Source: Candidatus Bathyarchaeia archaeon
GTDB taxonomy: Archaea; Thermoproteota; Bathyarchaeia; Bathyarchaeales; Bathycorpusculaceae
Assembly (NCBI GenBank): GCA_049516875.1
Contig: JBEKSS010000006.1
Span: 50,671-114,670 of the forward strand
DNA: 64,000 bases
Reading direction: 5' to 3'
The notes beneath the pieces were generated by a model. The model was not told the origin of the DNA. It made no database searches and worked only from the letters and a program-made list of their open reading frames with translations. How positions within the stretch are numbered: the stretch's first letter is position 1; each line of letters starts with the position of its first letter. The translations under genes were made by a program, and so were the position numbers. Shown here piece after piece: positions 1-64,000 of this stretch.

Positions 1-366
1 GGGTTTTCTGAAGATAAGAATCAAGAGTCACACGCGCAACTTGAACGAAATGTCTGGCGAACAAAAGGTCATTAAATGGCATTACCACAAAATAGGATGA
101 AATGATGTGGATTTCGGTAGGCATGTTTCTAACTGAAATCACTCTGCTCAGCCTGCCCGAGCGCACTTGGATCATATTTGACCCATATACTGAACCCGAG
201 GTAGGGCAGGTGTGTACACACTTGCGAAGTGCGCTCTGGATCCGCTGAAATGTAACCCGCGCGAGGTGATACAGTTTGGTTATTAAGCATCTATTTCCTT
301 GCTCCATATGTGTTAAATATGGCGGTTTCGTTAGTCTCGACGTGCCATGGTGGTGTAATAGACAAA

Positions 367-699
367 ATGTTAGATGTGTTGATGTGGATTTTTTGGTTCC
401 TTTTCGGTGCGTACAGCTTCTGGTTTTTGACGCACGCCAAAAGATCGCAACCTTTGACATTGGATGAACTTGTTATTCTTTGGAAAATACATAAGCAACA
501 AGCAAGATGCAACACACCACTGTCAAGAGTGAAGCCTATCATAGACTCGCGTTCGAACGAGTTTTCGGGGTTCAGGTGCGAGTGCGGCTACGAATATCAA
601 TCGAAACGCCTAATACTTCAGAGGCATGCACTTGACAATAACATGTTTGCTGCAGTGTCTTCCAGCAACGGAGAACGATCGTCGCTTCTAAAGACCTAG
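367..699 (+). CDS. Hypothetical membrane-anchored protein with Cys/His (Zn-ribbon-like) motif
   Basis: ORF 310..699, probable ATG at 367; N-terminal hydrophobic helix (VLMWIFWFLFGAYSFWFL), then HxxxxxC...CECG. Confidence 0.6.
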   Translation: MLDVLMWIFWFLFGAYSFWFLTHAKRSQPLTLDELVILWKIHKQQARCNTPLSRVKPIIDSRSNEFSGFRCECGYEYQSKRLILQRHALDNNMFAAVSSSNGERSSLLKT

Positions 700-947
700 C
701 CTTGACTCGGACGGCTATGGATAAATTCAAAAGTGTCATTTGAACACTGTATCACTAGATCATGTTTAGGTTCGCTATTCTTCACACGGGTCAAGACGTC
801 CAACCTGCTCAAGAAGGCGGTGACCAAATCATCTACGAGAATTTCCTGCATTTCCCTTGAAAGCGTACTAATGTTCGCCTTGAAGACTTTGCCCATCTCA
901 GTTGCAAGTGCTTTTCTCTGTTTGGCCGAAATGTTCTGCCTCAACAA
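696..947 (-). CDS. Small hypothetical protein (83 aa)
   Basis: ORF with GGAGG SD-like sequence upstream on the minus strand; convergent with and overlapping the previous stop. Confidence 0.55.
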   Translation of the reverse strand: MLRQNISAKQRKALATEMGKVFKANISTLSREMQEILVDDLVTAFLSRLDVLTRVKNSEPKHDLVIQCSNDTFEFIHSRPSQG

Positions 948-1446
948 CCTTCCTCCATTTTAAGTCAAATGAGACCTGCGGCATTTAATTGGCTTATGAA
1001 GATGAAATATGAATTACCGATTAGGATGGCAATTCCTCTCCTAGGCTTCATATTCTTCTGTTCATTTTGGCTGTTCTCTTAGATGAAAAGGCTACGTTTT
1101 GACCAATGTAGTCCAAGCTTGTTTGTTCTGACTTAAACAACACAACAGACAAGGCAATAACGTACATAGAATTGAGAGTAAGCATGAATCCGAGACCAAG
1201 AAATCGCCACTTCTCTGAATACTAAATGCACTTCGTGTGCATTAGGCGATTATCCAAGCGTCTGGATTCTGATATCTGACTTTAACAGTTCCATTCCAGA
1301 TTATGTCTGCTAAGGCAAGAAAATCTCTGCTTGCGAGTCTTCTTTTTCTGTTCATTTCCAGACACTGATAGACCTATTCGTAAATCACAATATTAACAAA
1401 ATTTCAAGCATGCAAATATGTCGCAAATCGATACGTCGAGTAGAAA

Positions 1447-2688
1447 TCAAGGCCGATTCTGCTTAATGCTCTCTTTCGCCAAACTAGGCAAAATTTCCCT
1501 TATTTTGGAAGCAGGGGCATTTGACCTAATCCCTCGTGAACTGAAATGTGTTAGAGAAGCTTGAAAGCCTTCTCGTGTCAAGGCTTCAACCACTTTCTTG
1601 ACGGGTGGAACTGGAAGGTTCAAGGAGTCGCACAGTCTGTCGACTACGTAATAAGTAATCGGCGCTTCAACTTCGGTTCTGATGACGGCGAGAATTCTTT
1701 GTATTTTATGCGCAAGCCCAAGTCTTCGCTGGTGGACTTCGTTTTCCATGAGTTCACAAAAACGCGAATCAAATAGTCTGCCAAGCCACAGAGGCCCGGC
1801 GATGTTGAGTTTTGACCCGCATTCGCTGCATCTATCTGAGCGATGAACCATAAACATTTTGTCCACTTTTTCTCTGTGGAAACATTTGAAGCAGTGCAGT
1901 ATGTACCCCATGTTTGTGATGCTTTCATCAGCGTTCTTGGCGCCATATTGTATGGTCGCATAGGCTCTGACGTAGTGTTCTGCTCGGTGACTGAAAACCA
2001 AGTTCACACCGATGTCGTGTTTTGCTGCCGTTGTGGTCAGGCAGCCGGCTAAGAGTCTTACGGCCAATTCATGGCAGTACTCCGTTCTCAGCGGTTTTCC
2101 TCCGTACTTTCTGATGCATGCCCTCGGATGTACTCCGCACAGAGGTGCCATGTCTGTTGCAGTTAGGGCTAGGAGGCCTCCGTTGCGTAATGCTCGGACG
2201 GCAGAGTCGAGGAAGCGCACTGGAGAGCCAAAGGGATCTATGTCTATTGCGTCAAATCGCCTGTGCGGTGCGCTGTGGCGGCTCAGAAGAAGATTTGCTT
2301 CTTCATGCTTCACAGTTACCTTTTCAGCTAATCCGTTTAATCGCACGTTCAAGCTGGCGAGCCGGAAGGCTCTCTCGCTTATATCATTCATCACGGCCTT
2401 CTTGACACCTTCTACCTCCGCTGCGAAACGAATCCCTCTAAGCCCGCAGCCGGTCAGAGGTTCGCAAACAATGATTTCGCGGTTGACTATCCTTTGGTAG
2501 GCTTGCAGGGCTAGAACAGCTAGATCACGGTTCAATTCCATAACTGGGTTGTAGAACACGGGAGCTTTTGAGGGCGCGTAATCGGAGGGCAGCCTTACAA
2601 ATGCTTCAAGCCTCGGGACGAGTGTCTCAACCCTGCCTTCTTTGACTGTTACTGTTGGAAAATCAGGCTTCAAATCCTCGCGAGCCAT
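1447..2688 (-). CDS. trm1: tRNA (guanine26-N2)-dimethyltransferase
   Basis: VFYNPVMELNRD, GLRGIRFA, IDIDPFGSP, TATD motifs; CxxC...CxxC Zn finger; GPLWLG. Confidence 0.95.
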   Translation of the reverse strand: MAREDLKPDFPTVTVKEGRVETLVPRLEAFVRLPSDYAPSKAPVFYNPVMELNRDLAVLALQAYQRIVNREIIVCEPLTGCGLRGIRFAAEVEGVKKAVMNDISERAFRLASLNVRLNGLAEKVTVKHEEANLLLSRHSAPHRRFDAIDIDPFGSPVRFLDSAVRALRNGGLLALTATDMAPLCGVHPRACIRKYGGKPLRTEYCHELAVRLLAGCLTTTAAKHDIGVNLVFSHRAEHYVRAYATIQYGAKNADESITNMGYILHCFKCFHREKVDKMFMVHRSDRCSECGSKLNIAGPLWLGRLFDSRFCELMENEVHQRRLGLAHKIQRILAVIRTEVEAPITYYVVDRLCDSLNLPVPPVKKVVEALTREGFQASLTHFSSRGIRSNAPASKIREILPSLAKESIKQNRP

Positions 2689-2766
2689 GATTTGTCTATT
2701 TCCTAGTTAAGATTACGAAAAACCCTTTTAGGCCAATATTAGACTTCTGGTTGCAGGGCGGGACTG

Positions 2767-3324
2767 TTGACGAAGAGAATATTGTTATTAACTGGCACCC
2801 CGGGCGTGGGAAAGACGTCGGTTCTGCTGAGAATCGTTGAGTCTTTGAAGGCCAAGGGCTACAAAGTTGGCGGTATGGTGAGCCGCGAGGTCCGAGTGGG
2901 GGGCGGTCGAGTGGGCTTCGAAATCCTTGACCTGAACACGGGCAGAAAGGGTTGGCTTGCCCATGTGGGTCAAAAACAGGGTCGACAAGTTGGCAGGTAC
3001 CGAGTGAACCTTGGAGATCTTGCCGGCATCGGCGTGGAAGCGATAACGAATGCTGTTACTAGATCTGACGTAATTATTATTGATGAAATCGGGCCGATGG
3101 AGCTTTGCTCTCCGAAGTTCAAGGAGGCTGTCAGAAAGGCTGCTGAGAGTCCGAAGCTCATAATAGGCGTTGTTCATTGGAAGGCAGCGGATAGCCTAAT
3201 AGCTGAAATAAAGGGGAGGGACGATGCTGAAGTGCATTTGGTCACTCTTGAAAACAGGGGAAGCTTGCATGGGTTGGTGTTTGGACAAGCTCTTGATTTC
3301 CTTTCAGGAACTGCGCGAGAATAA
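2767..3324 (+). CDS. NTPase (THEP1/NTPase_1 family)
   Basis: Walker A GTPGVGKT; VIIIDEIGPMEL; RVGFEI and VGRYRV motifs. Confidence 0.92.
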   Translation: MTKRILLLTGTPGVGKTSVLLRIVESLKAKGYKVGGMVSREVRVGGGRVGFEILDLNTGRKGWLAHVGQKQGRQVGRYRVNLGDLAGIGVEAITNAVTRSDVIIIDEIGPMELCSPKFKEAVRKAAESPKLIIGVVHWKAADSLIAEIKGRDDAEVHLVTLENRGSLHGLVFGQALDFLSGTARE

Positions 3325-3377
3325 AGCATTATTACTCTAAAGTTGAGATAGGCTTCTGAGAGACGAGATGGATTTCG

Positions 3378-4040
3378 ATGCTGATTGCTGGTGTGGACGA
3401 CGCGGGACGCGGCGCCGTGATCGGGCCGTTGGTTATCGCTGGAGTTCTGGTAAAGGAAGAGGATTTGCCGAGGCTCAAGGAGTTGGGAGTCAAGGATTCG
3501 AAGCTGCTGTCTCCTCGTAGACGTGAGATTCTTGCTGTTGAAATCAGAAGGATTGCTGAGAACTTTAACGTGATGAAGCTTTCGCCGAGAGAAATCGATG
3601 TCGTTGTTAACAGCGGCAGAAAACTTCACAAGCTTAATTATCTGGAGGCACAGACGATGGCCAGGGTTATAGAAGCGCTCAGGCCGGACATTGTTTATGT
3701 TGACGCCTCGGATGTTCTGGAAGAGCGGTTTAAGCAGCACATTTTGGAGTGCATGTCTTTCAAGGTTAACATCATTTCGGAACACAAGGCTGACAGAAAC
3801 TACGTTGTTGTGTCAGCAGCTTCGATAATCGCCAAGGTGGAGAGAGACGAAGCGATTGCAGAACTGGCGAAGACTTTGGGAGATTTTGGATCGGGTTATC
3901 CTTCAGACCCAAGAACGATGAGTTTTCTGAAAGAGTGTTGCGAAAAACTGGAGGAGTACCCGGATTATGTCAGAAAATCTTGGAAACCGGCCAAGAGAGT
4001 CAAAGACGAGAAAGGTTCTCAGCAGACAAGGCTTATCTGA
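3378..4040 (+). CDS. rnhB: Ribonuclease HII
   Basis: AGVDDAGRGAVIGPLV, VKDSKLL, KAD...VSAASIIAKVERD, GSGYPSDP. Confidence 0.96.
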   Translation: MLIAGVDDAGRGAVIGPLVIAGVLVKEEDLPRLKELGVKDSKLLSPRRREILAVEIRRIAENFNVMKLSPREIDVVVNSGRKLHKLNYLEAQTMARVIEALRPDIVYVDASDVLEERFKQHILECMSFKVNIISEHKADRNYVVVSAASIIAKVERDEAIAELAKTLGDFGSGYPSDPRTMSFLKECCEKLEEYPDYVRKSWKPAKRVKDEKGSQQTRLI

Positions 4041-4983
4041 CGCTTGCGAGTAGATCTTCAGGGTTCTTGATTCTGGAAGCGTCCTCGCTGCTAATGCAAG
4101 GGATGTTTTTTTCTGGTTGCTGCTCGTCCTCCGTTATGAGTATTGGACGTGCCCGGGTGACTCTGCTGACACTCAGTATTTCATCCACCCTTTTGTCCAG
4201 TTCCAGTTCTTTCCTGTTTGCGATACCGCCGATTATCCTCATTCTCTCTTCTGGAGCGCTTATTACGAAATCAAAAGGTGCCCTCTTAACCGCTGTGACG
4301 TGATAGTGGACCCATCTTCTGAGAATCTTGCTGAGAATCCTGTTTCTTGCAAGCATAAGCTTTGCTGTCGTCAGCACGCACGATTTGCGTTGATTCTCTG
4401 GCTTCTCAAGAATGTTCACTGATTTTGCGACTGGGATTCCCAGCGCCCAAATCAAGTTGTAAGCTGCCGTCACTGAGGCTTTCGCCATGCCCCGCTCGTA
4501 GCCGTAAATCGTTCTTCGGGACGTGCTCACCATCTCAGCCACTTCACCTGCTGACAACCCTAGTTCCTGTCTTCTCCGTTTCAGTGCCTCGCGGTCAATC
4601 TCGACGTAGTAGCCGCCAGGATTGGCTTGAATCAGTGGGCGTATGTTGTGAAGCACGACGTTCTTGAAGGTTCTTGGGGTGACGGCCAGAATATCGTGTC
4701 TCGTGTATACTGTGTCGTCTTGCAGGGGTTTTTCACGTGCTTCCTCGCCTATTAACAGGCAAGGCGCTGAGAAAGTTTCGGATATAGCTTTCAACTCTGT
4801 TGAATCGTTTGTTGAGAGGCTTCCGATGTCGGGTTGAACCCTCATGAAAATGAGAGTTTCACCTTTGCGGGCTGCAAGGTCGAAGCAGCTCGGCCGCGAA
4901 CGGCAGGGTTCAGAAACAGTAAACCCGGCTTCTCTTAGTGTGGATTCTGCGGCTCTTAAGCCCATCCTCACCAAGCAAGCCAT
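4033..4983 (-). CDS. Archaeal HTH transcriptional regulator (COG1395-like, XRE HTH)
   Basis: SCFDLAARK N-terminal domain, GGYYVEID, HTH LKRRRQELGLSAGEVAEMVSTSRRTIYGYERG, APFD. Confidence 0.85.
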   Translation of the reverse strand: MACLVRMGLRAAESTLREAGFTVSEPCRSRPSCFDLAARKGETLIFMRVQPDIGSLSTNDSTELKAISETFSAPCLLIGEEAREKPLQDDTVYTRHDILAVTPRTFKNVVLHNIRPLIQANPGGYYVEIDREALKRRRQELGLSAGEVAEMVSTSRRTIYGYERGMAKASVTAAYNLIWALGIPVAKSVNILEKPENQRKSCVLTTAKLMLARNRILSKILRRWVHYHVTAVKRAPFDFVISAPEERMRIIGGIANRKELELDKRVDEILSVSRVTRARPILITEDEQQPEKNIPCISSEDASRIKNPEDLLASVR

Positions 4984-5225
4984 GGAATCGCCACGTAGGA
5001 TAACCCAGTGCAGTGAAGGATATAAACTATATGACGAGTATCACAATGGGAGGATGCCTGTGGTTAGACAGAAAGTGAACATATTTCACTGTCGAGCCAT
5101 TTCAGAATCAAATGCAACAAACCTGAGTCGTGAATCTGGGCAGAAAGAAATAACAGTTACAAGAATGTTTTGAAGGTTGTCCCCATTTGTCAACACAATG
5201 AGCATGATTTGGTTGGCTTCCCAGG

Positions 5226-5927
5226 TCATGTATTGCTTTGAGCCACTATCATTGCGTGTGCCTTGTCGTAGGGTTCCAGGTACACAGTCTGTTCCGTGCG
5301 GAAACCGCGTTTTTCCAGCACTTTGATTTCGCGTTTGTAGATTTCTGATGGCTCTTTTGTCACGTCTATGCTTTGGGCTTTCACGGCCAGCATTATCCAT
5401 CCTGAGTTCTTGAGGAACAGGTCGGCGTTGTCTGCTAAAATTTTTGCTTGCTCAGACTGGGCTATGTCGCAGTAGATGTCATCGACCTTTCTGGTGATGA
5501 ATATCGCATATTTTTCTGGAAAGCGTGCATCTTCGAGTATGGGCGACATGTTTAGCCTGTAATTGCACACGTTGTCCACTAGATCCCTTATTGATCTTGA
5601 AGCAAACTCTACGCAGTACACGTGGCCTTTTTCGCCTATTATGTCTGAAACGTGGCTGGCCGTTGTCCCTGAGGCTGCGCCCAGGTAAAGGACTGTGTGC
5701 CCCGGTTTTATCGGGATTGTGTTTAAACCTTTCAGAATTGCCGCGGCAAGTTTGCTTCTGAACGCGTCCCATACGCGGTATTCTGCGCCATCAAACCTTA
5801 CGAGCCTTTCTCCGTAGACGTTCCTTCCGTGCGACAGGTTTTTTGTCGCGAGCCGTTGTGCACCTTCTTCAAGCATCACTTGATATACAGCTTGAAACTG
5901 GGGGTGTGGCTTTACCTTAACGTTCAC
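5226..5927 (-). CDS. flpA: Fibrillarin-like rRNA/tRNA 2'-O-methyltransferase
   Basis: VYGERL, YRVWDAFRSKLAAAI, VLYLGAASGTTASHVSD, DIAQ; probable GTG start at 5927 overlapping the nop5 stop. Confidence 0.96.
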   Translation of the reverse strand: MNVKVKPHPQFQAVYQVMLEEGAQRLATKNLSHGRNVYGERLVRFDGAEYRVWDAFRSKLAAAILKGLNTIPIKPGHTVLYLGAASGTTASHVSDIIGEKGHVYCVEFASRSIRDLVDNVCNYRLNMSPILEDARFPEKYAIFITRKVDDIYCDIAQSEQAKILADNADLFLKNSGWIMLAVKAQSIDVTKEPSEIYKREIKVLEKRGFRTEQTVYLEPYDKAHAMIVAQSNT

Positions 5928-7146
5928 GCTTATGCTTTCTCCACTTGTCCGTTCTAGGTTTCTCACTCCTAGTTTTCACAGCTGGCATTGGCGGAGGCTG
6001 ATCGTATTTCTTGTGGATTTCGTCGATTCGTTTGTCCAGGACGGCTTTCAGTTCTGCTCCTATTTGCCTTCTTCCGAAAGCGTCCGCTCTCGTGGCTATG
6101 GCCAACTTCCCCGCCAGTGCCCTGGCAATTTTCCCCCTCTGCCATCTTTTCGCGTCATGTATCATGGTGTGCTGGAAGATCATGCCGTGTTTTGGCGGTC
6201 TTGTCCCTGTTTTCAGTGAACGGAACAGGGCTTTCTCGGCACCCAGTATCTGGATTGTGCTTGCAGGTCTTTTGGCAAGGTTTGTCAAACCTCCAGCTAC
6301 TGCTATCAAACGTGCTCCTAGGAGGGAGCCTACCATGTACTTCGTGTTCGGTGCTACCTCCTCCATGGTTGAGTCAAGGTAGCCCTCCAGGTTTTGCCTC
6401 AACTGATACAGGCGAGTTACGTCTCTGCAGAGGGCTTGAATCTGGGCTAGGTCTGCTTCTGCGAGATCTGCGCCCATGGATTTTTCAGCCACTTTGGCGA
6501 TTCCCTCAGCTTTCGCCTTCGGAACTTCCTCTTTTTCAAGTCTTTCAACCGTGAAATTCTCTTTGCTGCCAAGATCCACAACCAGGCGAGCGTAAGTCTC
6601 ATGCTTTTCCAGCAGCCTGTCGAGTTCTGGAAAGTGTATTCCGTACCATTCTCTCACGCGTGCCATGAGCATGTTTATCGTCTTGTCCAGCTCATCGAGA
6701 GTCTGGATGGCTTGAGCTACAACCAGGTCTCTCTTCTCCACAGCGCCCTTAACCCGCAACTTGGCGGTTTCCACCGCGAAATCGTGCATCCACAAGCCGA
6801 AGTCCTTGGAGTTTCTTACGAAGCCTGTTTCTACCGCAATTGTTTCAGTTTTTGAACGAACCAGTTCTCCAGCTGGCGAACGTTTGTCAACCTCAACACT
6901 GACGTTGAATCTCCTTTCAACAGTTTTGGCAAGGCTCGGGTTCTCGAAAACGAAGGCGTCATAGCCTTTGTCCTTAAGAGTGTCCATCAGGCTTTGAATC
7001 GCATCAACCATTTTACCGGCCTCAATGTCCAAAAGCGTTTGGGCCGCGACCTGCGGTTTCTTTTGGAACAACGCCTTGTCGACGAGCTCGTTTTCTTCGT
7101 TGAAAGCCAGTATGCCGAAGGAACACTCAATCAGCGTCACTTTCAC
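5917..7146 (-). CDS. nop5: C/D box sRNP protein Nop5 (Nop56/58)
   Basis: REWYGIHFPEL, APN...LGARLI, PASTIQILGAEKALF, PKHGMIFQH, RGKIARALAGKLAIA. Confidence 0.96.
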   Translation of the reverse strand: MKVTLIECSFGILAFNEENELVDKALFQKKPQVAAQTLLDIEAGKMVDAIQSLMDTLKDKGYDAFVFENPSLAKTVERRFNVSVEVDKRSPAGELVRSKTETIAVETGFVRNSKDFGLWMHDFAVETAKLRVKGAVEKRDLVVAQAIQTLDELDKTINMLMARVREWYGIHFPELDRLLEKHETYARLVVDLGSKENFTVERLEKEEVPKAKAEGIAKVAEKSMGADLAEADLAQIQALCRDVTRLYQLRQNLEGYLDSTMEEVAPNTKYMVGSLLGARLIAVAGGLTNLAKRPASTIQILGAEKALFRSLKTGTRPPKHGMIFQHTMIHDAKRWQRGKIARALAGKLAIATRADAFGRRQIGAELKAVLDKRIDEIHKKYDQPPPMPAVKTRSEKPRTDKWRKHKRER

Positions 7147-7402
7147 AACTTGTCCCTCAGCATCAACTAACCTCAGCTTTGTCTTTAATAAGGTATCGCA
7201 GCCTAACCTTGTTCGTCAGAGTCTTTTCTTTGTTGTTTTTGCATGGACTAGTGGCTGAGACTGAGGTAGAAAAATCTATTAAACCTAGGTTTAAACCACC
7301 GATGCAGCTTCCTTCACGCATTCTCATGGAAAAGCTAAAATAGGTTAAGCTCCGAGCTAATTTCCTACTTGTAAAGTGTTGTAGAGGAGGCGACAAGAGA
7401 AT

Positions 7403-7600
7403 TTGGATAAGAGGATTCTTGCTTTGGGCATAGTGCTGATCATCATTGCTATAATGCTAGGCGCAGTTCAACATTTCGTCATGAACCTCTATGGCAGCAC
7501 AGACAACAGATGGTACTTCTGGGGTTTGGTCGGAATCATCGGATTGATCGGCATCATCCTTGCAGCTTGCTCCTACATGAGGAATCCGAAGAAGCAGTAG
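7403..7600 (+). CDS. Small two-TM membrane protein
   Basis: Two hydrophobic segments, basic C-terminus, GAGGAGG upstream. Confidence 0.7.
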   Translation: MDKRILALGIVLIIIAIMLGAVQHFVMNLYGSTDNRWYFWGLVGIIGLIGIILAACSYMRNPKKQ

Positions 7601-7813
7601 CGTCCTTGCTGTCGTTTGACAGTGAGGGACGTCCAGCATTTTTTTAGTCTTAACATCCAGAAGGAGTAAAGCCGGATTTCCTCGGATATGTCTGTATTTC
7701 ACGGAAAACTGGGTTTTGAGGCTCTTAGAAGTGCAAGCGATATATGCTTCGTCCGCAGAAAACAATGCTTTAATAATGAATATGTTATCGTTACTGAAAA
7801 GATGCTCGCGGGG

Positions 7814-8740
7814 ATGGGGTTGAAAGAAAGCGGTCTAACAATTGATCTGGCAGGTCTGCAACTTGCTAACCCGACTGTGCTGGCTTCAGGAATCTTGGGC
7901 TACTCCACAGAAACGTTGGAAAGGCTTGTGAAAGGCGGCGCTGGAGCAGTGGTCACGAAATCCATCGGACTAAGAGCGAGGAAAGGCTACGCAAACCCAA
8001 CAGTTGTTCAGGCAAGCTGCGGCTTGATCAACGCGATGGGACTGCCCAATCCTGGAATCGACGAATATGTCAAGGAATTTCGTCAGGCCAAAGACGTTCT
8101 TAATGTCCCCTCGATCATGAGCGTCTATGGCTATACAGCAGAAGAGTATGCAACCCTTGCCAAGAAAGCCACGGCTGCAGGTGCCGATGCTGTGGAACTC
8201 AACGTGTCGTGCCCTCACGTTAAGGATACTGGTTCAGAGATCGGACAATGCCCAGAAGTTCTCGATGAGGTTGTCAGAAAAGTCAGGGCCTCTGTCAGCA
8301 AGCCTGTTTTTGTCAAGTTGTCCCCTAACATCACAAGCATGGCAGACGTCGCTGAAGTCGCAGTTAAGGCTGGTGCCGATGGTCTGACGATTATGAACAC
8401 CGTTAAGGCGATGGCTATAGACGTTGAGACTGCCATGCCGATTCTGGGTAACAGGGTTGGGGGGCTTTCAGGTCCGGCAATAAAGCCCATAGCGCTCAGG
8501 TGCGTGTACGACGTTTATGAACGCGTCAAGGTTCCAATCATGGGATGTGGGGGAATCGTGGACTGGCGTGACGCAGTGGAGTTTCTGCTTGCTGGGGCCT
8601 CGGTCGTTCAAATCGGCACAGCCATATCCTTCAAGGGGGCGAACGTGTTCAGAGGGGTCGCGCTCGGAATAGAAAGATATCTCCAGAGCAAACATTTCGA
8701 GAAGGTGGAGGAGATTGTCGGTTTATCACATCGCAGCTAA
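7814..8740 (+). CDS. pyrD: Dihydroorotate dehydrogenase family 1B, catalytic subunit
   Basis: NPTVLASG, VVTKS, NAMGLPNPG, ELNVSCPH, VKLSPN, GGLSGPAIKP; start refined from ORF 7688. Confidence 0.96.
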   Translation: MGLKESGLTIDLAGLQLANPTVLASGILGYSTETLERLVKGGAGAVVTKSIGLRARKGYANPTVVQASCGLINAMGLPNPGIDEYVKEFRQAKDVLNVPSIMSVYGYTAEEYATLAKKATAAGADAVELNVSCPHVKDTGSEIGQCPEVLDEVVRKVRASVSKPVFVKLSPNITSMADVAEVAVKAGADGLTIMNTVKAMAIDVETAMPILGNRVGGLSGPAIKPIALRCVYDVYERVKVPIMGCGGIVDWRDAVEFLLAGASVVQIGTAISFKGANVFRGVALGIERYLQSKHFEKVEEIVGLSHRS

Positions 8741-9545
8741 TCGACTAAGGACAACATCAATTTTGGCCGTCAAGGCCGAGAGTCCAACCGTAAAGACTTT
8801 CACCTTCAAAGACGCGCAGTGCGCCAAGGCCCAACCTGGCCAGTTCGTGATGCTTTGGATTCCCGGTGTGGATGAGATCCCCCTGAGCATACTTGACGCT
8901 AACGAAGACGGTCTAGTATCAGTGGCGGTCAAGAGGGTGGGCGAAGCAACACAAGCGTTGCACGAGGCAAAGGCAGGCCACTTCCTAGGAGTCCGCGGAC
9001 CCTTCGGCAACAGGTTCGCCATGGTTAAAGGAAGGGTGCTCATGGTTGCAGGGGGTACAGGCACAGCCCCCCTGCTGTTTCTAGCCAAAAGACTGGGGCC
9101 CAGAATGGCGAGGGGTGTCTTCGTTCTGGGCGCAAAAACCATGAATGAAATGCTCTTCATGAATCAGCTTCAACAGATTCTGGGCAAAAGCCAAACCCAG
9201 CTCATAGCCTCGACCGAGGACGGCAGCTGCGGTGTCACAGGCTTGTGCACAGAGCCCGTGGAGCAGGTTTTGGCCAAAGAGAAATTCAACATCATCTACG
9301 CGTGTGGGCCCGAAAAGATGATTCGGGAAGTGTTCGAACTCGCAGAAGAAAATCGAACAAACCTAGAAGCAAGCCTTGAACGCCTGATGCGCTGTGCCAT
9401 AGGCCTCTGCGGAAGCTGTACAATAGGCAAGTACCGCGTGTGCACAGACGGCCCAGTATTCACTTCAAAACAATTCAGAGAAGTCAAAACAGAGTTCGGA
9501 AACTCAAAACGCGATCCCACTGGACGAAGAATACCCCTAGACTAG
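8715..9545 (+). CDS. pyrK: Dihydroorotate dehydrogenase electron transfer subunit
   Basis: PGQFVMLW, RGPFGN, VAGGTGTAP, ACGPE, MRCAIGLCGSC...VCTDGPVF 2Fe-2S motif; follows pyrD. Confidence 0.94.
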   Translation: MSVYHIAANRLRTTSILAVKAESPTVKTFTFKDAQCAKAQPGQFVMLWIPGVDEIPLSILDANEDGLVSVAVKRVGEATQALHEAKAGHFLGVRGPFGNRFAMVKGRVLMVAGGTGTAPLLFLAKRLGPRMARGVFVLGAKTMNEMLFMNQLQQILGKSQTQLIASTEDGSCGVTGLCTEPVEQVLAKEKFNIIYACGPEKMIREVFELAEENRTNLEASLERLMRCAIGLCGSCTIGKYRVCTDGPVFTSKQFREVKTEFGNSKRDPTGRRIPLD

Positions 9546-9761
9546 ACAAGGGAGCGCAGACAAACCGCCTGCAAAACGTCCTCGCAGTGAACGATTTCCG
9601 GCCTTGTCCAAACAAAGATGCACCAAGATTGAGTATTCAGAGAGGTTTCCGCCGAGACGATCAAGCACAGAAGCTCTGTCACTCGTGTTTAGGAGCGATA
9701 AGTAAAGGTTATATGTTGCTGGCGCTATTCTGATGTGTTTGCGGGTGCAATGTGATGAAAG

Positions 9762-12700
9762 GTGACCGCCAAATTCGGAACTACTTCTGAAAAAGGCTTG
9801 ACGGCAGATTATCGCCCGCTTGAACTTGAGAAAGAAATACGTGAATTCTGGGAAAGAAACCGTGTGCAACAGAAGCTGACGCTTTTCAAAGAGAAGAACA
9901 ACAACGGCGTCTTGGGCTACGTGGAAGGGCCGCCTACGCTTAACGGCATACCCCATGTGGGTCATGCGAGAGGCCGCGTTATGAAGGATCTTCGCTACCG
10001 ATGGAAAACGATGCAGGGCTACTACGTACCTTTCTGGGCCGGATGGGACTGTCAAGGCTTGCCAGTGGAGTTAGAAGTGGAAAAGCTGCTGGGAGTGAAG
10101 AACAAGCGGGAACTGCTGGAAAAAGTGGGAATGGAACACTTCATACGGGAATGCAAGAAAGCCATAATGAAATATCATAAGGAATGGGTGGCAGTTGACA
10201 GCAGACTCGGCGTCTTCATGGATCATGGCAAGGCGTACTGGACCTACAAAGATGAGTATATTGAAAGGGAATGGCAAATCCTCAAGCGTGCTTGGGACCA
10301 AGGCCTGCTGGAAGAAGGATACTATGTGGTCGCCTACTGCCCAGGCTGTCAAACAAGCTTGAGCAGCGCAGAGGTAGGCTACGAAGGCGCATACAAAGTA
10401 GTCGAGGATCCGAGCCTGTACTTCAAATTCAAACTCGCCGGCAGGCGGGACGAGTACTTCCTCGTCTGGACGACTATGCCTTTCACCCTCATAACCGACA
10501 CGATGCTGGCCGTGCATCCTGAAGCAGAATACGCGAAAGTCAAAGTCAACGAAGAAAAATGGATACTTGCCAAGCCACGCGTTCAGCCAGTCATGCAGGA
10601 GTTAGGAATGGAAAAATACGAAATGATAGAAACTGTGATGGGAAAAGACCTTGAAGGAACGGGGTATGACTATCCGTTCAAGGACATAGTTCCTGAACAA
10701 GCAGAGCTTGAGAAAAAACATCCACTTGTACATAAGGTAATACTTGAAGACTTCGTAGACGTGAACACCGCAACAGGAGTCGTGCACCAATCGCCAGGAA
10801 ACGGTGAAGAGGACTTTTTCGCTGCACAAAAAAGAGGCGTTCCAATCTTCGCACCCTTCGACGACGAAGTCAAGTTCACAAAAGAAGCGGGGGTTTTCAA
10901 CGGCAAATTCGCAAGAGACACGGACGCCATTGTGGTTGAGGAACTGCGAAAGAGAGGCCTACTCGTTTCAGCTGAAACCCTGAAACATGAATATCCAACG
11001 TGCTGGCGTTCCCACCACAAGCTTGTGTGGTTAGCTAGAAAAGAGTACTTTCTGAGGACTGACAGAATAAGCTCGAAAGTCTTGGAAGCGGCTGAGAGAG
11101 TGAACTACTTTTACGAAAGCCCAAGAAACCGTTTCATATCCTTCTTGAAAGAAGGCAAACCGTGGTGCATATCCCGAGAGCGAGTCTGGGGAGCACCATT
11201 GCCTGTATGGAAATGCGAAAAGTGCGGAACACAAACACTTGTGGCAAGCAAGAAAGAACTTCTCGCGAAAGCTCAAGAGGAGCCACAGGCAGACTTTGAA
11301 CTGCACAAACCATGGGTAGACCGCATAACCTTCAAATGCGAAAAATGCGGAGGGGTAATGCGCAGAGAAGATTTCGTGCTCGACGCTTGGCACAACAGTG
11401 GAGCGTCACCCTACGCCAGATTCACGGATGAAGAATTCAAAAAGTACGTGCCAGTCGACTATCTCACAGAAGCCATGGACCAGACAAGAGGATGGGCAAA
11501 CACGCTGCTCTTGGAATACGTTATACTGACCGGAAAAGCAGAACCGCCCTACAGGGCGTTCCTGTTTCAGGGTCTAACCCAGGATGCCCAAGGCAGAAAA
11601 ATGAGTAAGAGCCTCGGAAACGTGATAGAGGCAAATAAAGCACTGGAGAAATATTCCTCGGACGTTTTCAGATTTTACGTGCTGAGAAAATGTCCTCCGC
11701 CGGATTCAAACGATTTTGATCCTCAAGAACTGAGCCGGCGTCCGTATCAAGTGCTGTCCACGTTGTACCATCTCAGTAGATTCTTCGCTCAAAACTCCGA
11801 ATTCGACGGCTTTGATCCTGAAGAACACACGCTTGAATCTGCAAAACGTGGAAAGCAGTTGAAAAGCCCAGACCTGTGGCTCCTTTCAAGGCTTCAACTA
11901 ACAATAGAGACCTATACGGCAAAGCTGGAATCATGCGAATTCAACGTAGCCCTCGCTGCATTGGAAGATGCGGTAATAGAAGATCTGAGCAGACTTTACG
12001 TGCCCATGGTTCGGAAGGAACTGTGGACAGACGACCCAGAGACTCTGGGCAGAAGGCTCGCGGTGTACTCGACACTATGGTATGTGCTCAAAACTATAAC
12101 GCTGCTCTTCAATCCCGTTACGCCTTGCCTCAGTGAGGCGCTGTATCAGAAGGTCTACAGACAACTCGACTCAACGCTTCCCGAAACAGTGAATCTTGAA
12201 GACTGGCCGAAACCCGACGAAAGACTTCGTGACAGGGCAACAGAGGAGGACTTTCAGACACTGTTCAGCACAGTGTCACTGGTCTATTCCGCGAGGCAGA
12301 ATGCTAAGCTGAAGAGAAGATGGCCTCTCAGCAAGATAGTGATAGTGGCTCCTGAAAGAGTCCGCAGGGCCCTCAAGAACGTCGAAGACCAGCTCCTAGA
12401 ACTGACAAACGTCAAAACCGTCGAGTACCCTGAAACGGCCCCTCAATATGTCGCCGCAGAAGGTTGGACATCCGCGTCCGAGCACGATACACAAGTCTTC
12501 TTAGACGCCCATCGTGACCAGAAACTACTTGGCGAAGGATTGATGCGAGACTTGGCCAGAAGAGTACAGGTCCTTAGGAAAGAACTCGGGTACATGCCAA
12601 CCGACGTGCTAGACGCCGTCCACATAGCTGAACTTGACCAGGAAACCATCCAACTCCTTCAACCCTACCTGCAACACATGAAGGAGCTTACACGCACAAA

Positions 12701-12818
12701 GAACATCCATCTGCGAATCAAACGCGAAGAAACCGAGACAGAATGGCACGAGTCACAATTAGACGAAAAGAGAGTCTACATTGCAATCCGTGCGGAAAGC
12801 AGCAAGCAGTCGACATGA
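9762..12818 (+). CDS. ileS: Isoleucine--tRNA ligase
   Basis: EGPPTLNGIPHVGH (HIGH), GWDCQGLPVE, WCISRERVWG, DQTRGW, KMSKSLGN. Confidence 0.96.
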   Translation: MTAKFGTTSEKGLTADYRPLELEKEIREFWERNRVQQKLTLFKEKNNNGVLGYVEGPPTLNGIPHVGHARGRVMKDLRYRWKTMQGYYVPFWAGWDCQGLPVELEVEKLLGVKNKRELLEKVGMEHFIRECKKAIMKYHKEWVAVDSRLGVFMDHGKAYWTYKDEYIEREWQILKRAWDQGLLEEGYYVVAYCPGCQTSLSSAEVGYEGAYKVVEDPSLYFKFKLAGRRDEYFLVWTTMPFTLITDTMLAVHPEAEYAKVKVNEEKWILAKPRVQPVMQELGMEKYEMIETVMGKDLEGTGYDYPFKDIVPEQAELEKKHPLVHKVILEDFVDVNTATGVVHQSPGNGEEDFFAAQKRGVPIFAPFDDEVKFTKEAGVFNGKFARDTDAIVVEELRKRGLLVSAETLKHEYPTCWRSHHKLVWLARKEYFLRTDRISSKVLEAAERVNYFYESPRNRFISFLKEGKPWCISRERVWGAPLPVWKCEKCGTQTLVASKKELLAKAQEEPQADFELHKPWVDRITFKCEKCGGVMRREDFVLDAWHNSGASPYARFTDEEFKKYVPVDYLTEAMDQTRGWANTLLLEYVILTGKAEPPYRAFLFQGLTQDAQGRKMSKSLGNVIEANKALEKYSSDVFRFYVLRKCPPPDSNDFDPQELSRRPYQVLSTLYHLSRFFAQNSEFDGFDPEEHTLESAKRGKQLKSPDLWLLSRLQLTIETYTAKLESCEFNVALAALEDAVIEDLSRLYVPMVRKELWTDDPETLGRRLAVYSTLWYVLKTITLLFNPVTPCLSEALYQKVYRQLDSTLPETVNLEDWPKPDERLRDRATEEDFQTLFSTVSLVYSARQNAKLKRRWPLSKIVIVAPERVRRALKNVEDQLLELTNVKTVEYPETAPQYVAAEGWTSASEHDTQVFLDAHRDQKLLGEGLMRDLARRVQVLRKELGYMPTDVLDAVHIAELDQETIQLLQPYLQHMKELTRTKNIHLRIKREETETEWHESQLDEKRVYIAIRAESSKQST

Positions 12819-13058
12819 CTAGCGAAAGCTTCGAGTCTTCAAACCGCGCGGTTTATCTCACGGACAGGTCGGAAACTGCTGCCCAGACATGGCTCGTAGG
12901 GCCTCAGAATGTCGGTGTGAGGTCGTGTTTAGTGAACCAAGGCTGCATACGATACGCACGGAGGTTTGTAATGTTACAGAGTGGGAACATGCCTTTTAAA
13001 GCTCGCCTACGAGGAGTGAATTGGCGATGAAGTTCATTGGGCTTGGCGAGGGAGAAGC

Positions 13059-13178
13059 GTGGCTAGAAGAATTTTCTGCGACAAATGTGGACGCGAGTTG
13101 AAGTCTTCCGAGGTCGTTCAATTGCTGGAATACGATTTGTGCACTGCATGCTGTAAGAAGGTTCTCGGAAGCAAATGA
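13059..13178 (+). CDS. Putative 39-aa zinc-finger microprotein
   Basis: Own translation from GTG: MARRIFCDKCGRELKSSEVVQLLEYDLCTACCKKVLGSK; CxxC...CxxC; GGGAG upstream. Confidence 0.5.
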   Translation: MARRIFCDKCGRELKSSEVVQLLEYDLCTACCKKVLGSK

Positions 13179-13716
13179 TCCCAGAGACATGTAGACTTGC
13201 GTGCCTGTCCTAGCGCTTTCTCGTTAGACGCGGTCAATGTAGAATAGGTCCGCCGTGACATAGTTTGTTTGCGAGTGTAGAAAAGGGCGGCTGACTAGAA
13301 CATTGTTTCATAAATTATTTATGAGAGGAAGAGGCAAAATATCATTCTGTAATGTAGAGAATGGCAGAGTGTTCATCAGTAGCGGGAAAGGAGAGAAGGG
13401 ACTAAAAGACCCGAGCTTCGCATACCACTCTCACATAATATCAATGAAATGTGCTACTATTAAAGTTTGACGGAAAACTTCAAATATGAATGATTCTGTC
13501 CACGTCTCAATCCATTGAAGTTGAAAAGCTTGCTGACGTTTTCACGGAAGCTGCCGGTTAAATGATATAGCATGGCCTTAAAGAGCATCAAAGTTTCTTA
13601 ACATTAGACGAGTATACGCAGCTATCTCGCCTCAACCTTGGAATACATTCCTTGAGAAACTGCAACCGAAAGCTCTATATCGTTTCCTAGTCGAGGTTCT
13701 TTTCCTATAGAAAGTC

Positions 13717-13791
13717 GGGCCGGTAGTTCAGCTTGGTATGAACGCCGCATTCGCAATGCGGAAGTCGTGGGTCCAAATCCCGCCCGGTCCA
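13717..13791 (+). tRNA. tRNA-Ala(CGC)
   Basis: Acceptor GGGCCGG/CCGGTCC with G3:U70 alanine identity pair; anticodon arm CCGCA-TTCGCAA-TGCGG; discriminator A; CCA not encoded. Confidence 0.95.
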
Positions 13792-13859
13792 CTCCCATTT
13801 TTGGGTTCAAGTCTAACAAATCAGCCCCCTAGCAAAGCTGCGGTTTCAGTGTAGGAATA

Positions 13860-14041
13860 CGCAACTCGATAGCGGCTACCATGGCCCCTAGTAAGTCACG
13901 GCAACTGGTCCTTTCTCTATAAATTATCCATGCCACCGGGATGATGATAACTGACATCAAGGAAATCAATGTTTGAGGAATGCCTGCTTGAGTGTAGGTT
14001 GCGGTGACCATGAAAAACGCCTTGTCTGCGAACGGTCCGAA
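13860..14041 (-). pseudogene. C-terminal fragment of an EamA/DMT transporter
   Basis: FGPFADKAFFMVTATYTQAGIPQTLISLMSVIIIPVAWIIYRERTS..LLGAMVA matches the last EamA helices; no N-terminal part. Confidence 0.65.
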
Positions 14042-14184
14042 AGCGCGGGCGTTTCGTTACTAGGAAGACGTAGACGACTGCGGTAAGTAGCCGGCCCAGA
14101 AAAGAAGTCAGAAACTTTACGCGAAACAGATAATTGATACGACAGGAAGGATGAAGCCAAATCTCACGCAACAGAAAACGATGG

Positions 14185-14294
14185 TTCAACATCAAAGTGG
14201 CTGCCAATCTTGAGGAAACATGCAAGCTGTGGAGGCAGGTTATGCGTATGTCACTGATATGGACGGCCAAAAACTATTCAGAAAACGAAAGTAG
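14185..14294 (+). pseudogene. Frameshifted C-terminal remnant of a probable tyrosine integrase
   Basis: FNIKVAANLEETCKL / frameshift / EAGYAYVTDMDGQKLFRKRK*; recalled as the tail of Bathyarchaeia site-specific integrases; 400 bp downstream of tRNA-Ala. Confidence 0.55.
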
Positions 14295-14465
14295 AAACAA
14301 CATGGACACGGATGGAGCCATGAAAACCGCACCTTATCGTAAAATTCCGTACCTTATTCTCAATAAGTACGGATAGCTCTTCACATGGATATGTTTTGAG
14401 GATTCGCTACGTTTATTTATCAAGGACGGGTACTTACTAGCTCAAGAAGAAGCGGAGAGACAGGA

Positions 14466-15026
14466 ATGTCTAAGAAGATGCCATCGAAAGACGAGGCATT
14501 GGAAGCACTGGACTTCATAGTTAGCGTTCTGAAGGAACATGAAAAGGACCTGGATCGCTTGATAAACGAGCTTGGAAGCGTGACTGAGAAGATGGGCGAC
14601 ACTGGGGAATTGAGCGGTAAGGTGGAAAGAGTTGAGGAACGACTAAGTACGCTGCAGAACGAGATAACGAACCTCATAACGTACCTTTCAGCCCCACATG
14701 AGGCGTCGCCTGCATCGTCACCGCAGCCAGTGCCTGTCGCTCAGAAGAGCGAGGGCTTGCAGGTCAGGGAGACACGTGGGCCCCCTGTTATCCTTCGTTG
14801 CAAGCAATGGGAAGACTTTCAAGCAATGGCCGCGGAGGCTCAGACACTGTCTTTCATGTACCGAGAGGCTGAAAAAACGTTCCAAGTCGATGCGGTGAAA
14901 GACAGCCAGATCATGACCTACAGCGGCGAACTGCCGAAATACAACTCGCTACTAAAGGCATGGCTCTGCAAACAATTGAACGTTCCGGAGAAAAAAGCTC
15001 TAGAAGGCGTCTTGGCTATAGGCTAA
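14466..15026 (+). CDS. Hypothetical protein with N-terminal coiled coil
   Basis: 186-aa ORF with heptad pattern, Pro-rich linker and small C-terminal domain; GGAG upstream. Confidence 0.75.
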   Translation: MSKKMPSKDEALEALDFIVSVLKEHEKDLDRLINELGSVTEKMGDTGELSGKVERVEERLSTLQNEITNLITYLSAPHEASPASSPQPVPVAQKSEGLQVRETRGPPVILRCKQWEDFQAMAAEAQTLSFMYREAEKTFQVDAVKDSQIMTYSGELPKYNSLLKAWLCKQLNVPEKKALEGVLAIG

Positions 15027-15275
15027 TGTCATCCCTTGAACGTTTGTAGCTGACTGTGATGCAGTAACCTTTTTATAATCGACTTGTATCTTAAGTCTTA
15101 AGACGGTATGAAGGGGCGCGAGGTTGAAGGTTAACCACATCTTGCCAAAAATGTCTTTTTTCCGTTTTTCGAAGCCTTCTCCTTTCTCCTCAATAACGGA
15201 AAATGGCTGTGTGGCTACCCAAAAAACGATGAAAGCCCTCCATCTCGTCCATGAGTTTTTCCCAAGGTGAAATCA

Positions 15276-15422
15276 ATGAAGGGGAACACTCTAATCCCAC
15301 AGAAACTTCATGAGGAATTCACAGACTTCCAGAAGACGATGGAGGAACTGTATCTTCTGAAACGCGTGGCTGCAGACTTAAAAAGCTACAGAAGAATGAT
15401 TCACCTGAAACGCTACGACTAA
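15276..15422 (+). CDS. Putative 48-aa microprotein
   Basis: AGGTGA SD then ATG; MKGNTLIPQKLHEEFTDFQKTMEELYLLKRVAADLKSYRRMIHLKRYD. Confidence 0.5.
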   Translation: MKGNTLIPQKLHEEFTDFQKTMEELYLLKRVAADLKSYRRMIHLKRYD

Positions 15423-15595
15423 TAGGCACCACAACATAGCAGCACCTTGTATTCGACTTGTTGAGGACATTGTTCAAACCGAAAAGCGCCGAGTCTCTGA
15501 GGATATGGTTTTTGCACCAAGGAAGGCCAAACCCTGGACGGTATGCTTAAAATATCGGTTTCAAAATTCTGATAAACGCCTACAGAGGGTTATCA

Positions 15596-17017
15596 GTGGA
15601 CGGCGCTGCGAATTTCTCCGGAAAGGAAGAAATCCTCAAGTTGATTTCAAACAACAACGTAAGAATCCTCAACCTTTGCCATGTTCCCGAAGACGGAAGA
15701 TTGAAGACCCTGAGTTTCTCAATCGCAAACAGAGATAGAGTCAACGAGATTTTAGATTTCGGTGAAAGAGTTGACGGTTCAAGTCTGTTCTCGTTTGTGG
15801 AGCCTGGCAAAAGCGATATCTACATAATGCCCGGCACGGATAGAGCTTTTGTTGATCCATTTTCAACCTTGCCCGCAGTAAACATCATGTGCGACTATTT
15901 GGGTGAAAACGGGAAACCCTTGGATATAGCTCCGAAAACTGTTTTGGTGCGGGCTGAAGAACAGCTGAGTTCTTCAGCACATATCACTCTGAAAGCCCTG
16001 GTCGAGCTTGAGTTCTACATAATTGCGAAACAGCAGACTGAAGTTCTTTTTCCAGCATGGTCGGACAAGAACTATCATGAATCTGCGCCCTTCGCCAAGT
16101 TTCAGGACTTGAGGAATGAAGTTTTAGCGACTTTAGACCTTGTGGGCATACCCACAAAATACGCGCATGGAGAAGTCGGTCTAGCTTATGACAAGAACGA
16201 CACCCTTATGGAACAGCATGAAATAGAGTTCAAACCACAGAATCTTACCAAGATGGCGGAAACATTAGCGATTGCAAAGTGGGTTATCAGAAACGTTTGC
16301 TCCAGACACGGGGTATCTGTCTCTTTCATCCCCAAGATTGACTTGAACCACGCTGGAACAGGGATGCACATACACGTGTGTGGGCTTAAGAACGGCAACA
16401 ACGTGGTTTCCAATCCTGACGGAACTCTGAGCCTTGAAGCGTTGAAGATCATAGGAGGCTTATTGAAGCTCGCACCAAGTCTTGCGGCCTTTGGAAATCC
16501 CACGCCGGTATCATACCTGCGGTTCATTGCACGCAAAGAATCACCGATGCACATCTGCTGGAGCGCCCGAAACCGTCTGGCTCTAATACGCATACCATTG
16601 TGGTGGAGCTTCAAGAAAGCAAGCGAAAAAGCAGAGAGCTGCAGAGAAACCTTCGAATACAGGGCCCCAGACGCCTTTGCCAATGCTTACCTCCTCTTTG
16701 CTGGACTGACCGTGGCAGCGGGTTATGGGCTGAAGAACTCGAAAGAATCGCTGAAGCTTGCTGAAGACTTGCACATTGAAGCAGCTGAAAACGAAGGCAA
16801 GAATCTTGAGGTCTTGCCACGCTCATGCAGCGAAGCAGTCGAAAATCTTGAGAGAGACAGGCATTATTATGAAGCAACCGGGGTCTTCCCAAAGAGACTC
16901 ATCGACGAAACTGTGAGAAAACTGAGAGCTTTCGAAGATAAGAACATTTGGAAAGAGTTGTCCAGCAACCCAGAGAAAATAGAAAAGACAATAATGGAAT
17001 ACATTCACTACGGCTAG
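15596..17017 (+). CDS. Glutamine synthetase family protein (divergent)
   Basis: VDGSSLF, ELEFYI, HGEVG, QHEIEF, GTGMHIH, NRLALIRIP, FEYRAPD. Confidence 0.88.
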   Translation: MDGAANFSGKEEILKLISNNNVRILNLCHVPEDGRLKTLSFSIANRDRVNEILDFGERVDGSSLFSFVEPGKSDIYIMPGTDRAFVDPFSTLPAVNIMCDYLGENGKPLDIAPKTVLVRAEEQLSSSAHITLKALVELEFYIIAKQQTEVLFPAWSDKNYHESAPFAKFQDLRNEVLATLDLVGIPTKYAHGEVGLAYDKNDTLMEQHEIEFKPQNLTKMAETLAIAKWVIRNVCSRHGVSVSFIPKIDLNHAGTGMHIHVCGLKNGNNVVSNPDGTLSLEALKIIGGLLKLAPSLAAFGNPTPVSYLRFIARKESPMHICWSARNRLALIRIPLWWSFKKASEKAESCRETFEYRAPDAFANAYLLFAGLTVAAGYGLKNSKESLKLAEDLHIEAAENEGKNLEVLPRSCSEAVENLERDRHYYEATGVFPKRLIDETVRKLRAFEDKNIWKELSSNPEKIEKTIMEYIHYG

Positions 17018-17106
17018 TTCAGACGCGCACAACTATCTACAGAATCAAAACGAAACCGTAAGCTCTAAATCTCTTAATGAACGTTCTCTTCAGAGAGAAG
17101 GCTAGT

Positions 17107-17184
17107 GGGCCCGTGGCTCAGTCAGGCTAGAGCGGCGGACTCTTAATCCGTAGGTCGCGGGTTCAATTCCCGTCGGGCCCGCCA
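17107..17184 (+). tRNA. tRNA-Lys(CTT)
   Basis: Acceptor GGGCCCG/CGGGCCC; anticodon arm GCGGA-CTCTTAA-TCCGT; GGTTCAATTCC T-arm; CCA encoded. Confidence 0.96.
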
Positions 17185-17332
17185 GACCCTTTTTGGAAAA
17201 GAGACTTCAAAGAGAAACTGAGGGTTCCAGCGTTTGGGCATTTTGTTTGTTGGCGATATTGAGGACGCGAAAACCATAAATGCCTTCACCTTGGTCTAAT
17301 ACAACATCGCTGTGTCAAACCATGTGAAAGAG

Positions 17333-17992
17333 ATGAGCGGTTTGGTTAAAGTGATATGGCACGGTCATGCGTGCTTCGAACTGCAGGGAGAAGGCGTCAC
17401 AATAGTGACTGATCCTTTTAAGGGAATTGGTATTCCGGAGCCTAAAGCGGCTGCTGACATCGTGCTTTGTTCCCATAGCCACCAAGATCACAACAACGTC
17501 AAACCGGTCTTGGGGAAAGAGGGACAGATGCTGGAAAGTTTCGTAGGCTCCAAAAAAGTGAAAGGAGTGTCCATGAAAGGCGTTGCTGCTTTTCATGATG
17601 AAACGAAGGGTTCCAAACGCGGGAAAAATAGCATCTACACCTTCAGCTTGGATGGCGTACAGTTCTGCCACCTCGGAGACTTGGGACACGAGTTATCCTC
17701 TGCAACTGTTGAGGAGATAGGAAAGGTCGATGTATTGTTTGTCCCTGTGGGAGGATACTTCACCATAGGACCCGAAACTGCCACCAATGTCTGCGAAAAG
17801 TTGAAGCCCAAGATAATATTTCCCATGCACTATCGGATGCCAAGGCTTCCCTCTATGTTTGACCTGTTGAAGACGGTTGATGATTTCTTGGAGGGAAAGA
17901 AAAACATAGAGAGGAATAAAGGGCCTGTCGTGAACATCGAAGAGCATAAATTGCCTAAGGAAACAAAGATAATTGTTCTGTCCCTAGAATAG
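17333..17992 (+). CDS. MBL-fold metallo-hydrolase
   Basis: WHGHACF, TDPF, SHSHQDH, HLGDLGH, PMHY. Confidence 0.9.
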   Translation: MSGLVKVIWHGHACFELQGEGVTIVTDPFKGIGIPEPKAAADIVLCSHSHQDHNNVKPVLGKEGQMLESFVGSKKVKGVSMKGVAAFHDETKGSKRGKNSIYTFSLDGVQFCHLGDLGHELSSATVEEIGKVDVLFVPVGGYFTIGPETATNVCEKLKPKIIFPMHYRMPRLPSMFDLLKTVDDFLEGKKNIERNKGPVVNIEEHKLPKETKIIVLSLE

Positions 17993-18094
17993 TCGAGCCC
18001 TTCGTTATCTTACAACCTGCGCCGCTTAGGGTTGCTTGATCATGACCGAGTGGACAAACGATTCGGAAAAAAACGAGCGCTGCTAAGCCGAGGC

Positions 18095-19129
18095 TCACAG
18101 TTTGTCTCTTGCTGCTTTCACCGCTTTCACTGTCCTAGCTAGGAGAAGCTGTGCCGCCTCCTGTGTGGGCCATCCTCCCAGGCCGCAGTCGGGCCCTGTG
18201 AATGTCATCCTGTCTCCGTACTTGTCTTTGGCGGTTTCAAACCTTTTTCGTATGATTCTCTCGTCTTCGACCATTTGCTCGGCGTTTGGTTTCGTTATTC
18301 CCTTGTCATAAAGCTCTGCCATGATTGAGTTTATGTCTGTCCTGGATACACCTACTCGTATCTGCTTGTCTGCTTGATCAAGCATGTTTTTTGACACGCT
18401 GTCAATGTTTTTCGGGGATGCCGCATATTCAATTGATAGGACATCGATGTTCCTGACGTTGAGCAGATCGGTGATCTTGGATGGTGAATGAAGGTGAATC
18501 TGTCTTGTTGCGCCATCGAAGTTGAAGGCTGTTTCCAGAGCACTTTGAATTACTTCTTTGTCTGTGAAGATGTCTTGAAAGCCAAAACTCGGCTCGTCCA
18601 AAGAGACAGCGACTGTCTGGACGTATTTTGAGTTTAAGGTCGAGTTTTTCGCAAACCGCTTAACGTTCTCTGCGAACATTTGGAGGATGTCCTCGTGGAC
18701 GACAGACCCGATTTCCTTCAAGTATAGCTCGACTGGTCCCATCATACACACCCTGAGCCGCACCTTTTCTCCTGTTTCTTCGTAGAGTCTTTTGGCTTCA
18801 CAGCCGATGACATACACCTCCGGCAGTACTGCGCGTTCTGTGTTGATCAAGTATGTTCCTTCATTCATCGAATCTCTGAGAGGGTCTGCCAACTGTCTGT
18901 GCATATCGTAATGCTGTGGATAGTTAACGATATCGAGTCCTGCCTCGACTTTTTTCATGAAAGAGCCTATCACTACTTGATTGAAATTGTTCAACAAGAA
19001 TTCGTCCTTGCCAAGGTGTTTTCCCTCGATTATTGCTTTTCTTGCAACGCGATATGCCTCTTCAAACACTTTACTATCGGTATACGCAGGCAGGGGAAAA
19101 CTACCGACATCATCAACAAGGGTTGCCAT
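18095..19129 (-). CDS. Core (single-domain) MetE-like methionine synthase
   Basis: DDVGSFP, GPVEL, SLDEPS, IHLH, GPDCGLGGW; only the catalytic barrel (344 aa). Confidence 0.75.
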   Translation of the reverse strand: MATLVDDVGSFPLPAYTDSKVFEEAYRVARKAIIEGKHLGKDEFLLNNFNQVVIGSFMKKVEAGLDIVNYPQHYDMHRQLADPLRDSMNEGTYLINTERAVLPEVYVIGCEAKRLYEETGEKVRLRVCMMGPVELYLKEIGSVVHEDILQMFAENVKRFAKNSTLNSKYVQTVAVSLDEPSFGFQDIFTDKEVIQSALETAFNFDGATRQIHLHSPSKITDLLNVRNIDVLSIEYAASPKNIDSVSKNMLDQADKQIRVGVSRTDINSIMAELYDKGITKPNAEQMVEDERIIRKRFETAKDKYGDRMTFTGPDCGLGGWPTQEAAQLLLARTVKAVKAARDKL

Positions 19130-19227
19130 AAAAACATGTTAAAACGCCAAGCGATTTAAAGCTATTTTGACGCGCGCTTGAACAAAAAAGGCAGGTTAGA
19201 CATTGGTAGCGCTCTTGCTTGATCCGG

Positions 19228-19836
19228 CTAACTGATGAATTCTGCTTTTATCAACGTCACGTTCGTCAATGGTTTGCCATCATTCGCGGGATAAATAGGC
19301 ACTTTGCTAATTGCGACAACGACGTCCATGCCTGCCACTACCTTGCCGAAAACCGAGTAATTGCTGTCCAAGACGGCAGGGTTCGTGTCCTTCAAGTTTA
19401 TGAAAAACTGGCTCGTAGCAGAGTTGGCTGCGACCGATCCATCGGGGTTACTTGCTTTCGCCATGGCCACGTATCCCGCCAAGTTGCTGTGCTTGTTGGG
19501 GAGCTCATCCTGAATCGTGGGCACTGTTATTCCCTTTGACGTGACGTCTCCGCCTTGGATCACGAAACCCGGAACAACTCGATGAAAGATTGTTCCGTCG
19601 TATGCGCCTATTTTTGTGAGGTTTTTGAAGTTCGCCGTTGTGATAGGCATGTCACCATACAGCTCAATCGTTATGTTTCCCATACTTGTCACGAGGAGAA
19701 CCGTGTTTGACTCCGTGTCCGCTGGCTTGCCACTATTCATCTGATAGGCCACGACCGCACTGATGATAACCATCAGGACGATTATGGCTATTATTGCATT
19801 TCTGACGTTATGAGACTTCTTACGCCTGTGCCGCAT
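19228..19836 (-). CDS. Membrane-anchored cyclophilin-type peptidyl-prolyl isomerase
   Basis: YDGTIFHRVVPGFVIQGGD, SATSQFFIN, YSVFGKVVAGMDVV; N-terminal TM helix. Confidence 0.93.
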   Translation of the reverse strand: MRHRRKKSHNVRNAIIAIIVLMVIISAVVAYQMNSGKPADTESNTVLLVTSMGNITIELYGDMPITTANFKNLTKIGAYDGTIFHRVVPGFVIQGGDVTSKGITVPTIQDELPNKHSNLAGYVAMAKASNPDGSVAANSATSQFFINLKDTNPAVLDSNYSVFGKVVAGMDVVVAISKVPIYPANDGKPLTNVTLIKAEFIS

Positions 19837-19919
19837 GGTAGAACCTTAGACACAAGAACATATAAACATTAGATCCCAAAAAGGGCCGAAACAACAATTG
19901 AAACACCTGCAAAAACAGG

Positions 19920-20025
19920 GGTTCTGGCTGTGTGTTGAGCAAGCTGACTAGGTGGGCGACGTTCTTCAAGTCAGCCTTTCCATCATAATTCCCTGGTACC
20001 CTGCTGGAAACGTCCGCGTGCGTAT
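19920..20025 (-). pseudogene. Orphan half dockerin-like domain
   Basis: ADVSSRVPGNYDGKADLKNVAHLVSLLNTQP aligns with GDVSGTTPGVYDGITNMKDIAYLVSVFNTKP at the C-terminus of 41271..44681. Confidence 0.6.
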
Positions 20026-20436
20026 AGGCTTCTTTCTGAACAAGAGTGTCCCCTGCCTTCATGAGCTAGCGAGCCGCCCAATCGTCAGGGTTTTTGTATT
20101 CAGTTCTTGGCCCTTCCTGCCACAATGCATCAAACAATTCAAGAAATTTCTTTCTTGGAAGTGGCTTGATCATCTTAAGACATCACTTGCAACATTCTGG
20201 AGCAGTATTACCATATATACCCGATTTCGAATGTTACAATATATCAAAAAACGATATGTGCTATTGAATACATATGCTGCACGTTCTGGTGCAAAACGGT
20301 TTCCCAAGATTTTGAGCGCAGAGCGAGGGTTCTATGATACATGCGGAAAGAAATATACCTTGAGCCGGGTTTCTTGCTGCAAGAAGCAATATATCTTGGG
20401 AGCTGCCCTATCACAACTTGAAGACTGGGTTCAACC

Positions 20437-20751
20437 GTGGGATTCTGGGGAAAAGTCGCCTTGTTTCTGATGCTGCTGTCGGCTGTCGACTTTTTTGTCG
20501 CTCTGTTTTTGCACGTACGCTTCACAGACGTGATGTTCATGGAGGGGATATTGATCTTCGCGTTTGGAGCGGTCATCGCTTCGGGAATCGGAAACCTTCG
20601 CAGAGAGACATGGACAACGTTGAAAACGGATCCCCAAGGTCACACAGAATACTTGGAGGATCAACGTTCAAAAGAAGATAGAGACGGAATCATACTAATG
20701 ATCGTAGGTGCGATTATCATAAGCTTGTCCATCGCCGCAGCTCTATGGTAG
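20437..20751 (+). CDS. Small three-TM membrane protein
   Basis: Three hydrophobic segments in 104 aa. Confidence 0.7.
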   Translation: MGFWGKVALFLMLLSAVDFFVALFLHVRFTDVMFMEGILIFAFGAVIASGIGNLRRETWTTLKTDPQGHTEYLEDQRSKEDRDGIILMIVGAIIISLSIAAALW

Positions 20752-20977
20752 AGAGCCAGCGCGCTGAAAGCAGTCACAATTCTTCGGCAACGGCAACGAG
20801 CGCGGTAGAGGAAATGAAGCTCGCGGAAGGTGGGCTTGAATATGCATACACAGCTCAAGAAGCTATGACGCTGTTCAAGAAAGGAAAGTAAAATGAACGG
20901 AACTTCGTGTTGATAATGAAAAACACAGAGTAACAAATATAAGCAAGAATTGTCCCATGGAACTCGATCGGTGTATC

Positions 20978-21955
20978 ATGATGAGTATCTGGAAGCTTCG
21001 TTTGTCTATGGCTGGGACGCTTGCCCTAATACTGGGTTTGTCAACACTGTTCTTCACGGTCATTCTGAGTCTGACCGGAGCTTTTGATTCTGGAAATCTT
21101 GGGTTCTTGATGCTAGGTGTTCTGGTTGCAGGGTTTAACGTTGTCCAGTGGCTTGTTTCACCCTACATAATCGATGCTCTGTACCACGTGCGTGCGATGT
21201 CTGCAACTGAGGAGCCGAAGCTTCATGAGGTTGTTGATGACCTCAGCAGGAAGAGTAACATTAGCAAGCCTAGGCTTATGCTTGCGCAAATCCCGATACC
21301 AAACGCTTTTGCCTACGGTTCGCCAATAGCTGGAACTCGCATAGCCGTTACGAGTGGGCTTTTGAAAACGTTGGACCAAGGTGAGGTTGAAGCTGTCGTC
21401 GGACATGAACTTGGACACCTAAGACACAGGGACGTGCAGATCATGATGTTCGTTTCATTGTTGCCTGCAGTGGCCTACTTCATAGGTTACTCCCTCATGC
21501 TTTCAGGCATGTTCGGAGGAAACCAAAAGAATCAAAGCAGCGGCGCAGTGATAGGCATAGTCTTCATGGCTTTTTCATTTATAATGAACCTGTTCATACT
21601 TAATCTCAGCAGGCTACGCGAATACTACGCTGACAGACACAGCGCGTCAATTGTCGACGGCGGCTCAGAGAAACTCTCGACAGGACTGGCAAAAATAGTA
21701 AGTGCAAGCAAGAACATGGGAAGGATGAAACAGCAAACAAAGAACCTGAACGGCTTCAAAGCGCTGTTCATCACCGACCCTGACCGCGCAAACGTTGATT
21801 CTGCTGAATTATCCGCTATGTCAGTCGGAGACAAGCAAAAGCTAGTTCAAGAGATAATGTCAAAGAAGCTGACAACTGGCGATCGGATCCTTGAGATCCT
21901 CTCAACACACCCCAACATAGTCAAGCGACTGAAAGCCTTACAAGAGCTGGCCTAA
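20978..21955 (+). CDS. htpX: M48 zinc metalloprotease HtpX
   Basis: PNAFAYG, GHELGHLRHRD, SRLREYYAD, STHPNIVKRL; TM helices. Confidence 0.93.
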   Translation: MMSIWKLRLSMAGTLALILGLSTLFFTVILSLTGAFDSGNLGFLMLGVLVAGFNVVQWLVSPYIIDALYHVRAMSATEEPKLHEVVDDLSRKSNISKPRLMLAQIPIPNAFAYGSPIAGTRIAVTSGLLKTLDQGEVEAVVGHELGHLRHRDVQIMMFVSLLPAVAYFIGYSLMLSGMFGGNQKNQSSGAVIGIVFMAFSFIMNLFILNLSRLREYYADRHSASIVDGGSEKLSTGLAKIVSASKNMGRMKQQTKNLNGFKALFITDPDRANVDSAELSAMSVGDKQKLVQEIMSKKLTTGDRILEILSTHPNIVKRLKALQELA

Positions 21956-22057
21956 CAGCCTAGATATTTCTCCAATTCTTGCCTTTCTCTCCTTTTTGTT
22001 ACAGCAAAAGTTAAAGGTCACAGGCCAGCCTACTTGCACTCAACAGGCGTGATCTCC

Positions 22058-23284
22058 ATGCAGGCTCAGAAAGTTTTCTCAGAGATAGAAGAATTGAAGA
22101 CCGACATGACCCGTGTTCTGATGGAGCTAATTCGCATACCCGCAGTGTCTCCTGAAAACGGTGGAGAAGGAGAACTAATGAAGGCTGAAAGACTAATCAA
22201 AATTCTTGACGACGTGGGGTTTGACAAGATAGAACGGCACGATGCAACGGACGAAAGGGTGCCGTCGAAGAAGAGGCCTAACATAATCGCCTACTGTCAA
22301 GGGGAGAAAACCGCAGAAAAACTCTGGATAGTGACACACCTAGACATAGTCCCGCCTGGGGAAGACTCATTCTGGACCGTAACCAAACCTTTTGAACCTC
22401 TAGTCAAAGACGGCCGAGTGTACGGTAGGGGCAGTGAAGACAACACGCAGTCGACGGTTGCCTCCATTTTCGCAATGAAGGCCCTGAAGAATCTAAAGGT
22501 GAAACCGAAAAGAACAGTAGCCCTGTGTTTCGTTGCGGATGAAGAACAAGAGAGCACGTACGGCATCCGACACCTAATAAAGCAGCACCTTTTCAAGGCC
22601 GAAGACTTGGTGGTTGTGCCCGACGGCGGAAGAGAGGATGGAAGCTTCATAGAGATTGCCGAGAAAAGCGTTCTGTGGCTAAGAATGCGCACGATTGGAA
22701 AGCAGACTCATGCAAGCCGACCTGAGACTGGCCTCAATGCCAACCGCATCGGAATGCAGTATGCGTTGGCGCTCGACAAGATCCTGCACAAGGAATACCC
22801 TGCTAGGGACAAGAGTTTCGACCCGCCAACGTGCACCTTCGAACCAACGAAGAGGGATAGAAACGTCGACGCCGTGAACATCGTTCCCGGTGAAGACACG
22901 AACCATTTTGACTGCAGAATACTGCCACGCTACAGCCCAGACGAAGTGCTAGGCACCGTGCGCAGAGTTGCGGCAGACTTTGAAAAGAAAACTGGAGCGA
23001 AAATAGAAATCGAAGTAGTGCACAAAACCGTTGCTCCCAAACCGACAGACGCTGACGCCCGCGTGGTCGTCATGCTGAGAGAGGCAATAAGAAAGAGTCT
23101 GAAGGTAAGGCTGAAAGTCGGGGGAATAGGTGGAGGAACATGCGCTGCATACTTCCGTGAAGTTGGTATCCCGGCGGTTGTTTGGGGCGCAATGGACGAA
23201 GTTGCACACGCGGCTAACGAGTACGCGAAAACAGAGAATCTCGTCAAAGAAGCCAAAGTGTTTGCTTATCTGGCGACCCTGTAG
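22058..23284 (+). CDS. M20 family metallohydrolase (ArgE/DapE-like)
   Basis: THLDIVPPG, YGRGSEDN, DEE, HASRP, GGGT, AHAANEY. Confidence 0.92.
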   Translation: MQAQKVFSEIEELKTDMTRVLMELIRIPAVSPENGGEGELMKAERLIKILDDVGFDKIERHDATDERVPSKKRPNIIAYCQGEKTAEKLWIVTHLDIVPPGEDSFWTVTKPFEPLVKDGRVYGRGSEDNTQSTVASIFAMKALKNLKVKPKRTVALCFVADEEQESTYGIRHLIKQHLFKAEDLVVVPDGGREDGSFIEIAEKSVLWLRMRTIGKQTHASRPETGLNANRIGMQYALALDKILHKEYPARDKSFDPPTCTFEPTKRDRNVDAVNIVPGEDTNHFDCRILPRYSPDEVLGTVRRVAADFEKKTGAKIEIEVVHKTVAPKPTDADARVVVMLREAIRKSLKVRLKVGGIGGGTCAAYFREVGIPAVVWGAMDEVAHAANEYAKTENLVKEAKVFAYLATL

Positions 23285-23462
23285 TTGCAACTGCCAAATC
23301 AGCCAGTGCTCAAGCACTTTTGTCTAGGTAGTGTCACAGCAGCTTCAGGCCTCTGTGATGAAAATTCAAGGCGCATTCTGCAACTTGTCTGAGTCACGCT
23401 TGATATAGCAAAATCATTTTAAGCCATATTGTTTGTTTATCTCCAACACGGAGCTGTGGACT

Positions 23463-24158
23463 TTGAAAGAGACTTCTCGCATATTGTCTCAGGCATGCAA
23501 AGAGGGACGAAAGTCTCTTCTTGAAACCGAAGCGGAGACTGTCTGCATGGAGTACGGCATACCGGTCACAAGGTTTGAGTTAGCAAGAAGCGAAGGGGAA
23601 GCAGTCAAGTTCGCAAGTGCAATCGGCTTTCCTACGGTTTTGAAGATTGTTTCGCCGGACATCATCCACAAGTCGGACATAGGCGGTGTTATCATCGGCC
23701 TGAAGAACGCAGACGACATACGCCACGGTTACAACCAGATATTGCAGAATGTCAAGAAGCACGATCCAAAAGCCAAGATTGCAGGCATCTTGGTCCAAGA
23801 GATGGCCCCGCCTTCAACAGAGGTCATAGTGGGCGCCATCAAGGATCCGCAGTTCGGCCCTGCAATAATGTTTGGGCTGGGCGGAGTCTTCGTCGAAGTT
23901 TTGAAGGACGTAGCCTTCAGGATTGCCCCTATAACAGAAGATGACGCTCGTGAGATGATAAGCGGAGTGAAAGCTTATCCGCTGTTGAAAGGTTACCGAA
24001 ATACGCCTCCAGCAGACGTAGACGCGATAGCGAAGATTCTGCTGAGCACTTCGAAACTGGTCACTGACCATCTGGAAATCAAAGAGTTAGATCTGAACCC
24101 CGTTATCGTCTACGAAAAAGGGGCAAAAACCGTCGATGCACGGATAATACTGGAATAG
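23463..24158 (+). CDS. ADP-forming acyl-CoA synthetase, beta (ATP-grasp) subunit
   Basis: LKIVSPDIIHKSDIGGV, DPQFGPAIMFGLGGVFVE, ELDLNP, VDARI. Confidence 0.92.
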   Translation: MKETSRILSQACKEGRKSLLETEAETVCMEYGIPVTRFELARSEGEAVKFASAIGFPTVLKIVSPDIIHKSDIGGVIIGLKNADDIRHGYNQILQNVKKHDPKAKIAGILVQEMAPPSTEVIVGAIKDPQFGPAIMFGLGGVFVEVLKDVAFRIAPITEDDAREMISGVKAYPLLKGYRNTPPADVDAIAKILLSTSKLVTDHLEIKELDLNPVIVYEKGAKTVDARIILE

Positions 24159-24255
24159 ACTTGGAACCCAATTTGTCGATGTGACTTCTGACAGGAACAG
24201 GTGGTCGAGACTATCAAACGGTTTTTGCGTTGCGAAACTAAAGGGTTGTGAACCT

Positions 24256-25131
24256 TTGTCACAGCGTAAGAAAACTGAAATAATCGCAGAGTTGAACGAG
24301 AAGCTTTCGATACTGAAAGACCAGCAGAATAGACTGGAAGCTGAAGCACGCGAACGGGCGGAGAAGCGCAATAAGCTTCATGGACGGATGAAAACGATGC
24401 GAGACGAGGCTCTTGAGCTTCGGGGTCAAAGAGACGAACTGAACAGCAGAGTCAAAGAATTGAAGCAAAAACGAAACGACGTGACAGCCAGAATCCATGA
24501 AAAACTCGAAGAAATGGAGAAGCTTAGAGAAGAGAGCAAGGCTCTAGCAAAGAGAAAACCTTCGAGGAGCCATGTAACTCTGCAGAAAGAGGTTGAGAGC
24601 ATCGACTGGACGATTCAAACGACTTCCTTGACATTGCAAGAGGACAAGGAGTTGGTGGAGAAAGTGAAGCAATTGGAGACACAGTTGGCAATCTATAGGA
24701 AGCTCGAACGACTGAGTAAAAAAACCGCTCAGCTGCGAATCGAGGTGAGGGCGATGAAGTCTGAAAGCGAGCTTTTGCACGGGCAATTGACGGAAAACGC
24801 ACAGAAAAGTCAAGAAACTCACGGGAAGATGCTTGAAAGAATCGAGGAATCAAAAGCAGTCAAAACGGAGGCCGACGGTATGCACAAGCAATTCTTGCAG
24901 GCGAAAGAAACAACTGGACCGCTGCAAGAAGAGGTGAAAGTGCTGTTAACTCAAATCAGGCAGTTAAAGGGAGAAGTGCGGGAGGAAGTGCAGAAGGAAA
25001 AAAAGGAGAGCCAGGATGCTCTTCGCGAAACTCTTGAAAAGCAGGCAAAGGAGAAGTTGAAACATGGCGAAAAGTTGAGCTGGGAAGAATTTCAACTTCT
25101 CGCAGAAAAGGGAATGACAGACCAAGATTGA
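24256..25131 (+). CDS. Archaeal long coiled-coil protein (COG1340-like)
   Basis: E/K/R-rich heptads; IDWTIQTTSLTLQEDKELV; GEKLSWEEFQLL C-terminus. Confidence 0.8.
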   Translation: MSQRKKTEIIAELNEKLSILKDQQNRLEAEARERAEKRNKLHGRMKTMRDEALELRGQRDELNSRVKELKQKRNDVTARIHEKLEEMEKLREESKALAKRKPSRSHVTLQKEVESIDWTIQTTSLTLQEDKELVEKVKQLETQLAIYRKLERLSKKTAQLRIEVRAMKSESELLHGQLTENAQKSQETHGKMLERIEESKAVKTEADGMHKQFLQAKETTGPLQEEVKVLLTQIRQLKGEVREEVQKEKKESQDALRETLEKQAKEKLKHGEKLSWEEFQLLAEKGMTDQD

Positions 25132-25165
25132 AGTGGCCGTCTGTTACAAGCAGGGTTGAGAAACC

Positions 25166-26437
25166 TTAGTCTACTATTCTTCCTTTCTCTGCCACTAGTT
25201 TTCCGTCTTTGAAGACTTTCTCTGCTAGGTTAATGCCGTAGTGATATGCAAAGAACTTGTGATTTGGTGCATCAAAGATGACTATGTCTGCCTTTTTTCC
25301 CTCCTCCAAGCTTCCTATTTCATGGGCTCTCTCTATAGAGTGTGCAGCGTTGATTGTTGATGCTGTAAGCGCCTCCTCTGTGGTCATTCTCATCTGGAGA
25401 ATTGCAATAGTTATCATCATCTGCATTGATTCGCACATGTCTGCCGCGCTCAGATCGGTTCCTAGCGCTATGGGCAGTCTTTTGTTGATGATTTCTCTCG
25501 CTTTTGCATACGTGCCCAAATAGCAGAATGGGGTTGTTGGCAAGAATGTTCCGATTATGCCTTTTTTCACCAGAGCTTCGATTTCCTCGGGTGGTGTGAA
25601 GATTAGGTGGTCAGCGGAGATGACTCCCAGCTCTGCGCCTAGTTTTGCTCCTCCGCTATGAGCCAGCCAGTCAGCATGAATTCTCAACTTCATTCCGTAT
25701 TTTCTGCCCGCCTCGAGTATTCGCCTAGACTGCTCTACGTTGAAGTATCCTTTCTCGCAGAACACGTCACAGTATTCAGCCAGTTTTCTCTTCGCAACTT
25801 CTGGAATCCATTTTTTAACTACTTCATCTGTTAACTGATCAACCTTGTTTTCGTATTCGAAGGGAATGCCTTGAGCCATGAAAGTTGGAATCAAGTCGAC
25901 TGGATGCATCTCGTTAAGTGCTTTGATTATTTCTAGTTGTCTGATTTCGCCTTGAAGCGTCATTTCATATCCGCTTTTCGCTTCTATCGTTGTCGTGCCG
26001 TGCAGTAGCATCGTGTCAAGTATTCTGATGGTTTTTTTGAGCAGTTCTTCTGTGGATGTTTCGCCAGTCTTTTTTAGGGTTGTCGGCATTCCTCCTCCTC
26101 TTGCTTTGATTTCCAAGTACGGCGTACCTTTCACAGCCATCTGCTCAAGTTCTTCCTCTCTTGAACCGGCGAAAACCAGGTGGACGTGAGGATCGATGAG
26201 TCCCGGCGTGACGAGTTTACCGCTTGCGTCTATGACTTCAAACCCTTTTTCAAGCCTGTCCAAGACCTCCTTCGTAGTGCCGACGGCCACTATTCTTCCA
26301 TCTTCGACTGCGACTGCTCCGTCTTCTATTATGGCCAGATCATTCATTTCCTCTTTGATCTGGGGTTTGCAGCTTTTTCCCCTCAGAGTCGCTAGCTCAT
26401 TTGCGTTGATTATTGCGAAATCAGCTCTTATCGCCAT
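25166..26437 (-). CDS. Imidazolonepropionase-like amidohydrolase (divergent HutI)
   Basis: PGLIDPHVHLVFAGSREEE, GTTTIEAKSGY, DVFCEKG, SADHL, GSLEEGKKAD; several substrate-site motifs altered (see findings). Confidence 0.85.
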   Translation of the reverse strand: MAIRADFAIINANELATLRGKSCKPQIKEEMNDLAIIEDGAVAVEDGRIVAVGTTKEVLDRLEKGFEVIDASGKLVTPGLIDPHVHLVFAGSREEELEQMAVKGTPYLEIKARGGGMPTTLKKTGETSTEELLKKTIRILDTMLLHGTTTIEAKSGYEMTLQGEIRQLEIIKALNEMHPVDLIPTFMAQGIPFEYENKVDQLTDEVVKKWIPEVAKRKLAEYCDVFCEKGYFNVEQSRRILEAGRKYGMKLRIHADWLAHSGGAKLGAELGVISADHLIFTPPEEIEALVKKGIIGTFLPTTPFCYLGTYAKAREIINKRLPIALGTDLSAADMCESMQMMITIAILQMRMTTEEALTASTINAAHSIERAHEIGSLEEGKKADIVIFDAPNHKFFAYHYGINLAEKVFKDGKLVAEKGRIVD

Positions 26438-26468
26438 GTTTTCTCCTCTTTTCACGGGTATGCGAGCG

Positions 26469-27797
26469 CTACACGTCTAGATACTTCTTTCTTTCCCACT
26501 CGTGCACGGTGGCGTTGTAGTCCTTCCACTCCTTAGTTTTGAGTTCCAGGAATTTTTCGCAGAATGCTTTTCCCAAAGCGTCTTGCAAGCACTTGTCTTT
26601 AGAGAATTCGTTCAAAGCATCTCCTAGAGTTCCGGGAAGCACTCCTATGCCTTTCTTGGCTCTTTCTTTTTCGCTCATCTCGTAAATATCCTCTTCGACA
26701 GGCTCTGGAAGCTCAGTTCTTCTTTTGATGCCATCCAAGCCGGCGGCCAGGATAGCGGCAAACGCAAGGTAGAAATTGCAAGATCCATCCGTGGGCCTGT
26801 ACTCCAACCTGGTTCTCATCCCTTTTCCAGGTGGAACCCTGACGAGAACTGACCGGTTATACTTGGCCCACGAAAGGTAGACTGGGGCCTCCCACCCTGG
26901 TACAAGCCGTTTGTACGAGTTAACGGACGGGTTAGTCACGGCTGCTAAAGCCTTTGCGTGAGCTAACAACCCGGCTATGAAATTCAGGGCAGTCTTGCTC
27001 AGGCCATAGCTTCCTTTTGGATCATAAAACAGATTCTGAGCCTTCTTATCGTTTGTAAGACTGACGTGAGTGTGCAGTCCACATCCATAGCCGCCGTGAA
27101 AAGGCTTCGGCATAAAAGAGGCAAAAAGTCCCCTTCTGGCCGCTGTCATCTTCACAACAAACTTGACCAAGTAAATCGTGTCAGCCATTCTCAGTGCATC
27201 CGCATAGGCCAGGTTCAGCTCGGATTTTCCCGGAGGCACTTCATGATGATGCTTTTCAACCAGAACACCGGCGTTTCTAAGATTCTCCGTAATCTCAAGT
27301 CTCAAATCAGCGCCAACATCTGCTGGAGGACTAGCCAAATATCCTGCTTCATCGATTAGTCTTATGCTGCCGTCTTCGCCCTTTTTGAAAACGAAATACT
27401 CTATCTCGCTGCACGCGTTATACTTGACACTGGTCCCCAGGTTCTTCTTGGAATCGTTCACAACCTTCTTAAGTATGAACCTTGGGTCAAGCTCAAAAAG
27501 TTTATCTGATTCCGGCTCGTAAATGTCACAAACCACTCTTGCCACTTTCTGAGGGAAAAGACTGGTTGGCAGAATGGCGAACGTGTCCACGTCCGGCACG
27601 AGTTTCAAGTCGCTTTTGCTTATGTCTACCATGTCGACGGATGAACCATCCGTGTGTATGCCGTCTTCAGCAACCTTTGACAACATCTCAGAGGGAATCC
27701 AAAGAGAGTGCAAGATGCCAGACAAGTCCGTAAACTGTAACACTATCTCCTTCACGTTTTCCTTTTCAACTATCTTCACAACCTCAGACATGCTCAT
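26469..27797 (-). CDS. glnA: Type I glutamine synthetase family protein
   Basis: LQFTDLSG, TDGSSV, HHHEVPPG, FMPKP, GLHTH, NSYKRLVPGWEAP, NRSVLVRVP, RLEYRPTD. Confidence 0.88.
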   Translation of the reverse strand: MSMSEVVKIVEKENVKEIVLQFTDLSGILHSLWIPSEMLSKVAEDGIHTDGSSVDMVDISKSDLKLVPDVDTFAILPTSLFPQKVARVVCDIYEPESDKLFELDPRFILKKVVNDSKKNLGTSVKYNACSEIEYFVFKKGEDGSIRLIDEAGYLASPPADVGADLRLEITENLRNAGVLVEKHHHEVPPGKSELNLAYADALRMADTIYLVKFVVKMTAARRGLFASFMPKPFHGGYGCGLHTHVSLTNDKKAQNLFYDPKGSYGLSKTALNFIAGLLAHAKALAAVTNPSVNSYKRLVPGWEAPVYLSWAKYNRSVLVRVPPGKGMRTRLEYRPTDGSCNFYLAFAAILAAGLDGIKRRTELPEPVEEDIYEMSEKERAKKGIGVLPGTLGDALNEFSKDKCLQDALGKAFCEKFLELKTKEWKDYNATVHEWERKKYLDV

Positions 27798-27909
27798 TCC
27801 AATCCCTCACAGAACATCACCTCTTCTTTTATATTATTTTTCTTCTGCATGCGCGCTAGACTTATATTTCGCTGGAATCAGAGCTCCTAGAAGGATTGGA
27901 GATTACTGA

Positions 27910-28815
27910 ATGGAGTTTAGGGTAAACGGGATTCCAATTGAAGATACTTTCTGTGAGACGTTTACAGTTCGAATCGCCAGGATACTTGTAACCTCTGTAA
28001 ACAGAAAATGGGCTCTGGAATCAGCCTTGGAAACCAAAGGCCTTGGCAGATCAGCCACTATTCCACCTTCAGAAGCCTCCATAGAGGCTGAAGCTAAGCC
28101 TGAAGAGACTCCCGACGGCAGACCGGGTTTCATAATCCAGTTCATTGACAGAAAGCCGGAGCCGTTGAAAGAATGGCTCGTAGTCAGAATAAGGAAGGGA
28201 ATCATGCCCTATCCTAAGACTAGCGTGTTTGATGTTTTGCCATCGGGAATGGCTGAGGAATTTGTGGATATCAAGGGCACAATCATACAGACCTTCGGAG
28301 ACGGATTTGAAGAGGAAACCGAGGTTTTCGGAAAGAAGGTTTTCAAGATACCGAGGATGGACGGTTATTTTCTTGTTGAAAGAAGATTCGGAATCGCGAA
28401 AGGCGTGGCTGGTGGCATGTTCCTGATTCTAGCGAGGTCGGATGAAGCCGCGTTGAAAGCTGCTGAACGGGCTGTTGAGGACACGAAAACCGTTCCTTAT
28501 GTAGTCGGGAAGTTTGCTGCTTCCGGAACCAAGGTCGGAGGGAAAAACTACAAGGATGCTATAGCCACAACCAATGATGCATACTGTCCTTGCCTGGCGG
28601 GAAACGAGGGGAGCAAGATCCCTGAGGGCGTGAAATGCGTCTACGAAGTCATAGTCAGTGGATTAAGGCTGGAGGATGTAAGTAGAGCAATGAGAGTCGG
28701 CATAGAAAACGCGACAAAGGCTCATGGAGTGACGAGAATAACCACAGCAAACTATGGTGGAACCTTGGGTAAAGGCAAAATTCATCTACAAAGCTTGTTT
28801 GACCTCAAAAGTTGA
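27910..28815 (+). CDS. ftr: Formylmethanofuran:tetrahydromethanopterin formyltransferase paralog (divergent)
   Basis: VNGIPIEDTFCETF, TPDGRPG, FGDGFE, IPRMDG, GVAGG, TNDAYCP, VYEVIV, NYGGTLGK. Confidence 0.85.
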   Translation: MEFRVNGIPIEDTFCETFTVRIARILVTSVNRKWALESALETKGLGRSATIPPSEASIEAEAKPEETPDGRPGFIIQFIDRKPEPLKEWLVVRIRKGIMPYPKTSVFDVLPSGMAEEFVDIKGTIIQTFGDGFEEETEVFGKKVFKIPRMDGYFLVERRFGIAKGVAGGMFLILARSDEAALKAAERAVEDTKTVPYVVGKFAASGTKVGGKNYKDAIATTNDAYCPCLAGNEGSKIPEGVKCVYEVIVSGLRLEDVSRAMRVGIENATKAHGVTRITTANYGGTLGKGKIHLQSLFDLKS

Positions 28816-28907
28816 AGACATCCTGCGACATGAGCGAACCTAGCGCGTGCTAGAAACAGAAGATTAAAGTGGGCATTCATCAATTATACTCACGTAACGA
28901 GATACCT

Positions 28908-30074
28908 ATGAAGGAAAGCGAAGAAAAAGAGCAGAAGAGAATCCTCGTTCTGTGCGTGGATAGAGACGCGGATTTGGAAGCCAAAGCTGGGGTGAAAACC
29001 CCCCTTATCGGAAGAGGAGAAAATCTTGACGCCGCAGTCGCGTTGGCTCTGAGAGACCCTGAAGAGCCGGACGCAAACGCTATGTTTGAAGCAATACGGG
29101 TATACGATCGCTTGAAAGCAGAGAACAACCCTACAGAGACTTTTGAGATTGCCACGTTGTCAGGTTCTGAGCTCGGCGGTGTCGGCGCGGACAGAAAAAT
29201 CGTAGCCGGGTTGAAGGAACTACTAGATTCCTTCTCTGCCAGTGAAGTCATCTTGGTGACGGACGGGTATTCGGATGAAGCGGTTTTGCCGCTTGTCCAG
29301 TCAAGGGTGCCCGTTTCATCAGTCAGAAGAATCGTTGTGAAGCACAGCGAGTCAATTGAAGAGACCGCTGCTCTTCTTTCACGGTACCTTCGAACAGTGA
29401 TGAATAACCCTCGCTATTCACGTGTGGCCTTAGGCCTGCCCGGACTGCTCATTCTGATTCTGGGAATCCTGTCCATCTTCGGATGGGTTCAATACTACTT
29501 GATCGCGTTTGCACTTGTCCTAAGCGTTTTCCTAGTAGTCAAAGGATTTGGAATTGACAAGTCTGCCAAAGACTTCTACAGGTGGGTGAAAGAGTACTCT
29601 CCGCCCCCGCTGAGAGTGCAGATATCAAATTTCTCCTTGGTCGCCGGGGGATTGTGCGTTGTGCTTAGCGTATACTTAGGATGGACAAATATTCCGCCCG
29701 CAGAAGTTGCAGCTTGGCTAGGTAACGTCCCGCGAATTATCGGTTTCTTCATAGGAGGTGCAGCAACCTTAATAGTGGTCGGATTCTGCCTGCCACTCTT
29801 GGGTAGGGGTATCCGATGGTACATTGAGCGTGACGCTAGGTTGTTGCGAAACGCGGTGCTAATCGTCATTGTCGGTTGGTCGCAGCAGATTCTCATTGCA
29901 ACCTCTGAGCTGCTCATTACTCCGGAAATCGGCTATGGGAGGATCATTTTCGCTATCGTTGTCGGCATCTTGATGGGCATAGCTTCAGTGCTGGTTATTT
30001 TCGCGGTTCACAGGGCTAAGAGAGGCTTTTTCGCGGAGACAGAAGAGCAGGCTGAAGAGTTTGGGGATTCTTGA
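28908..30074 (+). CDS. DUF373 family membrane protein
   Basis: LVLCVDRDADL, DPEEPDANA, VTDGYSDE, RRIVVKHSESIE, then multiple TM helices. Confidence 0.85.
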   Translation: MKESEEKEQKRILVLCVDRDADLEAKAGVKTPLIGRGENLDAAVALALRDPEEPDANAMFEAIRVYDRLKAENNPTETFEIATLSGSELGGVGADRKIVAGLKELLDSFSASEVILVTDGYSDEAVLPLVQSRVPVSSVRRIVVKHSESIEETAALLSRYLRTVMNNPRYSRVALGLPGLLILILGILSIFGWVQYYLIAFALVLSVFLVVKGFGIDKSAKDFYRWVKEYSPPPLRVQISNFSLVAGGLCVVLSVYLGWTNIPPAEVAAWLGNVPRIIGFFIGGAATLIVVGFCLPLLGRGIRWYIERDARLLRNAVLIVIVGWSQQILIATSELLITPEIGYGRIIFAIVVGILMGIASVLVIFAVHRAKRGFFAETEEQAEEFGDS

Positions 30075-30206
30075 ACGCCCGGCAATGAATGTCTTCAAAC
30101 AGATTATGCTTGGAATGGAGAAAGTCTTAATTGAGACTATTGGAAGTTAACTGACACGAGGACGATTATTGGTGCACCAGTGTGACTAGGCCACGAGGTT
30201 TGAGCA

Positions 30207-30989
30207 GTGATTAAATCGTTGCTTTCTGCAATCGGTGCCTATAAGGTTTATGAGGGATGGCTTTGGCGTCAAGTTGAAAACGGCGACAAACCAGAGCATA
30301 TAGCGATAATTCTGGATGGAAACCGAAGGTGGGCTTCGGAAAAGGTGCTTAACCCGTGGTTTGGCCACGAAAAAGGAGCAGAAAAGGTCGAGCAACTGCT
30401 TGACTGGTGCCTGAAACTCGATGTCAAATCTGTAACTCTCTACGCCTTCTCCACCGAAAACTTTAGCCGCCCAGAAGATGAAGTCAAGGAAATAATGCGC
30501 ATCGCCGAGGAACGATTTCGGGAGCTCTTGACAGATGAGCGGATACGTAGAGACAAGATACGCGTCAAAGTCATCGGCAGAGTAAATCTCCTGCCTGAAG
30601 GTTTGCGGCAGCTCATAGAAGACGTCGAAAAATCAACGCAGGATTATGACAAGCATTTCTTGAATTTTGCTTTTGCTTACGGTGGAAGAGCCGAGATTGT
30701 GGATGCTGCGAAGAAAATTGCCGAGGAAGTGCACGAGGGAAAACTGGATCTTGAAAAGGTTGATGAGCAGGTGTTTGAACAGCATCTCTACACCTCACAC
30801 ATGCCTAATCAAGATCCCGACCTAATCATTAGAACCTCGGGTGAAGAGAGACTCAGCGGCTTCTTGCTGTGGCAGTCTGCCTACAGCGAGCTCTGCTTCT
30901 TAGACGTCTACTGGCCTGATTTCCGCTCAATCGACCTGCTGCGCGCGGTCAGAACCTTTCAGAAGCGTAAGAGACGTTTCGGCGAGTAA
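30207..30989 (+). CDS. uppS: cis-Polyprenyl diphosphate synthase
   Basis: HIAIILDGNRRWA, YAFSTENF, YGGRAEI, PDLIIRTSGEERLSGFLLWQ. Confidence 0.95.
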   Translation: MIKSLLSAIGAYKVYEGWLWRQVENGDKPEHIAIILDGNRRWASEKVLNPWFGHEKGAEKVEQLLDWCLKLDVKSVTLYAFSTENFSRPEDEVKEIMRIAEERFRELLTDERIRRDKIRVKVIGRVNLLPEGLRQLIEDVEKSTQDYDKHFLNFAFAYGGRAEIVDAAKKIAEEVHEGKLDLEKVDEQVFEQHLYTSHMPNQDPDLIIRTSGEERLSGFLLWQSAYSELCFLDVYWPDFRSIDLLRAVRTFQKRKRRFGE

Positions 30990-30995
30990 GCATCG

Positions 30996-32219
30996 TCATG
31001 CTCTCTTGCGGGCGCTAACTATCGAGACGACATCTCTATCCTTGAGTATGTAATCTTCGCCTACTCTTTTCTTCTCTCTAGCCTCAACCGCGTAGATGAA
31101 GCCTTCTCCGAGTTCCGTGTGAATTATGTAAGCAAGTTGGCGTGCAGTCGTTCCGTAGGGCACAAGATAAGCGTCTGGCAAAACTCTGCCCATGTGATCT
31201 GCCAAATGTTCCAAATCCTCAACGGGATACACGGTAATCATGCTTAAGAGCTTGAAATAGGCCGTGTTGATGGCTTCTTGAACGCCCGTCGTGCCAAAAT
31301 TGAGGAGTATTTTCTCTCTTATGGTCTCCAAGGCCTTTGCTTGACTTTGACTGAGGCTTTCTGGCTTGCACACTTTGAAATTGCAGTCTCCCGGTCGGTA
31401 GTCTATCAGCTGCTTTTCAGCAGCTCTCCTGAGGGCAAGCTCCGCTTCTGCGCAGCAGGGGACGACGAGGCGGTTGGATTCTTTCAGCCGTTCAAAGTTT
31501 TCTTGGGAGGGCGACATGTCCATTTTGTTCGCCACAATCAGCATTGGCTTCGCAACTTGCCTTAACGTGTCAACGAACCTGAGAAAGTCTTCATCGCTCC
31601 AGAATGTGGGTTTGTCAGCGTTCAACCCTGCCTTTCTTATCGCGTCAAAAACGTGGCTTCTTCTCATGGATAGGCCGCTTAATCGTTCTTCGAGTATCGA
31701 AAGCAGGTCTTTGGATTCAGCTTCAACAGTTCTTGCAATCTTGGGCCAGTCTTTTTTGAGTATGTTCGCCATCCACATGGTTATTTCACGTTCGAGGAAT
31801 TTCACGTCTTCCATAGGGTCGTTTTCGCCTGGCTTGCAGAGTCTGCCCTCGCAGTCCGTTCCCCCCGAAGCGTCAACTATGTGGATTAACGCGTCAGCCT
31901 TTCTGATTTCGTCCAGGAACTGGTTGCCCAGGCCTCTTCCTTCCCAAGCTCCGGGCACAAGCCCAGCGCAATCGATAAACTCCACAGGGATGAGTCTGAC
32001 GCCGTCCAGGCATATCGAATTAGCCGGGTTGTCACTGACGCCAAATTCCTTGTGCACACACGCTGTCCGAACGTATCCGACTCCTCTGTTCGGCTTTATG
32101 GTCGTGAATGGATAGTTTGCTATCTCAGCAGGCGCCAGAGTCGCTGCACAGAAGAATGTCGACTTGCCGGTGTTAGGTTTTCCAACTATACCCAACAGTT
32201 TTGAATAGGATTTCTGCAT
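30996..32219 (-). CDS. ychF: Obg-family YchF-like NTPase (archaeal)
   Basis: GKPNTGKST, YPFTTI, DCAGLVPGA..GRGLGNQFL, NKMD, C-terminal TGS (IHTELG); probable ATG at 32219. Confidence 0.92.
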   Translation of the reverse strand: MQKSYSKLLGIVGKPNTGKSTFFCAATLAPAEIANYPFTTIKPNRGVGYVRTACVHKEFGVSDNPANSICLDGVRLIPVEFIDCAGLVPGAWEGRGLGNQFLDEIRKADALIHIVDASGGTDCEGRLCKPGENDPMEDVKFLEREITMWMANILKKDWPKIARTVEAESKDLLSILEERLSGLSMRRSHVFDAIRKAGLNADKPTFWSDEDFLRFVDTLRQVAKPMLIVANKMDMSPSQENFERLKESNRLVVPCCAEAELALRRAAEKQLIDYRPGDCNFKVCKPESLSQSQAKALETIREKILLNFGTTGVQEAINTAYFKLLSMITVYPVEDLEHLADHMGRVLPDAYLVPYGTTARQLAYIIHTELGEGFIYAVEAREKKRVGEDYILKDRDVVSIVSARKRA

Positions 32220-32689
32220 CCAACTCTTCCCACCAAAATTCTGGGTGCCAGCCAGATTGCACTGTGTTTTTCCCTCGAGTACTTTATGATACGTTGCTCT
32301 ATATGGCTTGCGCTGTTCAATAATCCGCAAAAAAAACAGGCAAGACGTTTTGTGAAAAACGTCGCTTTCTCCCTTTACTCAGCGTGCATTTACTGTTTCT
32401 CGACCTCACGTCTGCTTAGCGAAAACGTGAGGTGAAGCCTAGACGTTTTAATTGCAAACCAGCGCTTTCACCCGCAAAACGATAGTTCTGGCGAGAGTTT
32501 TAGGCTCGCACCTTGAATTCTGAGTGTTTTTACCAGCAGAGTCGCGCGATAGTGATCAAGCATAAGAAAATCGCAGACTTCTCACGTTTTTAGTTCATAT
32601 ATGTTCCTTTCAACTCTTGGCAATCATAAATTAATATAAAAGCGTCAAGGCTATAGGAAGTAAACTGAAACCTCAAAGGACATGAAAAC

Positions 32690-33655
32690 ATGATGTCAAA
32701 ATTGGCTAAAGAGAAGCTTGCTGAGATGTACGAGAAAATGCTTGAAATTCGGTGTTTTGAAGAGAAGGTTTTCGAGCTTTACGGTCAAAATCTTGTTCCA
32801 GGCACCATACACCTCTACGCTGGAGAAGAAGCCGTGGCGGTTGGGGTTTGCAGCTGCCTGCGTAAGGACGATTACATCACAAGCACACACAGAGGCCATG
32901 GACATTGCATAGCGAAAGGCGCCGAACTGAAACGTACGATGGCGGAAATTCTTGGGAAGAAAACCGGTTATTGCAAGGGCAAAGGCGGCTCGATGCACAT
33001 CGCCGATTTCAACATAGGTATGCTCGGCGCAACTGCAGTCGTGGGCGCTGGATTGCCAATAGCTGTGGGCGCTGGTCTGTCGGCCAAGCTCAGAAAGACG
33101 GATCAGGTCGTGGCATGCTTCTTCGGCGAAGGAGCTTCCAACCAAGGAACCTTTCACGAAAGCATAAACATGGCTTCAACATGGTCCCTGCCCGTGATTT
33201 TTGTCTGCGAGAACAACCTTTACGCCATGGGAACGTGTCAGTCAAGAGTAATGAAAATCCAAAACATAGCCGACCGCGCCGTGGCCTACGGAATCTCAGG
33301 CGTGACGGCGGATGGAAATGACGTTTTGGCGGTTTTCGAAGCCTCGCAAAAGGCTGTTGACCGAGCTAGAAGCGGCGCTGGGCCGACGCTTATCGAATGT
33401 AAAACTTACCGCCACAAAGGCCACTCGCGGGTTGATCCCGCCAAGTACAGGCCGAGGGAAGAAGTTGAGCAATGGTTAGCCAAAGATCCCATCAAACGCT
33501 TCAGAGAAACACTACTGCAAAATAACACTTTTTCACAAGCCGAAATCAAGAAGATTGAAGAAAACGTTGCCGCTGAGATCGAAGAAGCCGTAAAGTTCGC
33601 GGTCGAAAGCCCCTATCCTGCCCCGGAAGAAGCCTTAGAAGACGTTTACGCCTAG
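32690..33655 (+). CDS. 2-oxoacid/acetoin dehydrogenase E1 alpha
   Basis: HLYAGEEA, STHRGHGH, GKGGSMH, GEGASNQG...CENN TPP motif, TYRHKGHS. Confidence 0.94.
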   Translation: MMSKLAKEKLAEMYEKMLEIRCFEEKVFELYGQNLVPGTIHLYAGEEAVAVGVCSCLRKDDYITSTHRGHGHCIAKGAELKRTMAEILGKKTGYCKGKGGSMHIADFNIGMLGATAVVGAGLPIAVGAGLSAKLRKTDQVVACFFGEGASNQGTFHESINMASTWSLPVIFVCENNLYAMGTCQSRVMKIQNIADRAVAYGISGVTADGNDVLAVFEASQKAVDRARSGAGPTLIECKTYRHKGHSRVDPAKYRPREEVEQWLAKDPIKRFRETLLQNNTFSQAEIKKIEENVAAEIEEAVKFAVESPYPAPEEALEDVYA

Positions 33656-33669
33656 GAAAGGGACATATC

Positions 33670-34644
33670 ATGAAGAGAACAACCTATCGAGAGGCACTGC
33701 GTGAAGCGTTGAGAGAGGAGATGCGCCGGGATTCTTCAGTATTCCTCTTGGGCGAAGACATCGGCAGACAATGGGGTGGAGCCTTCAAGGTTACAGATGG
33801 TTTGGCTCAGGAGTTTGGAGACGAAAGAGTCAGAGACACCCCGATATCAGAATCAGCGATAGTGGGCGCGGGCGTGGGTGCTGCGATAACGGGCATGCGT
33901 CCCGTCGCCGAAATAATGTTCGGAGACCTAACTGCACTGGCCATGGATCAGATAGCGAACCAAGCAGCAAAAATCAGGTACATGTTCGGCGGCCAAGCAT
34001 CATGTCCATTGGTAATCAGAACGCCGTTTGGCGCGGGCGTCAACATCGCCTCCCACCATTCACAGAGCCTAGAAGCATGGTTCATGCACGTTCCCGGCCT
34101 CCAAGTCGCTGTACCATCAACCCCGTACGATGCTAAGGGGCTCCTGAAAACAGCCATACGCGGAAACAACCCCGTCTTCTTCTGCGAACACAAACTGCTC
34201 TATCCAGTCGAAGGTGACGTTCCACAGGAGGAGTACACGATTCCATTCGGAGTAGCCGACGTCAAGAGGAAAGGATCGGACGTTACCGTCGTCGCCACCC
34301 TATACATGGTTCATAAAGCGCTAAACGCTGCTGCAACGCTTGAGGAGGAAGGGGTAAACGCTGAAGTCATCGACCCGAGAACACTAACCCCGCTGGACAA
34401 GAAGACTATAATTGATTCGGTGAAAAAGACTGGGAGGCTGGTTATCGTGAGTGAAGACTGCAAGACCGCAGGTGTAAGCGCTGAAATCGCTTCAGTGGTC
34501 GCTGAAGAAGCCATAGACTATCTGGATGCCCCGATAAAGAGAGTAACATGCGCGGACACGCCTATACCGTTCAGTCCACCCTTGGAACAGTACGTGATTC
34601 CGAACGAAAAAGCCATAATCAAGGCAGTCAAGGAAGTTGTCTGA
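33670..34644 (+). CDS. 2-oxoacid/acetoin dehydrogenase E1 beta
   Basis: GEDIG, RVRDTPISE, RPVAEIMF, HSQSLEAW, EHKLLY, DPRTLTPLD. Confidence 0.94.
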   Translation: MKRTTYREALREALREEMRRDSSVFLLGEDIGRQWGGAFKVTDGLAQEFGDERVRDTPISESAIVGAGVGAAITGMRPVAEIMFGDLTALAMDQIANQAAKIRYMFGGQASCPLVIRTPFGAGVNIASHHSQSLEAWFMHVPGLQVAVPSTPYDAKGLLKTAIRGNNPVFFCEHKLLYPVEGDVPQEEYTIPFGVADVKRKGSDVTVVATLYMVHKALNAAATLEEEGVNAEVIDPRTLTPLDKKTIIDSVKKTGRLVIVSEDCKTAGVSAEIASVVAEEAIDYLDAPIKRVTCADTPIPFSPPLEQYVIPNEKAIIKAVKEVV

Positions 34645-34645
34645 A

Positions 34646-35752
34646 ATGGTGACTAAGATCGTGATGCCTAGGCTCAGCTTAACGATGAAAGAGGGCACGG
34701 TCGGCAAATGGTACAAGAAAGAGGGCGAAAGCGTTGAAAAGGGCGAACCGATCGTTGAAGTGGTGTCAGAAAAGGCCACGTACGATCTCGAAGCGCCATC
34801 CTCGGGTATCCTGAGGAAAGTCCTTGTGCAAGAGGGCGTTGATGTCCCTGTCAACGCAGTCATAGGCGTCATAACCGCGCCCGACGAGCCCTTCTCAGAA
34901 GCTGCAGCAATAACAGAAACACAAGAAACAGTTGAGGCTGAAAGTGAGAAGCGATTTCCAGCCTCACCCGCCGCCAAACGCTTGGCAAGAGAATACGGCA
35001 TAGACCTGTCAACCGTCAAGGGCAGCGGGCCTGAAGGACGAATAGCGGAAGAGGATGTCCAACGCCTCATCGAAGAGAGGGCCGGGACCGGCCCAAAGGT
35101 CAGGCAGACAATCCCGCTGAGCGGCTACAAGAAGACGACGGCTGAACGGCTCTCCATAAGCTTCAGAACAGCCCCGCACAGCACGATAATCATGGAAACC
35201 GACGTTTCCAAAGCAGCCGAACTGCACCACAAAACCCAAGTCTCCTACACGACCATCATCGTGAAAGCCGCCGCCAAAGCCCTAAGCGAAATACCCCTGC
35301 TAAACTCGACGCTTGAAGGCGACCGAATAAAAATGTTCGAAGACGTGAACGTCGGCGTGGCCGTCGCCACAGAAAATGGCCTAATTGTGCCCGTCATACA
35401 CAACGCCGACAAAAAAACGCTCAAAGAAATAGACGCCGCCATCAAAGAGCTAACCGAAAAAGCTCGACAGGCAAAACTCACAAAAGAAGACCTAACAGGA
35501 GGAACCTTCACCATCACCAACCTAGGCATGTACGACGTCGACTTCTTCACCCCCATAATCAATCCCCCCGAAGCCGCCATCCTCGGCATCGGAAAAATCA
35601 CCGAAAAACCAGTTGCCTCCAACTCAAGAATCGAAATCAAACCCGTGGTGATGCTAAGCCTGTCATACGACCACAGAATCGTAGACGGCGCACCCGCAGC
35701 CCAATTCCTTCAACGCGTTAAAGAAAGAATCGAAAGTATAACGGAACAATAA
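34646..35752 (+). CDS. Dihydrolipoamide acyltransferase E2
   Basis: Lipoyl domain (VVSEKAT), E3-binding domain (ASPAAKRLA...GSGPEGRI), catalytic DHRIVDG. Confidence 0.94.
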   Translation: MVTKIVMPRLSLTMKEGTVGKWYKKEGESVEKGEPIVEVVSEKATYDLEAPSSGILRKVLVQEGVDVPVNAVIGVITAPDEPFSEAAAITETQETVEAESEKRFPASPAAKRLAREYGIDLSTVKGSGPEGRIAEEDVQRLIEERAGTGPKVRQTIPLSGYKKTTAERLSISFRTAPHSTIIMETDVSKAAELHHKTQVSYTTIIVKAAAKALSEIPLLNSTLEGDRIKMFEDVNVGVAVATENGLIVPVIHNADKKTLKEIDAAIKELTEKARQAKLTKEDLTGGTFTITNLGMYDVDFFTPIINPPEAAILGIGKITEKPVASNSRIEIKPVVMLSLSYDHRIVDGAPAAQFLQRVKERIESITEQ

Positions 35753-35781
35753 AACTGAAAATGGAGAGTTGATCGTCGCGT

Positions 35782-35900
35782 ATGGTTGTCAGGGATATGA
35801 AGGATGAAGATATTCCCTTGATCAAGAAGTTCAATGTGGAAACTCGTTGGAGAGATGTTCCAAGAAGTCAAAAAGGCGAGCTTGATAGGCATGAATTTGG
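35782..35900 (+). pseudogene. Possible N-terminal fragment of a GNAT acetyltransferase
   Basis: MVVRDMKDEDIPLIKKF is a typical GNAT start; similarity ends at GCGCGCG (35900). Confidence 0.4.
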
Positions 35901-36116
35901 CGCGCGTGGATCACGTAGACATCGCCCTGATCAAACCCGGAAAGATAGTCGAAGAACGGGTCGAGTTTGACATGATGAACATTCTCCAAATCCAGCGCTC
36001 GTAACAACCAACAATGACTGCAACCTTTGCGCACGCGCACTCTCCTTTTATCGAATGTTTCAAATTGTGAGGTCAAACACGATAACGTTCCCCAACACAC
36101 TGCAGGACCTGACCAG

Positions 36117-36178
36117 TTTTGAGTCTCAAGAAAATCACGGATTGAGTACTCAAACACAAGGGCTCACAAGCCAACATG
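36117..36178. repeat. 62-bp dispersed repeat, inverted copy of 39371..39432
   Basis: Reverse complement matches 39371..39432 with 4 mismatches; contains palindrome TTGAGTACTCAA. Confidence 0.9.
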
Positions 36179-36225
36179 CTCTACGCTGAAGCCATGGTCA
36201 TGCAGGTTTTAACACGCGCGATTCG

Positions 36226-36879
36226 CTAGCCGAGATCTACGAAGTTGTCAGGCGGCAAGCCGCCCGGAATCTCCCTCTGAATCATCAAAGCCGCCCCCGT
36301 GCCGGTCCGTATCTCTATCTTCACCTTCGAGTAAGGCAAGAGCCCGTAAGAGTCTCCCAGCTTTATGACGAGGTAGGCCTTGGCGTTTTCTTTGAGAGCC
36401 GTGTCCGTGCTGAACTGACTGTTGTAGATAAAGCACGTCGCATTGGGTTCACCGGTCACGCTTGCCATGAGGTTAGCGATGGACGCATCGCCCGTCGTGC
36501 GCACGCCACCGTAGATGTTAGCGAGCGAAAAGTTCCCGCACTGCACGGCAACGACCACGGTGCTGTTGGACAAGTCCACCTGCTCCTGACCCACAGCCAG
36601 CTTCAACGGGATTGCGAGATACGTTACGCCCACGGTGGAAGAGTTTGTCTTGCCCGTGACGAAACCGTCAATCTCCAAAGCGGCTGTAGCCTCCTGGATG
36701 CCCTTACCTATAGTCGATTTAGCCGTTTGAGCCGCGAAGAAACCCATGTTAATCACGACATAAGCCATGGACGCAGCGATGACCACAAACGCGATGAGCA
36801 CAATCGCAGCCTCTATACCCACGATACCGCGACTCCGCTTTCGAAGCTTCCTCAACAAACTGTTCATCTTGGCCTTCAC
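36226..36879 (-). CDS. flaB: Archaellin
   Basis: Class III signal peptide KRSRG/IVGIEAAIVLIAFVVIAA, NMGF, C-terminal VDLG. Confidence 0.9.
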   Translation of the reverse strand: MKAKMNSLLRKLRKRSRGIVGIEAAIVLIAFVVIAASMAYVVINMGFFAAQTAKSTIGKGIQEATAALEIDGFVTGKTNSSTVGVTYLAIPLKLAVGQEQVDLSNSTVVVAVQCGNFSLANIYGGVRTTGDASIANLMASVTGEPNATCFIYNSQFSTDTALKENAKAYLVIKLGDSYGLLPYSKVKIEIRTGTGAALMIQREIPGGLPPDNFVDLG

Positions 36880-37074
36880 CCTTATCCGCGCTCAATATTC
36901 AGAATGTTGAGATATAATCTATTGTGCGTCACAAAAAATGCAGACTCGACAGACGGACAAGGAAAAACGGTGACGTTTGCTTTTCACGTTGAAGTAGACG
37001 GTTAGGCCTCATCCCGATGGGTTCAATGTGACGCGCGGCGGCTTGCAGCGTGAACGGCGACGTGCACCAGCGTC

Positions 37075-38190
37075 TTATCTGTTGATTTCCTCCTCGTACA
37101 TTATTGAAACAAGTTCAGCGATTGCTGGAGCAGCAGTCAAGCCTGGGGACTCTATGCCTATCAGGTTTATGAGTCCGAACAAGTCTTTGTCGGCTTCGTG
37201 TCTTATCACGAAATCTCTGAACCCTTCTCCAGGACCTTGAAGTTTCGGTCTCACCCCGGCCGAGTCCACTTGAACCTGATGTTCAATGATGGAGGGCAAG
37301 AACCTTCTCACGTCTTCACGAAACTCCTTCTCAGCTGATTCAACTTCATAGTTGATGTCGTTAACGTAGTAAGCGTTCGGTCCCAGCCTCACCGAGCCGG
37401 ACATATCCGGAGTCAGATGGATCCCGAGCCCCGGTCCCTTTGGGACGGGGTACACGAGCATCTTTACAGGGGGTTTTCCGCTCAGCCTGAAATAGTCTCC
37501 TTTGCAGTAGTGCAGTCGGTAGCCGAGCTGGTCGATGTCCAATCCTAGCATGGAGGCTACCTTGTCTGAGTGTAGGCCTGCACAGTTTATGACGGTGTCT
37601 GCTCTGACGGTGAACCTTTCGTTGATGCTGGTTCCGTCTACTTCATAGCCCTCGCCGATTTTTTTTGTGGTCGTGACCTCGGTTTTTGGGACGAACAGGG
37701 CGTTGTTCTTCTGTGCCTTCGCGTAGAAATGATTCATCAGCTCGTCGGGTTCCACGATGCCTGTTGAGGGTGAATAGAGCGCCTTTTCAACTTCAACGCC
37801 GGGTTCCAGTCTTTTGACTTCTTCCCTTTCAAGCATCTTCAGGTCTTCCACGCCGTTTGCTTCTCCCTGTCGCATCAGCTTTTCAAGCTCGTCCGTTTCC
37901 TCGGGTTCGATGGCCACTGTCAGTTTGCCCAGTTTCTTGTGGGGAACAGCGTATTTTTCGCAGATGTCATACGTCATCCGGTTGCCCTTCACGCACAGCT
38001 CGGCTTTAAGAGAATCGGGCGGGTAGTGGATGCCCGAGTGGATTACTCCGCTGTTGTGGCTACTGGTCTCTTGTCCGAACCTCGCGTTTTTCTCGAGAAC
38101 GTACACGTCTTGGTTTTTTTCGGAGACTTTTGCGGCCACGGCCAGGCCTACGACGCCGGCTCCGATGATGATGATTTTGGCCTTTTCCAT
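37075..38190 (-). CDS. FAD-dependent oxidoreductase, L-2-hydroxyglutarate oxidase (LhgO)-like
   Basis: GAGVVG, TSSHNSGVIHSG, NCAGLHSD, KGDYF, GLGIHLT, GIESPGLTA. Confidence 0.9.
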   Translation of the reverse strand: MEKAKIIIIGAGVVGLAVAAKVSEKNQDVYVLEKNARFGQETSSHNSGVIHSGIHYPPDSLKAELCVKGNRMTYDICEKYAVPHKKLGKLTVAIEPEETDELEKLMRQGEANGVEDLKMLEREEVKRLEPGVEVEKALYSPSTGIVEPDELMNHFYAKAQKNNALFVPKTEVTTTKKIGEGYEVDGTSINERFTVRADTVINCAGLHSDKVASMLGLDIDQLGYRLHYCKGDYFRLSGKPPVKMLVYPVPKGPGLGIHLTPDMSGSVRLGPNAYYVNDINYEVESAEKEFREDVRRFLPSIIEHQVQVDSAGVRPKLQGPGEGFRDFVIRHEADKDLFGLINLIGIESPGLTAAPAIAELVSIMYEEEINR

Positions 38191-38287
38191 TCGTGACTAT
38201 CAAAAAGTGTTCGTTAATAAGTCTTTAGTCGGCTGGGCCGGTGCGGGTCGCGACGTTTTTTGGAGGGGTCTCGTGTTACAGGCGGGT

Positions 38288-39310
38288 TCAGTTTGTGATG
38301 ATGATTTTTAGGCTCTCTTTTGATTCCTGGGCTGTCTTGAAGGCTTGGGATGTTTGCGTGAGCTTGTAACGGTGGGTTATGAGCTTTTTGACGTTTAACC
38401 TGTTTGTCTCCAGGAGCTGCAGTGCTGTTCTTGTTTCCAGGTGTGAGGCTGAGTATGAGGGGATTATCTGAAGTTCGGAGAAGAACAGTTCCTTCGGGCT
38501 TATCTGCAGGTGTTTTTCAGGGTCGGTGGGTGCGAAGACGCAAAGTTTGCCGCCTTTTCGAAGGATGTTGATGCCCGCCTCGTAGGCTTCCAAGCTGGGC
38601 GCGGTGACGAATGCCACGTCTACGCCTATTCCTTCGGTTTCCGTCTTGACGGTTGTGGTTAGGTCTTTGTTTTTCGGGTTGACTGTGACGTCGGCTCCGA
38701 ACTGTTCGGCCAGTTTGAGTCGAGAGTCGATGAGGTCGCTCACGATTGTTTTTGTGGCTCCGTAGATTTTTGACAGTGCCGTGTGAATGAGGCCTGTTGC
38801 TCCGGCGCCGATTACTGCTACGGTGTCGCCGGTTTGTACGTTGCACTTTTTTATGGCTCTTATGCAGCAGGCGACGGGTTCGATGAGGGTTGCCTCTTCA
38901 TAGGACAGCTGCTCCGGGATTTTTAGGGTGTCCGTTTGGACGTTGGTGGCTGGGACTTTGAAGTACTGGGCGAAGCCGCCGGGTTTGATGTTTGTTTTGT
39001 GGAACTGTTTGCAGAGGGTGTAGTCGCCGTGGAGGCAGTAGTGGCATGTTAAGCAGGCGGCGTGGTGGTGGACGAAGACTCGGTCGCCGACGCTGAACTT
39101 TTTGATTTTGCTTCCTTTTTTGGCCACGGTTCCGGCTGGTTCGTGTCCTAGGACGAGGGGGGCTCGGGGTTTGAGGTACCAGTCCATGAGGTCTGAGCCG
39201 CATATTCCGCAGGCTTTCATTTGGACGAGGATTTCATCGTCGTTTATTCTTGGCGTGGGCATCTCTTCTATTCGTATGTCCTGTTGCCCGTGGTACATTG
39301 CGGCTTTCAT
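38288..39310 (-). CDS. Zn-dependent alcohol/polyol dehydrogenase (MDR)
   Basis: CGICGSD, GHEPAG, CxxCxxC...C, GAGATG. Confidence 0.92.
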   Translation of the reverse strand: MKAAMYHGQQDIRIEEMPTPRINDDEILVQMKACGICGSDLMDWYLKPRAPLVLGHEPAGTVAKKGSKIKKFSVGDRVFVHHHAACLTCHYCLHGDYTLCKQFHKTNIKPGGFAQYFKVPATNVQTDTLKIPEQLSYEEATLIEPVACCIRAIKKCNVQTGDTVAVIGAGATGLIHTALSKIYGATKTIVSDLIDSRLKLAEQFGADVTVNPKNKDLTTTVKTETEGIGVDVAFVTAPSLEAYEAGINILRKGGKLCVFAPTDPEKHLQISPKELFFSELQIIPSYSASHLETRTALQLLETNRLNVKKLITHRYKLTQTSQAFKTAQESKESLKIIITN

Positions 39311-39394
39311 GGGGGTTCAATGGTTTCTTTGTGGCTTCGCACTTAAGACTTTCCCGAGAGGCTGCATGGTCATGTTGGCTTGTGAGCCCTTGTG

Positions 39395-39581
39395 TTTGAG
39401 TACTCAATCCGTGATTTCTTTGAGTGTCAAAACGTTGTTGAAGCATGTTGTTTCCGTGCTTTTTTTACTCAATTCCGCGAGGTTTTTGAGTGTCAAAAGT
39501 TTCGGCACGCCGAGTTTCTCATGTAGGAGCTGGCGTCCTCATGTTTGAGTACTCGATGCGCGATTTCTTTGAGACTCAAAA
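39395..39581. repeat. Three degenerate ~38-bp palindrome-bearing units between divergent dehydrogenases
   Basis: Units resembling TTTGAGTACTCAATCCGTGATTTCTTTGAGTGTCAAAA ending at 39432, 39498 and 39581. Confidence 0.8.
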
Positions 39582-39939
39582 CTGTTGCATGGGCATGCTG
39601 TGGTGAGGGTGCTTGGCCGTTTCCTATGCCGTTATTCTTGTGCCGTTGTAAGTGTGCGTTGGGTTCTGGGTCGGGCGTTCGCGTCTCTTTGTTTTTCCCT
39701 CATGTGTTTTCTGTGTGCATCAAGGAAGAGTCTGTTCGAGCGCTCTTTTGGGCGGAAGGTTAGCCAGTCGTCGTGCAACGCTGGAGGGCTGGCTCATTTT
39801 CGTGTGGTTGTGCAGTTCTGAAGGCGGGCTTTTTGCGTGTGTGTTTCCTTTGATTCTGGTTTTTGACAGGGGAATGGAGCGGGTGTGGGAGGGAAATCTC
39901 CATATACGTGCGTTTACAGTTTCAACTGCGTGGGTAAGG

Positions 39940-40968
39940 ATGAAGGCTGCGTTGCTTTATGGCGTGAGGGACTTGAGGGTTGAGGATGTCGATGTGCCTG
40001 GGGTTGAGGTCGGAGAGGTTCTTGTCAAGGTCAAGGGAGCTACAACATGCGGGACGGATCTGAAAATCTTTCAGAGGGGCTATGTTGAGAAGATTATAAG
40101 GCTTCCAACGATTTTTGGGCACGAGTGGGCTGGGGAGGTGGTTGAAGTCGGCGAAGGGTTGGAGTGGCCGCGGAAGGGCATGCGCGTCCGCGCGGGCAAC
40201 AGCGCGCCGTGCTTGCATTGTGCGATGTGTCAGAAGGGCAAGTACAATCTCTGTGAAAACATGATTTGGCTTTGGGGAGCGTACGCCGAGTACGTCAAGG
40301 TGTCGGCTCGTATGGTGTTGGTGAACATGCAGGAGATTCCGGAGCACGTTTCCTACTTGGAGGCTGCGGTTACAGAGCCGTTGGCGTGCGTTCTGCACGG
40401 TGTCGAAAAGGCTGGGGTGAAGCTTGGCGACACGGTGGCCATCATAGGGGCGGGGCCAATAGGGCTGCTGCACCTGTTAACCGTCAGAAGAATGGGCGCC
40501 GAAAAAACGATAATGATTGACCTTGTGGATGAGAGGCTGGACGTTGCGGCGAAACTCGGCGCTGATGAGACGATTAACGGTGGAAAGGAGGACGTTGTTG
40601 AAAGAGTTCGACAATTAACTGCTGGGTACGGTGCAGACGTGGTGATAGAGGCTATAGGTTTGCCCGCCACTTGGGAACAGGCCCTGAAGCTTGCGAGGAA
40701 AGGCGGTGTTGTCCTAGAGTTCGGCGGGTGTCCTCCGGGAACCGAAGTCAAAGTCAACGCGGAACAGATTCACTATGGCGAGTTGACAGTGCTGGGCACC
40801 TTTCACACAACCCCCTTGCACTTCAGAAAGGCCCTTAACTTCATAGCCTCCCGAACCGTAGACGTGAGGCCCCTCATAACGCGCGAAATGAGGCTGGAAG
40901 ACATTCACAAAGCGTTCGAGGTGCTCTCAACTTCCAAGAACGAAATAAAGATAGGAATAATCCCTTAA
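39940..40968 (+). CDS. Zn-dependent alcohol/polyol dehydrogenase (MDR)
   Basis: ATG at 39940 (MKAALLYG); CGTD, GHEWAG, CxxCxxC...C, GAGPIG. Confidence 0.92.
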   Translation: MKAALLYGVRDLRVEDVDVPGVEVGEVLVKVKGATTCGTDLKIFQRGYVEKIIRLPTIFGHEWAGEVVEVGEGLEWPRKGMRVRAGNSAPCLHCAMCQKGKYNLCENMIWLWGAYAEYVKVSARMVLVNMQEIPEHVSYLEAAVTEPLACVLHGVEKAGVKLGDTVAIIGAGPIGLLHLLTVRRMGAEKTIMIDLVDERLDVAAKLGADETINGGKEDVVERVRQLTAGYGADVVIEAIGLPATWEQALKLARKGGVVLEFGGCPPGTEVKVNAEQIHYGELTVLGTFHTTPLHFRKALNFIASRTVDVRPLITREMRLEDIHKAFEVLSTSKNEIKIGIIP

Positions 40969-41270
40969 TCCTCAGCATATTACCTTACTTCTTTTCCTCA
41001 GGAATACAAGACCAACACGAATAACCCCACTTTTTGTTCACCTGTCACTTGTCTATTCTATTTTGACTGAGGAAAAACCGATTGATTGGTAGGCACCGAG
41101 TGCGAACTCGGTCGTTTAATTTGATTCAATATTCCTGGGCATGTAATGTAGGCTGGTTCAGCAGAACTGTTGATATGAAGAACAATTGTCGACGTGGATG
41201 ATGATGGAAGATTCTTTCACAAACTTTTTATCGGAACAAGTTGAATTAGATCCTAGCGAAAGGAGTTGAA

Positions 41271-44200
41271 ATGGAAGGGAAACTCGCTTCCATATTACTA
41301 CTGATTTTACTCTTGGTGAGCACCATAGTATTGGCGCATAACGTTCAACCAGTCAAGTCCGATTATGCTTGGACCGAAACCATTTACATACGGGCCGACG
41401 GAAGCATACAACCGTCAACAGCACCGATTTCCAGCGTTGACAACGTGACTTACACGCTAACAGACAACATCACGGGAAACGTTCCAGCCTTTTCCAGCGC
41501 AATCAGCATACAAAGAGACAACATCACAATAGACGGAGCAGACCACACGCTAAAAGGCACAAACGCTTCACACTCTGAAGGAATATACCTGTCGGGAAGA
41601 AGCAACGTAACAATCAAAAACATGAAAATCACGGCGTTCTTTTATGGCATCTATCTCGATTCTTCTTCTAGCAACAGCGTAAGCGGAAACAACATAACAG
41701 CAAACAACGGGACTGGCATCTATCTCTATTCTTCTTCTAATAGTAACAGCGTAAGCGGAAACAACATAACAGCAAACAACGGGTATGGCATCTTGCTCTA
41801 CTATTCTCCAAACAACACTGTTAGTGGGAACAACGCATCAGCAAACAGCCTAGAAGGCATCTATCTCAGCCTTTCTTCAAACAACACTGTTAGCGGGAAC
41901 ACTGCAATAGCGAACGAAGCTGGCATCATGCTTTACTCTTCAAGCAACAACATAATTAGTGCGAACAACGCAATGGCAAACGTCTATCAGGGCATTGAGG
42001 TTGACTCTTCTTCAAACAACACTTTGATCGGGAACAACGCATCAACAAACAGCCAATATGGCATCTTGTTCGACTCTTCTTCAAACAACACCATATACCA
42101 CAACAATTTCATGAACAACACTTATCAGGTCAGTATTTACAACTCGACGGATACTTGGGATAATGGCTATCCTTCCGGAGGGAATTACTGGAGTGACTAC
42201 AACGGGACAGACTTGCATGGAGGGCCACACCAGAATGAGACGGGCAGCGACGGGATAGGAGACACACCCTATTCCATAGACGTGGAAAACAAAGACAACT
42301 ATCCACTCATGCAACCATGGAGCCCACACTACACACGGTATTCATGGCCCACGTTCCATCACGATGAAAGTCACTCGGGCTACAGCGAAAGCCCTGCGCC
42401 AGGAACAAACAACAAGCTGTGGAACTACACGACAGGCAACGGAGTGGATTCTTCTCCTGCAGTTGTTGGTGGTAGGGTTTATGTGGGCTCGGGCGATTAT
42501 AAGGTTTATTGTCTTGATGCTTCAACGGGAGCACAGGTGTGGAACTACACAACGGGTAGCGCGGTGTATTCTTCTCCTGCAGTCGCTGATGGTAGGGTCT
42601 ACGTGGGCTCGGACGATTATAAGGTTTATTGTCTTGATGCTTCAACGGGAGCACAGGTGTGGAACTACACAACAGGTAACTATGTGGGTTCTTCCCCTGC
42701 AGTTTCTGATGGTAGGGTTTATGTGGGCTCGTACGATGGCAGGGTTTATTGTCTTGACGCTTCAACGGGAGCACAGGTATGGAACTACGTGACAAGCGGC
42801 GTGGTGGATTCTTCTCCTGCAGTTGTTGGTGGTAGGGTTTATGTGGGCTCGTACGATGGCAGGGTTTATTGTCTTGATGCTTCAACCGGAGCACAGGTGT
42901 GGAACTACACAACAGGTAACTATGTGGGTTCTTCCCCAGCAGTTGTTGGCGGTAGGGTCTACGTGGGTTCATGGGATAACAGGGTTTATTGTCTTGATGC
43001 TTCAACGGGAGCACAGGTGTGGAACTACACAACGGGTAGCGCGGTGTATTCTTCTCCTGCAGTCGCTGATGGTAGGGTCTACGTGGGCTCGGGCGATTAT
43101 AAGGTTTATTGTCTTGATGCTTCAACGGGAGCACAGGTATGGAACTACACAACGGGCAACATTTTGGCTTCTGCTCCTGCAGTTGCTGGTGGTAGAGTTT
43201 GTGTGAGCTCGTACGATGGCAGGGTTTATTGTCTTGATGCTTCAACGGGAGCACAGGTGTGGAACTACACAACAGGCAACTATGTGTTTTCTTCCCCTGC
43301 TGTTGCTGATGGCGTGCTTTACGTCGGCTCTGGAGATGGTTCTGTGTATGCGTTTGGGAAAGTTCTTAGGGTTCCAGAAGATTATGCCACGATACAGGCT
43401 GCGATAAATGCAGCTACTCCAGGAGCCACGGTATGGATTGCCCCGGGCGTCTACCACGAGTCCCTGGTGATCAACAAGACGATAACGCTCATCGGCAAGC
43501 CTGGAAGTGAACCAATCTTCAATGGCGGCGGAAGCGGAATCGCCATAACAATAGTTTCCAGCGGCTCTGGATCAACCATTGCCGGGATAACGATAACCAG
43601 TTGGGATCAAGGTATACTCGTTGACGGCGCGAACGGCTGCAAAATCTACGATAACATAATGTCCCTTATCAACAACAACGGCGTCGTCCTTCAAGGAACC
43701 GGCGCCGTCAGCAACCAGGTTTGCGGCAACATGTTCGAACAAGACGCCGTTGCCATCGATGTGACCTCTTCGTCAAGCAGCAACGTCATTTCGCAGAACA
43801 TCATCAGCCTCAGCTCCATAGGTCTACGAATAGAGACGAGTGGAAACACGATATGTGAAAACATGATATCCGAGAACCAGCTGGGAATCAACATCGTGAA
43901 CTCCAACAACAACGCCATCTACCACAACAACTTCATGGACAACACCATCGCCTTCCAGCTGTCCAATTCAACGTCACCCGGCAACAGCTGGGACAACGGC
44001 TATCCCTCAGGCGGAAACTATTGGAGCACGTGGACTGGCCCAGACAAGAACAGTGGCCCAGACCAGAACATTCTGGGCGTCAGCGACGGCATAGTCGACA
44101 CGCCATACACTGTTGCCGTCAACAACAAGGACAACTATCCACTCGCAAAACCGTTCCAACTGCACAACGTCGGCATCGCCACCGTAACCTTGGGCAAGAC

Positions 44201-44681
44201 CGTCGTCGGCAGAGGCTACTGCTGCAACATCACCCTGATAATCGTGGACTACGGCTTGTGCGGTGAAACCTTCAACATGGCAATCTGGGTCAGCCAGTTA
44301 AGGATTGACCTGCAACCAGTTGTTCTGGCGGACAGGAGCTCCACCGAGATCAACTTCACCTGGGACACTACAGGCTTTCTCTACGGCAACTACACCGTCG
44401 CCTGTGTGGCAGACGTTGTTCCAGACGAAACCCTGACCGCGGACAATGACTACGTGTTCAATGTTCCAGTCCACGTGGGCGTTCCGGGCGACGTTTCTGG
44501 CACGACTCCTGGAGTGTACGACGGAATCACGAACATGAAGGACATAGCCTACTTGGTCAGCGTGTTCAACACTAAGCCGAGTTCGCCGAACTGGCAGCCC
44601 AACGCGGACGTAAATAACGATGGCCTCGCCAACATGAAGGACATAGCAGTAGCCGTCTACTACTTCAACCAACACGAATAA
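41271..44681 (+). CDS. Large secreted surface protein: NosD/CASH beta-helix, PQQ-type beta-propeller, second beta-helix, Ig-like and dockerin-like domains
   Basis: Signal peptide; N-rich GIxL...NNxISGN repeats; WDNGYPSGGNYWS twice; eight WNYxT...SSPAV.GRVYVGS repeats; duplicated DG..NMKDIA EF-hand-like tail. Confidence 0.9.
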   Translation: MEGKLASILLLILLLVSTIVLAHNVQPVKSDYAWTETIYIRADGSIQPSTAPISSVDNVTYTLTDNITGNVPAFSSAISIQRDNITIDGADHTLKGTNASHSEGIYLSGRSNVTIKNMKITAFFYGIYLDSSSSNSVSGNNITANNGTGIYLYSSSNSNSVSGNNITANNGYGILLYYSPNNTVSGNNASANSLEGIYLSLSSNNTVSGNTAIANEAGIMLYSSSNNIISANNAMANVYQGIEVDSSSNNTLIGNNASTNSQYGILFDSSSNNTIYHNNFMNNTYQVSIYNSTDTWDNGYPSGGNYWSDYNGTDLHGGPHQNETGSDGIGDTPYSIDVENKDNYPLMQPWSPHYTRYSWPTFHHDESHSGYSESPAPGTNNKLWNYTTGNGVDSSPAVVGGRVYVGSGDYKVYCLDASTGAQVWNYTTGSAVYSSPAVADGRVYVGSDDYKVYCLDASTGAQVWNYTTGNYVGSSPAVSDGRVYVGSYDGRVYCLDASTGAQVWNYVTSGVVDSSPAVVGGRVYVGSYDGRVYCLDASTGAQVWNYTTGNYVGSSPAVVGGRVYVGSWDNRVYCLDASTGAQVWNYTTGSAVYSSPAVADGRVYVGSGDYKVYCLDASTGAQVWNYTTGNILASAPAVAGGRVCVSSYDGRVYCLDASTGAQVWNYTTGNYVFSSPAVADGVLYVGSGDGSVYAFGKVLRVPEDYATIQAAINAATPGATVWIAPGVYHESLVINKTITLIGKPGSEPIFNGGGSGIAITIVSSGSGSTIAGITITSWDQGILVDGANGCKIYDNIMSLINNNGVVLQGTGAVSNQVCGNMFEQDAVAIDVTSSSSSNVISQNIISLSSIGLRIETSGNTICENMISENQLGINIVNSNNNAIYHNNFMDNTIAFQLSNSTSPGNSWDNGYPSGGNYWSTWTGPDKNSGPDQNILGVSDGIVDTPYTVAVNNKDNYPLAKPFQLHNVGIATVTLGKTVVGRGYCCNITLIIVDYGLCGETFNMAIWVSQLRIDLQPVVLADRSSTEINFTWDTTGFLYGNYTVACVADVVPDETLTADNDYVFNVPVHVGVPGDVSGTTPGVYDGITNMKDIAYLVSVFNTKPSSPNWQPNADVNNDGLANMKDIAVAVYYFNQHE
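42420..43360 (+). repeat. 120-bp intragenic tandem repeat, 8 units
   Basis: TGGAACTAC recurs at 42420, 42540, ... 43260 with near-identical DNA. Confidence 0.97.
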
Positions 44682-45129
44682 CCCCCTTTTTGCTCATCTG
44701 TCACTTCTCTATTCTGTCCCGATAGCAAAGGCATTCTTAACTAATGTCAACACGCTCTAGGATTTTGACGCAGAAAAAAGGGGTTTGTGCGGGAGATGCC
44801 GGGTGGCGAAAGTTGAGATAGGAATAATCCCTTAATCTGCGGCGTGAACACTTCGCTTTTTCCAGTGCTTCATTCTTTCTGTTGCGCTCCCAAAGAATAG
44901 ACTTCAGCTATGAATTATAGATTCATAATTCTTTTCTAGCATGAACTTCCTGATATACAACAAGTGAGAAAATGAAAGTGCATGGATACAATCGATCCAA
45001 ACCAGGCGGAAAACATAAGATAGTTCATGTAAAGGGTTACGTGAGAAGAAAGTAGAGCAGCTTGCTTCTTGCTATGTCTTACACGGCCCCCTTATTTCTG
45101 AACGAAAAAGCCCTATAGCGAACGCTATA

Positions 45130-45900
45130 TCAAACCTGTTCCTTCGGCACTTCGCTTGGCTCATGTCCAGAGACATAATGCAATCCATATTCCTTGATGC
45201 GTCTGACTACGTGAGGGTACAAAATCAACTCTTCAATCTCCAACTGTTCTGCCATATCTGAACGTATTTGTTTGAGCTTTACCTTTAAGTCTCGCAAGTT
45301 TTCCTCGCTTGAAAAGGATACCATCACAGATGGGTGGCACTTGACGCCTGCTTCTGCGAGGTTCTTGAGTGATCTCAGCTGCAACTCGAAGCCCTCTGGT
45401 TTTGCACCCGTAAGCAAAGAGAACTCCTGCTCGTTGCATCCTTTCAACGATACTCTTGCGTGAATGAAATCGTATTCGGCAAGATCTCTCGCATAGTCTT
45501 CGTCGTATCCAAGTGGTATGCCGTTCGTTTCTAGGATAAATGAAAGCCCCTTGTTTCTTAGCAGATCCAAGAGCTGAAGCAAGTGAGCCTTTCCAATTGT
45601 AGGTTCCCCACCGCTGACTCTCAGTTGTCTGAAGCCGCGTTTTCTCGCCAAAGCAGTCAGATTGTCTACTACCTGTTCAGGCGTGTAGAATCTTCCGATG
45701 TCAGCCGGACGAAGCATAACAGAGTCTCTAACCCAGCAAAACCTGCACAGCAATCCACAGCCTGCACAATCTGCCGTGACTATTCCACCGTACCATCTTG
45801 CTGGCCTAAACCGATAATATTTTTTCTCTTGTCCCTCAGGGCCAAGTCTAGTGACTAGTTTCTCAATTGCCAGATGTCTTTGAATGGAATCATACGACAC
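45130..45900 (-). CDS. Radical SAM protein
   Basis: CAGCGLLCRFCW (CxxxCxxC), SGGEPT, ETNG. Confidence 0.9.
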   Translation of the reverse strand: MSYDSIQRHLAIEKLVTRLGPEGQEKKYYRFRPARWYGGIVTADCAGCGLLCRFCWVRDSVMLRPADIGRFYTPEQVVDNLTALARKRGFRQLRVSGGEPTIGKAHLLQLLDLLRNKGLSFILETNGIPLGYDEDYARDLAEYDFIHARVSLKGCNEQEFSLLTGAKPEGFELQLRSLKNLAEAGVKCHPSVMVSFSSEENLRDLKVKLKQIRSDMAEQLEIEELILYPHVVRRIKEYGLHYVSGHEPSEVPKEQV

Positions 45901-46013
45901 CTTCAGTCACCAGCCTAACTGTCTTCAAGAAGTCGCGCCATTTATAATGCTTACATAATATGTCAAAAGAACTCAATTTTGGCTTCTTCTCGTCGACTGT
46001 TCCATAGAGCGGG

Positions 46014-46133
46014 CTACATGGCAACGTAGGCCTTGACTTTCGGCTCTGAAGTCGGCTATTCAACAATAACTTTGTTCACTGGCACACTGTTTCGGCAGCC
46101 GCATCCAGGACATTTCATTTTAAGACTCGTCAT
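46014..46133 (-). pseudogene. Interrupted small Zn-ribbon gene
   Basis: MTSLKMKCPGCGCRNSVPVNKVIVE*PTSEPKVKAYVAM* with in-frame TAG at codon 26. Confidence 0.4.
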
Positions 46134-46312
46134 GGAAAACTGCACTCGGCTTGTTCTTGCCTTCATAGCGCGCTTTCAAGTCTCATAGGCACAAGAGAAG
46201 ACCTAGAAACCCCCGACCGTTCCTTAGGGCCCCGATTAGAGAGAATTTCGTGCATGCCGTAGACAACGAGTTTTTATAAGGATACCTTGATGATATTCTA
46301 GAGAAGGGCCTT

Positions 46313-46711
46313 ATGTCTGAAGTTGAAGGCTACATTCTCAGAATTGCCACCAAACAGTGGGTCAATCAAGTCTTCAGCATGGCGATTTACTACACGAACT
46401 TGCGCAGGAAGTGGAAGACTGGGCAAACCATACTGTTCGTTCACAAAACCAACGTAGGCGACGCGTTGGTAGGTTATGGCATAATAGAGAAAGCTTGCGA
46501 GAAAGATGAGCTTTCTGAACAAGACAAGCATGAGTGTGAGAGAGGCGGCTGGAAAAGAGCCATCGAATTCAGGTATGTGAAACAATTTGATAAACCGCTA
46601 GCTGTCAAGGACACGTTTCTGAAAGGCTCAAAACTTCGAGGAAGATATTTTCACGGTTTGAAACTAGACAAGAACCAGCTAGAGGCTATCTTGGCTCAAG
46701 CTAAAGCCTGA
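46313..46711 (+). CDS. EVE/PUA-like domain protein
   Basis: WKTGQTILFVHKT..GDALVGYGII...AIEF..VKQFDKPL resembles the EVE fold pattern. Confidence 0.55.
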   Translation: MSEVEGYILRIATKQWVNQVFSMAIYYTNLRRKWKTGQTILFVHKTNVGDALVGYGIIEKACEKDELSEQDKHECERGGWKRAIEFRYVKQFDKPLAVKDTFLKGSKLRGRYFHGLKLDKNQLEAILAQAKA

Positions 46712-46927
46712 CCGTGGTAACCTGAACATTATTGTCGACAAGGACACGGCCAATTTGTTCATATGACGCTCGATATTCGCAAGGAGCATGGAAAGACCAT
46801 AGAGGGAACTATCACCGAATGCGAGTTCACAATTCGCGTCGGCAGCTAAACCTGTTGCGTCGAGATCGGCAAAAGAATTTAAATGCCGATTGTGGCTTTA
46901 TGGTTCTGTCATTGCAGGGGAAGATGC

Positions 46928-48577
46928 GTGGTTAAGTACGTTTTTGTCACTGGCGGAGTTCTGAGTTCGGTGGGCAAGGGGATTTTGACTTCTTCGATTG
47001 GCAAAATGCTTCAGGCAAGAGGCCTGAAAGTTACCGTCATAAAAATTGATCCTTACGTGAACGTTGACGCTGGAACGATGAATCCGTACATGCACGGCGA
47101 AGTGTACGTGACTGATGACGGCGGTGAAACAGACTTAGACTTGGGCTGGTATGAACGTTTTCTTGATTTGGACTTGCGGAAAGAAAACAACATCACCACG
47201 GGCTTGATCTACAAGGCGGTCATCGAGAAGGAGAGGCGCGGAGATTTTCTTGGAAGATGTGTGCAGATTGTTCCGCACGTGACTAACGAGATAAAGCATC
47301 GCATACACACCGTTGCCAAAGACTCATGCGCTGACGTGGTTTTGACAGAGGTCGGCGGCACCGTCGGAGACATTGAAGGACTGCCCTTCCTCGAAGCGAT
47401 TCGCCAGATGCGATTGGAAGAGGGCATGGAAAACACGTTGTACGTGCACGTGGCTCTTGTGCCCATCCTGGACGTCACACAAGAAATGAAAACGAAGCCC
47501 CTCCAACACAGCGTCAACGAACTGCGACGCATCGGCATACAGCCGGACACTATCGTTGCAAGAAGTCCAGAGATGATAGACGCTGAAGCTCTGAGAAAAA
47601 TAGCCCTGTTCGGGACGATACCCGAGAGCGCGGTTTTCTGCTCCTACAACGTTGAATCAGTCTACAAGGTTCCCCTAATCTTGGACGAGCAAGGAATGGG
47701 TGACTTTGTCTGCAAAAGATTCGGGTTCTCAGAAGCCAAGAAAGACTTCAAAGAATGGAAAGAGTTCGTTGACGCCGTCTTGAAACCGGAGTACGAAGTG
47801 AAAATCGCCTTAGTCGGCAAGTACGCTGGGCTAACTGACAGCTACGTCAGCATGGGCGAGGCTTTGCGACACGCAGGAGCTGCATGCAGAGCGCGAGTCT
47901 GCATCAGTTACCTTGAAGCTGAGAAGCTTGAACAGAATCCTAAATGTGCGGAGATGCTGAATGGGTTTGACGGCATTTTCGTACCTTACGGTTTCGGTCC
48001 CCGAGGCACTGAAGGAAAAGTAATGGCCATAAAGTTTGCCAGAGAGAGCGACACTCCCTTTCTGGGAATATGCTACGGTTTTCAGCTCGCCGTGATAGAA
48101 TTCGCTCGGCACGTCTGCAATTTGAAGGAGGCAAACAGTACAGAAATCAACCCGGACTCGCCCAACCCCGTGATTGATTTGATGCCTGAACAACGTGGGA
48201 TAGAAATCAAAGGAGCCACCATGCGACTGGGAGCTCATAAAATAATCGTGGAGCCCGGCACCTTGGGCCACAGGCTCTATGGGAACGGGGAGATTTACGA
48301 ACGTCACCGTCACAGGTTTGAGGTTAACCTTGACTACTCGGAAACGCTGAGAAAAAACGGTTTGGTCTTCTCAGGGAAGAGCACTGATGGCAGAAGGATG
48401 GAACTTCTAGAGCTGCCTGATCACTTCTTCTTTTTCGCTTCACAGTTTCACGGAGAATTCAAAAGCCGACCAGGAAGACCCGACCCAGAATACTACGGTT
48501 TCATAAAAGCTTGTTTAGACAAAAAGCAGGGCAAAACCAAACCCCGGCTTGGTCAAGAGATAAAGTTGCCTGCTTAG
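46928..48577 (+). CDS. pyrG: CTP synthase
   Basis: KYVFVTGGVLSSVGKG, DPYVNVDAGTM, KTKPLQHSV, GICYGFQ, RHRHRFE, QFHGEF. Confidence 0.97.
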   Translation: MVKYVFVTGGVLSSVGKGILTSSIGKMLQARGLKVTVIKIDPYVNVDAGTMNPYMHGEVYVTDDGGETDLDLGWYERFLDLDLRKENNITTGLIYKAVIEKERRGDFLGRCVQIVPHVTNEIKHRIHTVAKDSCADVVLTEVGGTVGDIEGLPFLEAIRQMRLEEGMENTLYVHVALVPILDVTQEMKTKPLQHSVNELRRIGIQPDTIVARSPEMIDAEALRKIALFGTIPESAVFCSYNVESVYKVPLILDEQGMGDFVCKRFGFSEAKKDFKEWKEFVDAVLKPEYEVKIALVGKYAGLTDSYVSMGEALRHAGAACRARVCISYLEAEKLEQNPKCAEMLNGFDGIFVPYGFGPRGTEGKVMAIKFARESDTPFLGICYGFQLAVIEFARHVCNLKEANSTEINPDSPNPVIDLMPEQRGIEIKGATMRLGAHKIIVEPGTLGHRLYGNGEIYERHRHRFEVNLDYSETLRKNGLVFSGKSTDGRRMELLELPDHFFFFASQFHGEFKSRPGRPDPEYYGFIKACLDKKQGKTKPRLGQEIKLPA

Positions 48578-48605
48578 GCACAGAAATATGGAAAGCACAT
48601 TGCTG

Positions 48606-49040
48606 TCAAGGGTTTGGAAAAAGCTTACTGTGTTCCTGCATCATGCACCGGTTCATAACCATTATTATGCCCGCTTGTCTCGCCGTTTCTGCCGCTTGTT
48701 CATTGATTATATCAAGTTGCATCCAGACTACATAGGGCTTATCGTAACGTTCCTTCAACTTGACGGCCTGCTCGACTATGGCAGGCGTGTCTGCTGAGGG
48801 TCTGAAAATGTCGACAATCTCGATGGTTCTCTGAACTTCAGCTGGCATTTCCAACAGGCTCTTGTAACACTTTTCCCCCAGAACCTCGTCCGTCGTGGGG
48901 TTCACCGGTACGATACGGAAGCCTTGCCCTTGTAAGTACTTGGCGACACGGTGGCTGTCTTTGGAAGGGTCGCGGGATACTCCCACAACCGCGACAGTTC
49001 TGTATTTAGTAAGGATTTCTTTCACATCGTCCTTGACCAA
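48606..49040 (-). CDS. CoA-binding protein (YccU-like)
   Basis: VAVVGVSRDPSKDS, VPVNP, VDIFRPS, VWMQ, MNRCMMQEH. Confidence 0.9.
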   Translation of the reverse strand: MVKDDVKEILTKYRTVAVVGVSRDPSKDSHRVAKYLQGQGFRIVPVNPTTDEVLGEKCYKSLLEMPAEVQRTIEIVDIFRPSADTPAIVEQAVKLKERYDKPYVVWMQLDIINEQAAETARQAGIIMVMNRCMMQEHSKLFPNP

Positions 49041-49238
49041 GCTTCTAACCCCTAGGAACTCTGAAAAGTTGTTTCCTGTACTTAAGGCATTCAGTTCTTC
49101 CGCGAAGGATAGGGTATTCTTCCCTGCTCTCTAGTGCAACATCCGCTATCTCATTTTCTTTTGTATAGGAAGATGCCTAGACAGCATTTATGGTATGAAT
49201 AGCGCGTCCGCCTTTCAATGACAGCATGCACAAGCTCA

Positions 49239-49424
49239 AGCGCGCATGCTTGTTCCTAAATTGGTCTAAAATGGTTTTTATTCGCCTTTTACGATTTGAG
49301 GACAGTTTTGGACTTCGCATTTGTTCCTGAATTCCTTGCGGCAACCAGCCTTCTCGAACCGGCAGAAGTTTGCAGAACGGAATTAAAACCATTTTTAACC
49401 ATTTTAGGAACACGCATGCGCGCT
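49239..49424. mobile_element. MITE-like element with long terminal inverted repeats
   Basis: 49239..49283 and 49380..49424 are inverted repeats, 40/45 identical; no coding capacity. Confidence 0.75.
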
Positions 49425-49553
49425 AAGCCTTGTGAAAGATTGGAGATTTCTACCGCGCGCGCTCATTTGAGAAGTCTTATAAGCGGTCACCACTTCAAAC
49501 ACAACAATGTAGCAGTTGTCGGTTTTCATGTGATTAGGAGAGAAAGATGAGAA

Positions 49554-50903
49554 ATGGGCAGAAAGGAAGTTATTTTATTCGTTTCAATGGTTTTGCTCGC
49601 AACATTCGTGGTTCCTCTAATAGGTTTAACTTCAGCGTCTGAAGTTAGAACTACTACACTCGTTCCTGTTGCAGACTCATTTGTCTCTTATGATACCCCC
49701 AAAACCAACGTTGGCAAGGAGCTATATCTGCGCACGGAATATGAGAAGCAAAAAACGGTCCTTAATGCAACATCATTCACCGTTCCTCCTTCGTCGCTTT
49801 TTTTCAGCGTATATCTTCCTCAGAACGGAAGAATAACAGGATCCTTCGCGGTAACAGCAGGCGGGAACAAGGACATCAATTTCGCAATAACAGACAGCGC
49901 ACAAACCACATATTATTACCAGTTGAATCGCGCGACAGCATCAAACTTTTCTTTTGTCGCGCCTTACACAGGTAACTTCTACCTGGTTTTTGACAACTCA
50001 TTCTCATTCTTCACAAGCAAGACGGTTTCCTTATCTGACGTGATTTTAACAATGGACTCGAACGTAATATCCACGCCGATTTTCCTTCTATTTGATCTTT
50101 CAAATATCCCTCCAGAAGCGACAATTAACACGGCAAACCTCTCTCTAAGCTTCAAAGATTCCGGAATAAGCTTGTATAACATTGTGAAGTCATTCGATTG
50201 CTCTGAAAGCAATTGGAATGAACAAGCCATAACATTCGAAAATGCGCCTCTATCACAATCATTCTTGACTGAATCATCGTCGCTGAACATGTCTGTCGGC
50301 ATTTCAGCTGGATCTCGTATCTATATGGATATTAAACCGGACGTCGTGCGGAGTCTGTCAAATGGAAAACTGACCGAGGTAATCGCGGCAGTGGATGGGG
50401 AGTTTTGGGCAGGTATTGTTGAGTTCGACTCTAGGGAATCAGAAAATACGCCAAAGCTTGAAATCTCTTACACCTATGTTTCAGCCAGTTCTTCTCTTTC
50501 ATCATCATTCATGATAGAAGGCCAGAACGTTGCTGTCAATGTTACGACCAATCCTTCCCAACCCCAGGGCAATATTAGGATTCAGTACAGCACCGACCAA
50601 TTAAAATGGTATGATATAAGTCAGGTTCAGGGCGGATCAGCGTATAATGTTTGGACACCATCAATAACAGGACAAGTTTATGTCAGAAGTGTCTGGGTAG
50701 TTTCTTGGAATGGAGGTTCCTATCAAACGACGAGTTCCGTGAGCAGCATATACGTTATGCCGATATCACTTGTTGTGGCCATACCTGTAGCAATCATAGC
50801 GGTAGTTGCAGCAATCGTGGGAATACGATATTGGCGAAAAAGAAGAGTCCATGTCAAGAAAAACACCGATTTTCAAGCACCTCAAGTGCCTCCGCCCACC
50901 TAG
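49554..50903 (+). CDS. Type I membrane surface protein: DNRLRE-like domain with inserted GOLD/p24-like domain, Ig-like domain, C-terminal TM
   Basis: Signal peptide; PVADSFVS, LLFDLSNIP, WNEQAITF.NAP, FDSRE...PKLEISY; insert with FYLVFDNSFSFFTSKTV; TM then RKRR. Confidence 0.7.
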   Translation: MGRKEVILFVSMVLLATFVVPLIGLTSASEVRTTTLVPVADSFVSYDTPKTNVGKELYLRTEYEKQKTVLNATSFTVPPSSLFFSVYLPQNGRITGSFAVTAGGNKDINFAITDSAQTTYYYQLNRATASNFSFVAPYTGNFYLVFDNSFSFFTSKTVSLSDVILTMDSNVISTPIFLLFDLSNIPPEATINTANLSLSFKDSGISLYNIVKSFDCSESNWNEQAITFENAPLSQSFLTESSSLNMSVGISAGSRIYMDIKPDVVRSLSNGKLTEVIAAVDGEFWAGIVEFDSRESENTPKLEISYTYVSASSSLSSSFMIEGQNVAVNVTTNPSQPQGNIRIQYSTDQLKWYDISQVQGGSAYNVWTPSITGQVYVRSVWVVSWNGGSYQTTSSVSSIYVMPISLVVAIPVAIIAVVAAIVGIRYWRKRRVHVKKNTDFQAPQVPPPT

Positions 50904-51101
50904 CGCGTGTAGCATAGTTCGCGGCATACATCCCCATTTGGGTATCTCCCTAATCTCCATCAATTTTCCATAATGGTGAGAATGTACATCTCCTTAGTAA
51001 CCCTGTCTATGCCCTAATGCGTGCACTATTACTACGCACCATAAGTGACAGAAACGAGACTTTTATGAGACACTTAAGCGATAAGTTTGTGACGATAAGA
51101 G

Positions 51102-51524
51102 ATGGGCGGCAGAAGAACCTCAAAAGAGGAGCTGGCACAATTAGAAGCCTTAACTAAGGAAGGACTTACAGCCAGAGACATAGCTCAAAAACTCGATAGG
51201 TCTCCGGCGGCCATAAGAAACCTTCGCTACAAGAAACACTTAGTCACCAGGGCACAAGACGAGACTAAAGCCTTGTTTCATCAAAGAGACGAATTAATCA
51301 ATATTGTGAAGTTTCTTCAGGGAGAGAAAGCGTCGTTAGCTTTTGAAGTGGAATATCTCAGAAAGGAAAGGGCAAGACTTGAAGCAGCCATCGCAACAGA
51401 CAAAGCTCGTCTAGAAGAAACTCTTGCTCAAGCACTGAAAAACCTGAAAATACAGAGACCCGACTTGTTCACTCTATCTGGTCCAGAGCAAATAGCCATG
51501 CTATTAAAAGTGTTCTTGAAATGA
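51102..51524 (+). CDS. HTH protein with C-terminal coiled coil
   Basis: EGLTARDIAQKLDRSPAAIRN HTH followed by heptads. Confidence 0.75.
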   Translation: MGGRRTSKEELAQLEALTKEGLTARDIAQKLDRSPAAIRNLRYKKHLVTRAQDETKALFHQRDELINIVKFLQGEKASLAFEVEYLRKERARLEAAIATDKARLEETLAQALKNLKIQRPDLFTLSGPEQIAMLLKVFLK

Positions 51525-51743
51525 GTTCTCACTTGGTTATGAGATAGCGCGTGCTAGACTTGAAGGAACGAGTGTTCAGGGCAATAGAAGAGTTGATGCG
51601 GCTATCCTATCCTTCACCATGAACACGCGCCTACATGTCTGGTCTTCCTCTCGGACAAAAATGTTATTAGCATCAGCATATGCCGAGTATTCTAGTTGGA
51701 AGTAAATAGTAAATCCATTGACAAGGAAAACTGAGTTGGTGAC

Positions 51744-51923
51744 ATGCCCGAAGAAACCGTTCTCGAATGCCCAAAATGCGGAAAGCGTACAATAATTAAA
51801 CATAAAACGAAAGCGAGGAACCCTTATGGGCATTTTATAATATATGAGTGCCTTTCATGCGGTTGGAAGACGTCCTGGATGCCAGATGAGCGCGCTCTAC
51901 AAGAGTCCAATGGGGTGGAATAG
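51744..51923 (+). CDS. 59-aa Zn-ribbon microprotein
   Basis: GGTGA SD; MPEETVLECPKCGKR...YECLSCGWK...; two CxxC pairs; below the ORF-track cutoff. Confidence 0.65.
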   Translation: MPEETVLECPKCGKRTIIKHKTKARNPYGHFIIYECLSCGWKTSWMPDERALQESNGVE

Positions 51924-52027
51924 AACATAGTTATAGGAGATTAGTGAATGGACTTCAACCCCGCACTGATAAGCGATCCGAAGGAGCGAGTATTCAAGCG
52001 CGCGCGTCCTATGCACGTACGCTAATT

Positions 52028-52852
52028 CTACCAGAAACCTCGAGCATTCGGAAAGTAATACTCAAGTTTCTTGATACATCTATCCTGTTCTTCTCTGTCT
52101 AAAGAGCTGTGTTTTTGTGCGTTTATTTGTCTGGTGACAGAACCTCCTGTCACATCAACAACCAACAGTCCAATGCGAGCATTGTTTAAAACATTCTCTA
52201 ATGTCTGCGAACCATATGCCGCCAATTCCGTAATCTTGCGTCCGATCTCTATTACTAGACCAGGGGTTGTAGCTAGGAAGACTCTATCAGAGTATCTCAT
52301 GAAAGTGCTTGCTTGATTGAGAAATCTCTTATACTCATTGAACTGGGTCTTTGCGTCAACTGCAACAAGGTTTTTCTCCCCCCAACCTTTATCACAAGCA
52401 AAGAAATCAGGCCAGCCTTCTCTTTTTAGGTGATCGGTGTGAAATGCTATACTATATTCTCTCTTAAGGTACTTCCTGATCGAATCGTATAACTCGCTCT
52501 CATCCTCAACGTGCCCGAATACATAGTTGAAAACTCTCGGAGAATCTTCCAGCGTTTCTACTATGTGCTCACAGAGTAGTTCATGGTCATAATGCCTCTC
52601 ATACATGTCAAGCCCTTTTTTTCTGAGACTAGCGGATGCTTCCATCAGTCTCCGAGCTTTCTCGGTGTTTGTCAAACGATCGTAATCTCGCATATTGTTT
52701 TGCATGTCAGTGTTGGTCATCCTTGTATGTTCTAACAACAATCTATAGACGCTCGAATGACGGCTTGTGTTCAGAAGACGTCTTAGAATTTCATCCACTT
52801 CCAGATAAGCAAAGTAGTTAGCCAATTCCTTTCCCAAGTCGATTATGTTCAA
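52028..52852 (-). CDS. PD-(D/E)XK superfamily nuclease-like protein
   Basis: E..LY...GWPDFFA...VAVDAK...QA..F..YSDRVFLA; start uncertain (ORF track 52918). Confidence 0.65.
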   Translation of the reverse strand: MNIIDLGKELANYFAYLEVDEILRRLLNTSRHSSVYRLLLEHTRMTNTDMQNNMRDYDRLTNTEKARRLMEASASLRKKGLDMYERHYDHELLCEHIVETLEDSPRVFNYVFGHVEDESELYDSIRKYLKREYSIAFHTDHLKREGWPDFFACDKGWGEKNLVAVDAKTQFNEYKRFLNQASTFMRYSDRVFLATTPGLVIEIGRKITELAAYGSQTLENVLNNARIGLLVVDVTGGSVTRQINAQKHSSLDREEQDRCIKKLEYYFPNARGFW

Positions 52853-52926
52853 AGAGTTTAAGAATCTTGCGAAGAACACGTAGGGTTGCTTCGGAAAACT
52901 TACTAATAGGGCCGACAAAGTATTAT

Positions 52927-54717
52927 TTGATTATCTTGCCTCTCTATCTGTCGTCGCTGACGGAGACTGACAACACAGGTTGGGAACGATCAGCGACGCT
53001 TGACAAAGCGTTGGCCTGTGCCTTTATCTGCATCGAGGCAGAGAGAAAGAAAGAGAAGGGTTTTCTGTTCAAACAGCCCGAAGAAGTAATTTCCTTTATG
53101 GTGCAGGTTCTCTGGCCTTTCGCTCTTGTCGAACGGCCCTCCGGAAAGAAGGTAATATTCGATTCGCTGGCAGTCATGAAACGGCAGATCTATGATGGCA
53201 ATGTCGGGCGTGGCATAGAGTTTGTTGAACAAATAAAGGAATGCGCTCCGTCTAGTATTAGCAGAAGCGAGTTTCACAAACGTCTTCAAAGATACACTTC
53301 TTATTTCAAGGATTTTGTCGACTCGAAAATGCTTGAAATACCTGGCTGTCTTCCTGACAACAAAATAGCTGAAGGACTAACAGTCGCATTTTCTTCAGCA
53401 GGACCGAAAGAACAGTGCGAATCTGTTGATCTTTCACCGATAATCGACACTGGCAAAGTGAAGGAATCGTTGAGTGCCTTATCAGAGCTGAAGGCTAAGT
53501 CGCAGGGCGACATTCAAACGTTGAACAAATCCCCGTTGCCACTTAATTCGGTAATGCCGAAATGGCATAAACAAATCGACGATGAGATCAAGCAGGTCAA
53601 AAAGACATACAATGCTTTAATAGAAGATATTAGACCCGACGTTGCCGAAAAAATAAGCGAGCTGACAACGTTAAGAGAACGTGAGTTGGCACCGCTTAGA
53701 CCGATAATAGAAAGACTTGAGAATGAAACGCGAGTATGGGAGGATTTTAAAAGAACTCGAGAGGCAGAAGAATCAAGAGCAAGAGCGGACGAAATCAAGG
53801 CAGAAGGAGATCTGGAGCAGGCAGAAGAGGAAGTGGACGAGGCCAATCAAGAGCTGCAAATCGCTCAAAGACGAGCCAACGAAGACCAAAGCTACCAACA
53901 ACGCTACGATGAAGAATGGGTTTCGCAGATACAAAGGCGAATAACACGCTTGGAGAACAAAGTATCAGATGCAGAAGACACTGTAAGTCGTGCTAGACCG
54001 TTCAGAAATGAGTGCATGGAAAGAACCTATGAAACTTCAGCGGAGCTTTCCCGCGTCGAAGGAATACTAAACCAGAAAAGAGATGAGTATGGTAACATCG
54101 AGGATCATTATGAAAGAGTGATAGCTGACCAAGAAAGACGGATAACAGCACTCGAAGACAGAAGGGACTCGGAGGTCGAGTCGCTGAGCCACGAATCATC
54201 TATTTTGAGAGATAATTCAAAGGAGATTCGCGAGGACATCAAGAAATTGATCAGACGGAAGGAACTTGTCATTAACCAGATCGACGGTCTCGAAATGCAC
54301 ATACCAATCGCCTCATTGAAGCCCGAAACCGAATCTTACATTTACGTTCCCTTTTTCCTAGCGTTGCTGAAGAGCCAATCTGGTTCGAGATTTCTTGTGA
54401 TCCCCCCTTCCAGAGCGAGAAAAAGCAAGAGCACGGTGGAAAAAATAAGTCAGTTCCTCATGTCAAAGATCCCTATCCCTTCTGAACCGAGAAATCACCA
54501 TCTAACACAGCTCTCTTCAGAACTGCTGAAGTTATTAACAACGACCAACCCGATTTCGAAAGAACTATTTGGAAAAGCTCAACAATCAAACCTACTGAAT
54601 TCGAGCAATACGAGAGATCAATTGCTTAAAGGAATACAGGGGCTTTGCACTGAAGGTTTTTTGAGCGAAAAAGTTGCACGAAAATTGATGAGCACTTTTC
54701 CCATGAACCCCAAATAA
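52927..54717 (+). CDS. Long coiled-coil protein with globular N- and C-termini
   Basis: Central E/R/Q-rich heptads; terminal WPF and YVPFF beta-strand motifs; no Walker A seen; start uncertain. Confidence 0.75.
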   Translation: MIILPLYLSSLTETDNTGWERSATLDKALACAFICIEAERKKEKGFLFKQPEEVISFMVQVLWPFALVERPSGKKVIFDSLAVMKRQIYDGNVGRGIEFVEQIKECAPSSISRSEFHKRLQRYTSYFKDFVDSKMLEIPGCLPDNKIAEGLTVAFSSAGPKEQCESVDLSPIIDTGKVKESLSALSELKAKSQGDIQTLNKSPLPLNSVMPKWHKQIDDEIKQVKKTYNALIEDIRPDVAEKISELTTLRERELAPLRPIIERLENETRVWEDFKRTREAEESRARADEIKAEGDLEQAEEEVDEANQELQIAQRRANEDQSYQQRYDEEWVSQIQRRITRLENKVSDAEDTVSRARPFRNECMERTYETSAELSRVEGILNQKRDEYGNIEDHYERVIADQERRITALEDRRDSEVESLSHESSILRDNSKEIREDIKKLIRRKELVINQIDGLEMHIPIASLKPETESYIYVPFFLALLKSQSGSRFLVIPPSRARKSKSTVEKISQFLMSKIPIPSEPRNHHLTQLSSELLKLLTTTNPISKELFGKAQQSNLLNSSNTRDQLLKGIQGLCTEGFLSEKVARKLMSTFPMNPK

Positions 54718-54737
54718 TATGTTCCTGCAAGTCAAGT

Positions 54738-54965
54738 CGCGCGCGCTCTAAGCTTCATTGAATCCTCAGCTTCAAGATTCTTTAGTCTCTCAATAACAGC
54801 AAAATCATGACTGTTTAAACCGTACTTCTTCAAAACTTGGTTTTGCCCTTCAAGCTTGCACAGAACAAACTGTTTGGCAATATGCACAGCTTTGTCATTC
54901 TTCAAAGCTTCATATTGACACACCCTAGTCTTAACGTGACTGTCATCATCCAGACTCTTTAGCAT
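54738..54965 (-). pseudogene. cas1: Internal fragment of a Cas1/casposase-like gene
   Basis: LKSLDDDSHVKTRVCQYEALKNDKAVHIAKQFVLCKLEGQNQVLKKY matches the Cas1 R..QY...IAK.FV..K...Q..VL helical segment; both ends missing. Confidence 0.65.
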
Positions 54966-54966
54966 C

Positions 54967-55152
54967 GTGTTTGTTTGGTTTTTGATAATGTTTCTTGCTG
55001 TGGTAGCAGATTATGGTTACATCTTATCAAATTACGGTGCATTGGTGTATATTTTCCTTTTAGTTGGCATTACTGTAGTCTGGTTTCTAATACGCAGATT
55101 GCTTGCAACAAAGCAACGCGCGCGCTATGTGAAAGTTAAGACTTGTGGATGA
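54967..55152 (+). CDS. Small two-TM ORF, possibly a fragment
   Basis: Two hydrophobic stretches; abuts the cas1 fragment with no room for a promoter. Confidence 0.35.
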   Translation: MFVWFLIMFLAVVADYGYILSNYGALVYIFLLVGITVVWFLIRRLLATKQRARYVKVKTCG

Positions 55153-55379
55153 ATCATCCTTTGAATAGCCCAAGGGTTCGCGGGAGAAGTTACCCTATTC
55201 AGAAAGCTTATATTTGAGGGTGTCTTTTTCTTACTTGATATATCAAAGATAACTAAAAACCAACGATTAATAAGGACTTCGGGAGATATCTCCACAACTA
55301 TCACGTATACTTAAAGACTCCAGTGCCGCATTCCATATAAGATTCAAGTGGATGGTATTCTCGTTGAGGAACAAACTTA

Positions 55380-55889
55380 ATGGATCAGGCCAAATCCTCA
55401 GTTTTTGAAGGTTATCGTAAGCGATTGGAAACCGCCGCGAGTTACGGTGAAGTCTGGGAGATCGTAAAGGACACCGTTGAATTTGCCCTTCACAAGCGCA
55501 GGAGCGGTATGATGCTCTTCTTGGACGATTTGCCCATTCAATTGGGCGCATACCATCCTCTAGGCACGAATAACATTGTTTTGAACAGGGTTTTGGTCCA
55601 GATAGTCGAGGCCGCGGTTGAGTCCAAACGCGTGCTGAACGCTTTGGTTTACAATCTGTTGGTGCATGAATATCTGCACGCGCTTGGCGAGTTTTCTGAA
55701 ATGGCTGTCAGAAACTTGGTTGTTGAGGTTGCCAGAAAATGTTTTGGAGAGGACTACGTTGTCACGCAGGTTGCGGTGAAAAGCCCTTGGGTTTTGCTCA
55801 AAGGGATACCGTTGGAAAGTGTCAATGTCCCGAAGCGTTTCATGGAGATTGTTAAGGACTTTGAAAAGACAGACAAGTACGTTGTGTGA
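55380..55889 (+). CDS. Putative zincin-like metalloprotein
   Basis: LGAYH and LLVHEYLHALG (HExxH). Confidence 0.7.
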   Translation: MDQAKSSVFEGYRKRLETAASYGEVWEIVKDTVEFALHKRRSGMMLFLDDLPIQLGAYHPLGTNNIVLNRVLVQIVEAAVESKRVLNALVYNLLVHEYLHALGEFSEMAVRNLVVEVARKCFGEDYVVTQVAVKSPWVLLKGIPLESVNVPKRFMEIVKDFEKTDKYVV

Positions 55890-55969
55890 ACCTATTCTCT
55901 TTTGAACTGAACCGTCAAGCCTTTAAGCATGTCGTTGCTTTTACGCTTCTTTCAAGCGGCGAAAACCAG

Positions 55970-57073
55970 ATGACTGACAGCAGAGTGGAAAAGCTGGCAA
56001 AGCTTTGCGTCCACTACAGTGTGGGTGTGAAGCCCAAGGAATTGGTGATCATACAGGGCAGCGACAGGGCTTTTCCGTTGATACATGAGCTTTACAAGGA
56101 GTGCTTGCTGAGTGATGCTTACCCTCAGATTATGCCGACTCTTGATGTTCAGTACACATTCTTCAGGTACGCGAAGGAGCATCAACTGAAGTTCGTCTCG
56201 CCTCTGGATAAATTCATGGCCGAAAACATTGATGTGAGTATAGGAATATTCTGTGATCCTAACCCGAAAAGGCTGACAAACATAGATCCAGCGAAAATGC
56301 GGACGCGTACGGCTTCCCGACGAGAGATCGCGGACATTTTCTACAAAAGAGAAGCTGAAAAGAAGTTCAGGTGGACTGGTCTACCGTTTCCTATTGATGC
56401 TGAGGCGCAGGAAGCCTCGATGGCTTTGTCAGAGTACGAGGATTTCGTTTATACCAGTTGCCTCGTGAACAGAGAAGATCCAGTTGCAGAATGGACAAGG
56501 ATTCAGAAGGAACAAGAGAAAACCTGCAAATTCCTCAACCAAGCCAAGGAAATTCGTGTAGTAGGCGAAGACACGGACTTAACCTATAACGTCAAAGGCA
56601 GAAAATGGATAAACTGCAGCGGACAGAAAAACATGCCCGACGGCGAAGTGTTTACGGCGCCAGTTGAAAACTCCGTGAACGGCACGATAAGATTCACCTT
56701 CCCAGGCATATATTTAGGTAGAGAAGTGGAGGACATAAAACTCACCTTTAAAGAAGGCAGAGTAGTGAAAGCATCGGCCGCAAAAGGAGACGAACTGTTG
56801 CAAGAGCTTCTGAAAATCGAAGGCGCAGATCGTCTTGGAGAAACCGCAATTGGAACGAACTACGAAATAACAAGATTCACCAAGAGCATGCTTTTCGACG
56901 AAAAGATGGGCGGAACAATGCACATGGCCCTAGGATTTAACCCGATTCCAGAAACAGGTGGACTAAACAAGTCCGCGCTTCACTGGGACATCCTGAAAGA
57001 CATGAAGAAAGACGGAGAAATCTACGCCGACAAAAAGCTGTTCTACAAGAACGGGAAGTTCTTGGAATTCTAG
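55970..57073 (+). CDS. M29 aminopeptidase (AmpS/AmpT type)
   Basis: NMPDGEVFTAP, RLGETAIG, LFDEKMGGTMHMALG, SALHWDI. Confidence 0.93.
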   Translation: MTDSRVEKLAKLCVHYSVGVKPKELVIIQGSDRAFPLIHELYKECLLSDAYPQIMPTLDVQYTFFRYAKEHQLKFVSPLDKFMAENIDVSIGIFCDPNPKRLTNIDPAKMRTRTASRREIADIFYKREAEKKFRWTGLPFPIDAEAQEASMALSEYEDFVYTSCLVNREDPVAEWTRIQKEQEKTCKFLNQAKEIRVVGEDTDLTYNVKGRKWINCSGQKNMPDGEVFTAPVENSVNGTIRFTFPGIYLGREVEDIKLTFKEGRVVKASAAKGDELLQELLKIEGADRLGETAIGTNYEITRFTKSMLFDEKMGGTMHMALGFNPIPETGGLNKSALHWDILKDMKKDGEIYADKKLFYKNGKFLEF

Positions 57074-57178
57074 CATTATGTATCAGTTCAAACCAGCTTG
57101 AACACCAATTGACTCCTAATTGCGACTGCTTATCGTCGAAAATGAGCAAGGTCAAAACGTCGTCAGTTAGAAGCCGTA

Positions 57179-58192
57179 TCACTTCACCTTTTCAAATCGA
57201 ATTATGTAGACGAGCTGGTCGTCATCCCATTGTCCATTAATCTCTTTCCATTTTTTCTTGAACTGTAAGAGTGTGTAGCCGCCTTCTCTCGCGGCATCTT
57301 CTTCGTTGAAATACCTTAGCTTCTTTCTTTCCACGGACATGATGCGCAGTTCCGCAACGTGTGGTTCCCATATCGCTGCGTGAACCAAAGCTCCGACCTT
57401 GATTTTTGGATCCGGCACCTTTGTCATGGAAGTCTGAGTCTTTGCGCCCTCGACTATGATTTTTTTGTCCTCTGCTACGAAGGGTAAGGTGCACGGTGAT
57501 TCGGCCACTTCCTCAATTACTTCATCGACAGATTTTTCAGGTTCAAGGACGACTCTTTCGATGACTTGGCTTCTATCTTTGACGGGGAGTCGTTTCTCGG
57601 CAAGCTTCTTAATTACCTCCAGTCGTTTTTCAGGCTCTTGGATTGATCTTCCGATCTTGACGGCCGTCTGATAATCGATTTTTCCCTCAGGCACTTCCCC
57701 CGAGATGGTTGAGGGGGCAACGTACTTTTGGGCTTCTTCTGGTACGACTTCGGCGGTTCGCAACCAAGTGGAGACGGCTTCAGGACTCACGCCGATTTTC
57801 TCTGCTATCGCCCTTTGCGAAGGATACTTGTCTGGGCATTCTTCGAGCAGATACTTGCAAACTTTTCCCTTCTCAATCGCGCTAAGGTCTTCTCTTTGCA
57901 CGTTTTCTATCAAGTTCAGTTGCACAACTTCATCGTCCGTGTATTCCCGCACGATGGCAGGTACCTTTTCAAGACCAGCCTGTTGTGAAGCCCTGTAGCG
58001 TCTTTCGCCCACCACGACCTCAAACTGTCCATTTACGGGTCTGACAATTATCGGTTCGAGGAGGCCGACCTCTCTTATGCTGGTAGCCAGTTCATTGAGG
58101 CGCTCTATGTTGACTTCCAACCTAGGGTTAAGTCGGCTTGGACGGATTTGTTTGATGTCGATTTCTCTGAATGTTTCTGTCATGGCCATCAC
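57179..58192 (-). CDS. ParB/Spo0J-family protein fused to a C-terminal ASCH domain
   Basis: GLLEPIIVRP, VVGERRYRA, IENVQREDL, HTH SQRAIAEKIGVS; C-terminal GAKTQT...EEDAAREG...VYIIRFE. Confidence 0.85.
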   Translation of the reverse strand: MMAMTETFREIDIKQIRPSRLNPRLEVNIERLNELATSIREVGLLEPIIVRPVNGQFEVVVGERRYRASQQAGLEKVPAIVREYTDDEVVQLNLIENVQREDLSAIEKGKVCKYLLEECPDKYPSQRAIAEKIGVSPEAVSTWLRTAEVVPEEAQKYVAPSTISGEVPEGKIDYQTAVKIGRSIQEPEKRLEVIKKLAEKRLPVKDRSQVIERVVLEPEKSVDEVIEEVAESPCTLPFVAEDKKIIVEGAKTQTSMTKVPDPKIKVGALVHAAIWEPHVAELRIMSVERKKLRYFNEEDAAREGGYTLLQFKKKWKEINGQWDDDQLVYIIRFEKVK

Positions 58193-58417
58193 ACACTTGG
58201 TTGTTTAATCGGCGATTTTCTATTTAAGAATTCAAGCGTATTATTGATGAGCATGCAGGGCGTGCACAGAATCTTCATCCAATCCTCTCTTGCTTTTCGC
58301 GGGCGTGCTCTGCAGTGCAGTGAGGAGAGTTGCCAAGACTGTTTATCAACGGGAAATTGGCAAACTATATAATAATGATTCAATTCTCATGTTTTTGCTA
58401 GGCGGGGCCAGAAGCTT

Positions 58418-59491
58418 TTGACTCAGCCCAAGTATACGGTAACGTGGAAGACTCTGATATTGATACCTATAGGTATCATCGCCTTTGTTGCATACGTATA
58501 TATTTTCGGAGTTGACATCCCGGACATTGTTTCGAAGGTTCAGCATATCAACCTGGACTTCTACGTGCTGGCCACTGTGGCAGCGGTGCTCGACACTCTG
58601 TTTTTTACTTTTGCTTGGCACTCGTTACTCAGATTTCTTAAGGTGAAAGTCTCGCTGTTCAAGTCGTTTCTTTTCGTGTGGATTGGAATATTCATTGATG
58701 GACTGATCCCTGCGGAATCAATAAGCGGAGAAGTTACCAAGATTTACTTGGTTAACAAGGAGCATGATGGGACTGCAGGGGCAGCTACAGCTTCGGTCGT
58801 TGCGCAGAGGCTGATAGGCATGGGCCTAAACGTTACAACCCTGTTGATAGGTGCTGCTCTATTGCTGGCTGAAAGCTTGCTCTACGGCATGATGCTTGCC
58901 CTGATACTGTTTCTCGTTGCCGTGACGTTCGTTTTTCTGGCCCTGATCCTTCTCTTGTGTGTGAAACAAAACTGGACCTTTAGATTGGTGGGCGCAGTAA
59001 CCGGGTTTGTGGAGCGCATAAGCAGGGGCCGCTGGAAGCTGACGACGCTCAGAGAGGAGATGGTTGCAGCTACCAGGTCTTTTCACGTGGCAATGAAAGA
59101 CTATGCTCACGCCCCCAAGACGTTGCTAACAGCGTCCCTTTTTTCGACGGTATCATGGATATTCAGTCTAGCCGTTTTCTATCTCACGTTCTTGGCCATC
59201 CCGAATGCTAAAATAAGCTGGAGCGCAATACTGGTAACCTCTGCAATTTTCGTGGCTGTAAAATCCATACCTGTAGGTGTTCCGTTTGAAGTTGGCTTGC
59301 CAGAAATAACGCTTTCCACGCTTCTGATGATATTCGGTGTCCCAAGGGAAATCAGTTTCACCGCGACAATCTTGATAAGACTTCCAACATTTTGGTTAAG
59401 GTTTTTCGTAGGCTTTGCAGCGGAGCAGTGGCTTGGGATAAAAGCCCTAATAACGAAAACAAAGGGCCGCACAGAGCTCCCTCAGAAGTGA
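58418..59491 (+). CDS. UPF0104 / lysylphosphatidylglycerol synthase TM (flippase-like) protein
   Basis: AWHSLL, LIPAESISGE, VVAQR, GLPE, ILIRLPTFW; about 8 TM helices. Confidence 0.85.
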   Translation: MTQPKYTVTWKTLILIPIGIIAFVAYVYIFGVDIPDIVSKVQHINLDFYVLATVAAVLDTLFFTFAWHSLLRFLKVKVSLFKSFLFVWIGIFIDGLIPAESISGEVTKIYLVNKEHDGTAGAATASVVAQRLIGMGLNVTTLLIGAALLLAESLLYGMMLALILFLVAVTFVFLALILLLCVKQNWTFRLVGAVTGFVERISRGRWKLTTLREEMVAATRSFHVAMKDYAHAPKTLLTASLFSTVSWIFSLAVFYLTFLAIPNAKISWSAILVTSAIFVAVKSIPVGVPFEVGLPEITLSTLLMIFGVPREISFTATILIRLPTFWLRFFVGFAAEQWLGIKALITKTKGRTELPQK

Positions 59492-59536
59492 AAAGCCTAA
59501 ATTTCACGCCTTTCTTTACTCTCAAAAGATGTGTTT

Positions 59537-59989
59537 ATGACAGTGACAGTGGAAGATGCCTCTGTGAAGTATCTAGACAGGCTGTACGAAATTGAAACAG
59601 AATGCTTCGGTGAAGAAGCCTTTACAAAGAAACAGATCGCTCAGTTACTGACAGATTACAATTCCATAAGCTTAATTGCCAGAGAAAACGGCGAGATCGT
59701 AGGATTCGTAGTGGGTATGATATATCCCGACAGAAAAGCCATCAACGGCCACATACTCACAATAGACGTTTCACGTTCACACCGTCGGAAGGGCATCGGA
59801 AAAATGCTCCTGCAGGAAATGGAAAGCATCTTCAGTCAAAAGGGCGTTCAAGCCTGCCTTCTTGAGGTGAGGGAGGATAACGTTGCTGCCATAAGCCTCT
59901 ACCGCAAACTGGAATACAAAGAGATAGCAAGGCTTGAAAACTATTATGGAAACACAAATGGGATATATTTGAAGAAGATCCTAGCTTAG
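59537..59989 (+). CDS. rimI: RimI/Ard1-like GNAT N-acetyltransferase
   Basis: GHILTIDV..HRRKGIG, LEVREDNVAAISLY, NYY. Confidence 0.88.
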   Translation: MTVTVEDASVKYLDRLYEIETECFGEEAFTKKQIAQLLTDYNSISLIARENGEIVGFVVGMIYPDRKAINGHILTIDVSRSHRRKGIGKMLLQEMESIFSQKGVQACLLEVREDNVAAISLYRKLEYKEIARLENYYGNTNGIYLKKILA

Positions 59990-60406
59990 CTTCCAAAGCT
60001 TCAACTTCGTTTTCTCATCAAAAACCCTCTGAACCTCCATGCCGGCAACTTCAACTATCACCAACTCTGCCGTTGCACCAACATGAGAGTCCTTCATTAG
60101 GTGACCGCCAAAGGCCTCGCCTTTTTCGTTTGAGACAACAACGTGTGCATGAATCACAACCTCGCCTTCCTCGTCGACAGCAACATTGCCAGTACATGAC
60201 GCTATTTCCAGAGGGCCTTCCAAACGGATTGTCTCGTACTTTCCCTCCTTGTAATATCCGAGCACTGCATGCTTCACAGTTCCAATCACAATGAAGAATC
60301 CGGCCCTTATTCCGTTCATCTCAGCTTGCCTTTTTACAGATTCAGCCAAGTCTTCATCTTCAAGTAAGCGCGAGAAAACAATTCTTCCAACTTTTCCGTT
60401 TAACAT
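59981..60406 (-). CDS. PPC/DUF296 domain protein
   Basis: LEIASCTGN, IHAHVVVS, FGGHL, AELVI. Confidence 0.9.
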   Translation of the reverse strand: MLNGKVGRIVFSRLLEDEDLAESVKRQAEMNGIRAGFFIVIGTVKHAVLGYYKEGKYETIRLEGPLEIASCTGNVAVDEEGEVVIHAHVVVSNEKGEAFGGHLMKDSHVGATAELVIVEVAGMEVQRVFDEKTKLKLWKLS

Positions 60407-60503
60407 TACCCGCGTGTCTCTTTTTCATTCAGTCTAAGGTTTGTTAGTTTCGAACGCAAACCCTAAAAACCTTCCTCGTATATATTTCTATTGTGAAGAT
60501 GCT

Positions 60504-60767
60504 TTGAACGGAAAGAAAAATGGCGACACACAGAGGCTTATCAGGGCCATCGTGGTGCTGATTCGCAACACCACTTGGAGATGTGGAAAACTCGAAAGAC
60601 TGATAGTGAGCAATCTGTACAGAAGGAATGTCAATTTTGGGAGGCCAGGCATTCCCATAAAAGAAATGATTCAAGGCTTCAAACTGACTGGCAAGAAGAG
60701 AAACGAATTTCTAGACGCAATAAGAAGACTGGAAAGAAGGAATATAGTGAGAATCTTGATGATTTAG
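60504..60767 (+). CDS. Small basic hypothetical protein (winged-helix-like)
   Basis: R/K-rich; FLDAIRRLERRNIV; probable TTG start at 60504. Confidence 0.55.
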   Translation: MNGKKNGDTQRLIRAIVVLIRNTTWRCGKLERLIVSNLYRRNVNFGRPGIPIKEMIQGFKLTGKKRNEFLDAIRRLERRNIVRILMI

Positions 60768-60846
60768 AGAGATTTTAGTCGGCCATCTCTCTAAATGCGT
60801 GCACGTTCAAGCTTGAGACTCTGCAGATTGTTTTTCGCGAGCGCTC

Positions 60847-61338
60847 TCAGGCTTTCTCTTTTATTTCCCTCGCGTTGGCAATCCATTTTTCCGTGATTTT
60901 CGGTGAAATCTGTAACTTTGCAGCTAGGTCTTCAGCTGATGCTTTGGTTAGGTCTTCAAGCCTGTTGATACCGACATTCTTGAGTTGTGCCGCCCGTTTT
61001 TCCTTGATTCCTTTTACCTTCATGAGTTCATCTGTCGTGGTTTGAGGTTGGACCGTTGGTGGTTGAGATTGAACAACTGTTTGGGCTTCTTCCTTCGTTG
61101 CAGTCTCTGCGATCGTTGGCTGTGTGAGTGGCGGCGGGGGAACGCTGCTCACTGCTTGCGTTTGTGTTACGGTTGTTGCTTTGGGTCTTTGAGTATACCC
61201 TAATCCGATGAATACAAGTCCAATCACAGCAGTTGTGACGACCCAGACTTGTTGTTGTTCGAACGAGTAGACGGCCGCTGCGAGTGTCACGATGAAAAAT
61301 ATTATTGCAACCGCGTACGATATATAATCTAAGCGCAT
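60847..61338 (-). CDS. Two-TM protein with Pro/Thr linker and C-terminal helix-hairpin-helix domain
   Basis: ELMKVKGIKEKRAAQLKNVGINRLEDL...ITEKWIANA. Confidence 0.8.
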   Translation of the reverse strand: MRLDYISYAVAIIFFIVTLAAAVYSFEQQQVWVVTTAVIGLVFIGLGYTQRPKATTVTQTQAVSSVPPPPLTQPTIAETATKEEAQTVVQSQPPTVQPQTTTDELMKVKGIKEKRAAQLKNVGINRLEDLTKASAEDLAAKLQISPKITEKWIANAREIKEKA

Positions 61339-61455
61339 GTTATCTTTCTCCCCTCTCTATGTTCTAGGGAAGTGTTTAAATAATTTTCTGAATTTTGGAC
61401 GCAAAAAAGGGAGAATTTGGCATTTTTACTGCTATCTGCGTTCTGTCTCCGTCGA

Positions 61456-62838
61456 CTATTTCAGCAGTTTGTCTTCTGGAGGCATTGGTTTAATCAGGCC
61501 TTGTTTCATCAAGACTTTGACTGATTCGCGAGCGTTGTGAATTATTGCGGTGGCTTTGTCGAAGAGTTCCTTCTTGCTCGGTTTAATCCTTGCAACTCCT
61601 TCATCAATGGATTTCAAAGCGCATGCGACTGCTTCGCGTGGGAAAACTTCCCACTCTTCCATTCTTGGCAGGATGTCTTCTTCATGCATTCCGCGTTCTT
61701 CGGCAAATTTCGCCAGTTCTTGGGCTGCTGCGATGCACATGTCATCTGTTACGGTTTTTGCTCTAACGTCAAGTACTCCTCGGAATATGGCTGGAAATCC
61801 AAGGCTGTTGTTAACTTGGTTCGGAAAGTCGCTTCTGCCCGTGGCTATGATGCGAGCGCCGGCTTCCTTAGCCTCCCATGGCCATATCTCAGGTATCGGG
61901 TTCGCACATGCAAAAACTATGGAATCATCAGCCATCGTTTTTATCCATTCCTTCTTTATCGTGTCTGGTCCAGGCTTTGACGCTGCCACCACGGCATCCA
62001 CGTCTTTGAATGCCTCAACTATCGTGCCTTTCCTCGCCTCTGCATTCGTTTTCTGAGCTAACTCAAACTTCCAAGGATCCTCATCTTTCATGATGTCTTT
62101 TCTTCCGGGGTAGACAATGCCTTTGGTGTCCACCATCATTATGTTTCCCGGCTTAATTCCCCATCTTATCAGGACATACGCTGTTCTCAAGTTTGCAGAG
62201 CCCGCACCAATCAAAGTTATCAAGGCTTTCTTCGGGTCTTTGCCCACGATTTTGAACGAGTTCATCAATCCTGCAAGAATAACCGTGGCAGTTCCCTGCT
62301 GGTCATCATGCCAGACTGGAATCTGAAGGCGTTCTCTGGCCTTTTCGAGGACGTAGAAACATTTTGGTTTCTCTATGTCTTCTAGGTTTATTCCTCCAAA
62401 GGTCGGCTGGATAAGCTCGCATACTCTGATGATCTCTTCTTGATTCTTAGTTTTTATACAGACTGGAAAAGCGTCAACCCCGCCTAGGTATTTGAACAGT
62501 AGGGCTTTCCCTTCCATCACGGGCATTGCTGCTTCGGGCCCTATGTCGCCTAATCCGAGCACGCGGGTTCCGTCTGACACAACAGCCACGTAGTTCCAAC
62601 GATTTGTAAGCTCAAACGACTTGTCCGTGTTCGCTTGAATTTCCTTGCATACAGCGGCTACGCCCGGAGTGTACCATACTGCAAAATCGCTGGGGCTTGA
62701 CACCGCGCATTTGGGCATTATCTGCACTTTTCCTTCATAAAATCTGTGCAACGGCGGTGACAACATTGAAGGCTTCTTAGCCTTTGCCAACAACTCATCT
62801 ACCGTGGGTTTTCTTTCTTCCTTCTTGGTTTGAGGCAT
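61456..62838 (-). CDS. NAD(P)-dependent malic enzyme
   Basis: YTPGVA, VSDGTRVLGLGDIG, PVMEGKA, INLEDI, HDDQQGTA, ATGRSDFPNQVNN. Confidence 0.95.
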   Translation of the reverse strand: MPQTKKEERKPTVDELLAKAKKPSMLSPPLHRFYEGKVQIMPKCAVSSPSDFAVWYTPGVAAVCKEIQANTDKSFELTNRWNYVAVVSDGTRVLGLGDIGPEAAMPVMEGKALLFKYLGGVDAFPVCIKTKNQEEIIRVCELIQPTFGGINLEDIEKPKCFYVLEKARERLQIPVWHDDQQGTATVILAGLMNSFKIVGKDPKKALITLIGAGSANLRTAYVLIRWGIKPGNIMMVDTKGIVYPGRKDIMKDEDPWKFELAQKTNAEARKGTIVEAFKDVDAVVAASKPGPDTIKKEWIKTMADDSIVFACANPIPEIWPWEAKEAGARIIATGRSDFPNQVNNSLGFPAIFRGVLDVRAKTVTDDMCIAAAQELAKFAEERGMHEEDILPRMEEWEVFPREAVACALKSIDEGVARIKPSKKELFDKATAIIHNARESVKVLMKQGLIKPMPPEDKLLK

Positions 62839-63011
62839 AACGATTTTCTCCTTTGAAACGGAGTTGATGTTTCAGGAGCTAGACCTTTAAATGTTACGGT
62901 CAGCCTGCGCGGAAATACAAAATGACAATTGCCTTTCAATATCTTCAATGGATAAAAAGGAAATCGAGAAAAATGAAGCTGGGATGGTATTAAGACAAGT
63001 TCTGTTTGTGC

Positions 63012-63521
63012 CTAATATCTTCTTTGCCTGTAGCCGCCGCCTCTTCTGTCCCTGTCGCGCCCGCCGCCATATCCCCCTCTTCCGCTGCCGAAGTCTCTTC
63101 CACCGCCGCCTCTGAACGGCCTTCTGGGCTCTTCGTACACTTTGGTTGACACGTTGTTCTCAGTGTTTACTTCGCCTGCGATTGCTTGTTCTGCAATTTC
63201 TAGCGTGCCGTATCTGCCGACGTTTAAGCGCATGTTTCCTCTGAACAGGTTTATGTAGCCGTTCTTGACGTTTATGGTGTCTCCTTCGTTCACTTTTTCG
63301 ATGTTGTCATCCCAAAGGGTCAGGTAGATGCAGCCTGTTTCGTCGCCTACGAGAGCATCGCTCACTTTGTGGGGTTCGCCGTCTCTTCCTGCTGTGATGT
63401 TCCTGACTTCGCTTTTGGATACAAACTTTGCCAAGACGTTCACGGCCCGAGACGAGGGACTCAACTCGCCAACTTTAGCGTCTACAGGTTGTTTGTTTCC
63501 TGTAAAACCTTCAACTGCCAA
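63012..63521 (-). CDS. ssb: Single-OB-fold single-stranded DNA-binding protein (crenarchaeal type) with RG-rich tail
   Basis: VGDETGCIYLTLWD, IKNGY-like VKNGYI, LNVGRYG; Gly/Arg-rich C-terminus. Confidence 0.92.
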   Translation of the reverse strand: MAVEGFTGNKQPVDAKVGELSPSSRAVNVLAKFVSKSEVRNITAGRDGEPHKVSDALVGDETGCIYLTLWDDNIEKVNEGDTINVKNGYINLFRGNMRLNVGRYGTLEIAEQAIAGEVNTENNVSTKVYEEPRRPFRGGGGRDFGSGRGGYGGGRDRDRRGGGYRQRRY

Positions 63522-63604
63522 TCTTTTTCAACACCTTACATATTTAACAATTCAACCATAACATAATGACCATACTTAAGGCTTTTGGTAGTGGAGTTTC
63601 ACCT

Positions 63605-63690
63605 TTAAGCGCAAACATTAAGAAACCTCTTAGGCTTTCTGAACAACATTATGCCATTCTTTTCAATGATATACTCGAAGCTTTCTTGCC
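63605..63690 (-). pseudogene. Second probable integrase C-terminal remnant
   Basis: ESFEYIIEKNGIMLFRKPKRF resembles EAGYAYVTDMDGQKLFRKRK at 14232..14294. Confidence 0.45.
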
Positions 63691-64000
63691 AACATTCATA
63701 TACCTGTCTGCTTGTGGAGAAAGAGGACTCGCCAGCATCAGATATTTCGAAAGAGAAAAGACTATTGACTAGCTGTCTTCCCATGATATCCTAGCATATT
63801 TACAGCAGGTTTATCTTGAAAAAGGCGCTATAGACAATTGAAAGTTGAGGTGATAGAACATGAGTAGAGAACAGAATGCCCGCAGAAAACCTATCAATAG
63901 CGCTCGACGTGATAGAGCTAAGGCCATCAAACGAGAAGAGCTCGTGGTGGAAAGAAGCAGAAGAGAAGATGATAGCCCAATTTTGTCTTTTCACCTCCAA

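What the first reader, a model, noticed from the sequence alone, without database searches (positions are those of the whole stretch)
12841..55125. Alternating-CG runs bracket accessory genes and mark gene break points: candidate cassette/recombination system
Seen: four 9-nt pure CG runs within 5.7 kb (49454, 51998, 54738, 55117), an identical TAGCGCGTGCTAG at 28841 and 51545, TAGCGCGTG overlapping the stop at 50901, and GCATGCGCGCTA at both 27847 and 49414. Further runs occur at 12841, 19171, 20757, 32542, 35900, 36215, 37032, 46167 and 51888. They flank single accessory units on both sides: ftr (27847/28841), flaB (36215/37032), the surface gene (49454/50901) and the nuclease plus coiled-coil pair (51998/54738). 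Three gene fragments end at such a run: EamA (14042), GNAT (35900) and cas1 (54738). Inference: these are recombination sites, preferred insertion targets or excision scars of an integron-like gene shuffling process, or Z-DNA-prone fragile sites. Shorter runs also occur inside housekeeping ORFs, so enrichment needs testing.
Basis: partly seen in the sequence, partly recalled or inferred. Interest (0 to 1): 0.85.

Follow-up and report, generated by a model that had tools for sequence, protein, structure and literature searches.

The report
Hyper-abundant intergenic GC palindrome in Bathyarchaeia
The alternating CG runs are real copies of a short palindrome, A(GC)3-5T, that litters the non-coding and accessory DNA of this peat archaeon and some relatives and also forms the tips of a transposon family, but they are not the recombination sites of an integron-like cassette system.

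Summary
The window is not richer than the rest of its genome: 4 runs of 8 nt or more against about 11 expected. The genome, a Bathyarchaeia MAG, is very rich: GCGCGCGC occurs 447 times against 23-31 expected. No other dinucleotide repeat is enriched.

- **Location:** 310 of 388 loci are intergenic.
- **Accessory bias:** they are three times denser beside accessory genes.
- **Gene context:** they crowd just after stop codons and avoid promoters.
- **Turnover:** position is shared with a sister species in only 1 of 45 cases.

All four 9-nt runs lie in a 6.2-kb strain-specific island. Its break points fall on a TACTTAA(A)G direct repeat, not on a run.

(GC)3 is also the outer tip of an IS5-family insertion sequence and its 184-bp MITE, which sit between TA pairs. 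One MITE lies at 49240-49423. A few solo runs sit exactly where a homologue carries such a tip.

However, 16 of 19 motif-rich genomes across five families lack that element. My best reading is a HIP1-like, continually replenished palindrome, not an integron. How it is generated remains unknown.

The parts
49454..49462 (.). 9-nt run CGCGCGCGC, intergenic, 92 nt upstream of the surface-protein gene and 30 nt right of the MITE
51998..52006 (.). 9-nt run GCGCGCGCG, 22 nt downstream of the stop of gene 52028-52918 (minus strand)
54738..54746 (.). 9-nt run CGCGCGCGC, 21 nt after the stop of gene 52867-54717; the Cas1 fragment ends here
55117..55125 (.). 9-nt run CGCGCGCGC, about 190 nt inside the right end of the island
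49240..49423 (.). 184-bp MITE with tips GCGCGCATG...CATGCGCGC. The inverted-repeat arms 49229-49283 and 49380-49434 are 84% complementary. It is the non-autonomous form of an IS5-family element.
   Evidence: loose ends of other copies at 49239/40 and 49424/25; transposase
49086..55316 (.). 6.2-kb strain-specific island (MITE, GOLD/CBM96 surface protein, HTH protein, unknown 296-aa and 616-aa proteins, Cas1 fragment). It is bounded by direct-repeat copies TACTTAAGG (49079-49087) and TACTTAAAG (55308-55316).
   Evidence: absent from G001, G002 and G003; a contig of depth 1432 in run X7 joins 49085 to 55326; genes
25137..28859 (.). 3.7-kb segment (amidohydrolase, glutamine synthetase, Ftr) missing at this place in G002. 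It is bounded by the direct repeat AAGATTRAAGTGG, and the degenerate run TAGCGCGTGCTAG sits 8 nt inside its right end.
27847..27858 (.). GCATGCGCGCTA, identical to the last 10 nt of the MITE plus TA; probable solo tip remnant
   Evidence: compared by eye
28841..28853 (+). TAGCGCGTGCTAG, a one-transition variant of the palindrome, 26 nt after the ftr stop
   Evidence: variant class counted
50901..50909 (+). TAGCGCGTG overlapping the stop codon of gene 49554-50903
51545..51557 (+). Second copy of TAGCGCGTG(CTAG)
54732..55010 (-). Cas1 fragment (matches profile positions 76-136 of 283)
36215..36220 (.). CGCGCG, 6 nt after the archaellin stop and next to the edge of a 3.2-kb block that is inverted in G002. 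G002 has a degenerate GCGCGTG at the same gene end.
12845..12850 (.). CGCGCG, 27 nt after the stop of gene 9762-12818
20759..20764 (.). GCGCGC, 8 nt after the stop of gene 20437-20751

Best explanation
The CG runs are copies of a short palindrome, (T)A-(GC)3-5-T(A), that is hyper-abundant in the non-coding DNA of this Bathyarchaeia genome and of a patchy set of other Bathyarchaeia lineages. It behaves like a cyanobacterial highly iterated palindrome (HIP1) in abundance, but unlike HIP1 it is confined to unconstrained DNA and turns over quickly.

Shown:
- The enrichment is specific to GC-phase runs.
- The runs are intergenic, lie next to accessory genes and indels, and sit preferentially just after stop codons.
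- Their positions are not conserved between species.

Inferred:
- Copies are continually created by a lineage-specific, sequence-directed DNA transaction that recognises the half-site AGCGC. This could be a nuclease, transposase, repair or modification activity acting at DNA joints.
- Copies change length in 2-nt steps and are lost by point mutation.
- They survive only where selection is weak, which is why they seem to 'bracket' accessory genes.

In this genus the same (GC)3 is also the outermost tip of an IS5-family insertion sequence and its MITEs, which sit between TA pairs. Remnants of these elements supply some of the runs. The runs are not att-type sites of a cassette recombinase.
For: Enrichment:
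- GCGCGCGC has 447 sites against 23-31 expected. AGCGCGCGCT has 98 against about 2.
- Only (GC)4 and (CG)4 are enriched among dinucleotide repeats, at 18.6x and 10.7x; the others range from 0.64x to 1.65x. GCGCGCGC is the top palindromic octamer; outside the CG family the next is 3.7x.
- The phase is specific. Maximal runs number (GC)3/4/5 = 345/212/48 against (CG)3/4/5 = 158/28/8, and only 3 runs reach 12 nt or more.

Location:
- 310 of 388 loci are intergenic against 71 expected.
- Density is similar in tandem, divergent and convergent spacers (0.67, 0.64 and 0.86 per kb), and nothing is conserved beyond a TA on each side.
- Runs of 6 nt or more reach 2.9-3.3 per kb in the first 30 nt after stops and only 0.7-0.8 per kb in the 30 nt before starts.
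- Density rises from 0.32 to 0.78 to 1.03 per kb from core to accessory spacers.

Turnover:
- Among 587 collinear core intervals, an octamer is present in G000 only in 13, in G002 only in 31, and in both in 1.
- Perfect copies in spacers (346) outnumber every one-off variant class (18-110).
- Length differences of 2 to 6 nt are seen between homologues, and MITE tips vary between (GC)3 and (GC)4.

Distribution:
- 19 of 301 genomes of the class, from 5 families, have 20 or more AGCGCGCGCT, with the reversed control at 5 or fewer.
- 16 of those 19 have no tip of the IS family.
- G107, a single-contig genome with 601 octamers, has neither the tip nor a transposase homologue.
- All 3 sites sampled in three other genera are intergenic.

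The motif is not an assembly artefact: independent run X4 covers all four window runs with 0-5 differences per contig.
Against: - No enzyme was identified. No C5 cytosine methyltransferase (PF00145) reached the family's score cut-off in G000-G004, and none was found in G099, G107, G115, G142 or G119. G002 has one sub-threshold hit at E 7.8e-4. N4/N6 methyltransferases occur in 28 of 31 relatives and therefore cannot discriminate.
- Within family f1 the motif count tracks the number of IS tips. In genus g29, carriers have 44, 46 and 6 octamers against 0-12 in 11 non-carriers. In g32 the carrier has 35 against 3-17 in 5 non-carriers. A mobile-element origin could therefore explain more than I allow.
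- In 4 of 40 informative junction pairs a solo run sits exactly where a homologue has the IS/MITE tip.
- The accessory bias and the closeness of runs to indel ends (6 of 13 run-bearing indels have a run within 24 nt of an end) would also fit a role in DNA exchange.
- Gene calls are my own crude ORF-based calls.
- 'Accessory' means not aligned to a single sister species at about 83% identity.
Confidence: 0.45

Rival explanations
1. Most runs are tips, solo remnants or excision/deletion scars of transposable elements whose termini are TA|GCGCGC. These would include the IS5-family element and MITE found here and perhaps other families elsewhere. They accumulate in dispensable DNA. Joining two 6-bp palindromic tips with 0-6 bp of overlap would give runs of 6 to 12 nt.
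For: - 14 full MITE copies occur in G000, each with a GCGCGC tip at both ends except one truncated right tip. TA flanks the left end in 11 of 14 and the right end in 11 of 14.
- 178 of 262 element ends across G000, G002 and metagenome contigs are preceded by TA.
- The autonomous copy is 1082 bp with a 329-aa DDE_Tnp_1/DUF772 transposase. A second, 45%-identical relative in G000 also has GCGCGC tips.
- The tip motif occurs in 5 of 5 genomes of genus g1 (4-65 copies) and at most once in each of 26 other relatives.
- Within g29 and g32 the carriers hold the highest octamer counts.
- In 4 junction pairs a run replaces the tip at the same TA.
- The run-length spectrum stops at about 12 nt.
- Solo octamers share the A/T flank preference.
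Against: - 0 of 341 intergenic octamers lie inside a repeat of 3 or more copies, and 30 of 341 lie within 100 bp of one, against 11% of spacer bases.
- Octamers outnumber tips roughly tenfold. G003 has 253 octamers and 4 tips.
- 16 of 19 motif-rich genomes have no such tip.
- G107, G115 and G142 have no tip and no close transposase.
- TA on the two sides of an octamer is statistically independent, 23 observed against 21.5 expected, which is unlike young two-sided scars.
- In the junction cases I checked by eye, homology holds on one side only, so they are not simple excisions.
- None of the 14 G000 MITEs had a clean empty site in G002.
Confidence: 0.25
2. The palindrome is a selected functional site: a binding site for a dimeric DNA-binding protein or a structural signal that acts at gene boundaries, for example as a terminator aid, an insulator, or a silencer of newly acquired genes.
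For: - The motif is a perfect palindrome with a defined phase and flanks.
- Density peaks 0-30 nt after stops and 70-90 nt before starts, and is depleted over promoters.
- Density is slightly higher in convergent spacers, 0.86 against 0.64-0.67 per kb.
- The sites sampled in G107 and G142 lie in short convergent spacers.
- Perfect copies dominate over variants.
Against: - Position is not conserved: 1 of 45 octamer-bearing collinear intervals is shared, and that one is recently shared mobile DNA.
- Only 43 of 900 core-core spacers carry one.
- No T-run or other partner signal appears in the flanks.
- An 8-nt GC palindrome cannot fold into a stable hairpin (my own knowledge, not tested).
Confidence: 0.13
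3. One reading: the runs are recombination sites of an integron-like or other site-specific system that inserts and excises single-gene cassettes.
For: - The accessory bias and the link with length differences between species.
- 6 of 13 run-bearing clean indels have a run within 24 nt of an end.
- Several inserts carry a run 0-26 nt inside one end, next to a 7-15-bp direct repeat.
- In the one-sided junction cases, homology ends at the run.
- The Cas1 fragment ends at a run.
Against: - Pfam found no integrase or other recombinase among the 7 island ORFs tested.
- The island's ends are on a TACTTAA(A)G repeat, 155-200 bp from the nearest run.
- 14 of 27 clean indels have no run.
- The direct repeats differ from insert to insert, so there is no common core site.
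- The edge effect is expected anyway, because insert edges are non-coding.
- Runs occur equally in all spacer types, and gene orientations are mixed.
Confidence: 0.07
4. The runs are Z-DNA-prone or slippage-prone fragile sites that arise by ordinary microsatellite dynamics and cause breaks.
For: - Length changes in 2-nt steps are seen.
- Runs are confined to non-coding DNA, where 2-nt frameshifts are harmless.
- There is an upper length limit.
Against: - No other dinucleotide repeat is enriched.
- The strong phase asymmetry, (GC)4 212 against (CG)4 28, and the A/T flank preference argue for sequence recognition rather than plain slippage.
- The trait is lineage-specific among genomes of similar GC content. 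G115 is locally 43-48% GC and rich in the motif, while most relatives are poor.
Confidence: 0.07

Closest known systems
HIP1 and alternate highly iterated palindromes of cyanobacteria (GCGATCGC)
   Same: It is a GC-rich 8-nt perfect palindrome that is lineage-specific and over-represented by an order of magnitude. Here the figure is about 15-19x. HIP1 is 15-300x (abstract and passages of PMC5861425 read).
   Different: HIP1 sits in coding and non-coding DNA and is conserved between genomes (passages of PMC5861425). It is tied to cognate methyltransferases (abstract and passages of PMC4390886). Here 80% of loci are intergenic, 1 of 45 is positionally shared, and no C5 methyltransferase passed threshold. 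The organism is an archaeon. PMC4390886 does not contain the string GCGCGC or the word archaea.
IS5-family insertion sequences and their MITEs
   Same: The 1082-bp element has a DDE_Tnp_1 + DUF772 transposase and terminal inverted repeats. There are 184-bp non-autonomous copies, mostly with TA on both sides.
   Different: This covers only about 47 tips in G000 against 388 octamer loci and about 345 maximal (GC)3 runs. The solo runs carry no other element sequence.
REP/BIME elements and Neisseria dRS3/Correia repeats (recalled from my own knowledge, not read here)
   Same: They are short intergenic palindromic repeats in hundreds of copies, often near gene 3' ends and at the borders of variable segments.
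   Different: Those are 20-150 nt long with family-specific sequence and a dedicated transposase or phage integrase. Here the unit is 8-12 nt and no partner enzyme is known. RAYT was not searched for.
Integron attC sites
   Same: They lie at cassette 3' ends, are palindromic, and are associated with accessory genes.
   Different: attC sites are 60-140-nt imperfect palindromes used by an adjacent IntI integrase in one-directional arrays (recalled). None of these features was found.

Membership tests
Highly iterated palindrome (HIP) | GC-rich octamer palindrome over-represented at least about 15-fold | tested here: met
   447 sites against 23-31 expected at Markov orders 0-3; top palindromic octamer at 18.6x
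Highly iterated palindrome (HIP) | Sites conserved between related genomes, in coding and non-coding DNA | tested here: not met
   1 of 45 octamer-bearing collinear intervals is shared between G000 and G002; 310 of 388 loci are intergenic
Highly iterated palindrome (HIP) | Cognate DNA methyltransferase present | tested here: inconclusive
   PF00145: no hit over the cut-off in 10 motif-rich genomes, with one sub-threshold hit in G002. PF01555 N4/N6 enzymes are present but ubiquitous, and their specificity is unknown.
IS5-family IS / MITE (for 49240-49423 and the GCGCGC tips) | DDE transposase of the IS4/IS5 type in the autonomous copy | tested here: met
   L285:690-1679 matches PF01609 at E 1.2e-23 and PF05598 at E 1.3e-9
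IS5-family IS / MITE (for 49240-49423 and the GCGCGC tips) | Terminal inverted repeats and many copies | tested here: met
   55-nt arms, 84% complementary; 14 full copies in G000; 262 ends in all sequence held
IS5-family IS / MITE (for 49240-49423 and the GCGCGC tips) | Short target duplication; the empty site holds one copy | tested here: inconclusive
   TA lies outside 178 of 262 ends. Homologues without the element keep TA or a near match and carry no CG run. No two-sided empty site was recovered.
Integron | IntI tyrosine recombinase beside the array | tested here: not met
   No integrase domain in 10 ORFs at 46883-57073. The wider genome was not searched for IntI.
Integron | attC-type 60-140-nt imperfect palindromes after each cassette, with cassettes in one orientation | tested here: not met
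   The sites are 8-12-nt perfect palindromes with nothing conserved beyond TA, and genes lie on both strands
Uptake sequences (DUS/USS) | Enriched in the core genome and positionally conserved | tested here: not met
   Density is lowest in core-core spacers and position is not conserved
REP / RAYT | 20-40-nt imperfect palindrome plus a Y1 transposase | not tested
   The motif is only 8-12 nt long; RAYT was not searched for

The most novel reading that the evidence does not exclude
A(GC)3-5T is the recognition or joining signal of a still unidentified, lineage-specific DNA-processing system in Bathyarchaeia. This would be an archaeal counterpart of HIP1, DUS or dRS3 that acts at DNA joints and promotes the gain, loss and exchange of gene-sized segments. 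The IS5-type elements would have copied the signal onto their tips.
Probability: 0.12. Interest if true: 0.8.

Novelty: new variant of a known kind. Interest (0 to 1): 0.55.

Why it matters
Highly iterated palindromes have been studied almost only in cyanobacteria, and their origin is still debated. This is an archaeal case with a different motif and a contrasting behaviour: it is intergenic only, biased towards accessory DNA and fast-turning. It also has a patchy distribution, with 19 of 301 sampled Bathyarchaeia genomes in 5 families carrying it. That patchiness makes the question testable by phyletic profiling, because whatever gene tracks the motif is the candidate maker.

There are practical uses too. 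The motif and the new IS5-type IS/MITE family mark variable regions in Bathyarchaeia MAGs. They can also confound binning, assembly and motif-based inference.

My three literature searches listed no paper describing this motif or these elements in Bathyarchaeia. I read only listings, plus passages of two HIP1 papers.

Tried and rejected
- **Max-order Markov test.** It hides the enrichment because the sub-words are themselves enriched, so I used lower orders.
- **C5-methylation / very-short-patch idea.** No PF00145 hit passed threshold in the rich genomes.
- **IS630 or mariner transposase as the mobiliser of the TA-flanked MITE.** PF13358 was not found in G000. The PF01359 search is uninformative because its controls found nothing anywhere. 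The element proved to be IS5-family.
- **The run is the MITE's target or duplicated site.** Rejected: homologues lacking the element show TA but no CG run.
- **Simple two-sided excision scar.** Not shown: in the cases checked by eye, only one flank is homologous.
- **Generic microsatellite slippage.** Rejected.
- **Octamers as parts of longer repeats.** Rejected.
- **Promoter or terminator motif.** Density is similar in all spacer types and no T-run is present.
- **The ~2-kb element at G000 C1:76833-78806.** It has the same tips but no recognisable transposase.
- **Reads.** All four runs laid were contigs, not raw reads, so no circular junctions, read-level empty sites or run-length heterogeneity could be assessed. 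Only the window's own strain covers the four 9-nt runs.
- **Indel-edge test.** The null is weak because insert edges are non-coding.
- **G018's 227 octamers.** This is a composition effect: only 9 are AGCGCGCGCT, and the two phases are equal.
- **Phyletic profiling of candidate enzymes, and any check of the methylome.** Not done.

Full report
**What is in the window.** The window (47.9% GC) holds 22 alternating C/G runs of 6 nt or more. They include the four 9-nt runs at 49454, 51998, 54738 and 55117. TAGCGCGTG occurs at 28841, 50901 and 51545, 3 matches against 0.18 expected. GCATGCGCGCTA occurs at 27847 and 49414. By my ORF-based gene calls, 16 of the 22 runs are intergenic, and 6 of those lie within 38 nt downstream of a stop codon. 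Pfam confirms Ftr, an archaellin and a Cas1 fragment that ends at the 54738 run. It gave nothing for the ORFs I tried at the supposed EamA and GNAT fragments. There is no run of 6 nt or more at 14042.

**Organism and enrichment.** The window is G000:C6:50671-114670 of a 2.43-Mb, 20-contig genome. The best Ftr relatives are Bathyarchaeia MAGs. The window is not richer than its genome: it has 4 runs of 8 nt or more against 10.96 expected from the genome rate.

The genome itself is extraordinary. Run lengths are not geometric: 503, 204, 240, 112 and 56 runs of 6, 7, 8, 9 and 10 nt, then 5, 1, 1 and 1. GCGCGCGC has 447 sites against 23-31 expected at Markov orders 0-3. AGCGCGCGCT has 98 against about 2. 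No other dinucleotide repeat is enriched (0.64-1.65x), and GCGCGCGC is the most over-represented palindromic octamer; outside the CG family the next is 3.7x.

The phase matters. Maximal (GC)3/4/5 runs number 345/212/48 against 158/28/8 for (CG)3/4/5. Each side independently prefers TA: TA on both sides is seen 23 times against 21.5 expected.

**Where the copies lie.**
- 310 of 388 octamer loci are fully intergenic, although only 18% of the genome is. Other GC-rich hexamers are 9-16% intergenic.
- Density is similar in tandem, divergent and convergent spacers, and nothing beyond T-A flanks is conserved.
- Runs of 6 nt or more are densest 0-30 nt after stops (2.9-3.3 per kb) and scarce 0-30 nt before starts (0.7-0.8 per kb). 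They peak again 70-90 nt upstream of starts.
- They are clustered. Per 10-kb window the mean is 1.55 and the variance 3.87, and 100 of 235 windows are empty. The clusters fall in gene-poor, low-synteny regions.
- None of 341 intergenic octamers lies in a repeat of 3 or more copies.

**Comparison with a sister species.** I fetched 2.29 of the 2.33 Mb of G002, a genome of the same genus. I aligned it to G000; 56% aligned at 82.6% identity.
- Octamers per kb of spacer are 0.32 between core genes (43 of 900 spacers), 0.78 at core/accessory borders (98 of 541) and 1.03 between accessory genes (114 of 525). Control hexamers are flat.
- Among 587 collinear core intervals, an octamer is in G000 only in 13, in G002 only in 31, and in both in 1. 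That one lies in DNA 98% identical between the two genomes.
- Octamer-bearing intervals differ in length by a median of 386 bp, against 0 overall.
- Of 27 clean indels, 13 contain a run and 14 do not. Nine have exact direct repeats of 5-17 bp at their ends. Six of the 13 have a run within 24 nt of an end. That edge effect is weak evidence, because insert edges are non-coding anyway.

**The island that holds the four 9-nt runs.** Window 49086-55307 is absent from G001, G002 and G003, where the flanks abut. G004 has a different 2.1-kb insert at this place, with an IS110-like gene and a MITE.

Contigs of three independent peat runs show a dominant strain, about 94-95% identical, that joins 49085 to 55326 with 12 other letters between. 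Its depth is 1432 in run X7. The window's own strain, with 0 differences, is present at depth 3-9 and carries the island.

The ends lie on a TACTTAA(A)G direct repeat. The nearest CG runs are about 155 and 200 bp inside it. The 7 island ORFs tested include a GOLD/CBM96 surface protein, an HTH protein and unknowns, but no recombinase.

A second segment, 25137-28859 (amidohydrolase, glutamine synthetase, Ftr), is missing at that place in G002. It is bounded by AAGATTRAAGTGG.

**A transposon family with (GC)3 tips.**
- Window 49240-49423 is a 184-bp MITE with 55-nt inverted-repeat arms. G000 holds 14 full copies; every end is a GCGCGC tip except one truncated right tip, and most are flanked by TA.
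- Loose ends of other copies in the read contigs confirm its borders.
- The autonomous form is G002:C7:99619-100700. It is 1082 bp long and encodes a 329-aa DDE_Tnp_1/DUF772 (IS5-family) transposase.
- A 45%-identical relative in G000 (C7:36835-37809) also ends in GCGCGC.
- Across G000, G002 and 80 metagenome loci, 178 of 262 ends are preceded by TA.
- Homologues that lack the element keep the TA and show no CG run, so the tip belongs to the element and not to the target.
- In 4 of 40 informative pairs, a solo run sits exactly where the homologue has the tip. MITE tips themselves vary between (GC)3 and (GC)4.
- In the pairs I checked by eye, homology continues on one side only, so these are not clean excisions.
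- GCATGCGCGCTA at 27847 is probably such a remnant.

**Is the transposon the source of all runs?**

Evidence for:
- Within family f1 the two features go together. Tips are found in 5 of 5 genomes of genus g1 and at most once in each of 26 other relatives.
- In g29 the three carriers have 44, 46 and 6 octamers against 0-12 in 11 non-carriers. In g32 the carrier has 35 against 3-17.

Evidence against:
- G003 has 253 octamers and 4 tips.
- In a sample of 301 genomes of the class, 19 genomes from 5 families have 20 or more AGCGCGCGCT with 5 or fewer of the reversed control. Sixteen of those 19 have no tip.
- G107 (one contig, 601 octamers), G115 and G142 have neither the tip nor a close transposase.
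- G115 is 43-48% GC locally.
- The three sites sampled there are all intergenic.

The motif is therefore a wider, patchy trait of Bathyarchaeia. This element shares it but does not explain it.

**Mechanism.** No C5 methyltransferase passed threshold in any of 10 rich genomes. N4/N6 enzymes are ubiquitous. Perfect spacer copies (346) outnumber each one-off class (18-110).

Three observations argue for continual replenishment by a sequence-specific process and against gene-specific function:
- rapid turnover;
- phase and flank specificity;
- length changes in 2-nt steps.

This contrasts with HIP1, which is conserved and found in coding DNA (passages of PMC5861425; PMC4390886). What the process is remains an inference. 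I put 0.45 on a HIP-like, enzyme-driven origin with IS remnants as a minor source, 0.25 on a mainly transposon-derived origin, 0.13 on selected boundary sites, 0.07 on cassette recombination and 0.07 on slippage or Z-DNA fragility.

**Limits.**
- Gene calls are crude.
- 'Accessory' is defined against one sister species.
- The read data were contigs only.
- Supplements of papers were not available.

Noticed in passing
L041 (G004:C9) about 12060-14200, the place orthologous to window 49086: The same intergenic site that holds the 6.2-kb island in the window carries a different 2.1-kb insert in G004. It has an IS110-like transposase ORF and a MITE copy, and is bounded by a CCAGTGTCCG direct repeat. 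This suggests an insertion hot spot between the CoA-binding-protein gene and the gene at 55380.
   Followed up: partly
window 36225-39405 versus L040 1568-4728: A 3.2-kb block (archaellin plus two genes) is inverted in G002 relative to its neighbours. A CG run, or its degenerate form, sits at the archaellin 3' end in both genomes.
   Followed up: partly
G000 C3 about 12200-13400 versus G002 C2 about 24000-25000 and C9 about 13700-13960: These stretches are 97-99% identical between two species whose genomes otherwise average 83% identity. This is probably recently exchanged mobile DNA, and it carries two CG runs.
   Followed up: no
G000 C7:239414-239535 and C8:1-122: The end of contig C7 and the start of C8 are 100% identical over 122 bp and include a 10-nt CG run. 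The two contigs probably join here.
   Followed up: no
window 43000-62000 in runs X5-X7: The window's strain is a minor variant (depth 3-9) beside a dominant strain about 94-95% identical (depth 100-1400) in several peat metagenomes. Run X4 (wetland) holds the window's strain with 0-5 differences per contig.
   Followed up: partly
window 55900-57177: The M29 aminopeptidase gene (55886-57073) is missing at this place in G002 and G004. G003 matches it at 73% identity on another contig.
   Followed up: no
G002 C5:5922-6915 versus L193 2356-2366: G002 has a 993-bp insert relative to a 95%-identical metagenome contig. No CG run of 6 nt or more was marked in the stretch printed.
   Followed up: no
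window 13717-13791 and 17107-17181: Two tRNA genes (Rfam RF00005, 59.9 and 69.8 bits).
   Followed up: no
G000 C1:76833-78806 (L164 833-2806): A ~2-kb element has the same TA|GCGCGC tips as the MITE but no recognisable transposase. It holds a winged-helix ORF (HTH_45) and a segment 90% identical to G002 C1:233792-235104. It may be a passenger-carrying derivative.
   Followed up: partly

What the first reader, a model, noticed from the sequence alone, without database searches (positions are those of the whole stretch)
25166..28815. GS + HutI-like amidohydrolase + divergent Ftr: candidate new C1/nitrogen pathway
Seen: glnA-like and hutI-like genes are co-oriented about 30 bp apart and divergent from an ftr paralog; no hutH, hutU, hutG or fwd genes lie in the window. 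The HutI homolog keeps its metal ligands but changes substrate motifs: TFMAQG for TFLGAH, HADW for HADE/HAEQ, TDLSAA for TDFNPG, KSGYEM for KSGYGL. The Ftr homolog changes GFxTSVIxCxAEAG to GLGRSATIPPSEAS and RxGQCVLT to RIRKGIMP. Known: Ftr moves formyl groups to H4MPT and partners with an amidohydrolase in the Fhc complex. Inference: the amidohydrolase makes or cleaves an N-formyl/formimino compound that is not imidazolonepropionate, the Ftr paralog passes the C1 unit to H4MPT, and the GS either recaptures ammonia (its EAP flap glutamate is intact) or glutamylates the carrier amine.
Basis: partly seen in the sequence, partly recalled or inferred. Interest (0 to 1): 0.8.

Follow-up and report, generated by a model that had tools for sequence, protein, structure and literature searches.

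The report
Variant histidine-breakdown gene trio in archaea
Three neighbouring genes in this peat archaeon appear to be a swapped-in ending of the histidine breakdown pathway that probably hands the leftover one-carbon piece to the archaeal carrier methanopterin and traps the released ammonia as glutamine.

Summary
The window holds a HutI-like amidohydrolase (HutIp) and a glutamine synthetase (GS) on the minus strand, head-to-head with an Ftr paralog (FtrP). The genome is a Bathyarchaeia MAG.

The trio is a conserved, mobile module. GS lies next to FtrP in 27 of 29 orthologous loci in Bathyarchaeia and Asgard archaea, while the window's other neighbours are not conserved.

In relatives it sits in hutH/hutU clusters. 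One genome has the operon FtrP-GS-HutIp-HutU-HutH. Syntenic loci carry formiminotransferase + canonical HutI in exactly the place of FtrP + GS + HutIp.

The formiminotransferase domain (FTCD_N) was found in 0 of 30 trio genomes, against 72 of 92 other hutU-bearing Asgard genomes. HutIp is the only HutI-family gene in 17 of 24 trio genomes.

HutIp keeps the metal and carboxylate residues but changes the ring-contact residues in 20 of 20 orthologs. FtrP keeps the position recalled as catalytic Glu245.

Best reading (about 0.6): HutIp consumes imidazolonepropionate or formiminoglutamate, FtrP passes the C1 unit to H4MPT, and GS makes glutamine. No biochemistry exists. Four trio genomes show neither hutH nor hutU. 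I found no description of this in the papers searched.

The parts
25166..26455 (-). HutIp: a HutI-family amidohydrolase, variant 'W-type'. The likely true start is the ATG at 26437, giving 423 aa.
   Evidence: It scores 401.6 bits on TIGR01224 and 339 bits against B. subtilis HutI 2BB0. It keeps the positions of H80, H82, H249, H272, D324, R89, Y102 and Y152 but has H185Q, E252W, G153E and TDLSAA. These changes are fixed in 20 of 20 orthologs. It is adjacent to GS in 23 of 29 FtrP-ortholog loci; in 4 more the contig ends inside GS or HutIp.
26469..27797 (-). GS: a type I-alpha glutamine synthetase belonging to the module, directly upstream of HutIp.
   Evidence: It scores 464.6 bits on TIGR00653 and 400 bits against solved GSI-alpha 7TDP. 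It is 64-85% identical to the trio GS of other Bathyarchaeia and Asgard genomes. The second GS in 17 of 24 of those genomes is only 38-43% identical.
27798..27909 (.). A 112-bp divergent intergenic region with two TATA-like boxes and a GC-rich element (GCATGCGCGCTAG) between them.
   Evidence: Read. In the raw intergenic sequences printed from 18 loci (one reads as N; not aligned), I saw a TTTATAT-like box about 45 bp before ftr and a reverse TATA-like box before GS in most. A GCATGCG-type inverted repeat occurs in L021 and L034.
27910..28815 (+). FtrP: a paralog of formylmethanofuran:H4MPT formyltransferase, proposed to be a glutamate-N-formyl/formimino:H4MPT transferase.
   Evidence: It has PF01913 + PF02741 and is borderline on the NCBIfam cut-offs. 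It keeps the residue aligned with Glu245 of M. kandleri Ftr. It belongs to a separate clade with fixed changes Q96K, T100P, I50T, S211G, L217A and S220T. The genome has two other Ftr genes. The C1:105 kb copy scores 386.8 bits and is the canonical one.

Best explanation
The trio is the terminal cassette of a variant histidine/urocanate utilisation (Hut) pathway, used by H4MPT-containing Bathyarchaeia and Asgard archaea in place of 'formiminotransferase + canonical HutI'.

Proposed flow: HutH and HutU make 4-imidazolone-5-propionate. HutIp, a zinc amidohydrolase with a remodelled ring pocket, opens it. It releases either N-formimino-L-glutamate or, more likely in my view, an N-formyl product plus NH3. 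FtrP transfers that C1 unit onto N5 of H4MPT and frees glutamate. The C1 unit then enters the H4MPT Wood-Ljungdahl branch through Mch. GS condenses the freed glutamate and ammonia into glutamine at the cost of ATP.

Shown here: the gene identities, the conservation of the module, its position inside hut clusters, the cassette swap, and the mutually exclusive distribution with FTCD_N.

Inferred: the substrates of HutIp and FtrP, the use of H4MPT, and the role of GS.

In this genome the trio has been separated from hutI-hutU, which lie on contig C1. No hutH was found, so urocanate or a later intermediate may be the real input.
For: (1) Conservation. GS is next to the FtrP ortholog in 21 of 23 loci from GTDB species genomes. 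It is also next to it in G124 and in 5 of 5 further Asgard loci that were found only after the idea was formed. Of 14 flanking window genes searched, only one (M48) matched, in 1 of 23 loci.

(2) Hut linkage. hutH and/or hutU lie within the fetched flanks in 10 of 23 loci and in 4 of the 5 new loci. G210 has the operon FtrP-GS-HutIp-HutU-HutH with gaps of 2-17 bp.

(3) Cassette swap. G210 and G062 share collinear HutU (85.5% identity), HutH (78%), M48, and the 470-, 344- and 129-aa genes. Upstream of HutU, G062 has FT + E-type HutI where G210 has FtrP + GS + HutIp. On the other side, THUMP-CGI121-PRT precede FtrP in G124 and precede FT in G130.

(4) Complementarity. FTCD_N was found in 0 of 24 trio genomes, not in G000, and in 0 of the 5 new ones. 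Among hutU-bearing Asgard genomes of a 151-genome sample it was in 0 of 9 with FtrP and 72 of 92 without. In the Bathyarchaeia sample it was in 1 of 6 against 31 of 33.

(5) A second FtrP subclade, 54-57% identical, lies head-to-head with hutU in an FtrP-(enolase-superfamily)-GS operon.

(6) No other known FIGLU-consuming enzyme was found in G000: no FGase, no HutF, and a HutG-model hit of only 138.8 bits against a cut-off of 229.

(7) HutIp is the only TIGR01224 hit in 17 of 24 trio genomes, 11 of which have hutU. E-type HutI accompanies FT in 8 of 9 FT-type clusters with a HutI; in the ninth the HxDE search failed, but it has KSGYGL.

(8) The H4MPT pathway is present: FwdA in 25 of 25 trio genomes and Mch in 21 of 25. 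The residue aligned with Glu245 is conserved in 22 of 22 trio, 4 of 4 g76-subclade and 7 of 7 f20-subclade FtrP proteins.
Against: There is no biochemical, genetic or expression evidence of any kind.

Seven of 30 genomes with an FtrP ortholog showed no hutU. Four of these (G223, labelled a chromosome, plus G202, G209 and G215) also showed no hutH. The module can therefore exist without the upstream steps, unless those MAGs are incomplete.

G000 itself has no hutH. Its trio is on a different contig from hutI-hutU.

A canonical HutI coexists with HutIp in G000 and 5 of 24 other trio genomes. That is awkward if HutIp is merely an imidazolonepropionase.

HutIp lacks the counterpart of Glu252, which contacts the substrate analogue in B. 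subtilis HutI (recalled from the literature). It might therefore not hydrolyse the ring in the usual way.

A third FtrP subclade (f20 type, 50-54% identical) shares most of the pocket changes but occurs in genomes where neither hutU nor FTCD_N was found. One g76 genome (G158) has both an FtrP-like gene and FTCD_N.

Related genomes are not independent, so the Fisher values overstate significance. Because the three genes are adjacent, co-transfer could also keep them together without matched chemistry.
Confidence: 0.6

Rival explanations
1. Co-regulation or hitch-hiking only. HutIp is an ordinary imidazolonepropionase isozyme, GS is the housekeeping glnA, and FtrP is an ordinary formyl-methanofuran:H4MPT formyltransferase isoenzyme. 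They travel together because they are adjacent and share nitrogen control. Formiminoglutamate is disposed of by an unrecognised enzyme.
For: All three pass their NCBIfam equivalog cut-offs. FtrP keeps the Glu245 position. GS is the only canonical GS in G000 and in closed genome G205. The trio moves as a block between phyla at 64-86% identity, so linkage could be historical.
Against: FtrP passes its cut-offs by less than 3 bits, while the genome's Ftr1 scores 386.8. FTCD_N was found in 0 of 30 trio genomes but in most other hutU-bearing genomes. FT + HutI is replaced position for position by FtrP + GS + HutIp in syntenic operons. An independent FtrP subclade is also beside hutU. 17 of 24 trio genomes also carry a second GS of 38-43% identity, so the trio GS is an extra copy there.
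Confidence: 0.15
2. Hut-linked, but without H4MPT transfer. FtrP has become a hydrolase or lyase that releases the C1 unit as formate or formamide, a functional analogue of HutG or N-formylglutamate amidohydrolase. HutIp acts as imidazolonepropionase and/or formiminoglutamate deiminase.
For: The genomic evidence fixes only the pathway position, not the acceptor. The proposed methanofuran-cleft segments are changed. The known five-step bacterial pathway uses an amidohydrolase-superfamily deiminase followed by a deformylase (recalled).
Against: Nearly all residues conserved across the Ftr family, including the Glu245 position and the glycine-rich segments, are kept in FtrP. All 25 trio genomes have FwdA and 21 of 25 have Mch, so H4MPT is available. 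No Ftr-family hydrolase is known to me (recalled).
Confidence: 0.12
3. One reading: a C1/nitrogen pathway independent of histidine. The amidohydrolase works on some other N-formyl/formimino compound, imported or from another route. FtrP moves the C1 unit to H4MPT. GS recaptures ammonia or glutamylates an amine.
For: Four trio genomes showed neither hutH nor hutU, one of them labelled a chromosome. The ring-contact residues of HutIp are all changed while the carboxylate-binding ones are kept. The f20 FtrP subclade has no hut association.
Against: 23 of 30 trio genomes have hutU. 14 of 28 loci have hutH and/or hutU within about 7 kb. The cassette swap with FT + HutI argues for the hut role. HutIp is the sole HutI-family gene in 11 hutU-bearing genomes. 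GS shows no departure from GSI-alpha.
Confidence: 0.1

Closest known systems
Hut pathway ending with glutamate formiminotransferase (FT domain of FTCD, PF07837) after HutH-HutU-HutI
   Same: It holds the same pathway position and operon position. FT + HutI sit directly upstream of HutU-HutH in syntenic Bathyarchaeia loci. The presumed outcome is the same: glutamate plus a C1 unit on a pterin carrier plus ammonia.
   Different: FtrP has no FTCD_N domain; it is an Ftr-family protein. The presumed acceptor is H4MPT, not tetrahydrofolate. The accompanying HutI is the W-type variant, and a GS gene is part of the cassette. Distribution is mutually exclusive with FTCD_N.
Formylmethanofuran:H4MPT formyltransferase (Ftr; PDB 1FTR/2FHJ; FhcD of methylotrophs, 6S6Y)
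   Same: It has the same two-lobe family domains and 264.8 bits to M. kandleri Ftr. The residue aligned with Glu245 and most family-invariant residues are kept.
   Different: It forms a separate clade with fixed changes in the GFGTSVIMCPAEAG and RIGQCVMT segments, including a gain of Lys and Arg. Its neighbours are GS, HutIp and hut genes, not fwd or fhc genes. The genome has a better-scoring canonical Ftr elsewhere.
Imidazolonepropionase HutI (EC 3.5.2.7; B. subtilis 2BB0, A. tumefaciens 2GOK)
   Same: It scores above the TIGR01224 cut-off and has the same metal ligands and carboxylate-binding Arg/Tyr/Tyr. It sits in operons with hutU and hutH in relatives.
   Different: The His185 and Glu252 counterparts are Gln and Trp, a Glu follows Tyr152, and TDFNP becomes TDLSA. 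These changes are fixed in 20 of 20 orthologs. It is only 43-47% identical to the E-type HutI of the same or related genomes and is always paired with GS and FtrP.
Five-step bacterial Hut branch: formiminoglutamate deiminase HutF plus N-formylglutamate amidohydrolase HutG (recalled)
   Same: It is a possible analogy for the chemistry: an amidohydrolase-superfamily enzyme releases NH3 to leave N-formylglutamate, and a second enzyme then removes the formyl group.
   Different: No HutF (TIGR02022) or FGase (PF05013) homolog was found in this genome. Here the formyl group would be conserved on H4MPT rather than released as formate. This analogy is untested.

Membership tests
Imidazolonepropionase HutI (TIGR01224 equivalog) | Whole-protein score above the curated cut-off | tested here: met
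   401.6 bits against a cut-off of 298.15. The genome's canonical HutI scores 476.4.
Imidazolonepropionase HutI (TIGR01224 equivalog) | Mononuclear metal ligands (His80, His82, His249, Asp324, B. subtilis numbering; residue roles recalled from the literature) | tested here: met
   All four are aligned and identical and invariant in the ortholog alignment.
Imidazolonepropionase HutI (TIGR01224 equivalog) | Substrate-analogue contact residues Arg89, Tyr102, Tyr152, His185, Glu252 (recalled from the abstract of the B. subtilis structure paper, which the library does not hold) | tested here: not met
   Arg, Tyr and Tyr are kept. His185 is Gln and Glu252 is Trp in 20 of 20 HutIp orthologs; 3 of 3 canonical copies have Glu.
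Imidazolonepropionase HutI (TIGR01224 equivalog) | Encoded with hutU/hutH | tested here: inconclusive
   Not in this window or on this contig. It is so in relatives: the operon in G210 and clusters in G205, G214 and G271.
Formylmethanofuran:H4MPT formyltransferase Ftr (TIGR03119 / NF002554) | Score above the curated cut-off | tested here: inconclusive
   295.5 against 292.6 and 297.7 against 297, which is marginal. Ftr1 of the same genome scores 373.5 and 386.8.
Formylmethanofuran:H4MPT formyltransferase Ftr (TIGR03119 / NF002554) | Conserved catalytic Glu245 (role recalled from the 2006 coenzyme-complex structure paper) | tested here: met
   The aligned residue is E246 in VYEV. It is Glu in 22 of 22 trio, 4 of 4 g76 and 7 of 7 f20 sequences.
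Formylmethanofuran:H4MPT formyltransferase Ftr (TIGR03119 / NF002554) | Groups with biochemically characterised Ftr and shares their conserved cleft segments | tested here: not met
   It lies in a separate long-stemmed clade. Six clade-wide and five trio-specific fixed differences separate it from the other 34 family members compared.
Formylmethanofuran:H4MPT formyltransferase Ftr (TIGR03119 / NF002554) | Uses formyl-methanofuran as donor | not testable with these tools
   This needs an enzyme assay.
Glutamine synthetase type I-alpha (TIGR00653) | Score above cut-off and close likeness to solved GSI-alpha enzymes | tested here: met
   464.6 bits against 429.15. 400.5 bits to 7TDP over residues 4-441, while the glutamate-methylamine ligase 9QUR scores only 253.7.
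Glutamine synthetase type I-alpha (TIGR00653) | Metal, glutamate and ammonium site motifs (DGSS, ExE, HHE, NSYKR, GWEAP flap, RxExR; motif list recalled) | tested here: met
   All are visible and aligned with 7TDP.
Glutamate formiminotransferase (FTCD_N, PF07837) | Possession of the FT domain | tested here: not met
   FtrP has only the FTR and FTR_C domains. The genome has no FTCD_N match. FtrP would be an analogue of this enzyme, not a member of the family.
Formyltransferase/hydrolase complex (Fhc/Fwd type) | Ftr-type subunit encoded with FhcA/FwdA-, B- and C-type subunits | tested here: not met
   The neighbours are GS, HutIp, DUF373 and DUF7121. FwdA lies on contig C2 beside Mch. HutIp is a HutI-family protein, not FwdA-family: it scores 39 bits on TIGR03121.

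The most novel reading that the evidence does not exclude
An Ftr-family enzyme has been recruited as an N-formylglutamate (or formiminoglutamate):H4MPT C1-transferase. Its partner HutIp would be a new bifunctional imidazolonepropionate hydrolase/deiminase that delivers an N-formyl donor plus NH3, and a dedicated GS turns both by-products into glutamine. This would be the first methanopterin-dependent entry of an amino-acid-derived C1 unit into the archaeal Wood-Ljungdahl branch. It would be carried on a three-gene cassette exchanged between Bathyarchaeia and Asgard archaea and interchangeable with formiminotransferase + HutI.
Probability: 0.35. Interest if true: 0.85.

Novelty: new variant of a known kind. 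Interest (0 to 1): 0.72.

Why it matters
If correct, three things follow.

(1) The Ftr family gains a second reaction, and the Hut pathway gains a fourth kind of ending, beside FTCD, HutG and HutF + HutG.

(2) It links amino-acid fermentation directly to the H4MPT Wood-Ljungdahl branch in two abundant, uncultured sediment lineages, one of them the Asgard relatives of eukaryotes. That changes carbon- and nitrogen-flow models for them.

(3) It is an annotation warning. These genes are named 'ftr', 'imidazolonepropionase' and 'glnA' by the sources. An 'ftr' hit in these genomes is therefore not by itself a marker of the CO2-reduction route, and the 'glnA' may be an accessory copy.

The prediction is directly testable with three soluble proteins and commercially or enzymatically available substrates.

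Tried and rejected
Complex prediction of HutIp with FtrP (alignments A2 and A1) returned 'no answer' with a score of 0.00. I use it neither for nor against binding.

Expression: the look-up of sequencing runs listed 24 DNA holders (peat, wetland and sediment metagenomes) and no RNA holder. Read laying was therefore not used, and nothing can be said about transcription.

Papers on the HutI structures were asked for by DOI and are not held. The Ftr coenzyme-complex paper did not appear in the listing. Residue roles for HutI (Arg89, Tyr102, Tyr152, His185, Glu252) and Ftr (Glu245) are therefore recalled from abstracts, not read here.

Literature searches for a description of this module found none; formiminoglutamate or formiminotransferase with (tetrahydro)methanopterin gave 1 and 2 papers; I read only the search listings, and their titles and abstract openings concern other topics. 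Bathyarchaeota, histidine, urocanate, formyltransferase. Ftr, paralog, Bathyarchaeia, H4MPT. Atabeyarchaeia and histidine; urocanate, imidazolonepropionase, H4MPT, archaea.

Passages only were read in four papers. PMC9012536 says Ftr2 paralogs of ANME and methanogens are uncharacterised. bioRxiv 10.1101/2024.09.16.613360 lists two Ftr genes in a Bathy-6 genome without comment. bioRxiv 10.1101/726976 draws histidine breakdown in an Asgard isolate through formyl-glutamate and folate. PMC13444090 describes a Methanoperedens hut operon with formiminoglutamase. Supplementary tables are closed and could list these genes.

I considered and dropped four ideas. First, that GS is simply the housekeeping glnA: 17 of 24 trio genomes also have a second GS of 38-43% identity. 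Second, that the ORF at C9:28.2-29.8 kb is FwdA: it has no NCBIfam match at 1e-20, and the real FwdA is on C2. Third, that the genes between hutU and hutH in Atabeyarchaeia belong to the pathway: they are ThiN, an AIR-synthase-like gene and an unknown. Fourth, that the CTAGCGCG pair shows ftr arrived alone: the copy count is not above chance, the motif is not seen in the orthologous intergenic regions printed, and the trio is co-conserved.

Not done: structure prediction, fold search and the atlas search. Fold identity is not in question, and ligand contacts cannot be read from the outputs.

Rows dropped. The tree used only ORFs of 230-420 aa with more than 250 aligned residues, plus representatives P0123-P0172 of 285-345 aa, with identical sequences merged. 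One search left P0125 out of all groups. The Bathyarchaeia table counts hutU-bearing genomes only, so the f20 genomes, which have no hutU, do not enter it.

Full report
WHAT IS THERE. The window is G000:C6:50671-114670 of a 2.43-Mb, 20-contig genome. The genome is 97.5% complete and has no mcrA. The sources that name the closest relatives of its proteins call them Bathyarchaeota/Bathyarchaeia.

The HutI-like protein (P0001; I call it HutIp) scores 401.6 bits on TIGR01224. GS (P0002) scores 464.6 bits on TIGR00653. The Ftr homolog (P0003; FtrP) has both Ftr domains but clears the NCBIfam cut-offs by less than 3 bits. The window's other neighbours are unrelated: M48 and M20 peptidases, ATP-grasp_5, DUF7121, DUF373, UPP synthase and a GTPase.

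THE REST OF THE GENOME. There are three Ftr homologs.
- C1:105 kb scores 386.8 bits on NF002554 and is the canonical copy.
- C1:486 kb sits in a purF-purD-HAD-ftr-pfkB cluster.
- FtrP is the most divergent of the three.

A canonical hutI (476 bits) lies directly before hutU on C1, flanked by ABCE1, Asparaginase_2, THUMP, CGI-121, Sua5 and UbiD. I found no hutH, FTCD_N, FGase or HutF. The only HutG-model hit scores 138.8 bits against a cut-off of 229. The genome can therefore make formiminoglutamate from urocanate but has no recognised enzyme to use it. FwdA and Mch are present on C2. Only two GS-family genes exist, P0002 and a 27%-identical GS-like gene at window 15596-17017.

THE TRIO IS A CONSERVED MODULE. 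The search for related loci returned 29 loci, 23 of them with an FtrP ortholog of at least 70% identity. In 21 of those 23 a GS ortholog (64-85% identical) lies next to it. In 20 a HutIp ortholog (72-86%) follows GS. One contig ends inside GS.

The two exceptions (L019/G221 and L031/G223) have the GS-HutIp pair elsewhere in the genome. G124, from the class sample, has FtrP-GS-HutIp. The loci come from Bathyarchaeia and from Asgard lineages labelled Atabeyarchaeia, Hod-, Hermod- and Promethearchaeota. Of 14 flanking window genes searched against these loci, only M48 matched, in 1 of 23. Conservation is therefore specific to the trio.

After forming the hypothesis I sampled 151 Asgard genomes. 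This gave five new FtrP-bearing genomes. All five have GS beside FtrP. HutIp is visible in three; the other two contigs end in GS.

IT BELONGS TO HISTIDINE UTILISATION. Clustering the flanking ORFs of the 23 loci gave two recurrent neighbours: HutH (PF00221, 7 loci) and HutU (PF01175, 5 loci). Together they occur in 10 of 23 loci. Four of the five new Asgard loci have hutH beside FtrP, and one also has hutU. The layouts are:
- G210: FtrP-GS-HutIp-HutU-HutH on one strand, with gaps of 2-17 bp.
- G214: HutU-HutH facing FtrP, then GS-HutIp.
- G205 (closed Atabeyarchaeia): HutU, three unrelated genes, HutH, then HutIp-GS facing away from FtrP.
- L021 and L034: HutIp-GS, then FtrP-HutI(canonical)-HutU.

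The housekeeping genes that flank hutI-hutU on C1 of this genome (Asparaginase_2, THUMP, CGI-121, Sua5, UbiD) flank the trio in relatives. In this genome the trio has therefore been separated from its hut partners.

CASSETTE SWAP. This is the strongest single result. G210 and G062 share collinear HutU (85.5% identity), HutH (78%), M48 (79%), and genes of 470, 344 and 129 aa. Immediately upstream of HutU, G062 has a 305-aa formiminotransferase (the FTCD_N hit) plus an E-type HutI. G210 has FtrP + GS + HutIp in that place. The HutIp is only 47% identical to the G062 HutI. On the other flank, THUMP-CGI121-PRT precede FtrP in G124 and precede FT in G130 and G008.

In ten FT-type clusters fetched, nine had a HutI in range. 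Eight of those showed HADE/KSGYGL/TD[FY]NP. In the ninth the HxDE search failed, but it has KSGYGL.

COMPLEMENTARY DISTRIBUTION. FTCD_N was found in 0 of 24 trio genomes, not in G000, and in none of the five new Asgard genomes.
- In the 151-genome Asgard sample, 101 have hutU. Of those, 0 of 9 with FtrP have FTCD_N, against 72 of 92 without. Twenty have neither.
- In the 201-genome Bathyarchaeia sample, 39 have hutU. Of those, 1 of 6 with a trio-type or g76-type FtrP have FTCD_N, against 31 of 33 of the rest.
- The Fisher values are 5e-6 and 2e-4. They ignore relatedness and are upper bounds on significance.

hutU was found in 23 of 30 FtrP-bearing genomes, against 39 of 201 in the Bathyarchaeia sample.

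A SECOND, INDEPENDENT LINK. A sister subclade of FtrP (g76 genomes, 54-57% identical) lies head-to-head with hutU. It is followed by an enolase-superfamily protein and a GS that is 44-45% identical to P0002. The enolase-superfamily protein's best NCBIfam likenesses are all below cut-off: muconate cycloisomerase subfamily, L-Ala-D/L-Glu epimerase, and N-acetyl-D-Glu racemase at 145 bits. Those last two families act on N-acylated glutamate. This is a hint that the FtrP substrate is of that kind, and no more than a hint.

A third subclade (f20 genomes, 50-54% identical) shares most pocket changes but has no hut or FTCD association. Its role is open, and it counts against a simple one-clade-one-function reading.

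THE THREE PROTEINS.

HutIp. Against B. subtilis HutI, the metal ligands, the beta-6 His, and Arg89, Tyr102 and Tyr152 are kept. His185 becomes Gln, Glu252 becomes Trp, Gly153 becomes Glu, and TDFNPG becomes TDLSAA. This signature is fixed in 20 of 20 orthologs, while 3 of 3 canonical copies have the usual residues. The residue roles are recalled, not read here.

HutIp is the only TIGR01224 hit in 17 of 24 trio genomes. Eleven of those have hutU, and two are closed chromosomes. It therefore most likely takes HutU's product there. In G000 and five others a canonical HutI coexists with it, and in L021 and L034 it sits in the same cluster. That suggests the two are not redundant.

FtrP. It scores 264.8 bits against M. 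kandleri Ftr, and the Glu245 position is conserved. Clade-wide changes are I50T, Q96K, T100P, S211G, L217A and S220T. Trio-specific changes are A29S, G57S, T103K, P199V and G201K. This is inference.

GS. It is an ordinary GSI-alpha by score and motifs, but it is a module-specific lineage. It is 64-85% identical among trio genomes of both phyla, while 17 of 24 also carry a second GS of 38-43% identity.

MECHANISM. Shown: the pathway position, between HutU and the glutamate/C1 products, and the equivalence to FT + HutI. Inferred: everything about substrates.

I favour HutIp yielding an N-formyl donor plus NH3. That could happen by ring opening followed by deimination, or by attack at the amidine carbon. 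FtrP would then carry out a formyl transfer to N5 of H4MPT, the chemistry of its family. GS would then be flanked by the producers of both its substrates.

This reading would explain why a special HutI always accompanies FtrP, why it can coexist with a canonical HutI, and why GS is in the cassette. The plainer alternative is HutIp as imidazolonepropionase and FtrP as a formiminotransferase, with NH3 released on cyclisation. It is not excluded.

COMPLICATIONS. These are listed in the Against line. Chief among them: four trio genomes show neither hutH nor hutU; G000 has no hutH; the f20 clade has no hut association; G158 has both systems; and there are no experimental data at all. No RNA data were available.

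LITERATURE. Six searches and four papers read in passages gave no description of an Ftr paralog in histidine catabolism. Divergent Ftr paralogs are noted as uncharacterised in PMC9012536. Supplements were closed.

VERDICT. It is wrong to separate it from histidine degradation. I file it as a new variant of a known pathway, predicted from comparative genomics with good support and untested biochemically.

Noticed in passing
G000:C1:486113-487027 (L012 9113-10027): The genome's third Ftr homolog sits in a co-directional purF-purD-HAD-ftr-pfkB cluster. It groups with a Methanobacteriaceae Ftr paralog in the tree. This hints at a role for that paralog in purine formylation.
   Followed up: no
G000:C1:157832-159181 (L010 9833-11182): The genome's canonical HutI, next to hutU, reads SADN where other HutI proteins, HutIp included, have SADH. 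That is the beta-6 His272 position of B. subtilis HutI. It may be impaired, which would leave HutIp as the working enzyme.
   Followed up: partly
window 15596-17017 (+): A second, divergent GS-family gene of 473 aa. It scores only 253 bits on TIGR00653 against a cut-off of 429 and is 27% identical to P0002. It lies before tRNA-Lys and an MBL-fold gene. Similar 27-33% matches occur in 11 of 24 trio genomes.
   Followed up: partly
window 27852-27859 (-) and 28840-28847 (+): An 8-base inverted pair, CTAGCGCG, brackets ftr 58 bp before its start and 25 bp after its stop. There are only 3 copies in the window, a count reached by 18 of 100 shuffles. FtrP is inverted relative to GS-HutIp in most genomes but co-directional in G210 and G124, so an inversion has happened in this family's history.
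   Followed up: partly
window 20957-21955 (+): The M48 peptidase 3.2 kb from HutIp is 59% identical to the M48 gene that follows HutH in the G210 hut operon. This looks like a remnant of the ancestral layout, from which hutU-hutH have been lost or moved.
   Followed up: no
L044 4457-5578 (G128) and the same position in other g76 loci: An enolase-superfamily (MR_MLE) gene sits between an FtrP-like gene and GS, opposite hutU. Its below-cut-off likenesses include N-acetyl-D-Glu racemase and L-Ala-D/L-Glu epimerase.
   Followed up: partly
L033 1802-2850; L029 2331-2431; L020: In L033 the FtrP match is split into two pieces about 210 bp apart. The L029 intergenic region reads as N. L020 is labelled as a Krumholzibacteriaceae bacterium but carries the archaeal trio, so it is probably a mis-binned contig.
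   Followed up: no
window 32690-35752 (+): ORFs whose translations read, by eye, like 2-oxoacid dehydrogenase E1-alpha, E1-beta and E2. They were not scanned against any family library.
   Followed up: no
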